Source of the DNA: a virus
Taxonomy: Duplodnaviria; Caudoviricetes
Strand: one strand, 5' to 3'
IMG/VR virus record: IMGVR_UViG_3300044699_000125
Coordinates: 1 to 56,752 of that record
DNA length: 56,752 nucleotides
The notes beneath the pieces are model-generated. The model had not been told where the DNA came from. It ran no database searches and saw only the letters and a list, made by a program, of their open reading frames with translations. Positions 1 through 56,752 of this stretch are shown here, one piece after another. How positions within the stretch are numbered: the first letter of the stretch is position 1; every line of letters starts with the position of its first letter. The translations under genes and the position numbers were made by a program.

Positions 1-12
1 AGGAGCCACACT

Positions 13-406
13 ATGAAGAACCAATTGTCACCGAGCATCGCTGTACTTGCTGCCATCGAAGCACTGCGTACCCGTCTGGATATGCTGGAGACGGAAGTGA
101 ATCGGGCCACTGCCGAGTATTGCCCCCTCGGCATCAGCAACGAGTTGCAACACTCTGTGGTCCCCGGCAAGGACGGTGTCCTCATCGTCGAAAACGTGGA
201 GTACCTACAGCGAGGCCACAGAGGACGACGATGGCACCAAGCGCACCGTCGGAGACTCCTGCATCGCTCTGGCCTACGGGCTGCTGTACGGCATCGCCGC
301 AGACACCCACGAGAGCCTCACCCACAAGCTGTACGACTTGGGTTACCTGCAAGACGACGTCGGCCCCACCGACGACGCCGAGTGGGAATTCGAGAACAAC
401 GTCTAG
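13..406 (+). CDS. Hypothetical early protein (one apparent frameshift near 205)
   Basis: AGGAG RBS and ATG at 13; continues in the frame of ORF 176..406 (acidic C-terminus), whose TAG is part of the next RBS. Confidence 0.6.
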
Positions 407-414
407 GAGCCGAC

Positions 415-555
415 ATGAACGAACAACAGGAAGCACAGCAGAAACGTGACGCATGGGTGTGGCGGGAGGCGCAGCGCAGCGCCAACGAGAACGCCATCGC
501 CATCGGCATCATCATCTTCACCTTGCTTAACTGTCTCTACTATTTCACTCGCTAG
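415..555 (+). CDS. Small membrane protein
   Basis: TAGGAGCC RBS, ATG 415, MNEQQEAQ...AIAIGIIIFTLLNCLYYFTR hydrophobic tail. Confidence 0.7.
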   Translation: MNEQQEAQQKRDAWVWREAQRSANENAIAIGIIIFTLLNCLYYFTR

Positions 556-563
556 GAGCCAAC

Positions 564-746
564 ATGCGCAAGAACGAGCATCCGAGTTGCGGCTGTGACC
601 AGTGCCGCCGTGGTATCCGCACCGATCACGGACACTTCGTGGTCAAGTACGTCAACCGCAAGCTGCGCCGTCTGTACCGAGAGGCGCTGCGCACCAAACC
701 TGACGAGGTGGTACAGATCATCGTCTCCACCCCGTACACGGACTAA
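564..746 (+). CDS. Small hypothetical protein with CxCxxC
   Basis: TAGGAGCC RBS; 60-aa ORF. Confidence 0.7.
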   Translation: MRKNEHPSCGCDQCRRGIRTDHGHFVVKYVNRKLRRLYREALRTKPDEVVQIIVSTPYTD

Positions 747-957
747 GCCATGGCCCACAGCGCAAGTACAACCGCACCATCGGCGGCTACGCTATCCACA
801 TAGAGGGCGTGGGCACCATCATCGTCAAGCGTGTCGCTGGGCATCACTGGGTAGCCCGAGCCAACCTGTCCGGGCTGGAGCGCAGACACGCCACCCGCGA
901 TAGCGCGGTGGATGCGCTGCTCCTGCATTATGCACACATCAGGAGTCACCACGCCCC

Positions 958-986
958 TTGACACACCTGTTGACACCATGTAGCAT
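958..986 (+). promoter_or_regulatory. Sigma-70 promoter
   Basis: TTGACA (958-963), 17 bp, TAGCAT (981-986), upstream of the RBS at 1001. Confidence 0.75.
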
Positions 987-1011
987 TCGCAACCTTTACT
1001 GGGAGCCACCT

Positions 1012-1473
1012 ATGAAGATGATAACGTGAACACCGGACGGAGACACTCTGTTCCGCATGGAAGCATACCTGCACCAAGATCGGGAATCAGCAGCCCTACT
1101 TCTCGATCACCGGCAGCGAGTACGAGAAGGGTCTGTGGGTGAGCGGCGGTTGTCTGCACGAAACCATCCTCACCATCTGGCCGGACCTCAAGCCCATCGT
1201 GACCTGCACCTCTCGAACATGGACGGCGTACCCATGCACGCTGCCGAGAACGGCTGGTACTGGGCCGGTGGCACCAAGTGGCAGCAAGCCGAGCCAGTCT
1301 TCCTCAAGAAGCACCTGCGCTGTGGCGAGGGCATGGTGCGAACCATGATCGGACTGGCAGCACGCGGCGACCGACTGACCTTCGACCGCATGGTCGAGAA
1401 CATGAAGCCTCTGTGGAAGGAGGAGGCCGAGCAGGTCATCACGCAATTCCAACTGACCATCAACGAAGACTAG
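1012..1473 (+). CDS. Hypothetical protein (frameshifted 5' half)
   Basis: GGGAGCC RBS and ATG at 1012; pieces GGCLHETILTIWPDLKPIV and LHLSNMDGVPMHAAENGWYW lie in adjacent frames. Confidence 0.6.
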
Positions 1474-1481
1474 GAGCCAAC

Positions 1482-1913
1482 ATGGAACATGCGGAAAAGG
1501 CCAAGCGCATCGGGCCGAGGACGTACCTCTACAGAGGCGTGAAGTTTGAGCGTGACATGGGCACCGCCCATGGCTACTGGGGTGCGTGGCGCACCACCGG
1601 CTACATCGGCAACGGCGAACTGCGAGCCGGGTCCATGAGCCGGATCATGCACGACATCGACCGCCACCTCGTCGTCCATGCCGAACAGATCGCCGCAGCC
1701 AACGAGCAAGCCGCCAGCTACGAGCGCCAGCGCCAAGCACACAGAGACGCCATCGACAGTGTGATAGGCAGGATGGTGCACGGGGTGTGGGTGGCCGGAA
1801 AGCTGGTGGCGGTGCTGCCCGACGCCGGGGCGGCGTGCCTCAAGGCATCACAGACCCCGAGCGGCGTGTATGGGGAAATCATGTGGGAAGCGATCAAGAG
1901 GGAGACGCTATGA
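1482..1913 (+). CDS. Hypothetical protein
   Basis: TAGGAGCC RBS; MEHAEKAKRIG... portion of ORF 1278..1913. Confidence 0.7.
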   Translation: MEHAEKAKRIGPRTYLYRGVKFERDMGTAHGYWGAWRTTGYIGNGELRAGSMSRIMHDIDRHLVVHAEQIAAANEQAASYERQRQAHRDAIDSVIGRMVHGVWVAGKLVAVLPDAGAACLKASQTPSGVYGEIMWEAIKRETL

Positions 1914-2300
1914 GCAACCTGTTCAACATGAAGAAGCCGTGCGGCAACTGCCCCTTCCTCAAGGAGGGGGCGATTGAGTTGGCGGCGGGGCGCATGGAGG
2001 GCATCGTGCGCAAACCTCGAAGAGAGCGACAAACAACCTCTTCTACTGCCACAAGACGGTCCACGGTCCCAACGGTGGCGAGTGGGACGAGGACGAGCGC
2101 GGCAGTCCCGTGTACGTCCCGAGCGGCAAGGAATCGGCGTGCTGCGGGGCGCTGGTGTATTCGCTGAAGACGGGTAACACCCCGGTGATGCTGCGCATTG
2201 CGCTGATGAGCGGGGCGCTGGAGTACGAGCCGCTGATGAGCAAGCGGAACAGATCATCGACGTCATCCCCATTTCACAGAGATCGGAGGAAACACAATGA
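1910..2300 (+). CDS. Cys-rich protein, DUF6283-like (frameshifted)
   Basis: PCGNCPF...FYCHKT...CCGA motifs spread over shifted frames; ATGA overlap with the previous stop. Confidence 0.55.
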
Positions 2301-2509
2301 GCAATGACCCGCAAAAGGATTTGGTCATCCTGCGTACCTCACTGGCTCGCGTTGCACAGAGCGCGAAGGTGAGCCTGTCCTGCGTCAAGCTGCCCGACGA
2401 CGCGGCCTACAGCCAGATCGTCAACGCAGCATGGAACGAGCAGCGCGGCTGGAACCGGTTGGCCGCAGCGGTCATCGACCGCATCGAAGAGTTGTCCGTA
2501 CGTTATTAA
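2297..2509 (+). CDS. Hypothetical protein
   Basis: GGAGG RBS, 70 aa. Confidence 0.65.
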   Translation: MSNDPQKDLVILRTSLARVAQSAKVSLSCVKLPDDAAYSQIVNAAWNEQRGWNRLAAAVIDRIEELSVRY

Positions 2510-2526
2510 TTCACAGGGAGCCACCC

Positions 2527-2955
2527 ATGAAAATCATCATCGCAATTCTGCTGTTCGTAACACCTCTGTTGGCGCACGCCGAGAAGCTGGTCAGCATCTT
2601 CTCATCCGCCGACGGCAACACTCGCTCATGCTGACGTCGAGTCGTTCTCCTACGAGAAGGATAACGGCGGGTTCTACATGGCCCGTATGTACGCCTACCA
2701 CAAGGGCGAGCGCACCAACCACTTCGTATCGGTCACCCCAACCGAGTGCGGCAAGGGAGCCGGAACGCTCATCATCACCACCGACAACAAGAAGGGGGCA
2801 GCGTCTACGCATGGTCGCTGTACGACGCGAAGGACGCCAAGAGCGGGCAGGGTTCCGATCATGTCGGCGTGGGTCTGTGCATGTTGGGGGGCGAGATCAC
2901 CCCCGAGCTTGAGATCAGGCCCGCCAGCAACAGCAAGCCGAAGCTGTCTCTGTAA
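2527..2955 (+). CDS. Signal-peptide protein (frameshifted)
   Basis: GGGAGCCACCC RBS; MKIIIAILLFVTPLLAHA signal peptide; continues through ORFs 2678.. and 2746..2955. Confidence 0.6.
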
Positions 2956-3005
2956 CCACAACCGCCGGGGCAGCAATGTCCCCGGCTACTCACCAAGGAG
3001 AATTG

Positions 3006-3173
3006 ATGTTCGACAATTTGGAAAAGATCGCCGTCGCCATGGGCTTCCCCGGCATCACGCTGGAGTTTCTGGTCAAGGTCAGCGCGTGCGTCGGCTCCTT
3101 CCCCCGCATCGCGGAGTTGAAGGACCTGCCCATCGACGTCGGGATCGCCGCCAAGCGCGAGTACATCGCCTAA
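3006..3173 (+). CDS. Small hypothetical protein
   Basis: AAGGAG RBS, ATG 3006. Confidence 0.6.
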   Translation: MFDNLEKIAVAMGFPGITLEFLVKVSACVGSFPRIAELKDLPIDVGIAAKREYIA

Positions 3174-3336
3174 TGGCGCAGGGGGCGGTCATGTTCGCCC
3201 CGGCGAAGACGCGGGAAAGGGCCGCTCAGATCGCACAGGAGGCCCGCCAAGCCGCGCTACGGGGCTAGGGGAGGGTATCCCCACCGTCCGCGTTCCCGTT
3301 CGTCGTAGTCCGGGGCGCGGGCGGCAGGGACCCCAC

Positions 3337-3379
3337 AAAAGGTGAGGCCCGATCAACCCACGGGGGGTAACCGGGCCTC
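3337..3379 (-). terminator. Intrinsic terminator-like hairpin
   Basis: GAGGCCCG...CGGGCCTC inverted repeat followed by ACCTTTT on the minus strand (short U-tract). Confidence 0.55.
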
Positions 3380-3412
3380 GTACTGCACCTCTAGGAGCCA
3401 CCCAGAGAGTGC
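3337..3412 (-). ncRNA. Candidate trans-acting antisense sRNA (anti-RBS)
   Basis: Own promoter (3417-3445), hairpin 3385-3412 with UGGCU loop, second hairpin 3344-3379 followed by UUUU; contains UGGGUGGCUCCUAG, complementary to the repeated RBS motif. Confidence 0.65.
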
Positions 3413-3416
3413 GGCA

Positions 3417-3445
3417 ATAGTAGCCAAGGATTGCAGGTCATGCAA
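3417..3445 (-). promoter_or_regulatory. Sigma-70 promoter for the candidate sRNA
   Basis: Minus strand TTGCAT (3445-3440), 17 bp, TACTAT (3422-3417); predicted +1 at 3410-3412. Confidence 0.65.
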
Positions 3446-3513
3446 GCAACGCCCGCAGGGCACCCGAGACGTTCATCGGGCTTCGCTCTGTGCTGGCTGT
3501 TTCCCCTTTGTAA

Positions 3514-3858
3514 TCACGGAGTCACCCCGAGCGTTATGTCCCCGGTCGCCCACAGTTGGGCGAACGTCACGCACACGAACTCGAACTGGGAGCCGTACTT
3601 CTCCTCCCACTCCGGCACGCTGGCGTGCAACTCGTCGTGGTGCGCCCTGCACAGAGGGATCGTCCAGATGTCCGGCGACTTGGTCCCGGCCCCTTTGTAG
3701 CCAGCCCCATGCGGATGGTGCGGGTCCGACGGCGCTGGCGCGTCACAGACGCAGCACGGCAACGCCCGCACCGCCGCCATGTACTTCTCCGAGCGCACAG
3801 AGGCATAGCCAAGCTTGAGCGCCTCGCGGAACGACAGCCCCGGCGGGATCGGCTTCAT
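3514..3858 (-). CDS. DUF968-like HNH/zinc-binding nuclease
   Basis: VRALPCCVC...DPHH...GTKSPD...IPLCRAHHDELH. Confidence 0.8.
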   Translation of the reverse strand: MKPIPPGLSFREALKLGYASVRSEKYMAAVRALPCCVCDAPAPSDPHHPHGAGYKGAGTKSPDIWTIPLCRAHHDELHASVPEWEEKYGSQFEFVCVTFAQLWATGDITLGVTP

Positions 3859-4109
3859 CGCGTCTCGGCCTCCCTCTGTATCAGCAGGTCCGCCATTTCC
3901 AGCGCCATGCTCATATGCTCCGGCGACAACTCGTCACCGGACGCCACCATCGCCGCCAGTTGCTCGCTGGCTATGCGCAGCCGCAGCGACGGGTACTCGG
4001 CCAGCACCCGATCCATCAGCCGCGCCACGCTCTCCTCGGTCACGCTCGTGATAGGCGGCGACTCCGGCCCTTGCTCGTCGATCTTCACCACCTTCGCCCC
4101 CCTCTTCAT
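3855..4109 (-). CDS. Hypothetical protein
   Basis: MKRGAKVV... coupled by ATGA overlaps at both ends. Confidence 0.6.
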   Translation of the reverse strand: MKRGAKVVKIDEQGPESPPITSVTEESVARLMDRVLAEYPSLRLRIASEQLAAMVASGDELSPEHMSMALEMADLLIQREAETR

Positions 4110-4747
4110 TTCACCATCCCCCGATCCAGCATGTCCCGCAGCATCGCCATCGCCTCCAACTCCTCCTTCGTGTGCCGCGACGTAACGCCGTCCCCTTGCC
4201 ACCAGTCCAAACAGGATTGGAGGAAGGGGGTGAAGAATTGGCCGCTGGTCGCCAGCAGCCTCTGTAGCGAGGCGGGCACCGCCCGGAACGCGCTCTTCTG
4301 GTCGTCCGGCTTGGTCAGCGCACAGACCTCGACGTCGGTGGAGCCGAAGGCTCTGCACGACACCGGTCGCACCGGGTACACAGAGCAGGTGTCGTTGTCG
4401 GCAAGGAACGGGCAGCGCAGGTTCAGCGCCCGGTACTGGTCGGCGTTCATGCCGAGCGTGAGGGCTACGGCTAACCGCAGCTTTTCAAGGATGCGGGCGC
4501 GCTCCTCGCGGGTGAAGTGGTCGCCGAAGCGGACGTAGTCCACGACGTCCACCACCTCGTGCGGCAGCGCATCCACCTGCAACTTGCAGCAGTGGGCGCA
4601 ACCGGCGCGGCACGCCAGCCCTTCCACAGAGTGCACCTGCGCGTCGATCTGGGCGTGGATCGGCGGCATGATGTCCTTCCACCCATGCCGCGAGTCCAGC
4701 AACTCGCCGCGCGTGTAGAAGCGAATCATCTGCTTGCTCTCGTTCAT
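4106..4747 (-). CDS. YkgJ-family cysteine-cluster protein (CxxGCxxCC)
   Basis: CRAGCAHCC...CPFL...CSVYPVRPVSCR. Confidence 0.85.
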   Translation of the reverse strand: MNESKQMIRFYTRGELLDSRHGWKDIMPPIHAQIDAQVHSVEGLACRAGCAHCCKLQVDALPHEVVDVVDYVRFGDHFTREERARILEKLRLAVALTLGMNADQYRALNLRCPFLADNDTCSVYPVRPVSCRAFGSTDVEVCALTKPDDQKSAFRAVPASLQRLLATSGQFFTPFLQSCLDWWQGDGVTSRHTKEELEAMAMLRDMLDRGMVK

Positions 4748-4944
4748 TGCGCGAACTTGTCGATCCGCATCGACAGCACAGAGGAGTACGCCTCCATGAT
4801 GCGCTCCTGCTGCCGCATCAGGTGCTGCTCCTCCAGCGGCAGCGTCGGGAACAACCCCCCTTGCAGGATGAACTCCTTCAGCTTCTGTAGTTTCTCGTCC
4901 AGCGCCGCCTTCTCCTCGACTACTCGTTCCTGATATGGCTCCAA
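4744..4944 (-). CDS. crAss001_48 / T4 Y16Q-like small helical protein
   Basis: YQERVVEEKAALDEKLQKLKEFI...F..L..EEQ.L...Q...M.AYS.VL..RI..F pattern. Confidence 0.75.
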   Translation of the reverse strand: MEPYQERVVEEKAALDEKLQKLKEFILQGGLFPTLPLEEQHLMRQQERIMEAYSSVLSMRIDKFAQ

Positions 4945-4947
4945 GCG

Positions 4948-5154
4948 TCACCCTCCGTCGTTGACAGCACGAACTTCGTACGCGCGCATGTAGTCGGCAT
5001 GGCACATATCGCACATCACCACCCCATCGACAACCTGTCCGTTGCCGATGGCCCCGCCTCGCGTTTCCCCGCACACCTCACAGAGGATTGCCTTGCGCAT
5101 GATGGCGATCACGAGGGCCTCGTCCATCGTGATTTCCTGCATCGTCGTCTTCAT
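4948..5154 (-). CDS. Small zinc-ribbon protein
   Basis: CEVC...CDMC. Confidence 0.65.
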   Translation of the reverse strand: MKTTMQEITMDEALVIAIMRKAILCEVCGETRGGAIGNGQVVDGVVMCDMCHADYMRAYEVRAVNDGG

Positions 5155-5163
5155 GTGTATCCC

Positions 5164-5523
5164 CTAAATCACAGCCCTCCGCGTATTCGCCGACTTGGTC
5201 TGCCAGCACGCGATCACTGTGTCTGCCAATTGCCATGTGTAGCGCAGCCTCTGTTCTTCCTGCGAGGCTGTCTTGAACGCTTCCAGAGCCAGCTTGTAGT
5301 CGTCGCTCGCTCTCGCGTCTCTCTCCTGCACATGCGCCGGTTCCTCCCGCCGCTTCGCCTTCTCTGTTGCCTCTACCACCTTGAGCCACTGCTCCATGTG
5401 CTGACGGTTGGCGATGGCTTGCGCCAGCGAGTTCACGTTGCCGCCCATCCACGCAATGGCGCGATCCACCGCCGCCTCGTCAACCGTCATTCCTGCCGAG
5501 ACACCCTCGAACGGTGCACTCAT
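5164..5523 (-). CDS. Coiled-coil phage protein (copy 1)
   Basis: MSAPFEG...QERDARASDDY...WQTKSANTR. Confidence 0.7.
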   Translation of the reverse strand: MSAPFEGVSAGMTVDEAAVDRAIAWMGGNVNSLAQAIANRQHMEQWLKVVEATEKAKRREEPAHVQERDARASDDYKLALEAFKTASQEEQRLRYTWQLADTVIACWQTKSANTRRAVI

Positions 5524-5723
5524 CGACCGATCCGCAGTACCGGGATACTGATACCGCCGAACAACAGACCGAGCAGCACCACCCCATCGACAACCTGTCC
5601 GTTGCCGATGGCCCCGCCTCGCGTTTCCCCGCACACCTCACAGAGGATTGCCTTGCGCATGATGGCGATCACGAGGGCCTCGTCCATCGTGATTTCCTGC
5701 ATCGTCGTCTTCATGTGTATCCC

Positions 5724-6083
5724 CTAAATCACAGCCCTCCGCGTATTCGCCGACTTGGTCTGCCAGCACGCGATCACTGTGTCTGCCAATTGCCATGTGT
5801 AGCGCAGCCTCTGTTCTTCCTGCGAGGCTGTCTTGAACGCTTCCAGAGCCAGCTTGTAGTCGTCGCTCGCTCTCGCGTCTCTCTCCTGCACATGCGCCGG
5901 TTCCTCCCGCCGCTTCGCCTTCTCTGTTGCCTCTACCACCTTGAGCCACTGCTCCATGTGCTGACGGTTGGCGATGGCTTGCGCCAGCGAGTTCACGTTG
6001 CCGCCCATCCACGCAATGGCGCGATCCACCGCCGCCTCGTCAACCGTCATTCCTGCCGAGACACCCTCGAACGGTGCACTCAT
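5724..6083 (-). CDS. Coiled-coil phage protein (copy 2)
   Basis: Same sequence as 5164-5523. Confidence 0.7.
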   Translation of the reverse strand: MSAPFEGVSAGMTVDEAAVDRAIAWMGGNVNSLAQAIANRQHMEQWLKVVEATEKAKRREEPAHVQERDARASDDYKLALEAFKTASQEEQRLRYTWQLADTVIACWQTKSANTRRAVI

Positions 6084-6283
6084 CGACCGATCCGCAGTAC
6101 CGGGATACTGATACCGCCGAACAACAGACCGAGCAGCACCACCACCACGATCAGGCCGAGGATCACCTGCGCGATGACGGCGAACGGTGCGGGCAACGGA
6201 ATCCTGCCCAGCAGCCAGTACAGAACATAGAACACCAGCCCGAGGATGATGACGGTGACCAGCAGACCGATCAGACCTTCCAT
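6080..6283 (-). CDS. Two-TM small membrane protein (Thivi_2564-like)
   Basis: GAGGA RBS; LLVTVIILGLVFYVLYWLL..IPLPAPF..IAQVILGLIVVVVLL. Confidence 0.75.
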   Translation of the reverse strand: MEGLIGLLVTVIILGLVFYVLYWLLGRIPLPAPFAVIAQVILGLIVVVVLLGLLFGGISIPVLRIGR

Positions 6284-6294
6284 GACGTCCTCCT

Positions 6295-6618
6295 TTACAG
6301 AACCACTTCCCGGCACGCCCACCCGGACTTGAGCTTGCGCCAGCCGTGAACGTGAACCACGATCCCACTCTCGACCACCCGAGGGTAGGTTTCCAGCCCG
6401 ACGATCTTGGTGACCCTCTGTGCCAGATTGCCGCCGGAGGTGGTCTGTACCAGCACCACCTCACCCTTGCGGATGGCGAGCAAGTCCCCGAATCCGAACA
6501 GGTCCTGCCGGATGCCGTGGAGTCCTACATGGGGGTTGAACTTCTCTACGACGGCGGTCAGGTAGCCGCGCTCTCGGAGCAGGGCGAGGCTGCGCTGTGT
6601 AGGTGACGTCTTAGCCAA
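6295..6618 (-). CDS. PD-(D/E)XK nuclease, Holliday-junction-resolvase-like
   Basis: LRERGY...DLFGFGDLLAI....VLVQTT...HGWRK. Confidence 0.7.
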   Translation of the reverse strand: MAKTSPTQRSLALLRERGYLTAVVEKFNPHVGLHGIRQDLFGFGDLLAIRKGEVVLVQTTSGGNLAQRVTKIVGLETYPRVVESGIVVHVHGWRKLKSGWACREVVL

Positions 6619-6766
6619 GGGTGGCTATCCCTGTGTAATCCGGGAGCCACAGTGCATTAGCTCTTCCGGCATGTCAACATGATTTCGTACACTTGGTAGG
6701 CCCCCAGCACACCTGTTGCGTAGCCGATAGCGAACTGCCTCTGTGCCTCCTCGGTGGGGTCCTGCT

Positions 6767-6976
6767 TCATCCCCTCTGTGAAGGCCGCTTTGAGGAGGCG
6801 GTGCGCCGCGTCGGCGCGGGTGCGCTCAACGGGACGCCCTCCGGTCCCTTCCTGCCCATCTCCACCCCTGCTTCCTTGATCCATTTGACCTTCACCCCCG
6901 GTCCGAAGACCGCTCTGTATTCATCGACGATTGCCGCTGTCTGTGGGAACCGCTCCCGTAGCTCATCCTTGGTCAT
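6767..6976 (-). CDS. Hypothetical protein
   Basis: MTKDELRERFPQTAAIVDEYRAVFG; overlaps the helicase stop. Confidence 0.6.
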   Translation of the reverse strand: MTKDELRERFPQTAAIVDEYRAVFGPGVKVKWIKEAGVEMGRKGPEGVPLSAPAPTRRTASSKRPSQRG

Positions 6977-8448
6977 GCGTACTTCCTCTGTTTCTCTCTC
7001 GCCTTGATGCGGCGAATGCGCGCCGCGAGGACGTCGTTCTTGACCTCCGACGTCGGTGCGGTAGCGAACCAATGCAGGTCCTTCTCCGGGAAGCGACCGA
7101 ACTTCTGCTTGTAGGCCCAGCCTGCCCATCCCGGCTTGTACTGTTTGGCGAGGCAGATCGAGATCAGCCCCGAGTAGTAAAGCTGTCGCCCTGCGTGCGA
7201 GCGCACCTCGCGCTTCAACTCGTGGAGGGTTCCCTCCTGCTGTTCGAGCGAGAACGGGGGCGGCGTCACCGTGTACCCGCACACGCACACCGTAGGCTTG
7301 TAACGGGTGACCGCCTTACACTTCGGACACAGGTACATGCGCAACTTGGGATCGGTCTTCTTCTTCGGCTCCCCCATGTCCAGCTTGAGCGGCATCGGGT
7401 CGGTGAGGAAACCGAGACGCTCGACCGTGTCGCTGTGGTCGAGGATCAGCGCGTGGCTCTTGCCGGGAGCGGGACGCAGTGCGCGTCCGGCCATCTGCAC
7501 ATAGCGAGTGAGCGACTGGGTGGGTCGCGCCAGCACGATGCAGTCGAGCGCCGGGAGGTTGAAGCCCTCGGCCAGCACTGCACAGTTGGTCACCACCTTG
7601 GTCTGTCCGCTGCGCAAGCGGTCGAGGATGTCGATGCGATCCTGCGGCTTGGTGTTGCAGTCGATATGCTCTGTTGGGATGCGGCGGAAGTTGAACTGCT
7701 CACAGATGTGCTTGCTGTGCGCAATGGAGGTGGCGAACACGATGGTGCGACCCCCGTTGGCACGCTTCATCCACTCGTCGCACAGATTCGCCACGAGCGG
7801 GACTCTGTTGACCGCTGACTCCAACTCTAGCTCGTTCCAGTCGCCAGCGAGAGTGTGGACCTTGGACAAATCGGGTCTATCAGGGGCGAAGTAGCGGGCC
7901 GGTACCAGCCATCCCCCATCGGTGAGCGAGGTCACCGTCTCGGTGTGCACGAGGGTGTCGAACACCTTGCCAAGCCCACGGCTGAATGGCGTGGCAGTGA
8001 GTCCGTACACCTGCACCGGGTTGTCGGTGAGGAACTTGCGGTACATGGGCGCGATGGCCCCGTGCGCCTCGTCGATGATGATGACGTCGAGTCCGGGGTT
8101 GAACTTGCGCCGGTTGATGGTCTGGATGCTGGCGATCTGCGTCGGCTCGTACGGATCGGTGCGCTCGTGCTTGGCTTGCAGCACGCCGTGACTGAGGCCG
8201 TGTTCGAGGAAGCGGTCGGAGGTCTGTTGGATCAGGTCGATGCGATTCACGCACCACGTCACGCGCTGCCCTCGCTTGAGTAGCTGCTGCACGAGGTACA
8301 TGCCCTGCTCCGTCTTGCCGCTGCCGGTCGGTCCATAAATACAGACGCGCCGGTGTGTGCGTGATGCTTCGTACGCTGCTCGCATCAGCGTCCACTGGTA
8401 CGGACGCAACACGATCTTGCGAATGGCGGGTGACTCTCCATCTGGCAT
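6973..8448 (-). CDS. SF2 DEAH-box helicase with C-terminal zinc finger (RadD-like)
   Basis: LRPYQ, GPTGSGKT, DEAH, GLTATP, EGFN, QMAGRALR, CPKC; AGGAGCCACC RBS at 8449-8458. Confidence 0.95.
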   Translation of the reverse strand: MPDGESPAIRKIVLRPYQWTLMRAAYEASRTHRRVCIYGPTGSGKTEQGMYLVQQLLKRGQRVTWCVNRIDLIQQTSDRFLEHGLSHGVLQAKHERTDPYEPTQIASIQTINRRKFNPGLDVIIIDEAHGAIAPMYRKFLTDNPVQVYGLTATPFSRGLGKVFDTLVHTETVTSLTDGGWLVPARYFAPDRPDLSKVHTLAGDWNELELESAVNRVPLVANLCDEWMKRANGGRTIVFATSIAHSKHICEQFNFRRIPTEHIDCNTKPQDRIDILDRLRSGQTKVVTNCAVLAEGFNLPALDCIVLARPTQSLTRYVQMAGRALRPAPGKSHALILDHSDTVERLGFLTDPMPLKLDMGEPKKKTDPKLRMYLCPKCKAVTRYKPTVCVCGYTVTPPPFSLEQQEGTLHELKREVRSHAGRQLYYSGLISICLAKQYKPGWAGWAYKQKFGRFPEKDLHWFATAPTSEVKNDVLAARIRRIKAREKQRKYA

Positions 8449-8493
8449 GGTGGCTCCTGTCGTCTCCACGGTTCCGCGTGGTCGGGTGGTGAT

Positions 8494-8775
8494 TCAGTTG
8501 GGTGCTGCGGCCAGTCTCTCACGCCTGCGTTGCTTCCTCTGTCGCTTCTTCTCCTGCTGTCGTTTCTTAGCCAGCCTCTGTTGCTTCCTCTTCTCCTGCT
8601 GCGCATCCAAAGCTGGACCCCATTGCTGCGCCGTAATACCGGGCACCCATCGCTTGAACAGCATCAGGTCCACGCCGTCTGGGCAGTACCACTGCTTCCT
8701 GCTCATGTCGAAGCGTGCGCCTTTCTCCTTCGCCCTGTCGTTCTCGGCGAACGGTACCTCCAGATATGTCTTCAC
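8494..8775 (-). CDS. DUF5710-domain protein
   Basis: YLEVPFAENDRAKEKGARFD..RKQWY; GTG start inferred. Confidence 0.8.
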   Translation of the reverse strand: MKTYLEVPFAENDRAKEKGARFDMSRKQWYCPDGVDLMLFKRWVPGITAQQWGPALDAQQEKRKQQRLAKKRQQEKKRQRKQRRRERLAAAPN

Positions 8776-9200
8776 TCCTACTCCCCTAGTTAGTGAGTGC
8801 CCACTATGTAAGTGAGTGCACACTCCTCCGGTCGTGTTGTGCCACGCCCATAGCCCCCCCAAGGACAGCCAGCCGTTGACTCTCGTCGTGGACCGACCCT
8901 CCTGACCCAACGACCCCAAGACCCCGGAGTCGCCCAGCCTACGCATGACGCTGCGATTCATCCTCAACGGGGGGTGCCTTACCCGATCTGAGTCTCGCGG
9001 TCCCTCGCAGAGAGGTCACGCAACGGTGGCTGGCGGTCACGCCAGTACCGGCCAGTCCCCGGTTGCCTCCCGCGCCACCCCGGATCGGTGCATTACTTTC
9101 GTGCGGAGTACGGTCGCGGGCACACAGTCCACGACGAGTGGTGCTGTGCTACTGGGATTGGTTGGCTGCTGGATTGGTTGGCGAGTCCATGAGAGACGCC

Positions 9201-9229
9201 ACGATAATCCCGTCGAAACGTGATTGCAA
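9201..9229 (-). promoter_or_regulatory. Leftward sigma-70 promoter
   Basis: Minus strand TTGCAA, 17 bp, TATCGT, with an upstream A-tract. Confidence 0.65.
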
Positions 9230-9292
9230 GATATTTTTTCAGCCCCAGTATTTCAAGGGCTTGCGAGCGCATGAACAGAGCGGCAACAGATG

Positions 9293-9321
9293 TTGACAAG
9301 TCCCAGCAGTGGTGCCACTAT
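9293..9321 (+). promoter_or_regulatory. Rightward sigma-70 promoter
   Basis: TTGACA, 17 bp, TGn-CACTAT upstream of the ERF gene. Confidence 0.65.
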
Positions 9322-9363
9322 GCGGTTGCTGCACCCCGTTTTCACTCTTAACTAGGAGCCAAT

Positions 9364-10140
9364 ATGGCTGGCGATCCGCCTGTTGAACCCGTTGTTTCGC
9401 TCGACGTTCCCCACACCCCGCTGGTCGAGTGGCACGACCATCCCCCCGGCATCCGGGTGGACGATGGCACCCCGCAGTTCTCCACCTCCCCCACCTTCTC
9501 CAAGCTGGCCTCTGCACTGGCCCGTGTGCAGAAGCTGCTGAAGCAGCCGTCGAAGGGGGCCGACAACCCGTTCTTCAAGAGCAAGTATGCGGACCTGCAC
9601 GACGTGTGGAGCGCAGTGCGGGGGCACCTCTCGGACGAGGGGATTGCCGTCGTCCAGTCGCCGTCGTTCTCGACCGCCGAGATCAAGGGCAAGGTGGTCG
9701 GGATTATCACCATCAGCACCACGATAATCCACGGTGATAGCGGGGAGTGGATGACCAACGTGCTGCGCGGCACCTCCGAGAGCATCGGCCCGCAAGCCAT
9801 CGGTAGCGCGATCAGCTACTTCCGCCGCTACAGCATCCAGCCGCTGCTGATGCTGACCCCGGACGACGGCAGCGACGACGACGCCGAGAAGGCCGAGGGC
9901 CGCGCTCCGCCCGCCGACGACAAGCCGACCCCCGAGGAGATCGACAAGACCACCAAGGACATCAAGGCGGCGGACAGCAACGTCAAGCTGAAGGCCGTGT
10001 ACTTGGGCATCCCCGACGCCCACAAGAAGTTCTTCACCAAGCTGGTGAATGCTCGCAAGGCGGCGCTGGAGAAGGCCGAGGCACAGAGCGAACCCGAGTC
10101 CAGCCAGACCCCGGCGAGCGATGGCACAGGTCACGAGTGA
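9364..10140 (+). CDS. erf: ERF-family ssDNA-annealing protein
   Basis: LASALARVQ...NPFFKSKYADL...GSAISYFRRYSI...DDDAE. Confidence 0.92.
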   Translation: MAGDPPVEPVVSLDVPHTPLVEWHDHPPGIRVDDGTPQFSTSPTFSKLASALARVQKLLKQPSKGADNPFFKSKYADLHDVWSAVRGHLSDEGIAVVQSPSFSTAEIKGKVVGIITISTTIIHGDSGEWMTNVLRGTSESIGPQAIGSAISYFRRYSIQPLLMLTPDDGSDDDAEKAEGRAPPADDKPTPEEIDKTTKDIKAADSNVKLKAVYLGIPDAHKKFFTKLVNARKAALEKAEAQSEPESSQTPASDGTGHE

Positions 10141-10741
10141 GCAGCGCACAGAGGCATGGCATGAGGCCCGCAGGGGCCGCATGACCTCGTCTCGGATGGC
10201 CGAAGCCATCGGCTACATCGGCTCCCGTCGCAGGTTGTGGCGAGAGTTGACGGGCCGGGAGAGCCACGACTTTTTCGCGGACGGCAACCCACGCATTCTG
10301 CACGGCACCAGCTTCGAGCCAATGGCGCTGGCTCTGTACGGGGAGGTGATGAACTACCACGTCGCCAAGGTCGGCTATATGTCGCATCCGATGATCGACT
10401 GGATCGGCGGCTCGCCGGATGGGCTGGTGCTGGCAGTGGGTGGCGTCGAGGTGAAGTGTCCGGCAGCGTTCTACGAGGAGATTCCCGACTACTACATGCC
10501 GCAGATGCAATCGCTGATGCAGATCACCGGTGCACGCTGGTGGGACTTCGTGGTGTGGACGCCCGAGGAGGCGTCGATCACCCGAGTCCACAAGTCGCAA
10601 CCGTACTGGGATCAGCTATACGAGTTGCTCTGCGAATTCTGGGCCTATGTGGAGGCCGACGTTGAGCCTCCTGCATTCAAGCGTGGCACCAAGCCGCGCA
10701 TCACAGCAGCGGTGGAAACCCGCTTGCTTCACAAGGAGTAG
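10121..10741 (+). CDS. YqaJ / lambda-exonuclease family protein
   Basis: QRTEAWHEARRGRMTSS...HGTSFE...GSPDGLV..EVKCP..Y.PQMQ. Confidence 0.92.
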   Translation: MAQVTSEQRTEAWHEARRGRMTSSRMAEAIGYIGSRRRLWRELTGRESHDFFADGNPRILHGTSFEPMALALYGEVMNYHVAKVGYMSHPMIDWIGGSPDGLVLAVGGVEVKCPAAFYEEIPDYYMPQMQSLMQITGARWWDFVVWTPEEASITRVHKSQPYWDQLYELLCEFWAYVEADVEPPAFKRGTKPRITAAVETRLLHKE

Positions 10742-10745
10742 TGAC

Positions 10746-11027
10746 ATGGCAGTGACGCATCTGGTGAAAGTGAAATCCGGTGAGACGTACGTTGACCGTA
10801 ACGGCGTGGAGAAGGAGGGCTACGTCACCATCGGTCGCATGGTGGAGACGGCCAAGGGCAACAAGGTGATTTTCCTTGAGGTCATGCCCTTCACATGGCT
10901 GCGCGGCGAGCCGGTGGTGATGTACCTGCAAGACAAAGACCGTGAGCGTGCCCCGGCCACAGAGGCACCGAAGCCAGCCGCCGAGAAGCCGAAGCAAGCC
11001 GACTTCGACGACGACATCCCGTTCTAA
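10746..11027 (+). CDS. Small SSB-like protein
   Basis: Acidic tail DFDDDIPF; follows the recombinase pair; AAGGAG RBS. Confidence 0.7.
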   Translation: MAVTHLVKVKSGETYVDRNGVEKEGYVTIGRMVETAKGNKVIFLEVMPFTWLRGEPVVMYLQDKDRERAPATEAPKPAAEKPKQADFDDDIPF

Positions 11028-11216
11028 ATGAACGGACTGACCGACAACTACATGGTGGTTCCCATCATCAACGGGGGCACGTTTCGGTGGGGTGTACGCG
11101 AGAAGCCCTACGAAACGGTTGATGGCATGGTGCGGCCACCGATACTGGCGAAGTTTTCGCACAAGCATCACGCCAACTTCTTTGCCGACGCACTAGGGAA
11201 TGAGGGCAGATCGTGA
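11028..11216 (+). CDS. Hypothetical protein
   Basis: 62-aa ORF abutting both neighbours. Confidence 0.5.
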   Translation: MNGLTDNYMVVPIINGGTFRWGVREKPYETVDGMVRPPILAKFSHKHHANFFADALGNEGRS

Positions 11217-11473
11217 CCCCAAGACAGATTCTGTTGAAACGCTTCAAGACGCAGCAGGGCATCGCTGACGCCGCTGGCAGCACCCGCCAAGCGGTGAGCA
11301 TCGCGTTCAAGCGAGGACGTCTCTCGTTTGAAATGGCGGCGATCCTAGCCAAGCGAATGCGAATCCCGGTGTCGTCGCTGTTGACGCAGTGGCACCCGGA
11401 CACGCACCGCAAGGCCAAGGCATCGCCGTGGGTCAAGCGGCGGCTGCGGGCAGTCGAGCAGAGGCAGGAATGA
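11213..11473 (+). CDS. Cro-like HTH protein
   Basis: FKTQQGIADAAGSTRQAVS. Confidence 0.75.
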   Translation: MTPRQILLKRFKTQQGIADAAGSTRQAVSIAFKRGRLSFEMAAILAKRMRIPVSSLLTQWHPDTHRKAKASPWVKRRLRAVEQRQE

Positions 11474-11682
11474 TTACCCACCTCGTGGACGTACAGAGAC
11501 GCCGCGCCAAGCCTTCCGTATGCGGGCTGACCTACCACCATGGACTGGTGACCACCAGTACCGAGTCCCTGTTGGCATGTGAGGCCCCGTGCGTGAAGTG
11601 CTTGGAGTGGGTAGTCGAGAAGGGCCAGCAAGCTACCCAGAGACTGCTGGATTTGTCCCAACCAAAGGAGCCTCACCTATGA
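11470..11682 (+). CDS. Hypothetical protein
   Basis: ATGA-coupled; CVKC. Confidence 0.55.
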   Translation: MITHLVDVQRRRAKPSVCGLTYHHGLVTTSTESLLACEAPCVKCLEWVVEKGQQATQRLLDLSQPKEPHL

Positions 11683-11906
11683 AGCTGAAGGGCAAGATTT
11701 ACATCGTCAACATCGGTAGTGAGAAGCGGCTGGTGAAAGCATTCACCAAGCAGGGAGCCATCGCTCACGCAGCGGCCACCTCTGTGCAGGCGGAGTACGC
11801 GGACCAGACCGCGCTGTATGAGGCGACCAAGGCGGGAATCCTGATCGAGGACATCACCGTCGATCCCAAGCAGCCCCGGTTGCCGGGGGTCGATCCGCAG
11901 CCGTAA
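11679..11906 (+). CDS. Hypothetical protein
   Basis: AAGGAG RBS; IYIV...RLVKA...AIAHAA. Confidence 0.7.
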   Translation: MKLKGKIYIVNIGSEKRLVKAFTKQGAIAHAAATSVQAEYADQTALYEATKAGILIEDITVDPKQPRLPGVDPQP

Positions 11907-11960
11907 CATCGGGGCGGGCTACCACAGCCGCCCCCTTCCAGTCCCATCACAGAGGTCGCC

Positions 11961-12224
11961 ATGGCGAAGACCGCGCAGCAGAAGCGTTCGGACAAGGCAT
12001 ACGCCGCACGCCCCGAGCAGATACAGAACCGGGTGGAGCGCAACACCGCTCGCCGCAGGGCCATGGCTGCTGGACTGGTGCACAAGGGTGACGGGAAGGA
12101 AATCGACCACAAGACCCCGCTCATCAAGGGTGGGAGCAACGCGAAGTCCAACCAGCGCATCATCGACGCCGAGAAGAATCGGGCGTGGCGCAGGGGTAAA
12201 AGCGGGAAGGCGCTTCCCGATTAG
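11961..12224 (+). CDS. Small HNH-motif protein
   Basis: RNTARR...KGDGKEIDHKTPL.KGGSN..SN.R......NR. Confidence 0.8.
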   Translation: MAKTAQQKRSDKAYAARPEQIQNRVERNTARRRAMAAGLVHKGDGKEIDHKTPLIKGGSNAKSNQRIIDAEKNRAWRRGKSGKALPD

Positions 12225-12233
12225 GAGCCACAG

Positions 12234-12500
12234 ATGGACAAGGTCATTACCCGCATCGAAGTTGCGGAACAGGCGGTCGAACAGCAATTCAACGCTGTAG
12301 CCGACCCCGAGTTGTGTGCGGGCCTCTCGTACGCAGCCTTCATCCTCCGCCAAACCCGCTTCCTAGCCCTGCATCTTGGCAAGGCCGAGGCGGATGGCGA
12401 GTTGACGCCCAAGCTGCTGGAGCAGGCGGCTAGGCACATCATCACGATGGCGAGCGTACTGCACACCCCCGCCAAACCGACTCTGTCGGTCGTGAAGTAG
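12234..12500 (+). CDS. Hypothetical protein
   Basis: TAGGAGCCAC RBS, 88 aa. Confidence 0.7.
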   Translation: MDKVITRIEVAEQAVEQQFNAVADPELCAGLSYAAFILRQTRFLALHLGKAEADGELTPKLLEQAARHIITMASVLHTPAKPTLSVVK

Positions 12501-12507
12501 GGGGGGG

Positions 12508-12536
12508 TTTACAAGCAATCGACATGGAGGTACAGT
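12508..12536 (+). promoter_or_regulatory. Sigma-70 promoter
   Basis: TTTACA, 17 bp, TACAGT. Confidence 0.6.
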
Positions 12537-12577
12537 CGATGTGTCAACACCCGTTGTCTAACCATAGGAGCCACCCA

Positions 12578-13408
12578 ATGGACATCGAAGTGTCCGTCGA
12601 GAAGATCAGCCCCGCCAAGGCTGAGAAGATGCTCAACACCAATTGCAGCAACCGCACCCTGCGTGAGGGCATCGTCGAGAAGTACGCCGACGACATGCGC
12701 AAGGGCCAGTGGACGAAGTGCATCGCCCCGATTGCCTTCTACGAGGATGGGGACGTTGCTGACGGGCAGCACCGTCTGTGGGCCATCATCGAATCCGGCG
12801 AAACCCACGAATTCATGGTGGTGCGTGGCCTCGACCGCGAGTCGGGACTCAACATCGACGTCGGTCTGCCCCGGTCGCTGGTGGACAACGCTCGCATCAG
12901 CGGGGTCAACGAGCATCTGTCGAACCGGATCATCGCTGTTGCCCGTGTGGTCGCCACCGGCCAGCGCGGCAGCCGCTCCCCCAAGGGTGTGAGCAACGCG
13001 GTCAAGCTGGCCTATGTGGACAAGTACAACGAGTGCGTTCGCTGGGCCATCGAGAACGCTCCGGCGGGGCGCACCTTCTCCCACTCGCTGGTGCTGGGTG
13101 CCATGGCCCGTGCCTACATGGTCGAGGAGGATAAGGCGCGTCTGGCCCGCTTTGGTGAGGTGCTGTCCAAGGGCTTCATGGCCGACGAGAGGGACTCCGC
13201 CGCCATCGCCATGCGCAACTACCTGATGGTGGCCGCGAAGACCGGGTTCAGCCATCAGGACGTGTGGCAGGACACCTTCCTCAAGACCCAGAACGCGATC
13301 AAGCACTTCATGCGTAGCAAGCGACTAACCCAGATCAAGTCTGTGCGGGAAGAGGCGTACCCGTTGCCGACGGCCAAGGTGACCAAACTGAAGAAGAAGG
13401 CGGCGTGA
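12578..13408 (+). CDS. ParB/Srx-like (DGQHR) domain protein
   Basis: ISPAKAEKML..N..NR.L....V.KYADDM..G.W...DGQHRL.AI. Confidence 0.8.
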   Translation: MDIEVSVEKISPAKAEKMLNTNCSNRTLREGIVEKYADDMRKGQWTKCIAPIAFYEDGDVADGQHRLWAIIESGETHEFMVVRGLDRESGLNIDVGLPRSLVDNARISGVNEHLSNRIIAVARVVATGQRGSRSPKGVSNAVKLAYVDKYNECVRWAIENAPAGRTFSHSLVLGAMARAYMVEEDKARLARFGEVLSKGFMADERDSAAIAMRNYLMVAAKTGFSHQDVWQDTFLKTQNAIKHFMRSKRLTQIKSVREEAYPLPTAKVTKLKKKAA

Positions 13409-13953
13409 TGCCAACTCCCGGCTACATCTACGTCCTCTCCAATCCGGCCATGTCCTCGATGGTCAAGATCGGCAAGACCACGAACGCCCCGCATGTGCGG
13501 GCCAGAGAGTTGTCGATCAGCACCGGGGTCCCTTTGCCGTTCAAGGTCGAGGGGTACTTCGTCAGCAATGACATTGCACAGGATGAGAATTTCATTCACT
13601 TCGGCATGCAAGAACTGCGTGTCAACGGGAAGCGCGAGTTTTTCTACGGTAGCGTGGACAAGGTGCGTGAGTTTGTTAAACACGCAATGCGTGAGGTGAC
13701 GTGGTTGGACGGAAGCGTGGAGCAGCATGTGCCAACGCCGCCCGCACCACCTCGCCGCCCAGTTGTGCTGCCGCCTCCGCCGCATCTGGAGGGCGAGGCG
13801 CGGAAAGAGTGGCTTGCAAGAGGAGTGGTACTGCACCCGCTACCGCCGATTGCACCAAAGCCGAATTTCAGCGTGACGGATGAGGTGCTGCGAACGCTGC
13901 ACCCGGTGCGCCAGACCTACGACCGCGACTACCGTCACCGCCACGACAACTGA
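13405..13953 (+). CDS. GIY-YIG (T5orf172-like) protein
   Basis: GYIYVLSNPAM..MVKIGKT...R..ELS..TGVP.PF...E..IH...REFF. Confidence 0.88.
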   Translation: MMPTPGYIYVLSNPAMSSMVKIGKTTNAPHVRARELSISTGVPLPFKVEGYFVSNDIAQDENFIHFGMQELRVNGKREFFYGSVDKVREFVKHAMREVTWLDGSVEQHVPTPPAPPRRPVVLPPPPHLEGEARKEWLARGVVLHPLPPIAPKPNFSVTDEVLRTLHPVRQTYDRDYRHRHDN

Positions 13954-13970
13954 TTGGGGAGAACAAACGA

Positions 13971-14156
13971 ATGGGTAAGCTACTGGATAACGAGCGGTTC
14001 AAGAACGTCAACTACCACCACACAGACATCGCTGCCACGTTCAAGCGCATCCGGCGTGAGCAGGAGGCTGCACAGAGGGCGAAGGAAGCAGCCGAGGCCG
14101 AGAAGGTACAGAGGTTGCATGTGCTGTACCCGAACCTGCACAAGGCGGCGCAGTGA
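13971..14156 (+). CDS. Hypothetical protein
   Basis: GGGAG RBS; HTDIAATFKRIRRE. Confidence 0.65.
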   Translation: MGKLLDNERFKNVNYHHTDIAATFKRIRREQEAAQRAKEAAEAEKVQRLHVLYPNLHKAAQ

Positions 14157-14389
14157 GCAAGTGGCAATGCAAGGTCTGTGATGCGTACTCGCTGGACGAG
14201 CATCTGTTGCGGGCACCGAATCCGTTCGATTCAGAGGATGAAGTCGTCGGCTGCCCAGACTGCAAATCCACAGAGGGCTTCCACGAAATCTGTGACGAGG
14301 CTGGCTGCAACGAGTACGTCTGTTGCGGCTGGCCGTCGGACGAGGGCTACAGACGTACATGCAGCACGCACGCAAGGATCAACGGATGA
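14153..14389 (+). CDS. Cys-rich zinc-finger protein
   Basis: CKVC, CPDC, CDEAGC, CSTH. Confidence 0.7.
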   Translation: MSKWQCKVCDAYSLDEHLLRAPNPFDSEDEVVGCPDCKSTEGFHEICDEAGCNEYVCCGWPSDEGYRRTCSTHARING

Positions 14390-14640
14390 ACAAGCACTGG
14401 TACGTCTACCCGCGACACGGCGGCTGCGCCATCCTCAACGACGACGGCGACATCATCGCCCAGCGCATGAAGAAGCGGGACGCGGAGCGCATCGTCAAGG
14501 CCGTCAACGAACACGCGGCGCTGGTGAAGCGGGCGGGTGATGCGGAGCGCACCGTGAAGCTGCTGCGTGCCTACATCCGTACCGGAGAGGTCAACGTGCT
14601 GAATTCGATCCGGCGCGGCATCCACAGCGAGGCGATATGA
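14386..14640 (+). CDS. Hypothetical protein
   Basis: ATGA-coupled; DAERIVKAVN. Confidence 0.65.
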   Translation: MNKHWYVYPRHGGCAILNDDGDIIAQRMKKRDAERIVKAVNEHAALVKRAGDAERTVKLLRAYIRTGEVNVLNSIRRGIHSEAI

Positions 14641-14951
14641 GCGGGATCGAGCCGACCGAACTTGAGCACTACGCCACCATTGCCAGCCTGCGCAAGGAAC
14701 TCGCGGAGTGCAAGCGGGTATCCGATGACCGATGGGAGGCCGCGTCGAAAGCCTTGCGCGAAGCGCACGCACTGATGACCACGCTACGCAAGGAACTGGT
14801 CGATATGACGCAGGAGCGGGATGAGGCGGTGCGCTGGATCGGCGTTGTCTGTGAGGAGTTGGTCATTGCTGGCTACACCGGCGGCGACCGGGCAACGCTT
14901 TTGCGTAGCCTTCGCGCCGCCCTATCCGGTAGCCAAAAGGAAGCAACGTGA
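14637..14951 (+). CDS. Coiled-coil hypothetical protein
   Basis: ATGA-coupled, 104 aa. Confidence 0.6.
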   Translation: MSGIEPTELEHYATIASLRKELAECKRVSDDRWEAASKALREAHALMTTLRKELVDMTQERDEAVRWIGVVCEELVIAGYTGGDRATLLRSLRAALSGSQKEAT

Positions 14952-15178
14952 AGCGCAAGGAGATTCGCTCGTGGACGAAGTGGCAGCGGCCGGTGATGAA
15001 GGGCTACCGGATGACCTGCTGCGACTGCGGGCTGACCCACGAAATGGAGTTCGTCGCCTTCGTGGTGATGACCAAGCCCGACAAGAACGGCTACTACCGT
15101 GCGCTGACCCTGCCACCGGCGCACTTCGGCGTGGCGTTTCGAGTGCGCAGGGCAAGGGGCAACAAAAAATCAACGTAG
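14948..15178 (+). CDS. Hypothetical protein (CCDCGLxH motif)
   Basis: WTKWQRP...YRMTCCDCGLTH. Confidence 0.65.
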   Translation: MKRKEIRSWTKWQRPVMKGYRMTCCDCGLTHEMEFVAFVVMTKPDKNGYYRALTLPPAHFGVAFRVRRARGNKKST

Positions 15179-15287
15179 TCGCAACGCAACAGGGGAACGA
15201 ATGTGGAATCTGCTGGAGGGGATGCTGGACCTGTGCCTGATGTACCTGCTGATAACGCTGTTGCAGGGATGGTGGCCGAAGATTAAG

Positions 15288-15370
15288 CGTCGATCCACTT
15301 TACAGTCGCCGCCGGAAATTATGGGGGAATCACATAAAATCATGTGATTGCGAAGTGGTCCCGGAATTGC
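15288..15370 (+). promoter_or_regulatory. Sigma-54 promoter with upstream activator box and IHF-like site
   Basis: CGT-N11-ACA (CGTCGATCCACTTTACA, 15288-15304); AATCATGTGATTG (15338-15350); TGG-N10-GC (TGGTCCCGGAATTGC, 15356-15370). Confidence 0.7.
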
Positions 15371-15409
15371 TTACCTGCTGGGGCAACACCAACCAACAAG
15401 GGGAGTCCC

Positions 15410-16129
15410 ATGAAGAAACTGTTCCTCGCCGCCATGCTGGCCCTGTTCTCGGCCCCGGCGGTGGCTACGCTGCAACTGGCCGCTGACATCAACGGCACCA
15501 TCTTCACCTGCGTCGATCAGGCGGCGTGCGACACCAACCTCGCGCCGAACCAACTGGCGATTGCCGACCAGACCATCAACGGCGTGCGGATCGTCGGCTC
15601 CTCGCAGATCGCATTCGCGGGCGGGCTGAACTTCCTCAACACGTCGTCGTTCCAGATCGTCAACCTGACGCAAGCGGCGCGCACGGTCATCCTCGCCATC
15701 AGCGGAATCGACTTCGAGGGACCGGCCAATGGCTTCGATGCCAGCGGCAGCGGCACCTTCCAGAACGCCGTCGGATCGACCATCAACCTGTCGTTCTACG
15801 CTGACCCGGCGAACCAGCAAGGCGCGGACACGCCGAACGACCTGCCGGGGCTGCAACTGGCGACGTTCGCGGATGTGGCGACGACGCTGGCGGATGCGTT
15901 CGCGTTCAACAGCAATGGCCCGTTCACCTCCCCCGGCGCGTTCAGCATGTCGCTGGGCACCGTCGGCACGTTTGCGGCGTGGAACGGGATCGTGGGTCAG
16001 GAGCCGACGCTCGTCGGTCGCAGCCAGACGCTGCTGATCCCGCAAGCGATCCCCGAACCGGGCACGCTGGCGCTGCTGGGCCTCGGGCTGTTCGGCCTCG
16101 GCTTCATGCGGCTGCGTCGGGCCAAGTAA
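15410..16129 (+). CDS. PEP-CTERM sorting-domain protein 1 (phage-encoded)
   Basis: Signal peptide MKKLFLAAMLALFSAPAVA; C-terminal IPEPGTLALLGLGLFGLGFMRLRRAK. Confidence 0.95.
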   Translation: MKKLFLAAMLALFSAPAVATLQLAADINGTIFTCVDQAACDTNLAPNQLAIADQTINGVRIVGSSQIAFAGGLNFLNTSSFQIVNLTQAARTVILAISGIDFEGPANGFDASGSGTFQNAVGSTINLSFYADPANQQGADTPNDLPGLQLATFADVATTLADAFAFNSNGPFTSPGAFSMSLGTVGTFAAWNGIVGQEPTLVGRSQTLLIPQAIPEPGTLALLGLGLFGLGFMRLRRAK

Positions 16130-16145
16130 CGAGCATCGCAGCACC

Positions 16146-16178
16146 GGGGGCATCCGCAATGGGTGCCCCCTTCTTTTT
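16146..16178 (+). terminator. Intrinsic terminator between the two PEP-CTERM genes
   Basis: GGGGGCATCC-GCAAT-GGGTGCCCCC followed by TTCTTTTT. Confidence 0.8.
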
Positions 16179-16192
16179 CCAAGGGAGCCTCT

Positions 16193-16873
16193 GTGAATCG
16201 TATCCTCGTACTCGTAATGGGACTGCTGCTGGCCGCGTCTGTTAGCGCCGGTCCCACCTACACCTTCGTCACCAGTCAAGGCGTCAATCCGTCCAACGTC
16301 GGCACCATCACCCTCACCCAGATCAGCCCGTCCACGGTCAACATCCTTGTCGATTTGTTTGACACTGCGCTGCCGCTGCCCCGCTACGGGTTTATGAACA
16401 CCGGCGGGCCGCACATCCCGTTCGCGTTCACCGTGGCAGGGCTGGAGGCGGGGCTGACCATCAGCGACTTCATCCAGCCGGAGGACGGCGACTACACGCT
16501 CGGTCTGTTCACGCTGAACACGGGCGGCGGTGAGGCCACGCCGTTCGGCACCTACGGGGTGGCGATTGACAGCGACGCGGGCAACGGCTCTGTGAACGCC
16601 TACTACGGCGATCTGGAGTTCAACCTGACCCGCCCTTCGGGTCTGTCCACGGATGACTTCATCATCGGCCCGCTGGCGCTTGCCTACTTCGCGGCGGACC
16701 TCACCGACGGCGGATCGAACACCGGCTCGCAGGCGTGGCTGATCCGCACCGTACCCGGCACGCCGAACCCGCAGGCGGTCGTTCCCGAACCGGGCACGCT
16801 CGCTCTGTTGGCGTTGGGTTTGGCTGGACTGGCGCTGCGTCGGCGTCACCAGCGGGCGGACACCGTCTTGTAG
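16193..16873 (+). CDS. PEP-CTERM sorting-domain protein 2 (phage-encoded)
   Basis: GGGAG RBS and GTG start; signal peptide; VPEPGTLALLALGLAGLALRRR. Confidence 0.93.
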   Translation: MNRILVLVMGLLLAASVSAGPTYTFVTSQGVNPSNVGTITLTQISPSTVNILVDLFDTALPLPRYGFMNTGGPHIPFAFTVAGLEAGLTISDFIQPEDGDYTLGLFTLNTGGGEATPFGTYGVAIDSDAGNGSVNAYYGDLEFNLTRPSGLSTDDFIIGPLALAYFAADLTDGGSNTGSQAWLIRTVPGTPNPQAVVPEPGTLALLALGLAGLALRRRHQRADTVL

Positions 16874-19800
16874 GTCAGCAGCATCTTGTTGTTGAGCGTC
16901 TCGATCCGGTCGTCGATGCGGTTGATCTCCGCCGTCTCGTTGGGCACCTTGATCTTCCCATCGACGATCCCCGCCTTGCGCTTCTGTAAATCACCCACAG
17001 TCTTGCTATGTGCGGTGAACGTCGCGCTCACTCCGGCCCAGCCCGGATGCTCCTTCGCCAACTCTGTGCGATCCGCGTAGTCCCCGTTCTTCATCACGTT
17101 CTGGAACTCGCGGATTTCATTCTTGGCGGTCTGTAATTCCTCGTACACCTTGCCCTTGCTCGGCTCCGACACCACCCGCCGCACGAACGGGTAGTTCTTC
17201 ACCTCTGTGCGCTCGTCGGCGAGGATTTTGAATCCGGTGTCGGTGGCCTTGTAAGCCGCCGTCGGCAGCCCCGGCAACAGAGTTGCGGCGATGAAGTCCA
17301 CGGTGTCCGGGTTGATGTCGATGGCACCCGCCTTCGCTGCCGAACCGCCGGTTACAGAGTTGAGAGTCGAGGTGATGACCTTGGAGGTCTTGCTCGCGCC
17401 GAGGCTGCCCATGGCCGAGTCCGGTTGCTTGGGTCCGAAGTGAGTGTCCTGTGTGCGCGCGATCTTGCTGCCGAACGTGTTCTCGTTCATGGCGAGCGCG
17501 AGGATCGGATCGAGCGCCGTTGGCGTCACGGTCTTCATCACCCGGCCCCACGCTTCCTTGGAGTCGGAGCCGCCGCCCAGAGGGTTGAACGCCTGCCCGC
17601 CCGCCTTCATCGACGAGAACACGGCGTCCTGCACAGAGCGCCCGAAGAAGGTGTCCGCCATGTAGTTGCCCGCTGCGTAGAACGCATTCCACCCGTACGG
17701 AAGCGGAATCTTCGGCCCGTGCGCAAACGGGATCAGATTGGTGGCTCTGTCCCAGTCGCTCAACTGCTGGTAGTCGGGGATGCCGTTCTCGTCCTCGTCG
17801 CCACCCGAGTTGCCGGTGAGTCCGGCCACGAAGCCCATGCCGAACAGAGACACGGCGATGGCCTTGCCCTGCGGCGTCTGTATCGCTTGCCACAGACGGG
17901 CCGTGCCCTGCACCGCCGGGTTGAAGAACAGGTACAGAGACGACAGAGCTTGCGAGGAACCCTTGCGGTTGAAGTTCACGGTCAGGTTCTTGGCGTAGTC
18001 GGCGGCGTCCGCCTTCGACCACCCGTTCTCGCGCAGCACCTTGTACGCGGCCACGCGCGGCACCGCCTCCACCGCCGCGTTGGCGTCCTCCAGCCAGTCC
18101 ACGATGCCTTTGGCGTGCGACTGCTCGTAGTACGTCCGCACCTTGCCCTTGATGCCGCCACGACCCTGTAAACGGTCCTCCATGCTCTTCAGCTTGGCTG
18201 CCCGATCCTCCAGCGTCTCCAGCCCGAAGAACTTGGTGATGCCGCCTTCCTTCTCCAGTTCCTGATACCACTTGCCCAGCCCCACCGGATGGTCGGGATC
18301 GGTGAGCGCCTTCTTGATGTCTCTGTGTCCCTTCAGCGCCAGAATCTCCTTCACCACCGCCTTGCCCATTCCCGGCGGCAGCGTCTTGTCGGAGGCTATG
18401 TTGAAGTACGCCGTCTGTGCGTCGCGGGCCGCGTTGATGATCGACCACTCGGGATTGAGCGTGGTCATCATCATGGCGAGGAACTTGTTGAATTTGCGGG
18501 CCGTTTCCAACAGAGCGGTGCCGCCGGAGGCGTTCGCCCCGACCATCGCCTGTGCGAACTGGTCGTCCTTCAACTCGATCTGTATTGCGCGCCCGTTCTT
18601 GAACGCCGTCAGCACGTTGGGATTCATCACCCCGTTGTCGGCTTGGTAGCGGATGGCACCCGTCTCGGGGTCGAAGGTCTGCCGTGCCTTCTGTGGATTC
18701 AGCACCCAGAACTTGGGATCGGGATGGTCGCGCGCCAACTCCGCCAGCGACAGCGTCACCTCGTTCTTCCCTGCTCGCACGATCTTCGCTTCCGCGTCCA
18801 GTAGCATGTGCGAGATGTTGTTGCTCGAATCGGTGTCCCGGCCCGTCGCGTACTTCAACAGAGACGCCTTGCCGGAGAACCCAGCACCCACACCCAGCCC
18901 CGACGTGATCTCTGTGGTGTCGTCCGGGTCCAGTCCCTTCAGCGGACGGTAGTGCTTGTACTGGCGCAGGCCCGCCGCGTCGTCGGCGTCGATCAGCCCA
19001 CTCGACTCCATCAGCGCGACCTTGAACTCGGACACGTCGTCGGCGATCTTGCCGATAGCCTGAAGCTCGGCGTAGTACGGCAGGCTCTGTACGGCCTGCA
19101 ACAGATTGTTGGCGTCCCCCGTGGTCATGCCGGAGCCGTCCACCTTCAGCCCGCCGGTGCGCTGCTCGATGCGGTCGTTGCGCTCCTCCGCGTGCTGGGA
19201 GACGAGGAACTGCTCGATGTCGCGCAGCGTGGCACCCTTCGACAGAGCCTTCTCCAGTTGCTCTTCCATCGGCTCCACAAACTTGCGCTTGAACTCGTCC
19301 AGCTTGGCCCCGGTCTTGCCAGCGAACAGAGTGATCTTCTGGTACAGATTGTTATCGACCGAGATGATCCCGCCCTTCTTCAACAGATCGGTCATCAACC
19401 GGCGCACGTCGAGGAACGAGTCCTGCGTGGCCCTCTGTATCGAGGCCCGGAGTTCGGGACCACGGTTGTAACCGATCCGACTCAGCGTAGCGTCGATGGC
19501 CTTGGTGAAGGCGTTGGTGCCCTTCTGGGGCGAGATGTCGATGTCGAACAGAGCATCGGGTCCCTTCCCCCAGACGTCGTGCTGGCCCTCGTCGAACACC
19601 GTCTCCTTGCGCCGCACCAGCCGCACGCCCTTCTCGCGCAACTGGTCGATGGCGTCCGCCGTGGTGGCCGCCTGCCCCTCGGTGTAATCCTCGCGGATGT
19701 CGCCGCCGGGGAGCGCCTTGAACACGAACCACGCTTGCGCAGGGGCGTTGTAGGTCGCCATGCCGACGATCTTGTTGCCCTTCATCGCGTAGACCTCGAC

Positions 19801-22800
19801 CGGGTTCAGCAGGTCCTTGCGCGAGAACAGGATGCGGCCACGGCTGCGCACCGGCTCCGTCTCCGGCACAGAGTCCTTGGCCCGCGCCTCGGCCCGGTCG
19901 TAACCGTTGCGCCCGTACTGCTTGGCCTCGCTCTTGTCGTACGGCTCCGCCGCACCCTCGCCGTAGACCATCCACACCACGTCGGGTCGGCCACCGTTCC
20001 ACTCGCTCTGTGCTTTCTCGTCCCAGCCTGCCGGAGCGTACTCATCGTTGAACGGCATCTGTGACACGGCATGGAAACCAGAGGCGGCAAACAGGTCGGC
20101 AGCGTAGGTGTCGTATGTTGACAGCCAGCGTCCGCCCATCTGTGTCGCGGCGTGCATCATCGACACCGAGACGGACTTCAGGTTGTCCGGGCCGCGCTTC
20201 GGCAGGGTCTTGAATACAGAGACGATCTCGCCGTCGGGCTTGATGGCGAACCCAGCCTTGCCGTCCTGCGTGAGGAACATCCGCATCCCGTCGTAGCCGA
20301 TCCCGTAGCGGGTGCTGACCGGGTCGTAGACGGTGATGTGCTGCCCATCCGCGCCCTGCGACTCCATGGCCTGAAGCACGCGCTCGCGGAATTCCATCGC
20401 GGCCTCGTGCGTCGGCGCGAGTTCGTGCAGCGGCGGCGTTGCCACCCCCGCGTGTTCCATCGCGTTGACGTACTTCTGGTCCGGCGTGTACGTCTCGATC
20501 ACATGCTCAAGGAACGAGTCGTCAGCCCTTACATCCGCTCTAAGACCCTTGCTACCTCGGCTTCGGTAAGCTCGGGGTGATTGGTACGGAGACTTTGTCG
20601 CATCATATTTTGAATGGGTGAGAGAAAGCTCTCGGGCGACTTCGGCCCTAGCAAACTTTCGCCTTTGAGACTCTGTGAGACTGCCCTGTCGAACTCCTCC
20701 GCGCTCGGAAGCTGGCCGAGATTGAACTCCTGCGGTGCCTCCAGATCGGGCAGCGAATTTCTGTCCTGCGGGGGTATCGAGGAATCGCTGGACTGCTTTT
20801 TCGTAGTCATTCGGTTCACCCTTGGTGCTGGTCGCGTTGTGGTTCGCGTACAGGTCCTTCTCCGGGAACCACAGGATGGCCTGCACGTCGCCGGGAAGAA
20901 TCTTCTCGCCCACGCGCGTACGGTTCACCAGCTTCAGCGCCTGCTGCACAGTGTCGCGGATGTTGTTGCGGTGGGTGCCGCCGGTGGGCTGGTCGTTCAT
21001 CGGCGACTCGTCCCACGTCCGGGCTGCCGACGACAGTTCGGTCTTCTTGTCGTAGTCCTCGTTGGCCCACGCCTTGTGCACCCTCTGTGCCAGCGGGTAC
21101 ACGTCGTCGTCGCTCATGCGGTCGAGTTCGGCGACCTCATCCTTGGTGATGCCGAATCGTTCCAGTTGCTCGGGCTTCGCGCTTCTCAATTCTTCCCGGA
21201 AACGTGACGCCTGCTTCAGGTCCAGTTCGAGGTCCTCGTTCAACAGAGAACCGGTGAGGCGACCGATGGTTCGCATGAACCACCGGTCCATGGTCAGCGG
21301 CTGGTAGTTCTCGTTCAGGTTCTGGTAGAACGCTCCGCCCACCTTGGGGCCGAACATGGCCGACCCGTGCACCACGGTGTCCGCCAACTCGCCGGTGGCG
21401 GGGATGCCCATCCGGTTCATCTGTGCGGCGGTGTACTTGGTGTTCAGGAAGCTGGCGAACAGATCGGGACCGTACCGCTGGATCATGTCGTTGGCGGCGT
21501 TGAACGCCTTCACCATCTGTTGCGCTTCGCGTCCGTTGCCGCCGACGAGGAACAGCCCCTTGTCTCTGTAATACGCATACGTCTCAAACGCCATGGCGAC
21601 GTTGGCGTCGGTATCGTTGCCGTTGCTGGTGATTGCCAGCGCCAGCGTGAACATGGAGCGGTCTGTGGGATTGCTCGCCACCTCCGGGTACACGTTGCCG
21701 ACCAACTTCAACCCGGCTTCCAGTTGATCCCGGAACCACTTGGCAGACGACGCCTTGCGCTTCAGCCCCGCCTTGATCTCCCTCGCCATCAGGGTGGCGA
21801 TCTGTGCCCGGTCACCCTCGTTGGCGATGTTGAGCCTGCGTCCGAGGATGGCGCGAGCGCGAGCCTGAATCGCCTTGGCGAAGCTGATCTGGTTGCCGCG
21901 CGGGGTCTTCTCGAAGTCGTGCAGCGTCTCGCCCTTGTCCAACAGAGGAATCAGGGTCGGGTCATCCGTCGGCTTGTACTTGCCGATGGCGCGCAGCACC
22001 TTCGCCTCCGCGTCGTTGGCGGCCTTGCCCAGCGTCGAGCGCGACTGGCGGATGTCGGGATTGGTGGTGCTGAACTCGCCGCTGTTGCCGATGGCCGACT
22101 TCACCTGATTGGCCTCGTACACAGCGAGGTTCTTGCGACCGGCTTCCTTCTGGTAGAAGGCGTCGTGCCCGTTGGTGCGGATGGCTTCCTGCACCACCGG
22201 ACTCTCGATGGTCGTCCAGATGCCCATCTCGATCTCGCGCATCAACTGCTTGACGCCCATCTTCTCTGTGTTGCGGTTGACGTCCAGCACGTCGAAGGTG
22301 CCGTCCTCGTTGGCGAAGTAGTTCTGCAACGTCGCCTGCAACAGATCACGGTCCTTCTTCTTGTCGAAGTCGAACGGGTACTCGGCCTTGACGTACAGAG
22401 GGTACATGCGCGGCTTGGCGTTCCTGCGCGCCTTGGCCGCCTCGGTGCCCTGCTCCTTGTTCTTCTCGCCCTTCATCCAGCTAACAGAGGTGAAGGCGAA
22501 GTCCTCGGCGAAGTTGATGTCGTCGGTGAGGAAGATGGCCCCGGCCTGCTTCTGCCGGAACTCGCTGATGATGCGTGCGGTGCCGTGGTACATGACCTTC
22601 GGCTCGCCATTCTTATCGACGATCTGGCTCTTGCCGAACCACAGCTTGAACGCAGGCGTGTCGGTCTGCCCGGTCAACTCGTTGATGGCGTAGTCGATCT
22701 CGAACCCGTAGTCGCCATCCACGTTCATGTACGGCGTGCCGAACGCGGCCTTGGAGCGCGACAGCCGGATGTCACCCAGCAGGCGGCGCACCAGCGGACG

Positions 22801-25800
22801 GATCACCGCAGGCAGCTTCTGCACAGAGGCCGGGTCGCGCAGCGCGTCGTTGACCAGTTGCCGGAACTGCTTCGTCTCGGCGTCCGACAACTCCTTCACG
22901 TTGTACAGAGCGGCGACCTTCTTCTGGTCGAGCGCGGTCATGTTCTCCATGCGCTCCACGATCTGCGGCCAGTCGCGCTCCATCCGCTCCTTCATCACCT
23001 CCATCTGCCGGTGGTCGCGGGCGGCGAGTTCCTTCGCCTTCATCTCGGCGGCGTCCTTCTCCCGCTTCTCCTTCAGCGCGCGGTTCTGTTCCTTGGTGAT
23101 GGCAGCGACCCGCTTCTGCTCGGCGGTCATGTTCGCTTCGCCGACCGCACGCCACGCCATGATTTCCTTGTACGCGGTCTGTGGGCTGACCTTGCCGCCC
23201 TTCTTCGCGTCGTACAGAGAGCGGATCATGTAGTTCTTGTGATCCGGCGATAGCTCGCTGAAGTCGGGATCACCCTCGGCGGTAGCAAGGTTCTGGTCCC
23301 ACTCCACAGCGGCCTTCTCGTAGTCGCGGGTGTGCCGCGTGGTGCCCTGCTCCGCTTCCGGCAGGCGCTCGGCGCTGGTGATGCTGTTGACCTCGTAGAA
23401 CGAGTGCATCAACTCGGCGGCGTTGATCTCGCCGCTGATGTAATCCTCGTAGTCCTCGACGAATCGCTTCTGTGCACCCTTGGTCAGCATCGTCCACGGG
23501 AACTGACCTTCGTCCGGGTCCGGCTCGCCCTTGTTCTCGTACCACGCGGCGGCCTCGGAGCGAAGCTCGACCTCGGTGCGGATGTCGGGGTCCTTCCTGA
23601 ACTGCACCAACAGATTCTTGACCGCTATGTTGACCTGCCGCAGGTCGTTGAACAGAGCGCGTTCCTCGCCCGTCTTCTTGACGTTGGGGTCGGCGACCAC
23701 CGACTTCAGTGCGCGCAGCAGCGACTGCAACATCGCCACCACCTCGTCCATCATGCGCAGCACGATGGGCTTGTCCTTGGGCGCGACGTTCTGCATCAGC
23801 ATTTCCCAGAACTCCGGGGACTGGAATGCCGTGCCCATCGCGTCGGCTGACCACTCTTCCTGCGTCAGCGCGCCGATCTCCGCCATCGACGGTCGCGTCT
23901 CGTTGCGCGCCTGCGCCTCCGCCTCCAGCGTGCGCTTCAGCTTGTAGACGTACTCCTTGTACGCCTTGTTGTTCGACAGGCCGATGACGACCTGCTCGAA
24001 GTCCTTCCACAGACGCGGGTTCAACTCCCGGATGTTGTGGCCGAATTCGTGACCGACGAGGAACGCCCACGGCTTGCTGGCGTTGACGTTGATGTAGATC
24101 GTCTCCCGGTCGCCGGGAATCTTGAACCCATCCTCGCCAGTGTTCTTCTCTGTGGGCGAGTAGAACTGGATGCGCTGTCCGAACAGCGCGTCCATCCACT
24201 TCGCCATGTTCTCGTAATTCTTCGGCGTCTCGACCAGCGTGACAGGCGGGCGATCCACGTCGCGAGGTACTCGTTAGTGAGGGTCTGGCGCTCGGCCATG
24301 GTGCTGTCGGGCCTGATCTTGCGCTGCTCGGGTGCGAGCTTGGAGGCACGGGCGATGCGCTTGCGCAGGTTCTTGAGGGCGAGGTCGCGCTGCTCCTGCT
24401 GCTCGGCGCGCTTCTCCTCCGGCGTCCTCTGTGGCTTGGGCGGCGTGTGGGTGGCACCCACCCCGGCGGCGCGCTGCTCGGGTGTCTGCCCCGGCGTGAA
24501 CTCGTCCTGCACCCGCAACAGCACACGGGTGTTGGTGTCGCCGCGCTTGAGCGCGATCTTCTGCACAGAGCCGTCCGCGCTGTGCAACTCGACGCGAGCG
24601 AGAGCCTTCCCGTCCGGCGTTGACCACGACTTGAACTGGACCGGGTTGTCGTCGGCATCGACACCCTCGATTACCAGCGACGGTTCTACCTTCCCCTTCC
24701 TTGCCTTTTTCTCTGTGCCACCTTCGGCAGGCTTCTGCCCTTGCTTGCCTGATTCCACTCGGCGACGTTCACCCCCTGCTTCTCCATCTTCTCCCGGTTC
24801 GCGTTGAAGAACTTCTGCTGCGCCTTGCTCTTGTACGGCATTCTCGTCTCCCAGTCGGCGTAGCGCCTTGGCGATTGCGTTGGTCTGCTTGGGCGTGAAG
24901 ACCCGGTCGCCGACCTTCACACCCTCGGCGGTCATCAACAGAGGCAGGTCCTGATCCTTGTAGCGGAAGGTGCCGTCGCCGAAGTAGATCAACTCGGGAT
25001 CGACCTTGGTCACCCGCAGGCCGACGGCGTCCCGCCCCATCTTGTGGCTGGCTTCCTTCGCCTTCTTGGCGGCAGCCGTCTCCTTCTTCTCCGCCTTCGC
25101 AGGCTTGGCAACCTCTGTTGACAGAGAAGATTTCTTATCTTCGCCCTTCTTCTCTTTTCGTTTCCTATCTTTCTCCTTACTTACCGCTTTGGCAGCCTTG
25201 GCGGCAGGCGGCTCCTCTGTAACCGGAGCGACGACGGCGGCCTTGGCAATCGCCGCAGGCTCGGTGGCAATCGCCGCAGGCCGACCGCTGTACGCGCCCA
25301 GCCTTCCGTGCCAACGCAGCGCGCTCCCGGCGTCGATCCCGGCGGGGAGGTGCGGCTGGATCGCCTTGGCGAATGCCTTGGCGGAGTCCTCGGCGGCCTT
25401 GTACAGAGCCGGGTCGTTCGACTTCGAGGCAGCCTTCTGCTTGGCGACAGCTTCGTCGGCGAGCGTCACCACGTCCTTCGGCACCGACCCCCATGCCTGC
25501 TCCAGCGCCGCTGCCTTCTGCTGCACCCCGGTCAGTTCGGTCTGGACCTTGGCCTGCCGCTCGGCCAGCGCATCCGGGATGGTCTGGACGTCGGTAACGC
25601 CTCCCGGCGGCGTCTGCGCAGCGACCGCAGCGGTGTTGGGACCGGCGAGCGGCGTGGCGGCTTGGGCGACCACGTTGCCAGCCGCATCCTTGGCCGATAC
25701 TGCGACCGGGAGGCCGGGGCCGGTGGCGACCTCGGACTTCGACTCGGGGATGTCGAGGAACGCCGCGCGCTGCTTGTCTGTGATCTTCTTCAGCCCCCGG

Positions 25801-27615
25801 ATCGAGGCGGCCTTCTGGGGATTGGTGGTGAGGTAGGTCCCGTCCTTCTTGACGATCACCGTCACGCCACTAGGGATGGTCTGTGGCATCCCGGTGCCGC
25901 GAGCGACGAACACCGCGTCCTTCGGGTGCCCCGGCTCGACCATGGCCGCGATCTGGGCGGCGATGTCTCCGGCAGGCTCGGTGCTGGTGGCCTTGTTGTC
26001 GAAGGCGGAGATCGGCGTGACGGTGGCCTTGCCCTTGCCCAGCGCCTCTGTGTCACCCTTGGCCTGCGTGATGGTGCGCAGGATGTCCGGCCCCTTCATG
26101 CTGGCGAGGGTGTCCTTGGCAGCCTGCTCCATCTCCTTGATTGCAGTGGCAACGTCCACCCGTGCGGTGGAGCCGCCAGCTTCCGGGGGCGTGGTCAGGC
26201 CGCGAGCGCGTCCCAGCGTGACCTCGGGTAGCGCCTCCACGCCGACGTCCGCCGGTAGCCCAGAGGGCGTAGCCACAGCGGGTTCGGCAGTGGGTGCTGC
26301 CCCGGCGACCGCTGGTGCCTCCCCAGCCGCAGCCGGACGGTTGACCCTCTGTAGACCGCCTGCGCCGCCACCCAGCATCCCGCCGATCCCGGCTCCGGCA
26401 GCGATGGAGTTGATGATGTTCTTGCGCGACGCCGGGTCTGTGAACGCGGTCTCCCAGTTGTGGGTCCCGGCCCCGATCTCCTCCAGCACGGTCTGGATGC
26501 CCTCGGTGCCGCCCTCTGTGAGCGACGACGAGACGGCACCCCGCGCGGCGTTGGAGAGGCGGCTGCCACCCTTGCCGACCTTGAACAGCTTGCTCACCCC
26601 CGACCGCATCGGCGACCGTGTCCATCAGGCCCGCGCCCAGCCCGTAGCCGTACACCTTCGCCATGTCCACCGGCTTGCCGGTACGCTCGGACTCGGCCAG
26701 CGCGTCGTTGTAGATCGAGCCGATCTCGACCGCTGTGTTCTTCCCGCCCGCCAGCGTGCCCCCGATCACCATGTACTTCAGGACGTTGGCGTTGGCCTGC
26801 GTGAGGGCCTGCTCGGCGGTGAGTTCGATGCCCTTGGCGGCGGCAGCGGCGGTCAGCTTCTCCGCCTCCAGAGCGGCGGCTTTTCCGGCCAGCGCCTTGA
26901 ACGCGCCACGGCGCATCACCGCGTTCGCTATCCCGCCGATCATCCCGGCGGCCCCACCGACCGCCGTTCCACCGACTGGAATCACAGAGCCGATGGCGGC
27001 CCCTGCCACTGCGGTGGCGACTCCCTCGACGAGAATCTCGGTCGCGCCTCCGGCGAGGCTCTTGGCGAAGTCGAGGACGCTACCCTTGCCCTCGGTCAAC
27101 TCTGTAAAGCTGGGTCCGGTGTTGAGCTTGGCCTCCTCGGCCCTGATCTGTGCCCCCTTCTCGCCCGCCCACTTCTCCACGCCCTCGGCCCCGAGAGAGC
27201 GAGCGCCCGCCTGCACCGCGCCCAGCACGCCACCCTTGGTGCCCAGCCACTGTGACTGGAAGCTGGAACTGAACACGCCCGGAGCGTTGGGATCGGGCGG
27301 CTGCTCGAACTGCACCGGCGTGAACCCGGCAGCGATCATCTCGGGACTGAGGGGCGCGCTGTCCCGTGGCGGTGCGGTACCGGGCTTGGGCACCTCAAAC
27401 TGCACCGGCGTGAACCCGGCGGCCAACATAGGATCGACCGGCGGCGCGGTCGGCTCGCGCGTCGGCTGGTTCACCGGCTCTTCCGGGATTGCCATGCGCG
27501 GCGGCTTCGGCGCGGGCTTGCTCGGCCCACCCCCGTACACCGGCAACCCGGCGCGTGCCCGTTCCGACGTCTTGTAGATTGCGTCGTCGTCGTCTTCCCG
27601 CAGACCGTACGCCAT
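16846..27615 (-). CDS. Giant polyvalent virion/ejection protein (~3,590 aa; split by two frameshifts near 26,610 and 24,255)
   Basis: ORFs 26053..27615, 24021..26609 and 16846..24258 join end to end; HEFGH zincin-like, ART-PolyVal-like (GEPKVMYHGT...QVKSAIGNSGEF), glycosylase-like (GPKVG.FYQNL...TMDRW), GNAT-like and LPD38-type C-terminal (TVNFNRKG..LYLFFN) motifs. Confidence 0.85.
20529..20810 (-). CDS. Candidate overprinted gene inside the giant ORF (93 aa)
   Basis: Alternate-frame ORF, AAGGGTGA upstream of ATG, local loss of GC3 bias in an interdomain linker. Confidence 0.5.
   Translation of the reverse strand: MTTKKQSSDSSIPPQDRNSLPDLEAPQEFNLGQLPSAEEFDRAVSQSLKGESLLGPKSPESFLSPIQNMMRQSLRTNHPELTEAEVARVLERM
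24686..24841 (-). CDS. Candidate overprinted small basic protein (51 aa)
   Basis: GGGAG RBS 6 nt before ATG; MPYKSKAQQKFFNANREKMEKQGVNVAEWNQASKGRSLPKVAQRKRQGRGR. Confidence 0.7.
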   Translation of the reverse strand: MPYKSKAQQKFFNANREKMEKQGVNVAEWNQASKGRSLPKVAQRKRQGRGR

Positions 27616-27624
27616 GCCTGCTCC

Positions 27625-29082
27625 TTACGGCTTCTGCATCCCGGTCGTTCCCGGTGTGGCAATGGGCTTCACACCCGGCGGCAGGTAGCGGATCAACAGA
27701 GTCGTCTTCGGGTCGCCGGTGTTGTAGTAATACTTGCCGTCGCGCTGCACGATGTTCCGACCCTGATTGATCTGGTCCTGCGCGGCGTCCAGCTTCATCA
27801 CCAACTCCGGCGTCAGCTTGGCGATCCCGTTGGCCTCGGCGAGGTTGTTGATGCCGACGATCTTGTCGGCCAGCTTGGTCTTCATCTGCCCACCGGAAGC
27901 CTCGTCGGCAGCGAGGGTCTGTGCGGTGACCCCGTTCATCTTGAACAGAGTGTTCGCCACCATCTCGCTGGCGCGCGTCTCCTGCGCGGTAGTCCGCGCC
28001 TCGCGGGAGGTCTTCGCGCTTTCGGCGTACGACGCGGCCATGGCGGCGCGCACCGGCTCTTCCGACTTGTTGTGCCGGATCATCTCGTCGATCCGCTTCT
28101 CCTCCAGCTTCCGCTGGTCTTCCCAATTCTTGATCTGTGCACCGGACTCGACGCCCCTGCGCTTCTCCTCCGTCTGCTTGAGTCCGTATTCGAGAATCTT
28201 CTCGGGAGCCAGCCCCATGGTCAGCATCCCGTCCACGAACGCCGGGTAGATGGCCGTCTCCTTCTGCTCGCCGGTCTTGGCGTCGATGGAGGTGAACTGG
28301 GCCATGCCTTCCCTGCCGGGGATGACCTTGTAGCTGCCCGGAACCGCAGCCCCCGCCATCACGTCGTCGAACAACTGGGGGATAGAGGGGTCGCTGGCGT
28401 TGGCCTTCAGCATCGTCCCCAGCGCCACCATCTTGGTGATCTTCTCCTGCACCGGAGCCTGCGCGAGGGTCTGTGCCATCTGTGCCGCCTTCTCCGGCGA
28501 ATGCCGTCCGACGAGGCGAATCAGTCCGGGGCCAATGTCGGCCATCAGCTTCTGTGAACGGTTGATGGCGTCGGCCATGGTCGGCTTGGGCGCTGCGGGG
28601 GCGGCAACCGGTCCCGGCGGTACGGGTCCCGGAGGCACCGGTCCCGGCATGGGTCCCGGCGGCCCTGCTTCACCCGGCGGCGGACCGGCAGGCCCACCCT
28701 GCGGCATCGGCGGCGGTGCGAGTCCCGGCCCAGCCATGGCGGCAGTGCGCGGCGCGGCAGGTCCCGGCGCGGCAGTGGGTACCGCCTCGGGAATGGCGGC
28801 CTGCGGCGGCGGTGCGGCTGGCGGCGGCGCGGCCATGTTCGGTGGCGGTACCAGCCCAGCCTGCGGCGGCGGTGGGGCGACATCCCATGCGGTGCCCGCC
28901 TTCACCTTGGCGGCGATGTCGCTCCACATCTGGCCCATCTCTTTGTACTCGGCGGATTCGAGGTCCCACTTCTCCTGCGCCCGCTTGTCGGTCGCTGCAA
29001 GGAGGTCGCCGCGACGCTCGTTCTCCTTCAACTGGCGAACGGCGGTGAAGGCGTTGACGAAGGAAGTGCCGAAGTCGCTCAT
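27625..29082 (-). CDS. Putative internal virion/ejection protein, Pro-rich
   Basis: Lies between tail genes and the giant protein; helical with a Pro-rich linker. Confidence 0.65.
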   Translation of the reverse strand: MSDFGTSFVNAFTAVRQLKENERRGDLLAATDKRAQEKWDLESAEYKEMGQMWSDIAAKVKAGTAWDVAPPPPQAGLVPPPNMAAPPPAAPPPQAAIPEAVPTAAPGPAAPRTAAMAGPGLAPPPMPQGGPAGPPPGEAGPPGPMPGPVPPGPVPPGPVAAPAAPKPTMADAINRSQKLMADIGPGLIRLVGRHSPEKAAQMAQTLAQAPVQEKITKMVALGTMLKANASDPSIPQLFDDVMAGAAVPGSYKVIPGREGMAQFTSIDAKTGEQKETAIYPAFVDGMLTMGLAPEKILEYGLKQTEEKRRGVESGAQIKNWEDQRKLEEKRIDEMIRHNKSEEPVRAAMAASYAESAKTSREARTTAQETRASEMVANTLFKMNGVTAQTLAADEASGGQMKTKLADKIVGINNLAEANGIAKLTPELVMKLDAAQDQINQGRNIVQRDGKYYYNTGDPKTTLLIRYLPPGVKPIATPGTTGMQKP

Positions 29083-30152
29083 CACAGACCCCTTGCTTTC
29101 CGCTGCTCGGATGCGGGTGTGTGGAACTTGTCGATGATGCGCTTGAAGAACTCCTCGCCCTTGTAGCGCACCACGTCCGCCGGGATCACGAACTCCCCGT
29201 CGGAGAGCCGTGCCTCGACTCGGTCGTCGATCCCGGAGCCGTCGCTCATGCCGCGCACCAGCCCAGCCTTGCGGGCCGCCGCCATAGACGGCAGGTCACC
29301 CACCGCGCCGGGTGCGGTAGGACCGCCGTCGGCCATCAGCCCAATCGCAGCCCCAGCCATCGACCCGACGGCGGACACCTTGTCTCCGTACAGCTTCGAC
29401 GCCGTGCCGTAGCCGGTCATGCGGGTGCTGAAGTCCTGCCCGTAGATGTTCCCGGCGGAGGTGTTGGCGTTGATGGCGTTGGAGAAATTCTGGTTGCCCA
29501 GTTGCCGAGTCATGGCCGCGTTCTGGGTCTGCCCGCCGATGTTCGCTACCCCGGCCTGACCGGCACCCAGCGCCAGTTGCGCCGCCTGCCCAGAGGCGGC
29601 CTGCGCGCCACGCCCTATGTTGGCGGCGTCGGCAGCCATCGCCATGCCCATCGCTCGGCTCTGCATCCGGGAGGTGTTCATGGCTCCGGCCTTCGCCAGC
29701 GCCTCCTCGTCGCCCAGCGTGCCCGCCGCGCGCATCGCCGTGGACGAGTTCGGGTTCAGCCCGTAGCGGGAGAGTTCCCTCGCGTTCTGCGCCCTCTGTG
29801 CCCCGAACGCCTGCTCGACGTCGGCCCCGGCCTGACCGGCCATCCGCTCGCGCTCGGCGTCGGCGTTGAAGTTCAACGCATCGGCGACGATCTTCTCCTC
29901 CAGCGGCTTGAACGACTCCTTCCAGTATTCGTACTGCTCTGTGGAACGAGCCTCCTGCGTGTCAGCTATCCGTAGCTGCTGCTGGAAGATCGGGGTCAGC
30001 ATCTGGCGGTCCTGCGCCGCGTTCTGCTTCGCCCACTCGAACTGCTCGCGGCCAAGGGCCATCTGTTCCATGGCGATGCGTTCGTTGGCCTGCGCCGCTG
30101 CGATCATCCCCGGATTCGGGTCCGGTTGCTTCGGCTCGCTGCAAAATCCCAT
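29082..30152 (-). CDS. Putative DNA pilot/ejection protein
   Basis: Ala/Gln/Gly-rich helical body; C-terminal DDRVEARLSDGEFVIPADVV. Confidence 0.7.
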   Translation of the reverse strand: MGFCSEPKQPDPNPGMIAAAQANERIAMEQMALGREQFEWAKQNAAQDRQMLTPIFQQQLRIADTQEARSTEQYEYWKESFKPLEEKIVADALNFNADAERERMAGQAGADVEQAFGAQRAQNARELSRYGLNPNSSTAMRAAGTLGDEEALAKAGAMNTSRMQSRAMGMAMAADAANIGRGAQAASGQAAQLALGAGQAGVANIGGQTQNAAMTRQLGNQNFSNAINANTSAGNIYGQDFSTRMTGYGTASKLYGDKVSAVGSMAGAAIGLMADGGPTAPGAVGDLPSMAAARKAGLVRGMSDGSGIDDRVEARLSDGEFVIPADVVRYKGEEFFKRIIDKFHTPASEQRKARGL

Positions 30153-30615
30153 GGCTCTCTCCCACAGACTTGATGTAGTCCTGCCACGGCTCGCTGTGGC
30201 ATTCCCGGCGAACCTCGACCCCGACCTGCACCGCCCACTCCGGCCCGCCACAGAGCAACGCCACCTGCTGGATCAGGTCAGCATAGCTGGAGCGGATCAC
30301 AAAGGCCACTCTGAAATCGACCTCACCGACCGGGAATTCCTCCATTGCATTAGCCACTTGCCAGTTGACGACGGCGTTGGTGACCAGCGGCTGGAGTTCC
30401 CAGAAGAACTTGCGGTAGAACTCGTTGCGCGGCAGCACGATCATCGTCTTCCACAGTGCCTCGTACAGATCGTGGCGGTTGATGGTGACGTCCTTGTCGT
30501 ACAGATCGTCGAAGAAGTGCGCGGCCTCTGTGATGGTGACGAGGAACGCGGCAGCGTCGGCGTTGCCCTTGCAACACTTGCCGATGAACTCGGCGAATTC
30601 CTTCTCTGTTTTCAT
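29962..30615 (-). CDS. Helical protein with DDxxD motif (3' end uncertain)
   Basis: HFFDDLYDKD...LPRNEFY; AGGAGCC RBS. Confidence 0.65.
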   Translation of the reverse strand: MKTEKEFAEFIGKCCKGNADAAAFLVTITEAAHFFDDLYDKDVTINRHDLYEALWKTMIVLPRNEFYRKFFWELQPLVTNAVVNWQVANAMEEFPVGEVDFRVAFVIRSSYADLIQQVALLCGGPEWAVQVGVEVRRECHSEPWQDYIKSVGESHGILQRAEATGPESGDDRSGAGQRTHRHGTDGPWPRAVRVGEAERGAGPPDADPDLPAAATDS

Positions 30616-30815
30616 GGCTCCTCTGTCCGGTGTGGGTACTTGGTCTGTACTGCCTTGATCTGCTTCATCATCAGCAGTACCTCGTTGCTGAATTGGGTCC
30701 CGTCGTGCAACTCGCCCAGCGCCTTCCAGATCATCTCCAGTTGCGTCTGTAACGCCGGGTACTCGGCCTCGCGCTTGCGCAGCACGTCACCGTAGTGGGT
30801 GACCGTCTGGGTCAT
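30612..30815 (-). CDS. Small tail-fibre-associated protein
   Basis: R..EYP....QL...W....IKAVQTKYP pattern, downstream of the fibre gene. Confidence 0.6.
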   Translation of the reverse strand: MTQTVTHYGDVLRKREAEYPALQTQLEMIWKALGELHDGTQFSNEVLLMMKQIKAVQTKYPHRTEEP

Positions 30816-31168
30816 GGCTTCACCACGGTAAAGGTGGCGTCCTGATACGGGAACGATTCCAGCAGCACAGAGTAGGTCCCCGGCAGCGGCAGGTTCAACT
30901 CCACGATGTTGTCGTAGACCTCGTAGCGTTGGTGGTCGATGACAATCGTGGACGGCAGCGGCACGTCGTGCAACTCCATGCCGATCAGCACTGCCGGGTT
31001 GGGATCGCGCGACACCACCCTGCCATCGACTACGCAGAATAGACTGTGATCGTGGATACCGAGGACGTACGGCTCCGCCTCGAACTCAAGCGCGCTCGGA
31101 TGTGCAGTCTTCCGCAACCGTAGGCGTCCGGTGCTTGCGTCGTAGGTGGTGTATTCGATGCTGCTCAT
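30812..31168 (-). CDS. Tail-associated protein
   Basis: MSSIEYTTYDASTGR...PGTYSV...FPYQD. Confidence 0.65.
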   Translation of the reverse strand: MSSIEYTTYDASTGRLRLRKTAHPSALEFEAEPYVLGIHDHSLFCVVDGRVVSRDPNPAVLIGMELHDVPLPSTIVIDHQRYEVYDNIVELNLPLPGTYSVLLESFPYQDATFTVVKP

Positions 31169-34100
31169 TTCTGCATCGCCTGCACGGTCATCACCTGATT
31201 CCAGATGAGATTGTTGGCCGACGATCCGAAGGTCTGTCGCCCGGTCAGCTTGAATCGGTAGTTCTGCACAACCGGTGTCGCGGGTGGCGTCCACGGTGGA
31301 ACGGTGGCTTCCGTGAACGTGAACACCGCCGTCTGTGCAAAGCGCGGCTGGTTGTTGATGATGCCGATCACGAAGGTCTTGGAGTATGTCGCTCCCGACG
31401 CTATGTTCTGCATGGTGCAGGTCAGCGTGATGCTGGCACCCGAACTCCCGGCAGCTTGCTCCAGTTCGCAAGTGAACATGCAGATCAGTGTCGGTGCCGT
31501 CTGTTCCAGCGGGATCGACGAGAACCATCCGCCGCCACCCGGCGCACCCAACAGCACCGTGTCGCCAGCGGCGTTCACGATCTGGCTGCCGTTCGCCACC
31601 GGCCACCCGGCGGTGGTCGGCACCACCACGGCGAAATCCTTGATCTTGAACGAAGCCACTTGCAGGTCGGCGATCTTCGCCGTGGCGATGGCGGCGTCTC
31701 TAATCAGTGCGGTGGTGATCTGTGCCAGACCGATCTGTGCCGTGCCAATGGCAGCGCCGGAGATGTAGGTCGTGATGTTGCCAGCGTTGATCGGATTGCC
31801 CTGCATGACCACGTTCAGCACAGAGCCGTTCGCACCTACCAACTCGATGTTGGCACCGTTGCGCTGAATCGTGATGTTGCTGTTGGCGACGGTGGGCGGA
31901 GGCGTGCCCACCATGCTCGCCCAGTCGATACCGGCACCGGACGACAGGATGAGATTGTTGGTTGGGCCGTAGATCGAGAGTGCGCTGCCGTCCCACTGCA
32001 TCCGACTGCCCGCTGCATTGCCCACGCGCATCCGGCCCAGACCGCCGACCGCGCCGTCGAGGAAGAAGCCGTTGCCGCTGGTGAAGGTCTGTGCTGGTGC
32101 CGCTGCACCCGAGTACAGCGTGTTGTTGGTCATGTTGATGCCGCCGATGCTGCCAGCGGTACCGACGATCCAACCGATCACCTTGAAATTGGTGCCGTCC
32201 CACAGAGCGTGGCTGACGTTGGAGTTGCCGATGAAGAACTTGAAGGTTCCTGCATCGTTGCCCATCCAGTAGCCACTGCCGAAGCCGGTGGTTCCCGGCG
32301 GCACCACCGGTGTGCCCGGACTCGGGTCATCTAGTTGCTGGACGGTGACGTTGCCGCCCCAGATGATCCCCGACTGGACGTAGATGCCAACGTCGATGGT
32401 GCCCGCCGCAATCTTGTTGGCAGTCAGATTCTCAATCTGTGCGCTGACGATGGTGGCTTCGGCGATGTTGGCCGTCTGCATCCACACACCCGGCGGATAC
32501 AGCTTGCCGTCGATCATGGTGGCGCTGGTGGTGGCGATGAACGGCAGACGCGCGTTCAAGTCCATCCACCACGCATCATCCTCAACTCGGTAAGCACCCC
32601 ACACTGGCGTATGTGATTCTCCCGGCGGTCCTTGCGATTGCCGCGCTTGGAAGACGTGGTACGGGCCGGTGCCGGGAGTCTGTTGCTTTCGCACCAGATC
32701 GTTTCTGGCGTACAGCGCACCGCTGCTGTAGATCGGTCCCGGCATGGCCGGGGCGATGGCGAACTTGTCGGCGTTGACGATGAACAGAGAAGTCGGCACA
32801 GCATTGCCGAGGGTGGACGCCAGACCGAAGCCGGAGACGTAGCCGTTGACGTCGATCTTCACCGTCCACTGCGCCAACAGACCGTCGCTCACGTCCTTCA
32901 TGGACACGAAGTGCTGCTCGACGGTGGCGTGATTGGTGCCGCCATCGACCGCGATACCCACCTGCTTCACGCTCTGTGCGAACGGCAGCCCGCGATGCCA
33001 CGTCACCGTTTGCGTCGGATGGTCGAGGTTCCACTTCTTCGCGCTGTTGGCGTAGTCGCCGTGACCGGCATCGACGTTGTTCCAGATCAGCCCCGCCTGC
33101 ATCGAATACAGAGCCAGCGAGTCCCAGCGAAGAGGTGGCGTCAAGCGTGGCGTAGCCGATCTTGGTCTGTTCCAACTCGATCACGGCGGCGGTGTTGTCG
33201 TCACCGGCAAAGTCCACCCACACCGATGCCGCACCGTTCCAGCGCCACGGGTGATTGGCATCGTCGCTGTCGTACCAGAGGTCGCCGTCGCGCATGATGC
33301 GACCGGTGTCGTCCACCCACTCGCCCGCGACGTTGCTCACCGGATCGTCGGGGCGGTGATAAATCTTCTGGCCCTCGACCACGAACTCCACCCACACCGT
33401 GCCGCTCCAGCGCCAGCTTGCGTAGCCCGCGTCGGTCTCGTACCAGATGTCGCCGCTCAACAGCGGGATGCCGCCCACGCTACCGGTACCGCCATCGGGC
33501 GGATCGTCGTCGAAGAACACCCGGTTGCCGCTCGCGCCGCGCGACTCCAGCACCCGAATCGAGGTGGCCTGATTCTCTGTGACCGAGTTCAGGGTCAGCA
33601 GGTACGACGTGTTCTCGTTGGTCGTAACCCGCAACTCGTTGAGTTCCGATTGCAGCGCCCGGTTGGCGACGTACGAGTCGGTCTGTATCTTGCCGATCTG
33701 CTGGGTCAACGATCCCCACAGAGACGACGCGGCGATGTCCGCCGACAACGCTTCCAGCGTGGCGACCACGTCTATCGCCGACTGCCCGTAGGTGCCCGAG
33801 GTCGAGTTGTAGGGGCCGGTGACGTTGGCCTTGGAGACGTAGCGGACCCAGTAGTAGTAGCCGGTGTACGGCTCCACCGGATCGGAGAACATGACCGTTA
33901 CAGAGGTCCCCACCAGAATCGCAGCGCCGAGGTTATCTGTCGTTGCGCGCCATATCTCTGTGATCGCCGGGTTGGCGTAGCCGCCGCCCCACGTCAGGTA
34001 GATGACCGAGAACCCGCCGCGTGCGACGAGGTTCTGCGGAGCCGGTGGCGTGCCAAAGTCTGTGGAGGGGTTGTAGCCGGGACCGTAAATGTCGCCGCCG

Positions 34101-34323
34101 CCCGGTGGCGTGACCGGAATCTCGGTGCCGGTGCTGGTGGTGGACTTGCCCTCGCCCACCAACCCCATGTCTTGCAGGGCACGGTAGGTAATGTGACCGT
34201 CGAGCGCGTCACCGGAGCGGCCCTCTCGGACCTCCAGCGTCTTCTTGATCGCAGCCACCACATCCGCGAGGTTGTCCGCACGGATTTCCGGATGCCCGGA
34301 GTCTTGGTGGCGCGATTCTTCAC
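31165..34323 (-). CDS. Tail tip / host-specificity fibre with DUF1983-like segment (frameshifted)
   Basis: FN3-like N-terminal part (YYYWVRYVS..GPYN), GDIWY/GDLWY repeats, AQWTVKIDVNGYVSGFGLAS..FIVNADKFAI; ORFs 32582..34375 and 31165..33144. Confidence 0.8.
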
Positions 34324-37074
34324 GCTGACTGCAACTCAAGCGCGCTGGTGGCGACGAACGCCTCCAGCACATCAACCTGCGTTTCGATCTCGATCTCCCA
34401 GTCCATCTGCTTGAACCCGGCAGGCAGCCGGAATTCGTTCGGACTGGTCACCAGCTTGGTATAGCGCAGCACGCCGTCCGCGTACACACGCAACGTCGGG
34501 GCGGGCGAGTACGCGCGACAGATGATCTGTGCAAAGCCGAAGTTCTCGTGTCGCTCCTGACGGAACACCTTGCTCCGCCACACCGCGTTCAGCTTGGCCC
34601 CGTCGTCGAAGCGCACAATCTCGGTGCCCTGTGCGAAGTACAGGATGTCGGTTTGTGGCGAGTAGTGCCCGCCGTGATAGGCACGGCAGCGTTGATGTTG
34701 GCAGTGGTGAACACGGCACCGGTACCGGCAAGGTCGAACATCAGCACGCCACGCAACGGGTCGGTGTCGGTGCCGCTGTTGTACATGACGATCATGCGAC
34801 CGTTGTGGATGTATGCCTCCATCGACTCCGGCTTGTACGCTTGCCACTGTGCGCGAGTGAGGATGCCGATGGTGACCAGCGTGGTGCTGCCGCCCAGCAT
34901 GACCATCCCATCCGGGGCCGCGTACACCACGCCGTCCCCCGTCTCGACGATGGACCGCTTGTTCACGCACGCCTCCGGCAGCAGCACCTTCTGTGACGCC
35001 ATGGCCGCCGGGTCGATGCCCGAGAAGATGTACGGGAAGCCGTTGGTCAGCACCGCCACCGACTGGCCGAAGGTGCCGATGCCGATGATGGTGTCGTCGA
35101 TGGGGTACTCGTGAGGCCATGCGTGGGGCAGGTTCGGCTCCGAGAAATACAGAGAATTGCCGACGAATCCCACCGCGCAGCCATTTGCCATCATGCGCAG
35201 GCCCTTCAGTCCCACCGGCGGCGCAATCCAGCCATCCGACGGCAGCAACTCAGACAATTCTGAGGTCGGCACAGTGTCTATGTATTCGCCGGTCGCAACG
35301 GGCATCTCGCCGACGTACTGGAACTTGGTCCTCTGTGATCCGGTCGCCGACCGGTAGATGCGCTTCTTGGTGAGGTTGTAGTTGCCCCCCGGCGGGTTGG
35401 GCACGGTCAGCGTCACATCCTCCTCCGGGTTGCAGGAGATCACCTCCGATCGGGCGACGGCGGGCCTTCCTCGTCGTAGGCGGTGACGTAGGTGTAGACG
35501 TAGTGCGGCTCTCCGGGACCACAGAGGGCGGGACCTTGGCGGTGGCGGTACCGGTGTTGGCCGGAGATGGCGGCAGCCCCTGCAACGCAGCCGGATAGCC
35601 ACCGCCGGGAAGGTCGGCGGTCTTGGCAACGTCTGTTGCGGAGGTCGCGCTCGCCATGTTCTCGGCGACGAACTTCCAGTTGGCATCGTTGGTAACGATG
35701 ATCCCGCTCGATACCGTGATGTCCTGCCGGTACAGACGCTTCTTGGTGACCCCGGACGGGATCGGTTCCGAGTGATACAGAGACACCGATGTGACGCCGT
35801 CGATGAACCTCCACCAGTTCGCTGTCGGGACTCTTCGGACTCTCCTTGTTGGAGACGTCGATGAAGGTCACCATGTACATGCGCTTCAGCTTCGACCCCA
35901 CCGTGCTGCTGTTCACAGACACGCTGGCGATGGGCGGCGAAGTGTCGTCGGGTCCGTCCCACGATCCCAGCGACTCGCCCAGTTGCCGGGTCTTCATGTT
36001 GTCGGTGAGCGAGGTCTGGGTCACCGGAATCTGTTCCACCAGACGGTAACTCTGTTCCCCAGCGTTCATCCGGTACACGTTGAACATCGTGCCTTCGGCA
36101 GCGGTGTTGACGAGGCCAGAGATGGTGACCGTCTGTGATTCGTCAGCCATGATCGACATCATCGGCGACGGTGCCGACTTGTTGTAGGTGACGCCGCCGT
36201 GCACGAGGTGCGCCACCACATAGACGTAGTGACGGAGGATCGGGGTGGTCGTCCCCTCGTCGGTGGAGATCGGCACCGCCGTGATGACCGGCGGGTACAG
36301 AGGCGGGAACGGGGTATCCACGCCGATGGTGAGCGCAGGCAACAGAGCCGCTTCGGCGTCGGTGGCCTCGTCCACATACTCGGGTTCGAGGATGTCGATC
36401 TCGGCGAGGCGACGATAGGTCTTGGTAGTCGCAGGCGTCGGGTCCGGCACCAGCCGGTACAGACGCTTGTGGGTGATCCCGCTGTCGCCCTTGTTGGTGG
36501 TGGGCAGGCTGGAGAAGGTCACCGGTTCGCCATCTACCGCCCGCACCGTGGTCGGCTTGCACGGCGTGGACTCCTTGCTGGTGGCGCTCTTCCAGTAGGT
36601 GAGGACGTAGTTGCGCGAGATGGTGGTGATCTCGGTCGGCTCTGTGAAGTCGGTAACGGTCGGCGCGGTACTCGGCTCCGGCACCCCGAGGTCGTAGCCA
36701 TGACCGGGCAGCGAGCCGTCGGCAGCAGCCACGATCACCATCTCGGCAGGTGCGTACTTGGGTTGCAGATCGCCGTCGGTCCAGTACAGACGGTTCCACT
36801 GGTCCTGCGCAATGGGGCTGCGCATGACGTCGGTGTCCTTGTCGAACTCCAGCCAGTACGACTCCGGGGGCTGGTTGTTCTCTGGATCGAAGCGGTAGAT
36901 GGTCTTCGGCTCGACCTTGAACAGAGAGCGAAGCACAGTGCTGGTCTTCAGGGGCCGCAGTGCGCCCGTGTTCAGCATGACGTTGTCGGCGCGCTGTGCG
37001 TCAGCGTTTTCCAACAGCACCGGCTCGGAGATCGGCTTCAGCCCGTTGAACGTCTTCAGCAAGATCGCGGCCAT
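34320..37074 (-). CDS. Tail nozzle/tubular-type structural protein (several frameshifts)
   Basis: MAAILLKTFNG...RLYWTDG...YVYTYVTAYDEEGPPS...LYFSEPNLPHAWP...WRSKVF...FRLPAG. Confidence 0.8.
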
Positions 37075-37083
37075 GGTCGTCTC

Positions 37084-37147
37084 AAAAAGCCTCTGGGCAA
37101 CAGACGTTGCATCCCGGACAGGAACAGAGCAGGTCGATGCCCAGAGG
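37084..37147 (-). terminator. Stem-loop with U-tract
   Basis: CCTCTGGGCA (37090-37099) / TGCCCAGAGG (37138-37147), then CTTTTT on the minus strand; large loop. Confidence 0.45.
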
Positions 37148-37157
37148 GGGAGGTTAA

Positions 37158-37779
37158 CTACTTCGGCTGCGTCGGCTTGTTGCCGCCGCCCTGCGACGCG
37201 GCGACGTACACCAGCACCGGCTTGCTGCCCGGACGCCACGCGATGGCAGGCACCGCATCCTTGAACGCCCCGCCCGCATCCGACTTCGGCTGACCGCCGG
37301 GGATCGGCACCACCAGCGTGGACCCCGTCGGCAGGCTCGGCAGGTAGATCGGCTGCGTCGGCACCCCCGGTCCCGCCGAGTTGGGCGGGATGTAGATCGG
37401 CGGGGCCACGGCACCGGGCGGGAGCGGCGGCAGCGTGTTGTCCACGACGGGCGGCGGCAGCGGCGTGTCCGGGTAGTAGATCGGCGGCGACGGAATCACC
37501 GGCGGGGGTCGGCAGTGCGTTGCCGGGATGGCCGGGGCTGCCGGGGAGTCCTTGGTCAGGACGCCCACCGGGATACGGCAGACCTTGGTCGGGGTGGCCG
37601 CCGGGGTAGATCGGGCCGGTGGAGACGTACGGCGGGAAGCCGGGGAGGCCCTGCGACGGGTGTCCCGGTCCCCACGGCAGACCTTGGTCGGGACGCGGCC
37701 CGCCGCCGGGACGTCCGTAGCCGGGGTCGATGGGACCTGCGTCGTCTTCGATGATGATGAGAGCGCGGACTGCCTTCAT
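37158..37779 (-). CDS. Pro/Gly-rich repeat protein (frameshift near 37,500)
   Basis: Repeated [RH]PDQGLP and PPIY motifs; AAGGA RBS. Confidence 0.7.
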
Positions 37780-37791
37780 GGGTGAATCCTT

Positions 37792-38034
37792 TCAGAGTTT
37801 ACGGATGATGATGGAAAGCAAAGCGACCAGTACGGTGCTGATGACCAACGCAGCGATTCCGAACGCGATTAGCTTTACCGGGGTGAACTCGTGCTTGGTA
37901 ACGAGTTCGTTCTTGAACAGCCATGTGAGCATCCGCACTTTTGCGTTGAGGACTGCGACTTGGGTGCGTAGGCTGCCACGAGAATTATCCTCCTTCTCCT
38001 CGAATGCGTTGTCGTTGTCCTCTGCCACAATCAT
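37792..38034 (-). CDS. Small membrane protein (possibly lysis-related)
   Basis: C-terminal TM LIAFGIAALVISTVLVALLSIIIRKL. Confidence 0.6.
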   Translation of the reverse strand: MIVAEDNDNAFEEKEDNSRGSLRTQVAVLNAKVRMLTWLFKNELVTKHEFTPVKLIAFGIAALVISTVLVALLSIIIRKL

Positions 38035-39056
38035 TCTCTGTACAGCGCCAGCAGTAAGTCCTCGCCTTCGACCCGGACCCGGAGGAACTTGACCGGCGTG
38101 GCGCTGGGTCGCTCCGCCTCGGTCTTGCCGTAGCCCACGCTGAACGCCCACGGCACGTCCTGTGTGAACGCCGCCCATGTCGGCGCACCGTTCTGCCAGA
38201 TCATGCCGTTGCTCATGTTCACGTCGAAGCGCGGCGACTCGCCGTTGTGCACCGCGAACATCCCGGTCATGGACTCGAACTTGAGGTTACAGACATCGAC
38301 GCCGATGGCGTTCTGTGCCTGCGGAACACCGGACAGCACGATGCTCTGGTCGCAGGCCAGCATGATCGCGGCGTCCCGATACTTCCCCCACGTCAGGTCG
38401 ATGCCGACGTCGAACTCGGTCAGTTGCCCCGGCGCTCCCTGCACACCGCCCATGTGATACGGCGGGTTGCCGAACTGGATGCCGCGCCCGAACGTGCCAC
38501 CCGAGTGCAGGATGGTCAGCCCGTAGTCCAGCTTGCCCTGCTGCGCGCGAGCGACGTACGCCGCCATGCGCCCGGTCGGCTGCTGCTTCCAGCACTCCGC
38601 GCTCATGCCGTAGGTGGAGTGCCCGGTCTGTTCGCTGCCGACGTGATAGGCGTCCACATGCAAGCCGAAGCCACCGACGTCGCGTCCGTTGTTGTAGATG
38701 CCGAAGTAGGCCGCACAGGCGTCGTTGATCGGTGCCCCGTTCTTCTGCTGCGTCGTTTCCAGTTGCGCGCGGATGGCCCCGGTCAAGGTGCCGAACATCC
38801 CGCAGTTGCCCTCTGCTCTGTGCTGTAGGTAGGCGGCGAAGTTGCCTCCCCACGAGGCGCTGGCCGGTGGCTCGCTGGCAACGTCGGTGACCTTGCGCAT
38901 GTCGTGCAGGGCCACATAGTTGTTCTCCAGCAGGATCGCGCTGTCCTTGATGTCGAGGCCAGCGTTGGAGCGCGACGTTACAGAGGGGACGCTGCGCGCC
39001 GCCTTCTTGGTGAAGGTGTGGTACCCGGTCCAGTCGTGGTTGGCTGAGTCAGTCAC
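38031..39056 (-). CDS. Beta-rich virion/fibre-like protein
   Basis: 341-aa Gly/aromatic-rich ORF in the tail operon. Confidence 0.6.
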   Translation of the reverse strand: MTDSANHDWTGYHTFTKKAARSVPSVTSRSNAGLDIKDSAILLENNYVALHDMRKVTDVASEPPASASWGGNFAAYLQHRAEGNCGMFGTLTGAIRAQLETTQQKNGAPINDACAAYFGIYNNGRDVGGFGLHVDAYHVGSEQTGHSTYGMSAECWKQQPTGRMAAYVARAQQGKLDYGLTILHSGGTFGRGIQFGNPPYHMGGVQGAPGQLTEFDVGIDLTWGKYRDAAIMLACDQSIVLSGVPQAQNAIGVDVCNLKFESMTGMFAVHNGESPRFDVNMSNGMIWQNGAPTWAAFTQDVPWAFSVGYGKTEAERPSATPVKFLRVRVEGEDLLLALYRE

Positions 39057-39868
39057 TTGCGCACCGCCTTCTTCACCGCCCTCGGCTGGTCACGCCTCGG
39101 CAGCGGCCCGCCGCGCTGGAACGTCGCAGGACTTGCGGACCACAGATACGCAGTCACCCGCTCGCCACATCCGCCATCCTCGCTGCAAGTGTTCTTGCCC
39201 GACGACGACAGGTTGCGGAACATGAAGAACCACGTCTCGCCGACGGCCATGTTCACTGCCTCGGTGCCGTTCACAGAGACGTACACGCTGGGCGAGGAGT
39301 TGCTGCCCTCCATGGTGCTGCCGTCCATCAGGCACTTGGTCTTGCTCGCCCACACCGTCTTGTAGTGCGCCGCAGTGCCATGCTCAACGATGTTGATGTG
39401 CGACTTCTTCCCGGCGTCGGCAGCGGTGATCGTGGTCCGCACGATGAACACTTCCTTGTCGCCACGCCCGAGACGAATGTCCATCGTCTTCTGTTCACTG
39501 AACGAGAACTCGCCACCATCAGCCACTTTCAAATCGCCGCAACTTACAGAGGGTGGTTCGACCGGTGGCGTGCACGGTGCGCAACCTGCGGGTACCGTGG
39601 CCGGACACACCGGCGGCGTGGGCGCACAGACCGGCGGCGGCTGCGTACACGCAGCACATCCGGGTAGCGGCTGGGTCGGACACACCGGCGGAACCGCAGG
39701 ACACACGGGCGGCGCAGTCCCGCCACAGGTCACCGTGAAGCCGGATAGCGTGGGTGTGCAATTCGGCGGCAGCGGCGATGTCAACGTCTGTGCAAAGGCG
39801 ATGCTGGTTCCCCAGAAGCCGAGAGCCATCCCTAATCCAACCCAGATCAGCAAGCGTGCACCCTTCAT
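39053..39868 (-). CDS. Signal-peptide protein with Cys/Pro repeats
   Basis: MKGARLLIWVGLGMALGFWGTSIAFA; PPVC repeated four times. Confidence 0.75.
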   Translation of the reverse strand: MKGARLLIWVGLGMALGFWGTSIAFAQTLTSPLPPNCTPTLSGFTVTCGGTAPPVCPAVPPVCPTQPLPGCAACTQPPPVCAPTPPVCPATVPAGCAPCTPPVEPPSVSCGDLKVADGGEFSFSEQKTMDIRLGRGDKEVFIVRTTITAADAGKKSHINIVEHGTAAHYKTVWASKTKCLMDGSTMEGSNSSPSVYVSVNGTEAVNMAVGETWFFMFRNLSSSGKNTCSEDGGCGERVTAYLWSASPATFQRGGPLPRRDQPRAVKKAVRK

Positions 39869-39983
39869 GGCTATCTCCCAAAAGCGTAGAAAACGGCTAC
39901 GGCACAGAGAACGACGAGAATGATCGAGACGACGATCACTCCGTACGCCAAGTTACGCTCGAACCGGTCTTGTCGCTCGTCGT

Positions 39984-41186
39984 TCATGCTGCTCTCGGAA
40001 AAAAGTGGTTCGGTGGGACGTACCAGACGCGCGCCGCCAAGCTGTCGATCTCCAGACTGTTGGTGATGGCACCGCCACCGCCGAACGCAGGCATGGTGCC
40101 CACGAAGCCCACGCCGAAGCCGACGTCCAGTTGAGAGATGAGCAAGTCAAGGTCCCACATGTTCCCCGGCCCGCCCCACGAGATTGTCTCGTCGAAGCTG
40201 GCGGCGGGGGTACGAAACGAGTTAAAGCGCGGCCCCACTTTGCCCGCTGCCGTGTTGGCCTGCAACGCGCCGTTGATGAACAGCCAGTAGGTTGGATGCA
40301 CTTGATAGGGGACCGATGTCGTTGGCGTCACAAAGCGGCCCTCGGCTGACACCTCGACCCCTACCAACCGACACCCGGACGGCACCAGAATGCCGTGCCC
40401 CTGACTCCACAGACCTCGGGTATCGAAATTGCCTGTCTGCGACGCAGTTGCGCGCGAGTCGTCGGACGCTGCTGCGTTGCTGGTGCCCGACCAGATCGTG
40501 CCGGAGCCGCCGAAGGTCGAGGTGGTCCCGGCGGGTGCCCACGGCGTTACCAGAATGCCACTGGCGTAGTCGGGGTTGAGCAGAAGCACGAAGCCGGTGT
40601 AGATCGCGCTGCTGCTCGACGCGAAATTGCCCGACGTGGATTGCGCCGGAACCACCGGCATGTCCGCCACCGTGAACGCGCAGAAGCTGGCCCCCGAGTC
40701 GTACCGCTCTGTGTACCCTGATGGCGGCGTGAAAGTTATCGTGTTGCCGTTGCTCGCCATCAACGCCACTGCCAGCGTGTCGTCGAGCGCCACCTTGGCG
40801 GCGGGGACTGCCGGAGACGAGGTACTGCCGTTGGTGATGTAGCAGGCCGCTATCGGGTAAGTCTGATCGGTGCCCCGGTACTGGATGACGCGCGCATCCT
40901 TCTCGTCGTTCGTTTCCGTCTTCATGTTGAACGACGTGCCGTTTTCGGAGCCGGTGGCAATCCGATAGAACACCCAGCCGTGGGTACCGGTGCGATTCGA
41001 CTCGCCCGCCATGATCCAGCCCGCCAAATCCGTCTCGGAGCGGATCACGTTGGTGTTGGAACTGTTGCGGATGAACAGCAGCAACAGATCGCCAGCCACG
41101 ATGCCGCTGGACGGATAAAACACCGTGATCCCGCCCGACGCCGTGCCGCCGGTGCTGCCGCGTGTGGTGATGTAGGCGATGGTCAT
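39984..41186 (-). CDS. Virion accessory/structural protein
   Basis: AGDLLLLFI...GW..., TPPSGYTERYD, WSGTSNA..SDDSRAT, WGGPGNMW. Confidence 0.7.
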   Translation of the reverse strand: MTIAYITTRGSTGGTASGGITVFYPSSGIVAGDLLLLFIRNSSNTNVIRSETDLAGWIMAGESNRTGTHGWVFYRIATGSENGTSFNMKTETNDEKDARVIQYRGTDQTYPIAACYITNGSTSSPAVPAAKVALDDTLAVALMASNGNTITFTPPSGYTERYDSGASFCAFTVADMPVVPAQSTSGNFASSSSAIYTGFVLLLNPDYASGILVTPWAPAGTTSTFGGSGTIWSGTSNAAASDDSRATASQTGNFDTRGLWSQGHGILVPSGCRLVGVEVSAEGRFVTPTTSVPYQVHPTYWLFINGALQANTAAGKVGPRFNSFRTPAASFDETISWGGPGNMWDLDLLISQLDVGFGVGFVGTMPAFGGGGAITNSLEIDSLAARVWYVPPNHFFPRAA

Positions 41187-44008
<2,822 letters not shown>

Positions 44009-44012
<4 letters not shown>

Positions 44013-44431
44013 GGAGTCGGTTCATCAACCGTCACGCCCAGATTCACGATCACCTGTCCCTCGACCAGCCGATCCTCTGTGCCGTCGGGGTTGTAGCACT
44101 TCAGGTCCCACCAGCCGTCCTTCACCGCGAGGTCGGTGAGTTCGTCGGGAACGATGATGATGACGTAGCCCTGATCGTCGCCGGTGATGCCGCCGTCGGT
44201 ATCCTCGGAGGTCACCGTGAACACCACCTCGGAGGTGGTCTTCTTCGACTTGCGCATCTGCACCCGGAACTGGCAGCCGGTGAAGTCGCGCGGGGTGCCG
44301 ATCTGCATGTTGCCGTCGGTGTCGAGGATCGGGTCACCGGCGACGTCCACCAACAGAGCGCCGAACTGAAATTTCGGGAAGCGGTAGGTCGCCCCCTGCT
44401 CCACCTTGATGTCGTACACCGCCGCAGTCAT
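44009..44431 (-). CDS. Virion structural protein (fibre-attachment type)
   Basis: [11 protein letters not shown]...DFTGC.FR.Q.R...WDL......RLVEG.V. Confidence 0.75.
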
Positions 44432-45072
44432 TACAGCCTCCGCATCCGCACAGAGAGATTGGCGCGGGTGTGGCCCTTGTTGGCCTTCACCATCGCCACG
44501 TTGATCCCGGCAATGAACGCGCCCTGATTGAAGGCCGCCATCTGTGGATTGCTGAAGGTCTTGCCGGGGACGATCTGGAGACTGGACTTGGCTCCCGCAG
44601 CGATGACCTCGACCCAATCCTCGAACAGCGCATCGTCTACAGAGGTGGCGTGGCGCGTGGGCTTCAGGGCCACCCGCAGCGTCACCGCATTGGCCTCGTC
44701 GGCACCGGGCGCGCGGCACAGAGTAATGGTCCGCTCGTCCTTCTGGATGTAGCCGATGGGCGTCGATCCGCCGGTGGAGTGCGCCGGGTTGTAGGTGCCC
44801 GGATCGTCCATGTCGTCGGGTGCGTACGGGACCAGCACCCGGTTGCGATACCACGCCTTCATCACCTTGCACACGAGGTGATGCGACGGCGGTGACAGAT
44901 CGTAGTCGCCGACATTGGCCCGCACCGAGATCGGGTCATGCTCCCTCTGTAGAACCAGCGACCGCTCGCAGAACTCGATGGCTGCCGACGAGATCGCACC
45001 CAGCGCCTGCACGTCGGCGCAGCCGGGTACATCCGGCAGCACATAGGGCAGGAACTCGTCGAGCGGGGTCAT
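44431..45072 (-). CDS. Head-tail adaptor-like protein
   Basis: FLPYVLPDVPGC...AAIEFCERS...VALKPTR. Confidence 0.75.
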   Translation of the reverse strand: MTPLDEFLPYVLPDVPGCADVQALGAISSAAIEFCERSLVLQREHDPISVRANVGDYDLSPPSHHLVCKVMKAWYRNRVLVPYAPDDMDDPGTYNPAHSTGGSTPIGYIQKDERTITLCRAPGADEANAVTLRVALKPTRHATSVDDALFEDWVEVIAAGAKSSLQIVPGKTFSNPQMAAFNQGAFIAGINVAMVKANKGHTRANLSVRMRRL

Positions 45073-45749
45073 ACCCCCTCCATGGTGATCGCGGCCACGT
45101 TGGGCATTGCGCCCTTGCTGGAGTAGTCAGGCGAGAACGCGGCGTCCTTGCGCGTCTTGAGGCCCAACAGCGCCATGAAGGTCTGGAGGTAGGCCGAGGC
45201 CAGTTGCGCGTTCTGGGCGAACTGCGCCTCCTTGCTGTAGCAACGAAACAGCACATAATTTACCAGCGGGTCGGTGTAGATGTCGGTGACCGCCAGAATG
45301 TCGGTGAGCGCCGTGACAGGCGTCGGCAGCTTCGAGTACAGAATCTCGACCTTGGCAGTGCCCTTCTTCGGGTCCGGCACCGGCGGCGAGACGTAGTAGT
45401 GGTACGGGTCCCGGTTGTCGTAGATGTAGTTGCGCACCACCACAGACGGCGTCTGGATGTGCCAGTTGGGGTCGGAGGTGTCGAGGACCTCTCGATCCAC
45501 ATAGCGGATGGCGCGACCGCCGATGTTGCGGATCACGTCCAACAGACGCAGCCCGTTGATCGGCAGGTCCTGCTTGGTGCCGGGGACCAGCGTGACCTGC
45601 TCGTTCACAGACGAGGCGTCCGGGCGCACGAGGACGACGGCGCGCTGGCCGTCGGTGAGCCACTGGAACATCTCGTCGTCCAGCCAGCGGATGCCTTCCT
45701 CATCCTGCAACAGGAGGCGTGCGCGGGTGATGACATCACTAGCAACCAT
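45069..45749 (-). CDS. Head-tail adaptor (DUF6682-like)
   Basis: VITRARLLLQD..IRW.D.E...WL.DGQ...RPDA...YVLFRCYSKE. Confidence 0.8.
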   Translation of the reverse strand: MVASDVITRARLLLQDEEGIRWLDDEMFQWLTDGQRAVVLVRPDASSVNEQVTLVPGTKQDLPINGLRLLDVIRNIGGRAIRYVDREVLDTSDPNWHIQTPSVVVRNYIYDNRDPYHYYVSPPVPDPKKGTAKVEILYSKLPTPVTALTDILAVTDIYTDPLVNYVLFRCYSKEAQFAQNAQLASAYLQTFMALLGLKTRKDAAFSPDYSSKGAMPNVAAITMEGV

Positions 45750-45766
45750 GGTCAGCCCCTAGTCGT

Positions 45767-45797
45767 GGAAGAACCCACGGGATGGTGGTCCCGTGGG
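45767..45797 (-). terminator. Terminator downstream of the capsid gene
   Basis: CCCACGGGA-N6-TCCCGTGGG perfect 9-bp stem, then TTCTT on the minus strand. Confidence 0.65.
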
Positions 45798-45819
45798 CAC
45801 CTCTGTGCTACAGGCCGCC

Positions 45820-46848
45820 TTACGACTGTGCGACGTATGCGATGCCCAGCGCCTCGGTCTTGGTCAAGCCGTAACCGAACACGTTCAGGCCGCGCACGAT
45901 GTTGCCGAACGTCTGCTGCGAGCGCAGCGTCTCCACGTTGGTGATCTGGGACGCGAACGAAATACCGTCCCTGCACCCGAACAGGCACTCGCTCGCAGCC
46001 ACCAAGGCCCCATCGACAATCGCCTCGTAGTTGTTCGACAGGTAGATCGTGAACCGGTCCACCGTCCCGATCTTCCCGTTGCGCAGCGGCGACTTGTCGT
46101 CACCGGTCAGGTACACCGCCTTCAGATCGGACGTCTTGAGCATGAAGCCCATCCACGCCGGGAGGACGATCCAACGCCCCGACTCGGGCACGTTCTGCTC
46201 GTCCAGCACGAGGCCAGCACGCAGGATGATGTCCAGCGGGTTGCACGACGTCGCCGACAGCGAGCCGGGGGCCTTGGTGTTGTCCGGGACCAGCGGAGCC
46301 GTCGTCTTGCCAAGGTTGATCTTGCCGGTGACGACACCGGCGAGGTCGCCCTTATTCTTGGCGGTGACCACCGTTGACCAGCGCGCCGTCGGGCTGCCCG
46401 GAGGATGATTCAAGACCACGGCGTCGATCTTGATCTTCATCTGCTCCGCTGCGTCGTTGGTGAAGTTGTCCATCAACTTCAGGTCCGACTGCACAGCGTT
46501 GACGTCGTCGAGGACCACCGCGAAATACTTGCCCTTGTCGATCAGCAGTTCCAGCGAGTCCGTGTTCGGCTGTTCGAGGGTGAGCGCGAGGCCCTTCTTG
46601 TAGTCGTTGATCGTGATGTCGGGCGTCTTGCGGATCACCACCTTGTCGCCGTGACCCTTGATTTCACCTTCCCAGTCGTTGTTGGTGATTTCCGACAGGA
46701 CGGTGGACTTGTAGAACTTGACTTGCAGCTTGCCGCTCCAGACCTCGGGAATGAAGCGGGCACCTGCAACACCTGTGTCGGACGAATAGTCCGGCGACAC
46801 ACCGGAATAACCGGGCGGAGTTCCCGGAGCGATAGGAAAGACAGCCAT
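45820..46848 (-). CDS. Major capsid protein
   Basis: FIPEVWSGKL...ITNNDWEGEIK..GDKV.I...LDEQNVPESGRW...FGNIVRGLNVFG. Confidence 0.93.
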   Translation of the reverse strand: MAVFPIAPGTPPGYSGVSPDYSSDTGVAGARFIPEVWSGKLQVKFYKSTVLSEITNNDWEGEIKGHGDKVVIRKTPDITINDYKKGLALTLEQPNTDSLELLIDKGKYFAVVLDDVNAVQSDLKLMDNFTNDAAEQMKIKIDAVVLNHPPGSPTARWSTVVTAKNKGDLAGVVTGKINLGKTTAPLVPDNTKAPGSLSATSCNPLDIILRAGLVLDEQNVPESGRWIVLPAWMGFMLKTSDLKAVYLTGDDKSPLRNGKIGTVDRFTIYLSNNYEAIVDGALVAASECLFGCRDGISFASQITNVETLRSQQTFGNIVRGLNVFGYGLTKTEALGIAYVAQS

Positions 46849-46892
46849 GATTGCACCTTTAGCCGGTGACGCTCACGGCAACAGAGGGCACC

Positions 46893-47801
46893 CTAGCGGA
46901 TGCGACCCTCCACCGTCGCGGCGTTGATTTCAGCTTCCGTGACAATCGCCTCTGCGTCTGTGAACCTCCCCGCTCGCCAGTCCGAGTAGAACTGCGCCAC
47001 CTGCGCACGGGTGTAGAACGGCTTCCCGGCGGAGGGCACGCTACGCGATGACGAATCAGGGACGATCTGAGATTCCAGAGCATTGCGCGAATTTGTCGCC
47101 TTGGACTGTTTGGCTTCCTTCCACCCGTTGAAGAACCGCGCAACCCTCTGTGCATCCCGAGCGTCCTTGGCCCGATCCAACAGAGCCTGCCGGGTCACCC
47201 CAGCAAACTCATCCACTCCATCCAGCCACGTCAGGAAGTCTTGATCGACGTTGATCTGTGCCCATTCCGGGCACAGAGAAGTCACCACGTCGATGAAGTT
47301 CTGCCACTGGATTTCTCCAGCGGACTTCTTCAGTGAATCGAGTTCGTCTTTGGTGGCCGTCAGTTCACGCTGCATTGGGGCTTGGGCTTGCGCCATCACC
47401 TCGCGTGCTGCGCGTCGTGCCATGTCCACCAGAGGCTCGCCGAATTCCTGAATCTCCTCGGGCTTGATGAGCGGCTCAATCGGAGCCTTGCTCTGTGCGT
47501 CTTCGAGTTGCTTGGCGAGCGTGCCAACCTTGGCGGTCAGGTCGCTCACCGCTTCCTTCAGGGCGCGGTTATCGGCAGCCATTCTCGGGACTTCGGCGTT
47601 GTACTTCCCGGCGAGTGTCTTGTACTTCGCTTCCCATGTTTCCTGAGTCGGAGCCGGGGCTTCCGGCGCGGGGGCCGGGGACGCTGGCTGCTGCTCTGTG
47701 GGAGGCGTTACCTGCGCAGGCTCGCCCTGCTTTCCGTACGCCTTCTCGTACAACTCATCTGCGAGTTGTCCTGCCCGTTCGACTGCCTGTGGAAGAGCCA
47801 T
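46893..47801 (-). CDS. Capsid scaffolding protein
   Basis: Directly upstream of the capsid gene; KYKTLAGKYNAEVPR, coiled coil, W.QIN.D.DFL.WL, EGRIR terminus. Confidence 0.8.
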   Translation of the reverse strand: MALPQAVERAGQLADELYEKAYGKQGEPAQVTPPTEQQPASPAPAPEAPAPTQETWEAKYKTLAGKYNAEVPRMAADNRALKEAVSDLTAKVGTLAKQLEDAQSKAPIEPLIKPEEIQEFGEPLVDMARRAAREVMAQAQAPMQRELTATKDELDSLKKSAGEIQWQNFIDVVTSLCPEWAQINVDQDFLTWLDGVDEFAGVTRQALLDRAKDARDAQRVARFFNGWKEAKQSKATNSRNALESQIVPDSSSRSVPSAGKPFYTRAQVAQFYSDWRAGRFTDAEAIVTEAEINAATVEGRIR

Positions 47802-47901
47802 TCGTGTGCAAGCCTCAGAAACGTCACCGCGAGCGTGTGTGAAACGTCTTCGCTTCGACTACCCGTAGGTGTTTGCGTCTGCCGGAGTCTGTCCGGCGCA
47901 G

Positions 47902-48138
47902 CTACTCTGTACGTTTGCGATGCATGATGCCCATCGCCTCATCACTGGTTTCGATGATCGACGTCAACGTCTGGACCGAACCCTGCAACCAACGCGCTGC
48001 GACCTCGTCCTTGGCAAGGGACAGCGCGTTGTGGTCCGCATCTCTGCTTGCGACCATCCACTCCTTCACCACCTGCCAGTCCGGGTCGCCTTGCAGCGAC
48101 GCCAGTGCCGACAGGACTCTGTTCTCTGCGCGAATCAA
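47902..48138 (-). CDS. Small head-module protein
   Basis: 78 aa, RWLQG, between portal and scaffold. Confidence 0.65.
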   Translation of the reverse strand: MIRAENRVLSALASLQGDPDWQVVKEWMVASRDADHNALSLAKDEVAARWLQGSVQTLTSIIETSDEAMGIMHRKRTE

Positions 48139-48935
48139 GCCTTCTTGACCTTCTTCACCGTGCCGCCGTCGGCCTTGCCGCCGCCCAGTCCCGGACGACC
48201 TCCGGGACTGCCGGGGCCAGACGCACCGCTGAACGCCTTCTTCAGCGATTTCCAGCCTCTGCCCATCGGGGTCCGGTCCCAGCCGCTCTCGCCTTCCTCG
48301 TCGTCCCCCGCCTTGTCGGCGGCGGGCTTCGGGCTGTCGGGCCTGCCGGAGGGCCGGTCGCTGAACGCATTGGCCGCGCCGGTGACCGCCGCGCCCACCT
48401 TCTTGGCGATGGCCTTGGCGGTGCTGGTGTCGCCGCTGGCCGCCGCTGCCCCGGCAGCCTGACCCGCTGCCTGCATCTTGTTCTTCGGCTTGGGCAGGGC
48501 GGGCGTGTAACCACGATCCTCGGTGGCGGCGGTGCCCATGACCGGAGCCGCTGCGGCAGCGGCGCGCTGACCGGCCAGCATGTTCTGCTCCGGCTCGCGG
48601 TCGCCACCCATGCCCGCAGCAGCCACCGGTGCCGCTGGTACGTCCTGCATCCGCTGCCTCTGACCGGCGTCCGAGTACGCAGCTTCCTGCGCCCTCTGTG
48701 CCGCCTGCTTGGCCTCGTAGTCCTCGCGCGCCGCGAAGGCGGTGTTGCCCGCGCTGTCGTCCTTGAACGGATCGGTGCGGGTGATCTCCACCTCATCACC
48801 GTCGGCGTACTTCTTGACCCGGCCTCCGTTCGCCATCTTCTTCGGCGTGGAGTGGTAGCTGTGCACCGACTTGATGTTGCCGCCGAGGTCGTGCTTGCCC
48901 TTCTTGGCGCAGTCTCTGTAAGTTCCGGCACCCAT
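48135..48935 (-). CDS. Low-complexity protein with xxGGxV motifs
   Basis: KMANGGRV, KYADGDEV, KADGGTV. Confidence 0.7.
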   Translation of the reverse strand: MGAGTYRDCAKKGKHDLGGNIKSVHSYHSTPKKMANGGRVKKYADGDEVEITRTDPFKDDSAGNTAFAAREDYEAKQAAQRAQEAAYSDAGQRQRMQDVPAAPVAAAGMGGDREPEQNMLAGQRAAAAAAPVMGTAATEDRGYTPALPKPKNKMQAAGQAAGAAAASGDTSTAKAIAKKVGAAVTGAANAFSDRPSGRPDSPKPAADKAGDDEEGESGWDRTPMGRGWKSLKKAFSGASGPGSPGGRPGLGGGKADGGTVKKVKKA

Positions 48936-48937
48936 GT

Positions 48938-49393
48938 TCAGCGTCCTTTCACCATGCCACCGTTCTTCAGGTGGAGTGGCTCTGTTTTCGGCATCGGCAG
49001 GTTCTTGGCGGTGGCCTTCGGGTTGCTGGCCTTGTTCTGCACACCCTTCTTGATCTTGCCGCCGTCAGCCTTCTTCACCGGCTCCTCGTCCTTCACCTTC
49101 TTGACTTGACCGGGATCGGGTTCACCGCGCTCGACCGCCGCCATCCGCTCCTCGCGCCGCTTGATGGCGTCGGCGAAGCCGCCGGTGATGATCGGGCTAC
49201 CCTTGGGCTTGGCCTTCTCGCCCATGCCCTTGACCTCGCCACCGTCGGCGTACTTCTTCACCGCTGTGGCCTTGCCGAAGGGACCCTTGGCAACAGCGGC
49301 CTTGCCGCCCTTGCCCTTGTCCTCCTTGGCATCCTTGTCCTTGCCCTTCTGCAACCACGGTGGCAGGGACTTCTGCTTCCCGGCTGGTTTCAT
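48938..49393 (-). CDS. Lys-rich protein with xxGGxV motifs
   Basis: MKPAGKQK..., KYADGGEV, KADGGKI, KNGGMV. Confidence 0.7.
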   Translation of the reverse strand: MKPAGKQKSLPPWLQKGKDKDAKEDKGKGGKAAVAKGPFGKATAVKKYADGGEVKGMGEKAKPKGSPIITGGFADAIKRREERMAAVERGEPDPGQVKKVKDEEPVKKADGGKIKKGVQNKASNPKATAKNLPMPKTEPLHLKNGGMVKGR

Positions 49394-49670
49394 GCTGGCA
49401 TCTCCTGTGGTGGCGCAACGCCTTGAGGCGGTTGGGGATTTGCCCCCTGCGGTGGGGCGAGCATAGGCTGCTGCGCGCCGGGTGACAAGGGACCGGCGGA
49501 GCCGGGTTGCGGCGGTACACCGGGCGGCGGTGCGACCGGTGGGCCAGCAGCGTCCCCGCCGGTGGCCTGCATCGGGGCGGGTTTCGGCTCCGGCACCAGC
49601 TTGTCGGTGTCCATCTGTAAGGTTCGAGCGATGTCCTTCAACAGATAGCGGCGACCGTCCTCGGTGATCG
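49390..49670 (-). pseudogene. 3' fragment of the portal gene
   Basis: ITEDGRRYLLKDIARTLQMDTDKLVP plus a Pro/Gln tail, at the expected portal position; the 5' part is missing. Confidence 0.6.
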
Positions 49671-49805
49671 TCGCGTCCGCCGGAGTTGAGCAGGTTCGGT
49701 TTCTCGCGGTTGGTCGTAGGTGATGTAACCCGCCCGTGCGCCGGCGGCGCCGACGAATGACGCGGCGGCGGTGGCAAGGACGATCGACAGGAATTTCCGG
49801 CTCAT
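49670..49805 (-). pseudogene. 5' fragment of a secreted bacterial protein
   Basis: AAGGAG RBS; MSRKFLSIVLATAAASFVGAAGARA signal peptide, cut off at the junction. Confidence 0.6.
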
Positions 49806-49889
49806 ACGCTCGCTCCTTTGGCGAAAAATGACACGCCCCGCGCCTTCACGCGGCGTGGCCCTCCGAGACTTGGTTCGTTTGTGACGCGG

Positions 49890-51019
49890 TTATTCATGTG
49901 ACAACGATAACCGATGACGGCAATGACGCCCAGCGCGAAGGTGCTGCTGACCCGGAACATCCCCGGCGACACCTTCACCGATTCCGCGGCGCTCGGCGGC
50001 CCTTCGCTGGCGATGCTGTGCAAGCAGCGCAGGCGCCGCGCCCCCACGGACCGACCTCGGCGAGGCGCAAGGTCGATGCTCGTGAAATCCTGCCAGACCG
50101 CGCCGCGGATCCTCATACCCGACTGGACAGCTCGCTCAGACCGCGCAGGACAGGATCCGCCGAGTGCTTGAGCACCGGCAGAGGGACCATCGCGCATGCG
50201 ATGTCCGGATTAAACACCGCGGTCGGCGGCGCGCCTGAGGCGGAGCAACCACTCGAGTTGGCCACGATGCGGGGCGATTTCATCCAGGCGCCGACTCGAC
50301 GATCGTACTGATCGTCGTCGGCAAGCTGAGCGCGCGCCCGCGCGCGCGGAAGCTGGTGAGCGTCGCTTCTGTAATCGAGGGCTGGACGGTTCCTGACATG
50401 TAGGCGATCCGCCGGTGGCCCATAGCCGCAGGTACTCGACCGCGGTGCGGCCGAATCGGTCGTCGTCGAACCGTTGAGCAATTGGCACGGGCCCGCGGGT
50501 GCCAGTGACCTGTGGTCGCCGAACGCGATCACCGCCCGGCAGTCCGCCCGGGCGCAGGCGCTCGAGGTTTCGGTCGCATCGCCGGGGCCGTAGATGAGCC
50601 ACCCCCATCGATACGCCGAGCGCCAGGTGTTTCGGTGGGTGGCGGTTGGTTGGTGAGACGTCGACGCGATTCCAATCGCCGGGGCGGCTCCCCGCGCGGA
50701 CGACAACAACGTCGAGTCGCGTTTGGAGAGCTCCAGTTCGGCGCCACGCATCATCTCGAGGCACGCCGGGTCCAGTCGCGCGTCGGAATCACCGACGTAC
50801 AGGAGCCCGACCTGCTCGACTGTATTCAGGCGGTGCGTCGAGCGGGGCGCGCGCCAGCCGCCGGCCGGCCTGGTTGGCGACGAAGCCGAGGCGCCGCGCG
50901 GCCTCTTGCACTCGGCGCCGGGTTTCGGCGCTGTAGCGCGTGTCGTTGCGGTGCAGGACGTGAGAAACTGAGCGGAAGTCCAAGCCGGTTTCGCGGGCGA
51001 TGTCCTTGAGGGTTGCCAT
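49890..51019 (-). CDS. LacI-family regulator (multiple frameshifts; 3' end approximate)
   Basis: MATLKDIARETGLDFRSVSHVL...YSAETRRRVQEAARRLGF; sensor-domain pieces in shifted frames. Confidence 0.8.
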
Positions 51020-51025
51020 TTCCCG

Positions 51026-51065
51026 ATTCCGAACGTTCGGATCATACATTCCGAACGTTCGGAAT
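51026..51065. promoter_or_regulatory. Tandem palindromic LacI-type operators
   Basis: TCCGAACGTTCGGA (51028-51041) and ATTCCGAACGTTCGGAAT (51048-51065), 22-bp period, central CG. Confidence 0.8.
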
Positions 51066-51131
51066 TGCAAGGAAAATTGCCCGCGCAGCGCCCGCCAATC
51101 ACTCGGGTCTATCTGCTTTTGCTCGCTTGTC

Positions 51132-51909
51132 TTACGGGTATTTCCACGACCACACCCGACGGCCGCTCGTGAAGAAATGCTGACGTGCCTCCAAATGTCC
51201 GTCGTAATACAGCACGTTGGCGCGCTTGCCGGGGTGGCGGAAGGCGTAGAAGCTCGCACCGGTTATCCCCCATCCGTCGCCGGGATCACCATCGATGCCG
51301 TAGCTGTACTCCGGCACGGACCAGCCCCACGCGAACCAGCGCTGGCAGTCAATCACAAGGCTCACCTGCTCGACCAGATTCACCCGGCCGAAGAAATAGG
51401 CCGGCGGGCCGTCCATGGTGTAACGGCCGAGCTTTGCATAGGAGTAATCAAACCACGCGCCGTAGTTGACCTGCGAGTTGATCGCGTAGCTCGACGGGCA
51501 CCATGCGTTCTCGAACATCGGCTGAACCGGCGCGCCGACTTGCGCGGCGAGAGAAGGCGCCGGCGTCAGACGGGCACCGCATGACCGGATACCGCGGCCC
51601 GTTTGAGCCGCCGTAGTTCTGACCTTTGCCCAGATATCCAGTTGCGCTCAGCGGCTTCCAGAAGTAGCTGTAGTAAGGCCAATCCGCCGAGCCGTACTGC
51701 TTCAGCGACGGGATGCGGCCGTGGTTCTCGTTGGCGTAGCCGACGAATGCGATATAGAGCTGTCGGAGGTTGCTCTGGCAAGCGATCGCTTCCGCCTGCC
51801 GCCGGGCCTTCTGGAGCGCCGGCAACAGGATCGCGACCAGCACCGCGATGATGCCGACGACGACCAGGAGCTCGACGAGGGTGAACGCTCTGTTATTCCG
51901 CGCGTGCAT
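51132..51909 (-). CDS. Prepilin-type N-terminal cleavage/methylation protein with H-X9-DG motif (DUF1559-like; frameshift near 51,530)
   Basis: [28 protein letters not shown]...C.SNLRQ; RHPGKRANVLYYDGH. Confidence 0.9.
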
Positions 51910-51920
51910 GACATCACCTC

Positions 51921-52709
51921 TCAGCGACGCCGTCGTCGAACAAACATCGCGCCGCCTGCCATCAGCATCAGACCGCCCGCCGTGCCCGGTTCCGGCACGA
52001 ACAAGACGTTTGTCGATGTCAATGCTGTTCGTGCTGCCAGTCGGATCAATTGAGATGCGGTCGACCACGAGCTGAGGAGGGGTGCCACCCTGGTTCAGGT
52101 ACAGATTGTTAAGCCGCACGCCGTTCCAGTCGACGCTGTAAGTCCCGTAGGTCGTCGCGCCGCTGGGAGCGGGGTCCGATTTGAAGAAGACGGTTACCGT
52201 CTGCCATGAGCCGATCGGGAAATTATTGGAGACCGTGCCGAACGCGTTGGGTCGGTCTGGCCGAAACCGCTTCCATTGCCGCGTGAGCGGAACAGCAGCG
52301 GCGTGCTGGTGTTGTTCGCGTTGTGGAACCACGAGAGGTTGACGGGCTGGAGCCCCGAGGCGGTGAACAGCTCGATGCTCGTGGCCGAGTCGACGCCCTG
52401 ATTGAAGCGGATGTCGAAGCGCACGAACCCCTGCGTGGCGCCCGCGAAGATCCGCCGCGCCGACATGTTTGCCGACGACGATGTATCGCGTGCCGCGAGG
52501 AAGTGGTTCCCGCCGCCTTCGGAGGCGACGTTGCCGGTGATGCTGGTTCCGTTGGCGCCGCTGATCGTCCAGTTCGCCGGCTGCGAGCCGACCGTGTCGG
52601 ACTGGAACGTGTCGAGCGATGCCTGGCCGTAGGCGAATGCGCCCAGGGCAAGCACGATCGCGATGGTAGACGCGCCGGTCCGCGCCGGCGTCTGATAGTT
52701 CTCACTCAT
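51921..52709 (-). CDS. PEP-CTERM protein (frameshifted)
   Basis: Signal peptide; ends VPEPGTAGGLMLMAGGAMFVRRRRR. Confidence 0.85.
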
Positions 52710-53839
52710 GTGACGATCCTCCTGATGAAATGAGGGCAGGTGAAGTGGTAGTGGTCCAGCCGCGGACGAGCGACGGCGCGACGCGCATTTCGCTGGACGC
52801 CAATCGCGGCTCTGCGATCAGCTTTTGCAGCAGCAGGGGCGCCGTGACGCCCGACCTCCGCCATCGGCATCTCCAGGCGCGTGGGCCCGTACTCGCGCGG
52901 CGCATCACTTCCCGCCGAGGCGACGGTGTAGGAGCACCCGACAATGCTGAGCTGCCGCGGCAGCTCAAAGTCGGCCGAACGCAGCAGACGCGTGATCGAA
53001 TCGACTGCGTCGGCCTCAGGGGCCATCAGCGCGGTCGGACGCGGCTCGCTGCGCAGCCACTGGGCGAACTGATGGACGGCGGGCGCGCCGGTCGGGGGGC
53101 CGTACCAGATGTTCTTGGTGCGCAGCAGCGCCGCGTCGTCGCGCTCCAGTCCCAGTTCGTCGACGGCGGCGATGAATCCGCTCCGCAATTCCTGTTGGTA
53201 CACCAGCGTCATGCTGCCGCCCAGGAAGGCGATCCGGCGGTGCCCGAGCGACGCGAGGTGCTCGACGACGAGACGGCTGGCGGCCAGGTAATCGATGGTG
53301 ACGTTGTGCACTAGCCCGCGAGTGCAGCGGTGGTCGCCCAGGATCACGAACGGCAAGCCCGCGGCGCGCAGGCGGCTGGCGGCGGCGTCGTCGACCTGTC
53401 CGACGACGAGCCAGCCGTCGACGCCGCCGGCCCGGGTGATCCGCTCGATCTTGTCCCAGTCCGTGCGTCCCGCCCCGCGCACGAACAGGAGGTTCGCCTG
53501 GATCTTGGAGAGTTCCTGCTCGGCGCCGCGGAGGAACTCGAGGAAGACGAAGTCGAGGCCTTCGGGCTGTCCGCTGAGGAGGATGATGCCCGCCTGCTCG
53601 AGCGGGGTCGCGCGGACGTTGGACCTGGTGCGCGCCAGGAGTCGCGCGCCATGGTTGCGGACGAACCCGAGCCGTGCCGCCGCCTCGGCGACGCGCTGCC
53701 GCGTCTTGGGGGCGACGCGCGGGTGATCGTTGAGCGCCAGCGACGCCGTCGTCCGCGAGACCCCCGCGGCCCGCGCCAAGTCGGCCCAGGCGCGCGTGCG
53801 CATGGCCGGCGAGCGGCGGACGTCGGAGGAGACGACCAT
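52706..53839 (-). CDS. LacI-family regulator
   Basis: ADLARAAGVSRTTASLALNDHPRVAPKTRQRV...HLASLGHRRIAF...PTAL. Confidence 0.9.
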   Translation of the reverse strand: MVVSSDVRRSPAMRTRAWADLARAAGVSRTTASLALNDHPRVAPKTRQRVAEAAARLGFVRNHGARLLARTRSNVRATPLEQAGIILLSGQPEGLDFVFLEFLRGAEQELSKIQANLLFVRGAGRTDWDKIERITRAGGVDGWLVVGQVDDAAASRLRAAGLPFVILGDHRCTRGLVHNVTIDYLAASRLVVEHLASLGHRRIAFLGGSMTLVYQQELRSGFIAAVDELGLERDDAALLRTKNIWYGPPTGAPAVHQFAQWLRSEPRPTALMAPEADAVDSITRLLRSADFELPRQLSIVGCSYTVASAGSDAPREYGPTRLEMPMAEVGRHGAPAAAKADRRAAIGVQRNARRAVARPRLDHYHFTCPHFIRRIVT

Positions 53840-53993
53840 GCGGCTAGCTTACCCTTGCGACGCACCGCGTTCAAGCAAAAAATGCAATATGTGTTGCACA
53901 CAAAAGAACCACAGAACCGGCCGTTTAGATGCACAGATTCGGCAAATTACAGATCGTGTTGCGGAAAGCGGCTGCTCAGCAACTCGGGGCGGG

Positions 53994-54779
53994 TCACTTA
54001 GGAGGGTCGTTCCAGAGGTCTTGGTAAACGTATTTCCCGGTTTTGCTCATGGGCGCCGTCGCCTCGACGTGGCCGTCCATGTATAGCGCGTTCAGCGTGC
54101 GGCCGGGGTGCCGATAGGCGTAGCCGGTCTCGGGCAGGAACGGCGGCCCGAAGGGCTGGTCGATGCCCCAGTCGTAGTAGGCCAGGACCCAGAAGCCGCC
54201 CCAGTCCGGGGTGTCGACGACGATTCGCGCCTCGTGCGCCGGCATCGTCTCCGGCCCCTTGAGGAATCCCTTGCGGTAGCACTTCTCCGCCGGCGCGCTG
54301 CCTCCGAGGTATGAGGCGCCGAACTTCACGACGCTGAGATTCATGACATAGCTGCCGCCCATGTTTTCGGCGTCGAAGAAGGTCTGGCCGTTCATGCCGT
54401 ACAGGCCACTGCCGATCTCAGCGGGGCAGCGCGTGACCGCGAAGCGCGTCTGCCAGAGCCCGAACAGCGGGCCGCGGAACTGCTCCATGGCGCCCAGGTA
54501 CTTGGTCTTCCCAAGCACGTGATAGAACGTCGCGCCGCGTGTGTCGTTAACGGTCGGCCAGATCGGGTTCGCGTACCCGTGCCCCGGGATGTAGTCGTGG
54601 TTGTCGGTCGCGTAGTTGTAGAGCGCCATACCGATCTGGCGGAGGTTCGACTGACATTGCAGCGCGATCGCCTGCGTGCGCGCCTTGCGCAGCGCCGGCA
54701 TGAGGATCGCGATCAGCAGCGCGATGATGCCGACGACGACGAGCAGCTCGACGAGGGTGAACGCCTTCTTCTTCCTCAC
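53994..54779 (-). CDS. Prepilin-type N-terminal cleavage/methylation protein with H-X9-DG motif
   Basis: [26 protein letters not shown]...CQSNLRQIG; [17 protein letters not shown]. Confidence 0.93.
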
Positions 54780-54789
54780 GGTAACAACC

Positions 54790-56293
54790 TCACCTGCGCG
54801 TCGCGCGGCCGCGGCGCGCTACCACCCCCATCGCGAGGACGCCCATCGCCATCGCCACCGACGGCTCGGGCAGCACGACGTTGGTCAGCAGGATTTGCTT
54901 GTTTGTCGTGTCGTTCACCAGCGATCCGTACGACCCGTCGGGATAGGGGAACGTGATCGAGTTGAGCATCGGCGTGCCGGTGAGCGTGCCGCCGTATTGC
55001 ATCAGCAGCAAGGTGCTACCCGACACCCATCCGCCGCCGTTGCTCAGGGCGAGGTTGAAGGTGCCGAGCGTCGCATTGCCGGCGACACTGATCAACCCGC
55101 TATCAGCGCCGGCGGCGTAGCCAAGGTTGATGATGTTCTCGCCCACGAAAGTGCCCGCTGTGAGGGTCTGGCTGAGCAGGTTGAGCGTCGAGCCGTTGCG
55201 AATGGTCGCGGTTGCCGGAGGTCGTCAGATCGCTGACCATGCGCACGTTGCCGTTGGAATCGCTTCCGTCGTGGTTTCCACCCGCGGCGCCGATGTCACC
55301 GATCAGCAAGTCGACGCCCGCCATGTCGTGCGCCATGAAGACCGTGCTGGGCGTGGACGGGCTGCCGTAGAACATCAGCGTATCCGATCCAACGGGGCTG
55401 ACCGGCGTGTTTGAATTATCGCGGAAGGAGATCGTCGAGTTATCGATGTAATTCCCCTTCACCGCGAGCTTGGCGTTGAGCGCGAAGCGGATCTGATCCG
55501 TTGCCTTAGCGACCAGCACGTTGCCCTGCACGGTGCGGTCGCCGCCGAGGTTGTCCAGCTGCATGACGAACGGCCCCGCCGCCGAACGGTCCGTAGCTGT
55601 CGCTGGCAGTGGCTGAGCCGACTTGGACATTTCCGATCGTTGCGTTGCTGGGATTCTGGAAGTTGATGTTGGTGCTGCCGAAAGGGTTTCGCAGGATGAG
55701 ATTGGAGTTGGGATCGAAGTTGACGCTTCCGAGCCGGATGTTGCCGAACTCTAGAACGAGATTGGTACCCGCACCTATGTAGAAGTCGGGGACTGCTGTT
55801 GGTCGAGCCCATCCCGCTGCCGTAGTTCAGGCTCCCGCCGGGCGTCGAGCTGATGACGCGCATCGCCGCGTTGCCGAGGCTGGGCGTGGCGAACGTGTAC
55901 ATGTAGTGGTTGTTGAGGTCCACGACCAGGTTCGACGGGCCTGGGTGAGGTGTTGGTAAAGTTGAGGCTGCCGGCGCCGCTGAACGTGATGTTTCCGTTG
56001 AGCGTCAGTTGGTTGACGAAGTTGCTGGTCTGCGTCATGTCCACCGCAGAAGAAATGCCGGCGGGGACGTTCATCGTAATCGTGCGATTGCCGCTGGCGT
56101 CCCCGATGACGGCTTTTTCCGCGACCTCGGCGCCGTCGGGAACATTATCGCCGGACCAGTTGCCTGGGACGTTCCAGTTGAAGCTGCCCGAGTTCAGCGG
56201 CCCGTTCGAGCCGCCGCCCCAAGTTCGATCGACGGCGAAGGCCGATCCCCCGACGGCCAGCATCGTCATACAAACAAAGTAACTCAGTCGCAT
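54790..56293 (-). CDS. PEP-CTERM protein, beta-helix-like (frameshifted)
   Basis: Signal peptide, WNVPGNWS...VPD, ends [27 protein letters not shown]; four consecutive ORF pieces. Confidence 0.85.
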
Positions 56294-56297
56294 GCTC

Positions 56298-56752
56298 TCA
56301 CCTCCGAGAAGTGCGTCGCAAGATCACCGGCAGCGATACGACGAGAAGAAGTGCCGCCGTGCCCGGTTCGGGAAGTTGGTCGAAGTTCAAGTTGTCCAAC
56401 GCGAGCAGCCGGTTGCGCCGCTGAACTCGTCGTGTCGCGGACGAGCAGATCGCCTGCCCGCTCAGTTCACCGGCGCCGTTGAAATGTCGCGATGTCTGTC
56501 GTCAGGTCCCCAGCGCGACCGACCCGCTGGCCACCAGCGTCCGTGACGGCCGTGACCTGATCGCTAAGGTTCTTCGACAGGCTCGCATTGTCGATAGAGA
56601 ACCAGTCGGCGGTGACTTGTCCCAGGGACTGGTGCCGGTCGGGCCGTTCCCGTTGAAACGAATCAGGTCGAACGAGTTCACGCGGACCGTATGTGTCGGG
56701 CCGGGCGTGAAGGTGAAGTAGTAGCGGCGGTCGGACTCGGCGGCGCTCTGCC
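56298..56752 (-). CDS. PEP-CTERM protein, 3' part (runs off the window)
   Basis: Ends LDNLNFDQLPEPGTAALLLVVSLPVILRRTSRR. Confidence 0.8.

What the first reader, a model, noticed from the sequence alone, without database searches (positions are those of the whole stretch)
150..49650. Phage-wide over-representation of ACAGA(G)/(C)TCTGT on both strands
Hand count: about 28 ACAGA/TCTGT sites in 1-5000 (about 18 as ACAGAG/CTCTGT), against roughly 6 (2) expected from base composition. The 7-kb non-phage segment has only about 7 (1). The motif recurs through the structural genes up to the junction (49641), and is often written with codons that are rare in GC-rich genes (ACA-GAG, TCT-GTG). Phages usually avoid recognised motifs, so enrichment suggests a benefit. 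Inference: a Chi-like protective site against RecBCD/AddAB, a self mark for a modification system, or binding sites for a phage protein such as the ParB-like DGQHR protein or an ejection protein.
Basis: partly seen in the sequence, partly recalled or inferred. Interest (0 to 1): 0.8.

Follow-up and report, generated by a model that had tools for sequence, protein, structure and literature searches.

The report
Phage-owned DNA word ACAGA, tenfold enriched
A soil phage and its relatives carry about 300 scattered copies of the short DNA word ACAGA on both strands, roughly ten times more than sister phages, and nothing known explains what reads it.

Summary
The phage part (1-49,650) holds 288 ACAGA/TCTGT sites; synonymous-codon shuffles give about 95 (z 31). 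Pooled GC-rich relatives carry 5.9 sites per 10 kb against 58 here. The word lies in all six coding phases and between genes, on both strands equally, with random spacing and orientation. It stops where the phage DNA ends, inside a truncated portal gene at about 49,690-49,740.

Six related phage records from other metagenomes (GC 49-65%) keep the same core at 39-63 per 10 kb. Six other relatives have 5-19. Flanking bases differ by lineage (CACAGAG here, TACAGAG, AACAGAY, RACAGAT). Site positions turn over. Capsid genes and recently acquired genes lack the word.

Three unrelated viral contigs share a host-like gene (58-92% identical) but show no excess, so the trait belongs to the phage lineage. 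No DNA methyltransferase, primase or Gam family was found. The DGQHR protein is missing from word-rich relatives.

My best guess (about 0.35) is a Chi-like "self"/recombination signal tied to the shared exonuclease-HNH module. Binding sites, a repair-driven spread and priming signals remain open. This scan noted similar unexplained words in other phages.

The parts
1..49689 (.). Word-rich phage DNA: 288 ACAGA/TCTGT sites (135 + strand, 153 - strand), 154 of them ACAGAG/CTCTGT. The preferred 7-mer is CACAGAG (74 copies).
49561..49689 (-). Remnant of the portal gene. It matches residues 622-665 of the 723-aa portal of relative G001 at 80% identity, and the rest of the portal is missing. This marks the end of the phage DNA.
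49690..49740 (.). Junction. Similarity to the phage ends at 49,689. The six tallied restriction-type sites (CCAGG, CCTGG and four 6-bp palindromes) occur once in 1-49,739 and then about 8 per kb from 49,740.
49741..56752 (.). Word-poor, bacterium-like flank (LacI-family regulator, N-methyl/DUF1559 proteins). It holds 7 sites against 7.9 expected under a first-order Markov model, and 1 six-mer.
45820..46848 (-). Major capsid gene: 0 sites where 6.0 are expected at the genome's density. Over six word-rich genomes the capsid genes hold 6 sites where 29.2 are expected.
15344..16129 (+). PEP-CTERM gene, an accessory (moron) gene. It lies in the longest site-free stretch (14,849-16,189) and is 58-92% identical to genes on three otherwise unrelated viral contigs.
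13405..13953 (+). T5orf172 gene, which found no match in the close relatives. It lies inside a 682-bp site-free stretch (13,340-14,022).
10049..10741 (+). YqaJ / lambda-exonuclease-like gene. It is present in 6 of 7 word-rich records (the 28%-complete G004 has no match) and in 1 of 6 word-poor relatives (G009).
9364..10140 (+). Erf-family single-strand annealing protein, partner of the exonuclease. It has 71-73% identical homologues in G001, G002 and G003 (loci L134-L136).
3514..3858 (-). DUF968 HNH-type endonuclease. It is present in WIN, G001, G002, G005 and G006, and in the word-poor G009.
12524..13408 (+). It is confined to the GC-rich clade and was not found in the word-rich G005, G006, G007 and G014.

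Best explanation
SHOWN. ACAGA is a DNA-level word that belongs to one phage lineage. Its core is 5 bp, or 7 bp with lineage-specific flanks (C-ACAGA-G in this phage). It sits at about 39-63 copies per 10 kb, and the three complete genomes carry 286-318 copies each. It is on both strands, in every coding phase and between genes. It is written mostly through otherwise rare synonymous codons. Individual sites are gained and lost while the density stays.

INFERRED (about 0.35). The word is a dispersed 'self'/recombination signal with the logic of Chi. A DNA-end-processing nuclease meets a site within a few hundred bases of any end or break in replicating or concatemeric phage DNA, whichever strand it tracks. 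It then switches from degradation to recombinational repair. That nuclease could be the host's RecBCD/AddAB-type enzyme or the phage's own lambda-Exo-like YqaJ exonuclease working with the DUF968 HNH nuclease and an annealing protein. Each site gives only a small benefit. That would explain why the word yields to codon selection in the capsid gene and is missing from newly acquired genes.
For: - Reality and strength: 288 sites against 94.7 +/- 6.2 in synonymous shuffles. The same test gives z 31.5, 32.7, 21.7, 12.2 and 8.4 in G001, G002, G005, G006 and G007, against -1.6 to 4.0 in six other relatives. The density is 9.8 times that of 286 kb of pooled GC-rich relatives.
- All six phases and intergenic DNA carry it: 36 sites in 5,178 nt between genes.
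- Similar density across GC 0.49-0.65.
- Turnover: only 11 of 50 and 12 of 47 window sites are shared in place with L134 and L135.
- Lineage, not host: three viral contigs that share the PEP-CTERM gene at 58-92% identity, and largely share the palindrome avoidance, have 5.2-8.2 sites per 10 kb.
- Recombination link: the YqaJ exonuclease is in 6 of 7 word-rich records, and the DUF968 HNH is in all 3 complete ones. These are the only DNA-acting genes shared by both word-rich clades.
- No lambda-Gam or Mu-Gam family in 5 of 5 word-rich records. This puts them in the 'recombinase without RecBCD inhibitor' class, which over-represents Chi in lambdoid phages (median observed/expected 2.5; PMC3784561, passages read).
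Against: - The flank is not enriched: 7 sites against 7.9 expected. E. coli over-represents its own Chi about 2.3-fold (PMC3784561).
- There is no strand or orientation pattern: 135 vs 153 sites, runs-test z between -1.4 and +1.8, and no flip along the terminal-repeat genome G001.
- The word is spread evenly, whereas Chi in lambdoid phages is concentrated between the replication origin and the packaging site.
- The same core across GC 49-65% is awkward for a host enzyme.
- G009 has both the exonuclease and the HNH gene but only a weak excess (104 vs 79.3, z 4.0).
- In lambdoid phages the phages that lack recombinases are the richest in Chi, which is the opposite trend to the one seen here.
- No reader protein was identified.
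Confidence: 0.35

Rival explanations
1. The sites are dispersed double-strand binding sites for a phage-encoded DNA-binding protein of unknown family, for example one that coats, condenses, packages or ejects the genome. Orientation would be irrelevant to such a reader.
For: - Orientation is random and spacing is Poisson-like in 6 of 6 word-rich genomes.
- The trait follows the phage lineage.
- Flank preferences drift between lineages as a protein's specificity would.
- A CobS/MoxR-like AAA_5 ATPase is found in 4 of 4 word-rich records that cover that region and in 0 of 6 word-poor ones, so lineage-limited accessory genes do exist.
Against: - No DNA-binding gene tracks the trait.
- The ATPase looks like viral CobS, with no sign of a DNA-binding domain. 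Its correlation rests on only two independent clades.
- Other phages that carry related ATPases have no ACAGA excess (0 of 58 loci of 8 kb or more exceed a ratio of 1.6).
Confidence: 0.2
2. The word is a selfish or neutral product of biased repair or recombination, a HIP-like drive. A sequence-specific nuclease or repair bias converts near-cognate sequences into the word, and purifying selection holds the spread in check.
For: - All single-mismatch neighbours are modestly depleted.
- Placement is random.
- Many sites change the amino acid: 31 of 39 window-only sites lie where L134's residues cannot encode the word.
- The word is depleted in capsid genes (6 vs 29.2) and absent from new genes.
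- The HNH and exonuclease genes co-occur with the trait.
- A repair model has been published for HIP1 (PMC4390886, abstract only read).
Against: - No methyltransferase is present, although that model needs one.
- No single neighbour is singled out as a precursor.
- The density is similar (39-63 per 10 kb) across GC 49-65%, which looks more like a selected set-point.
Confidence: 0.15
3. The word is a priming signal: the initiation site of a primase for discontinuous synthesis on either strand.
For: - The word is on both strands. The favoured 7-mer occurs about once per 1.2-1.4 kb per strand, close to Okazaki-fragment size (recalled).
- Earlier notes of this scan proposed this for other phage words (leads only).
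- TCTGT contains CTG, the E. coli DnaG start trinucleotide (recalled).
Against: - No Prim-Pol or Toprim_2 family in 5 of 5 word-rich records. A DnaG-type zinc ribbon appears in only 1 of 5 (G005), below the family cut-off.
- The replication modules differ between the two word-rich clades.
- Spacing is not even, with per-strand gaps up to 2.9 kb for the core and up to 9 kb for the 7-mers.
Confidence: 0.1
4. The word is the target of a DNA modification, made by a phage or host enzyme, that marks the genome as self.
For: - The word is short and asymmetric, like type III, type IIG or BREX-type targets (recalled).
- Its flanks vary by lineage.
Against: - None of four methyltransferase families was found in 5 records, and no modification enzyme was shared in the Pfam scans.
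- In the window, 14 of 15 palindromes tested are at 0.2 per 10 kb or less. The phage therefore escapes restriction by avoiding sites, not by a broad modification.
- Phages normally lose, rather than gain, targets of host systems (general knowledge).
Confidence: 0.08
5. The excess is a by-product of restriction-site avoidance, of codon or amino-acid usage, or an assembly artefact.
For: The phage avoids CCWGG and nearly all 6-bp palindromes, which distorts neighbouring words (for example CCTGC, 247 vs 140).
Against: - Codon-preserving shuffles fail to reproduce the excess.
- Relatives that are free of CCWGG, such as G010, L048, L078 and L169, show no excess.
- ACAGA is the single outlier among the 16 NCAGN words.
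- Seven records from different metagenomes agree.
Confidence: 0.02

Closest known systems
Chi sites over-represented in lambdoid phages that lack a RecBCD inhibitor (Bobay, Touchon, Rocha 2013, PMC3784561; passages read)
   Same: A short asymmetric word is enriched across phage genomes that encode a recombinase and no Gam. In both cases the word is interpreted as protection and recombination of linear DNA.
   Different: Chi is the host's word, about 2.3-fold enriched in the host itself, read in one orientation and concentrated between the origin and the packaging site. Here the flank and co-host phages lack the excess, orientation is random and the spread is uniform. The excess is also much larger: about 3.6-fold over a Markov model and about 10-fold over relatives.
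HIP1 and alternate highly iterated palindromes of cyanobacteria (Elhai 2015, PMC4390886; abstract read)
   Same: A short word is iterated far beyond expectation inside genes and varies between lineages. Its function is unknown and a repair-drive model exists.
   Different: HIPs are palindromes tied to cognate orphan methyltransferases. ACAGA is not a palindrome and no methyltransferase was found.
DNA uptake sequences of Neisseriaceae and Pasteurellaceae
   Same: A dispersed, density-selected word that marks DNA as 'own'.
   Different: Uptake sequences are 9-12 bp cellular words read by competence machinery. This word is a 5-7 bp phage word that is absent from the bacterial flank.
Primase recognition sites such as T7 gp4 5'-GTC-3' with flanking preferences (recalled)
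   Same: A short core with variable flanks, needed on both strands.
   Different: No primase family was found in the word-rich genomes. I know of no report that T7 sites are enriched tenfold.

Membership tests
Chi (crossover hotspot instigator) sites | Over-represented in the host chromosome | tested here: not met
   The 7.1-kb flank holds 7 sites against 7.9 expected, and 1 six-mer. Only one short host stretch was available, and the search for the host genome failed.
Chi (crossover hotspot instigator) sites | Orientation bias relative to replication or packaging | tested here: not met
   135 vs 153 sites; runs-test z from -1.4 to +1.8; no flip along the terminal-repeat genome G001.
Chi (crossover hotspot instigator) sites | Recognised by RecBCD/AddAB, with attenuation of the nuclease | not testable with these tools
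   This needs biochemistry with the enzyme of the unknown host.
Chi (crossover hotspot instigator) sites | Enriched in phages that lack a RecBCD inhibitor | tested here: met
   No Gam or Mu-Gam family in 5 of 5 word-rich records. Unknown inhibitors cannot be excluded.
Highly iterated palindromes (HIP1-like) | Palindromic word | tested here: not met
   ACAGA and TCTGT are not self-complementary, and no preferred inverted pairing was seen.
Highly iterated palindromes (HIP1-like) | Cognate DNA methyltransferase in the same genome | tested here: not met
   PF01555, PF02086, PF00145 and PF02384 each gave 0 of 5 records. The window's ORFs gave none in Pfam.
Highly iterated palindromes (HIP1-like) | Iteration beyond codon and protein constraints, inside genes | tested here: met
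   z 31-35 in shuffles. 27-36% of amino-acid-compatible positions are used, against 4-13% in other relatives.
Primase initiation sites | A primase encoded by the phage, or known to read the word | tested here: not met
   Prim-Pol 0 of 5; Toprim_2 0 of 5; DnaG zinc ribbon 1 of 5, below the cut-off.
ParB-parS type binding sites (the DGQHR protein as reader) | Reader gene present wherever the word is enriched | tested here: not met
   Found in WIN, G001, G002, G003 and G004 only. Found in 0 of 10 further records, including the word-rich G005, G006, G007 and G014.
Restriction-modification / BREX-type target | Modification of the site by a cognate enzyme | not testable with these tools
   No raw long reads were available. 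The only run that holds the phage is kept as contigs.

The most novel reading that the evidence does not exclude
Phages can carry a portable genome-identity system. In it, a lineage-encoded reader recognises a short asymmetric word (N-ACAGA-N here, other words in other phages). Its flank specificity drifts between lineages, and the whole genome is rewritten at silent positions to carry about 300 copies. This would be a phage-owned counterpart of Chi that does not depend on the host's word.
Probability: 0.3. Interest if true: 0.85.

Novelty: new variant of a known kind. Interest (0 to 1): 0.65.

Why it matters
About a third of all positions where the proteins allow the word have been rewritten to carry it, at the cost of rare codons. 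Whatever reads it therefore matters strongly to the phage, or it drives itself efficiently.

The trait follows a phage lineage across hosts of very different GC content. It has a clean contrast set: six word-rich and six word-poor relatives with shared structural genes.

If it is a phage-owned self or recombination signal, it adds a new layer to phage-host conflict. It would also give a sequence signature for assigning metagenomic contigs to a lineage and for spotting recently acquired genes. My four literature searches found no description of it. Earlier notes of this scan report comparable unexplained words in other phages.

Tried and rejected
- **Host genome.** One metagenome scan with the flank's LacI-like protein gave a single 49%-identical, 2.6-kb contig. 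Searches of 301 genomes of the phylum of a Planctomycetales MAG and 301 of the phylum of a Lentisphaeria MAG gave 0 matches at 1e-40. The word could therefore not be tested in a host chromosome.
- **Sequencing runs.** One soil run held 0.43 of the sampled words, as contigs only. When laid on 42,000-56,752 it gave exact low-depth pieces on the phage part and no cover in 49,872-51,347. Contigs show neither ends, nicks nor modification, and the missing cover proves nothing about the junction.
- **Phage database.** A megablast of 24,000-44,000 against the 'phages' collection of annotated GenBank phage records gave no match.
- **DGQHR protein as query.** It found no relatives in viral contigs by the single-protein scan.
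- **Link to CCWGG avoidance.** Many CCWGG-free relatives have no ACAGA excess, and where relatives lack a window site they show no common precursor word there.
- **Bipartite or paired motif.** No preferred spacing up to 60 bp and no information beyond positions -2 to +5.
- **Gene-trait search.** tblastn and phmmer over 13 records gave no perfect DNA-acting correlate.
- **CobS-like ATPase.** It tracks the trait 4 of 4 against 0 of 6. The Atlas look-up gave only weak leads to CobS N-terminal domains (scores 0.76-0.78) and no DNA-binding hit. 58 loci of 8 kb or more around related ATPases show no ACAGA excess. The predicted partners in the two clades are not alike.
- **tRNA genes.** None in the window.
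- **Earlier notes.** This scan holds none for this genome or its capsid.
- **Capsid tree.** It was only the quick version; the careful search did not finish.


Full report
**Observation.** The window is a single virus record of 56,752 bases. Positions 1-5000 hold 28 ACAGA/TCTGT sites, 18 of them as ACAGAG/CTCTGT. The last 7.1 kb holds 7 sites and 1 six-mer. Positions 1-49,650 hold 288 sites (135 ACAGA, 153 TCTGT) and 154 six-mers. Expectation is 81-125 under Markov orders 1-3. ACAGA is the most over-represented 5-mer under the maximal-order model (z 19.4). In 300 shuffles that keep every protein and each gene's codon usage the mean is 94.7 +/- 6.2 and the maximum 110. Shuffling whole codons gives 79.8 +/- 5.9.

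**Anatomy.** My own gene calls cover 90% of the phage part; they are crude and based on a codon model.
- 251 sites lie in genes, in all six phases relative to the coding strand (34, 24, 77 for ACAGA; 33, 12, 71 for TCTGT). Another 36 lie in 5,178 nt between genes.
- The word is written with ACA, AGA, TCT, GTA, TTG and NNA/NNT codons. It occupies 14-51% of the positions where the amino acids allow it.
- Spacing is Poisson-like (coefficient of variation 1.02). No distance up to 60 bp is preferred. The order of orientations is random.
- Flanks carry information only at -1 (G in 19 of 287) and +5 (G 154, A 16). The favoured 7-mer is CACAGAG (74 copies vs 6.7 expected).
- Among the 16 NCAGN words only ACAGA is out of line. 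It stands at 58.0 per 10 kb, against 9.9 in the flank and 5.9 in 286 kb pooled from 14 GC-rich relatives.
- All single-mismatch neighbours are modestly depleted.

**Boundary.** The excess ends with the phage DNA. A 44-residue match to the C-terminal part of a relative's portal protein ends at 49,689. The six restriction-type sites tallied (CCAGG, CCTGG and four 6-bp palindromes) occur once in 1-49,739 and then about 8 per kb from 49,740. The flank encodes a LacI-type regulator and N-methyl/DUF1559 proteins. The phage part is an SU10-like podophage (capsid, adaptor, internal virion proteins, a polyvalent protein of about 2,470 aa or more). Its early region has an SF2 helicase, Erf, a YqaJ exonuclease, a DUF968 HNH protein and a DGQHR protein. 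Compared with the complete relative G001 it lacks roughly 10 kb, including most of the portal gene.

**Relatives.** I found relatives through the capsid and the polyvalent protein, then fetched 12 relatives' records for a whole-genome comparison. Two classes appear.

| Class | Record | Sites per 10 kb | GC |
|---|---|---|---|
| Word-rich | window | 58.0 | 0.634 |
| Word-rich | G001 (complete, 61,541 bp, 123-bp terminal repeat, 318 sites) | 51.7 | 0.638 |
| Word-rich | G002 | 63.3 | 0.648 |
| Word-rich | G004 | 38.6 | 0.636 |
| Word-rich | G005 (complete, temperate, 293 sites) | 47.0 | 0.587 |
| Word-rich | G006 (complete, 286 sites) | 54.4 | 0.491 |
| Word-rich | G007 | 45.7 | 0.515 |
| Word-poor | G008-G013 | 4.9-19.2 | 0.52-0.65 |

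Synonymous-shuffle z scores are 8.4-32.7 for the word-rich class and -1.6 to 4.0 for the word-poor class. The fraction of allowed positions used is 0.27-0.36 against 0.04-0.13. The word-poor relatives have no comparable word of their own. Flanks differ by lineage: T-ACAGA-G in G001, Y-ACAGA-Y in G004, A-ACAGA-Y in G005, R-ACAGA-T in G006 and G007. On a quick capsid tree the word-rich records fall into a few neighbouring groups, not one clade (the careful tree was not finished).

**Dynamics.** In orthologous genes at about 60% amino-acid identity, only 11 of 50 window sites are shared in place with L134 and 12 of 47 with L135. Of the 39 window-only sites against L134, 31 lie where that relative's amino acids could not encode the word. 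Among positions compatible in both, shared sites exceed independence only mildly (11 vs 5.6; 12 vs 8.2). So the density is kept and the individual sites are not.

The major capsid genes of the six word-rich genomes hold 6 sites where 29.2 are expected. Two accessory genes of the window that are absent from close relatives, a PEP-CTERM gene and a T5orf172 gene, lie in site-free stretches. As single gaps these stretches are not far beyond what a Poisson process allows.

**Host or phage?** Three viral contigs carry a PEP-CTERM gene 92%, 82% and 57% identical to the window's (tblastn over 197-198 residues; the scan gave 90, 79 and 58%). Otherwise they share almost nothing with it. They have similar GC and overlapping palindrome avoidance. 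They hold 5.5, 8.2 and 5.2 sites per 10 kb. Together with the flank (7 vs 7.9 expected) and the spread of word-rich phages over GC 49-65%, this points to a property of the phage lineage rather than a general adaptation to one host. It does not exclude a host enzyme that only this lineage exploits.

**Search for a reader.**
- None of four DNA-methyltransferase families, Prim-Pol, Toprim_2, lambda Gam or Mu Gam was found in five word-rich records. A DnaG-type zinc ribbon appears only in G005, below the family cut-off.
- The DGQHR protein was not found in the word-rich G005, G006, G007 and G014.
- Across 13 records, the only DNA-acting genes shared by both word-rich clades are the YqaJ exonuclease and the DUF968 HNH protein. 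Both are also in G009, which has only a weak excess.
- A CobS/MoxR-like AAA_5 ATPase, with VWA or DUF7192 neighbours, is in G001, G002, G005 and G006 and in none of six word-poor records. It shows no DNA-binding feature. A large set of other phages with related ATPases lacks the ACAGA excess.

**Reading.** What is shown is a lineage-owned, density-maintained, orientation-free DNA word. What reads it is not shown. I commit, at about 0.35, to a Chi-like self/recombination signal. The word-rich phages all carry a lambda-Exo-type recombination module and no known RecBCD inhibitor. That is the class that over-represents Chi among lambdoid phages (PMC3784561, passages). One site per about 170 bp on either strand would serve any end of a concatemer.

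Against this stand the unenriched flank, the lack of orientation bias and the constancy of the core across very different GC contents. The rivals are a phage DNA-binding protein (0.2), a HIP-like repair drive (0.15; PMC4390886, abstract), priming (0.1), a modification mark (0.08) and a by-product or artefact (0.02).

The near-total avoidance of 6-bp palindromes argues that this phage escapes restriction by losing sites, not by a protective modification. In the window, 14 of 15 palindromes tested are at 0.2 per 10 kb or less, while 13 of the 15 occur in the flank at up to 30 per 10 kb.

**Novelty.** Four full-text searches found no description of this word or of a comparable non-palindromic iterated word in phages. 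Most subscription journals are not in that library. Earlier notes of this scan describe similar unexplained words in other phages, with primase or methyltransferase guesses. I tested both ideas on these genomes and found neither enzyme. I file the finding as a new variant of the known kind 'selected genomic words' (Chi, uptake sequences, HIP). Membership in each named family either fails at a tested feature or cannot be tested.

Noticed in passing
window 1-49,739 versus 49,740-56,752: The phage part avoids almost every restriction-type palindrome tested. CCWGG, GTCGAC, GCCGGC, CCCGGG, GGCGCC, CAGCTG, AGCGCT, CTGCAG, GAGCTC, CTCGAG and GGATCC are at zero, and CGATCG, CGGCCG, AAGCTT and GCATGC at 0.2 per 10 kb. 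Most of these occur in the flank at up to 30 per 10 kb. The asymmetric CTCAG is about ten times rarer than in the flank. Relatives avoid overlapping but different sets.
   Followed up: partly
window 49,561-49,740: The phage DNA ends inside its portal gene: only residues 622-665 of a 723-aa homologue remain. It abuts bacterium-like DNA with no integrase, tRNA gene or repeat seen. This could be a truncated insertion or an assembly chimera, and I could not tell which.
   Followed up: partly
window 16,846-27,615 (- strand): The relative G001 has one 3,212-aa polyvalent protein gene. In the window its counterparts are spread over three overlapping ORFs in different frames (16,846-24,258; 24,021-26,609; 26,053-27,615). 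This suggests frameshifts, sequencing errors or a split gene.
   Followed up: no
window 5,004-5,303 and 5,564-5,863: A tandem duplication with a period of 560 bp (98% identity over the 300 nt reported). It gives two copies of a 108-aa ORF that is single in G001.
   Followed up: partly
window 15,344-16,873; loci L169, L170, L171: Two PEP-CTERM surface-protein genes sit in the phage. One is 57-92% identical to genes on three otherwise unrelated viral contigs, so it is an accessory gene shared among phages, probably of related hosts.
   Followed up: partly
loci L174-L251 (viral contigs with CobS-like ATPase): Most of these contigs (GC 0.48-0.60) carry the palindrome Y-GTTTAAAC-R at about 1 per 0.7-1.3 kb (for example TTTAAA 44 vs 2.8 expected). 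A sub-group carries TGTAAAC instead. About two thirds of the sites are inside ORFs and many lie near ORF ends. This is a separate iterated word and is unexplained.
   Followed up: partly
records G009 and G013: CTCGAG (the XhoI site) is over-represented in two word-poor relatives (104 vs 33; 84 vs 25.5). G013 also has TATATATA runs.
   Followed up: no
L137:17,905-18,315 (G001), L140:17,040-17,954 (G005): Tad2-like (Thoeris anti-defence) domains in relatives. G005 also has an integrase and a CI-type repressor, so part of this phage family is temperate.
   Followed up: no
record G005, 39,951-40,076: A 166-aa ORF with a DnaG-type zinc ribbon (23.1 bits, below the 24.9 cut-off) lies between a DUF1376 gene and a DnaB-like helicase gene.
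   Followed up: no

What the first reader, a model, noticed from the sequence alone, without database searches (positions are those of the whole stretch)
3337..3445. Candidate phage sRNA that pairs with the ribosome-binding sites of about ten phage genes
Seen: the gap between the converging early (+) and replication (-) operons holds a complete minus-strand unit. It has a TTGCAT-17-TACTAT promoter whose +1 (3410-3412) falls at the foot of the hairpin GCACUCUCUGGG-UGGCU-CCUAGAGGUGC, followed by a GC-rich hairpin and UUUU. The core UGGGUGGCUCCUAG is the reverse complement of the extended SD motif before the ATGs at 13, 415, 564, 1012, 1482, 2527, 9364, 12234, 12578 and (-)8448, with 9-13 nt of pairing (13 nt at 12565-12577). 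The exposed loop UGGCU matches AGCCA, the non-SD part of the motif, which would give specificity over host RBSs. This copy of the motif has no ATG at normal spacing. Known: loop-seeded antisense RNAs control phage genes (P1 C4, P4 CI, P22 Sar), usually one or a few targets. Inference: one RNA acts as a global translational switch, for early-gene shut-off or RNA-based immunity. Targets include the first gene after three predicted promoters, and no CI-type repressor is visible in the window.
Basis: partly seen in the sequence, partly recalled or inferred. Interest (0 to 1): 0.92.

Follow-up and report, generated by a model that had tools for sequence, protein, structure and literature searches.

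The report
Candidate phage anti-ribosome-site small RNA
A short, strongly conserved hairpin unit in an uncultured phage carries the mirror image of the unusual ribosome-binding motif found before about ten of its early genes, so it may be a small RNA that controls their translation together, but no such RNA has yet been observed.

Summary
On the minus strand, TTGCAT (3445-3440), a 17-nt spacer and TACTAT (3422-3417) precede hairpin 1 (3412-3385). A GC-rich hairpin (3379-3344) and UUUU (3340-3337) follow. The hairpin core CTGGGTGGCTCCTAG (3405-3391) is the exact complement of the extended RBS motif (c)TAGGAGCCAc, which lies 4-8 nt before the start codons of about ten non-structural genes.

New evidence: the same unit occurs in four further distinct relatives from IMG/VR and JGI metagenomes. 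These phages use the same RBS motif on 8-23 genes each. Across the five sequences the 15-nt core is invariant, and so are TTG of the -35 and TA...T of the -10, while the flanks and neighbouring genes differ. The hairpin is more stable on the minus strand in 5 of 5 sequences. More distant relatives have neither the motif nor the element.

Against: the window's promoter matches only 7 of 12 consensus positions. There is no significant covariation, predicted binding is modest, and no RNA data exist. There is no Rfam match.

Verdict: a real, selected element. An anti-RBS small RNA is the best reading (about 0.45) but is unproven. The closest analogue of the motif is the start-associated sequence (SAS) of Cluster K mycobacteriophages, whose partner is still unknown.

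The parts
3440..3445 (-). -35-like hexamer TTGCAT. Its TTG is invariant in all 5 related sequences.
3417..3422 (-). -10-like hexamer TACTAT, 17 nt after the -35. The TA...T positions are invariant in all 5 sequences.
   Evidence: The homologous hexamer pair passes the 9-of-12 promoter scan in L061 and L056, but not in the window, L057 or L059.
3337..3412 (-). Predicted small RNA of about 75 nt, from the inferred +1 (3410-3412) to the U tract.
   Evidence: Fold at -49 kcal/mol, z = -4.5. The start and end are inferred; no RNA data exist.
3385..3412 (-). Hairpin 1: 11 base pairs with one bulged U, loop UGGCU.
   Evidence: -17.8 kcal/mol on the minus strand against -11.5 on the plus strand. The minus strand is more stable in 5 of 5 relatives.
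3391..3405 (-). Invariant 15-nt core CTGGGTGGCTCCTAG. It is the complement of the RBS motif CTAGGAGCCACCCAG. This is the only copy of the 15-mer in the window, and it has no start codon.
3337..3379 (-). GC-rich hairpin 2 (3379-3344), then ACC and UUUU. Terminator-like on the minus strand. It could equally end the leftward DUF968 operon.
   Evidence: It was not reported by the terminator scan.
3448..3492 (-). Remnant of the 5' part of a DUF2829-like gene that is intact in relatives. The window lineage has lost that gene and a small excisionase-like HTH gene, but has kept the promoter hexamers and the hairpin.
3426..3442 (+). Decayed RBS and ATG (AAGGATTGCAGGTCATG) of the lost HTH gene. This serves as an internal control: a motif copy that lost its gene has decayed.
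3514..3858 (-). DUF968 / HNH-endonuclease-like gene, the last gene of the leftward operon. Used to find relatives.
1..15 (+). Motif AGGAGCCACACT followed by ATG at 13. The window starts inside the motif.
403..417 (+). Motif CTAGGAGCCGAC followed by ATG at 415. Its TAG is the stop codon of ORF 176-406.
552..566 (+). Motif CTAGGAGCCAAC followed by ATG at 564. Its TAG is the stop codon of the ORF ending at 555.
999..1029 (+). Motif CTGGGAGCCACCT followed by ATG at 1012. This ATG opens only a 5-codon mini-ORF, downstream of the promoter-like site at 958-986.
1470..1484 (+). Motif CTAGGAGCCAAC followed by ATG at 1482. Its TAG is the stop codon of ORF 1057-1473.
2514..2529 (+). Motif CAGGGAGCCACCC followed by ATG at 2527.
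8446..8460 (-). Motif ACAGGAGCCACC followed by ATG at 8448, the start of the helicase gene.
9352..9366 (+). Motif CTAGGAGCCAAT followed by ATG at 9364, the start of the ERF recombinase gene.
12221..12236 (+). Motif TTAGGAGCCACAG followed by ATG at 12234. Its TAG is the stop codon of ORF 11961-12224.
12564..12580 (+). Motif ATAGGAGCCACCCA followed by ATG at 12578. This is the longest match to the hairpin, 13 nt.

Best explanation
The unit is a small non-coding RNA gene on the minus strand. A sigma-70-type promoter would start transcription at the foot of hairpin 1 (about 3410-3412). The RNA would be about 75 nt here and about 165 nt in relative G001, ending at a downstream GC-rich hairpin with a U tract. 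The same RNA segment would also be carried at the 3' end of read-through transcripts of the leftward replication operon.

Its 5' hairpin presents UGGCU in the loop and CCUAG in the 3' arm. Together these are the complement of CUAGGAGCCA, the phage's own extended Shine-Dalgarno motif. Pairing with that motif would cover the SD and the spacer, 9-13 nt, on about ten non-structural mRNA start regions here and about 20 in G001. That would compete with the 16S rRNA tail and lower translation of this whole gene class together. Late structural genes lack the motif and would escape.

Shown: the anatomy, the conservation pattern, the strand preference of the hairpin, the co-occurrence with the motif, and the restriction of long matches to start regions.

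Inferred: transcription, the RNA ends, pairing in trans, repression rather than activation, and the biological role (early or middle shut-off, or immunity).
For: 1. Conservation. Five distinct sequences carry the unit: the window, L001=L057 (genome G005), L002=L059=L060 (G002), L003=L061 (G001), and L056. Their neighbouring HTH proteins are only 41-42% identical and their helicases 57-59% identical to the window's. Yet the 15-nt core is invariant.

2. Promoter. In the 30-column promoter span, 8 columns are invariant, and 6 of them are exactly TTG of the -35 and T, A and the final T of the -10. The hypergeometric P is 4.7e-05 (on alignment A1). The spacing is 17 nt in 4 sequences and 18 nt in 1. 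The hexamer pair is the only promoter-like hit in 500 nt in L061 and in L056, against 0.1 expected. The hexamers persist in the window and in L057, which lack the overlapping HTH gene. In the window a deletion removed almost everything upstream but stopped 2-3 nt beyond the -35.

3. Strand. Hairpin 1 is more stable on the minus strand in 5 of 5 sequences: -17.8, -13.3, -17.3, -8.9 and -10.6 kcal/mol, against -11.5, -8.7, -11.7, -5.8 and -6.2. The difference comes from G-U pairs, which become A-C mismatches on the other strand.

4. Terminators on the same strand. The window has a GC hairpin followed by U4. G001 has a 12-bp stem followed by T5 about 125 nt downstream.

5. Link to the motif.
- After GGAG, the triplet CCA follows in 6 of 21, 15 of 32, 7 of 15 and 3 of 12 GGAG-type ATG starts in the four genomes.
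- 53 motif-bearing starts were collected, 46 of them ATG, with a GGAG-to-start spacer of 4-8 nt.
- Each of the four genomes has exactly one start-less copy of the 15-mer, and it is the hairpin.
- In the set of 80 helicase-gene loci, the motif was frequent only among the six loci with 57-60% helicase identity to the window; the 74 more distant loci (44% or less) lack it.
- The 15-mer occurs in only 3 relevant IMG/VR contigs among 37 exact hits.

6. Specificity. All 8 other sites in the window with at least 10 nt of exact complement are start regions. For 23 control starts it ranges from -0.2 to -5.0 (median about -1.6).

7. Internal control. The RBS motif of the lost HTH gene has decayed in the window, while the hairpin copy has not.
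Against: - No transcript evidence. One DNA run holds a small share of the sequence and no RNA holder is listed.
- The window's promoter is weak, 7 of 12, and was not found by the scan. L057 and L059 reach 8 of 12 and were also not reported.
- In 3 of 5 sequences the -35 overlaps the ATG of the opposite-strand HTH gene, and part of the spacer is that gene's RBS.
- Covariation is not significant. There are 11 pairs, 1 compensatory change, and 143 of 500 shuffles reach the observed score. Hairpin 1 of L061 (z = +0.37) and of L056 (z = -0.74) is no better than shuffles.
- In L057 the downstream terminator faces the other way.
- Hairpin 2 of the window would be needed anyway to end the DUF968 operon.
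- Opening hairpin 1 costs about 18 kcal/mol, so net binding is modest, and one listed target (9364) scores only -1.1.
- Naive duplex scans do not separate start regions from GC-rich background.
- There is no genome-specific co-variation between RBS flanks and sRNA flanks. In G001 the commonest RBS flank (CAGA) does not match the sRNA.
- The hairpin copy is a good but not the best match to the RBS profile, ranking 7-17 of 54.
- The control starts come from my own crude gene calls.
Confidence: 0.45

Rival explanations
1. The conserved 15-mer works in the sense (+) orientation or as a binding site. It would be a decoy, standby or operator copy of the RBS motif, recognised by the same protein or other factor that recognises the motif on mRNAs. 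This would resemble a T4 RegA-type translational regulator with a high-affinity site, or a leader element of the downstream HTH gene.
For: The copy has the same orientation as most motif genes. In L002, L003 and L056 it lies about 30 nt upstream of the RBS of the small HTH gene, so it would sit in that gene's leader. In G001 it sits inside a run of 14 consecutive motif-bearing genes. A motif-binding protein would explain the motif without any RNA partner; this option was left open for Cluster K SAS (passages of PMC3203893).
Against: The element persists unchanged where the HTH gene is absent, in the window and L057. In L057 a plus-direction terminator precedes it, so sense transcripts would mostly stop before reaching it. 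The hairpin is weaker on the plus strand in 5 of 5 sequences. This reading does not explain the conserved TTG / TA...T pattern. No candidate RNA-binding regulator was identified.
Confidence: 0.2
2. The unit is only the 3' end structure of the leftward replication operon, formed by stabilising or terminating hairpins. The motif copy would be a leftover gene junction (stop codon TAG plus RBS) that was retained because it forms part of a useful hairpin.
For: TAG within the motif serves as the stop codon of the upstream gene in 4 of 7 copies, so junction relics are plausible. G002 has a second start-less copy at the end of an 82-aa gene, also in a hairpin loop. No other terminator lies between the DUF968 stop codon and hairpin 2.
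Against: A structural hairpin does not need an invariant 15-nt sequence while its lower stem varies freely. The TAG at 3392 ends no ORF. The decayed HTH RBS nearby shows that unused motif copies are not preserved. This reading leaves the promoter-position conservation unexplained.
Confidence: 0.15
3. It is a local cis-antisense or transcription-interference device for the excisionase-like HTH gene and the end of the early operon. Its promoter overlaps the HTH start, and the RNA is fully complementary to the HTH leader. Complementarity to other RBSs would be incidental.
For: The -35 overlaps the HTH ATG and the spacer overlaps its RBS in L002, L003 and L056. The layout of a short RNA at a convergent junction resembles lambda OOP or P22 sar (recalled, not tested).
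Against: Two of the five lineages, the window and L057, have lost the HTH gene but keep the unit intact. The invariant part is exactly the RBS-motif complement, not the rest of the leader.
Confidence: 0.1
4. It is a chance arrangement with no function.
For: GC-rich genomes fold well and contain many weak promoter-like strings. The window's hexamers match only 7 of 12.
Against: A 15-nt invariant core in 5 diverged genomes. TAGGAGCC occurs 7 times against 0.68 expected. Fold z = -4.5.
Confidence: 0.05

Closest known systems
Start-associated sequences (SAS) of Cluster K mycobacteriophages (Pope et al. 2011, PMC3203893, passages read; status in 2024-2025 from passages of PMC11373665, and PMC12699233)
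   Same: Both are asymmetric motifs of about 13 nt that contain TAGGAGCC. Both lie a few nt before the start codons of a subset of genes (3-7 bp in Cluster K; GGAG-to-start spacer 4-8 nt here). Both show a strong ATG preference (80 of 93 in Cluster K; 46 of 53 here). Both are confined to non-structural genes of unrelated families. In both, the TAG is often the stop codon of the upstream gene. In both, conservation extends beyond what can pair with 16S rRNA. Both have one odd copy per genome that is not at a gene start. The function of SAS is still described as unknown, and an RNA or protein partner was explicitly left open.
   Different: The consensus differs: GGGATAGGAGCCC against (c)TAGGAGCCAc. 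The window has no copy within 2 mismatches of the SAS consensus, and 11 copies at 3 mismatches against 17.5 expected. The phage lineage differs and so, probably, does the host phylum. No extended SAS (ESAS) inverted repeats were seen here. In the passages and searches I read, no antisense RNA is proposed for SAS.
Phage antisense RNAs that block a ribosome-binding site: P1/P7 c4 RNA (described in the 2025 review PMC12197685, passages read); P22 Sar, P4 CI and lambda OOP (recalled, not read)
   Same: These are short structured RNAs of phage origin. Complementary bases are displayed in loops and pair around the RBS of phage mRNAs to block translation. They are used for immunity or for timing.
   Different: Those RNAs act on one or two sites in one operon and are mostly cis-encoded or processed from the target transcript. 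Here a single RNA would address about 10-20 dispersed start regions through a shared motif. There is no sequence or Rfam relationship.
T4 RegA translational repressor (review PMC3014915 seen only in a search listing; mechanism recalled)
   Same: The logic is the same: one phage factor recognises the start regions of many early mRNAs and shuts their translation down together.
   Different: RegA is a protein. Here the candidate factor is an RNA, and the recognition element is an extended SD motif.
Multi-target bacterial sRNAs with C-rich loops that pair with SD sequences (RsaE/RoxS, RNAIII; recalled, not tested)
   Same: A hairpin loop or single-stranded C/U-rich stretch pairs with GGAG-type SD sequences of many mRNAs.
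   Different: Those are host-encoded and rely on the generic SD. Here the extra GCCA(C) would restrict pairing to the phage's own gene class.

Membership tests
Cluster K mycobacteriophage SAS | 13-bp sequence matching GGGATAGGAGCCC with at most 2 mismatches (the criterion of Pope 2011, reused in PMC12699233) | tested here: not met
   The window has 0 matches at 2 mismatches or fewer. At 3 mismatches it has 11 against 17.5 expected, and none is at a motif site.
Cluster K mycobacteriophage SAS | Located a few bp upstream of start codons, with ATG preferred, in non-structural genes only | tested here: met
   53 sites in 4 genomes, GGAG-to-start spacer 4-8 nt, 46 of them ATG. The window's sites all lie within 1-12.6 kb.
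Cluster K mycobacteriophage SAS | Conservation beyond the part that can pair with the 16S rRNA tail | not testable with these tools
   The host and its 16S rRNA are unknown. GCCA(C) does not match the canonical bacterial anti-SD tail (recalled).
Phage antisense RNA regulators (c4, Sar, CI, OOP type) | A discrete small transcript with its own promoter and terminator | tested here: inconclusive
   The promoter hexamers are conserved but weak in the window. Terminators on the same strand are clear in G001, marginal in the window, and opposite in L057. There are no RNA data.
Phage antisense RNA regulators (c4, Sar, CI, OOP type) | Complementarity to the RBS region of phage target mRNAs, presented in a loop | tested here: met
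   9-13 nt of complementarity to ten start regions, with loop UGGCU matching AGCCA.
Phage antisense RNA regulators (c4, Sar, CI, OOP type) | Sequence or structure homology to a described family | tested here: not met
   Rfam 15 gives no hit at gathering score. The best sub-threshold hit is Pxr at 18.8 bits against a gathering score of 80, E = 0.53.
Intrinsic (Rho-independent) terminator | GC-rich stem followed directly by a run of at least 5 U | tested here: not met
   Hairpin 2 is followed by ACC and UUUU only and was not reported by the scan. It is terminator-like, not canonical.
Structured RNA supported by covariation | Compensatory changes above shuffled controls | tested here: not met
   One pair has a change on both sides. 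143 of 500 shuffles reach the covariation score. There are only 5 sequences, and 5 of the 11 pairs lie in the invariant core.

The most novel reading that the evidence does not exclude
Start-associated RBS motifs of the SAS type are address labels read by a phage-encoded anti-motif RNA. One small RNA, presented in a hairpin loop, would switch the translation of a whole class of 10-20 non-structural genes, either as a timed shut-off or as RNA-based immunity against related phages. This arrangement would have arisen independently in unrelated phage lineages. A hint comes from mycobacteriophage Anaya. Its single reverse-oriented SAS also lies in a hairpin loop, in a region downstream of an invariant TAGACT that matched in 133 Cluster K records.
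Probability: 0.15. Interest if true: 0.85.

Novelty: new variant of a known kind. Interest (0 to 1): 0.62.

Why it matters
Conserved start-associated motifs that extend beyond the Shine-Dalgarno sequence have been known in Cluster K mycobacteriophages since 2011. Their partner and function are still called unknown in the 2024 and 2025 papers whose passages I read.

Here an unrelated, uncultured phage clade has a closely similar motif. It also has, in every genome that covers the region, one conserved promoter-hairpin unit carrying the exact complement of the motif. That gives a concrete and cheaply testable hypothesis for what reads such motifs: an RNA rather than a protein.

If it is true, this would be the first phage small RNA that addresses a whole gene class through a shared RBS tag. 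Known phage antisense RNAs act on one or two sites. It would also be a natural, programmable translational switch. If it is false, the element remains an unexplained piece of non-coding DNA under strong selection.

Tried and rejected
- INPHARED phages, blastn with 1.1 kb around the element: no match.
- Rfam: nothing at gathering score or at a useful E-value. No tRNA or tmRNA.
- Helicase single-protein search in IMG/VR: no pattern match. A 4-sequence alignment then gave 80 loci. The six with 57-60% helicase identity are the three known relatives plus L087-L089, three short contigs that carry GGAGCCA start sites but do not reach the element. The other 74 loci (44% or less) lack the motif.
- The genome-contig search with DUF968 gave only 3 weak partial hits in Bacteroidota MAGs, so no prophage or host was found.
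- The exact 15-mer in IMG/VR: 37 hits, of which 34 are unrelated (mostly one conserved coding sequence).
- Sequencing runs: no RNA holder listed, and one DNA run holds a small share.
- Whole-RNA and hairpin-only duplex scans of the window were uninformative. GC-rich background sites score as well as RBS sites because accessibility is ignored.
- Search for a coding explanation. The TAG at 3392 ends no ORF. ORFs crossing the hairpin differ in frame and sequence between relatives. This explanation is rejected.
- Test for genome-specific co-variation of RBS flanks with sRNA flanks: none.
- Cluster K parallel. Anaya's reverse SAS lies in a hairpin loop. However, Amgine keeps 13 or more SAS copies while its homologous loop is not an anti-SAS, and in some records the region is annotated as coding. 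This is kept only as a lead.
- No complex, structure or protein-atlas jobs were run; none bears on the question.
Full report
WHAT THE WINDOW IS.
The window is a whole virus record of 56,752 bp with 63.6% GC. It has no match among 50,697 GenBank phage records, no tRNA and no Rfam family.

Pfam and PHROGs place a variable early region at 1-3.3 kb on the + strand. A leftward replication operon occupies 3.5-9 kb (DUF968/HNH-like, CxxCxxCC, SF2 helicase, DUF5710). A rightward operon from 9.36 kb carries ERF, a YqaJ exonuclease, T5orf172 and two PEP-CTERM proteins. A 2470-aa polyvalent protein and the structural genes lie on the minus strand.

Host-like genes (LacI, DUF1559, N-terminal methylation motif) sit at 50-56.7 kb. 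This stretch has no counterpart in the complete relative G001. The PEP-CTERM and DUF1559 domains suggest a Planctomycetota-like or Verrucomicrobiota-like host. That is an inference, not a test.

THE OBSERVATION.
On the minus strand, TTGCAT (3445-3440) is followed by a 17-nt spacer and TACTAT (3422-3417). Hairpin 1 spans 3412-3385, with 11 pairs, one bulged U and the loop UGGCU. Hairpin 2 spans 3379-3344 and is followed by ACC and UUUU.

The 86-nt stretch folds at -49 kcal/mol, z = -4.5, and 0 of 200 shuffles fold as well.

The core is the reverse complement of the motif that precedes the listed start codons. TAGGAGCC occurs 7 times, all on the + strand, against 0.68 expected. Six copies precede an ATG and the seventh is the hairpin copy.

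Some qualifications apply:
- The hexamers match the sigma-70 consensus at only 7 of 12 positions, and the promoter scan did not report them.
- That scan also did not report hairpin 2 as a terminator.
- The ATG at 1012 opens a 5-codon mini-ORF.
- The ATG at 415 is in frame within ORF 13-555.

THE MOTIF IS A CLADE-WIDE, SAS-LIKE START SIGNAL.
The flanking DUF968 gene and a helicase alignment recovered relatives. They are G001 (61.5 kb, terminal repeats, rated complete), G002 (12.6 kb), G005 (31.7 kb), the 2.1-kb contig L056, and some shorter fragments.

In the four genomes I collected 53 start sites carrying GGAGCC(A/G). Of these, 46 use ATG. The GGAG-to-start spacer is 4-8 nt. The consensus is (c/a)(c/a)TA-GGAGCCA-C-c-c, with G-poor flanks.

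Among GGAG-type ATG starts, CCA follows GGAG in 6 of 21, 15 of 32, 7 of 15 and 3 of 12 cases. This is far above the few per cent expected.

The sites sit before non-homologous genes of the non-structural regions. G001 has a run of 14 consecutive motif genes.

The TAG inside the motif is the stop codon of the upstream ORF in 4 of the window's 7 copies.

In the set of 80 helicase-gene loci, the six with 57-60% helicase identity to the window are the three known relatives plus three short contigs that carry GGAGCCA start sites. The other 74 loci (44% or less) lack the motif.

These properties mirror the start-associated sequences of Cluster K mycobacteriophages, consensus GGGATAGGAGCCC. Both share TAGGAGCC, the position 3-7 bp before starts, the ATG bias, the restriction to non-structural genes, the overlap with stop codons, and a single odd copy not at a gene start. 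The role of SAS is still described as unknown. By the published criterion of at most 2 mismatches, the window has no SAS. It is therefore an analogue, not a member.

THE ELEMENT IS CONSERVED.
The 15-mer CTGGGTGGCTCCTAG occurs 37 times in IMG/VR. Only 3 of these hits are relevant, and they are the relatives. With the metagenome loci there are five distinct versions of the unit: the window, L057=L001, L059=L060=L002, L061=L003, and L056.

These genomes are well diverged. Helicases are 57-59% identical to the window's, and the small HTH proteins next to the element are 41-42% identical. Even so, the 15-nt core is invariant while the lower stem, the linker and the downstream hairpins differ. Each of the four larger genomes has exactly one start-less copy of the 15-mer.

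The neighbourhood also differs between lineages:
- L002, L003 and L056 carry an excisionase-like HTH gene (63-77 aa) on the opposite strand. Its ATG overlaps the -35.
- L001, L002 and L003 carry a DUF2829-like gene.
- The window has lost both genes. It keeps only a 45-nt remnant of the DUF2829-like gene at 3492-3448.
- The window's deletion ends 2-3 nt beyond the -35.
- The RBS motif of the lost HTH gene has decayed to AAGGATTG (3426-3433), while the hairpin copy is untouched.

This argues against the hairpin copy being a relic.

WHICH STRAND, AND IS THERE A PROMOTER?
In the 30-column promoter span of alignment A1, eight columns are invariant. Six of them are TTG of the -35 and T, A and the final T of the -10, which are the positions most conserved in sigma-70 promoters. 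The hypergeometric P is 4.7e-05. The statistic is post hoc and the sequences are related, so it indicates rather than proves.

The spacing is 17 nt in four sequences and 18 nt in one. The TTG keeps its distance to the -10, not to the HTH ATG; L002 is shifted by one base relative to L003 and L056.

The scan reports this hexamer pair as the only promoter-like site within 500 nt in L061 and L056. It does not report it in L057, L059 or the window.

Hairpin 1 is more stable on the minus strand in 5 of 5 sequences, because its G-U pairs become A-C on the other strand.

G001 has a strong terminator on the same strand about 125 nt downstream. The window has a marginal one. In L057 the terminator points the other way.

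Formal covariation is absent. There is 1 compensatory pair, and 143 of 500 shuffles reach the score. In L061 and L056 the hairpin is no better than shuffled sequence.

PAIRING.
Contiguous complementarity of start regions to the hairpin averages 9.2-10.5 nt, with a maximum of 13. It lies entirely within the invariant core, so there is no genome-specific co-variation.

In the window, all sites with at least 10 nt of exact complement are start regions (8) or the element itself.

For 23 control starts taken from my own crude gene calls, they range from -0.2 to -5.0. Binding is therefore predicted to be selective but modest, because hairpin 1 (-17.8 kcal/mol) must open.

Simple duplex scans were uninformative in this GC-rich genome.

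MOST LIKELY MECHANISM.
I commit, at about 0.45, to a minus-strand small RNA. It would come from its own promoter and probably also from read-through of the leftward operon. Its 5' hairpin would pair with the SD-plus-spacer motif of the non-structural genes and reduce their translation as a class. Late genes lack the motif and would escape.

The anatomy, conservation, strand bias and specificity are shown. Transcription, pairing, the direction of the effect and the biological role are inferred.

The rivals are:
- a sense-strand or protein-binding copy of the motif (0.2);
- a mere 3'-end structure built from an old gene junction (0.15);
- a local antisense or interference device for the HTH gene (0.1);
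- chance (0.05).

COMPARISON AND NOVELTY.
Known phage antisense RNAs act on one or two sites in one operon. These are c4, read in passages of PMC12197685, and Sar, CI and OOP, which I recall but did not read. T4 RegA does the class-wide job with a protein (recalled).

I found no description of a phage RNA aimed at a shared start-associated motif. The basis for this is limited: the search (7 papers), passages of three of those papers, the listing, and the passages of the 2025 review shown by the term search. I did not see the supplements or figures of those papers.

If the mechanism is real, this is a new variant of a known kind. It would also make the long-open SAS question directly testable.

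A LEAD NOTICED IN PASSING.
In mycobacteriophage Anaya the lone reverse-oriented SAS lies in the loop of a hairpin (GCGCGG / CCUCCUAUCC / CCGCGC), downstream of an invariant TAGACT. The 131-nt query around it matched 133 Cluster K records.

Against this, Amgine keeps its SAS copies while its loop differs. Some records also annotate the region as coding. The parallel is therefore weak.

Noticed in passing
window 958-1029 (+): A promoter-like TTGACA-17-TAGCAT (10 of 12) is followed by the RBS motif and an ATG at 1012. That ATG opens only a 5-codon mini-ORF ending at 1029; the next gene starts at 1057. This may be a leader peptide or uORF carrying the motif.
   Followed up: partly
window 404-406, 553-555, 1471-1473, 12222-12224: The TAG inside TAGGAGCC is the stop codon of the upstream ORF in 4 of 7 copies. 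These form compact stop-RBS-start junctions, as reported for Cluster K SAS.
   Followed up: partly
window 3448-3492 (-) and 3426-3442 (+): A remnant of a DUF2829-like gene and the decayed RBS and ATG of an excisionase-like HTH gene. Both genes are intact in relatives. A deletion of roughly 0.4-0.5 kb ends just upstream of the -35.
   Followed up: yes
L059 3626-3640 (record G002): A second start-less motif copy lies in the loop of a small hairpin (GCGGG / UGGCUCCUAC / CCCGC), about 150 nt downstream of hairpin 1 on the same strand. Its TAG on the other strand ends an 82-aa gene. The nearest start on that strand is a GTG, 10 nt after the GGAG.
   Followed up: partly
L061 3568-3605 (record G001): A strong terminator with a 12-bp stem and T5 lies on the sRNA strand, flanked by an A run on the other side. 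It may therefore work in both directions at the end of an HNH endonuclease gene.
   Followed up: partly
window 50000-56752 and 15344-16873: Host-like genes (LacI-family regulator, DUF1559 / N-terminal methylation proteins) have no counterpart in the complete relative G001. Two phage-borne PEP-CTERM proteins are also present. Together these hint at a Planctomycetota-like or Verrucomicrobiota-like host, and at either a host flank or moron genes.
   Followed up: partly
window 16846-24258 (-): A 2470-aa polyvalent protein with ART-PolyVal (ADP-ribosyltransferase) and LPD38 domains. It is conserved in G001 and G005, at 61-63% identity over about 1000 aa.
   Followed up: no
L164 29871-29883 (Mycobacterium phage Anaya, JF704106 59870-59882): The single reverse-oriented SAS of this Cluster K phage lies in the 10-nt loop of a GC hairpin, in an intergenic stretch downstream of an invariant TAGACT. 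The 131-nt query around it matched 133 Cluster K records. Amgine keeps its SAS copies but has a different loop, and some records annotate a CDS there.
   Followed up: partly
window 13-555 (+): ORF 13-555 contains an in-frame internal motif and ATG at 415. An overlapping ORF, 176-406, in another frame has the higher GC3 (0.86). The true gene structure here is unclear.
   Followed up: no
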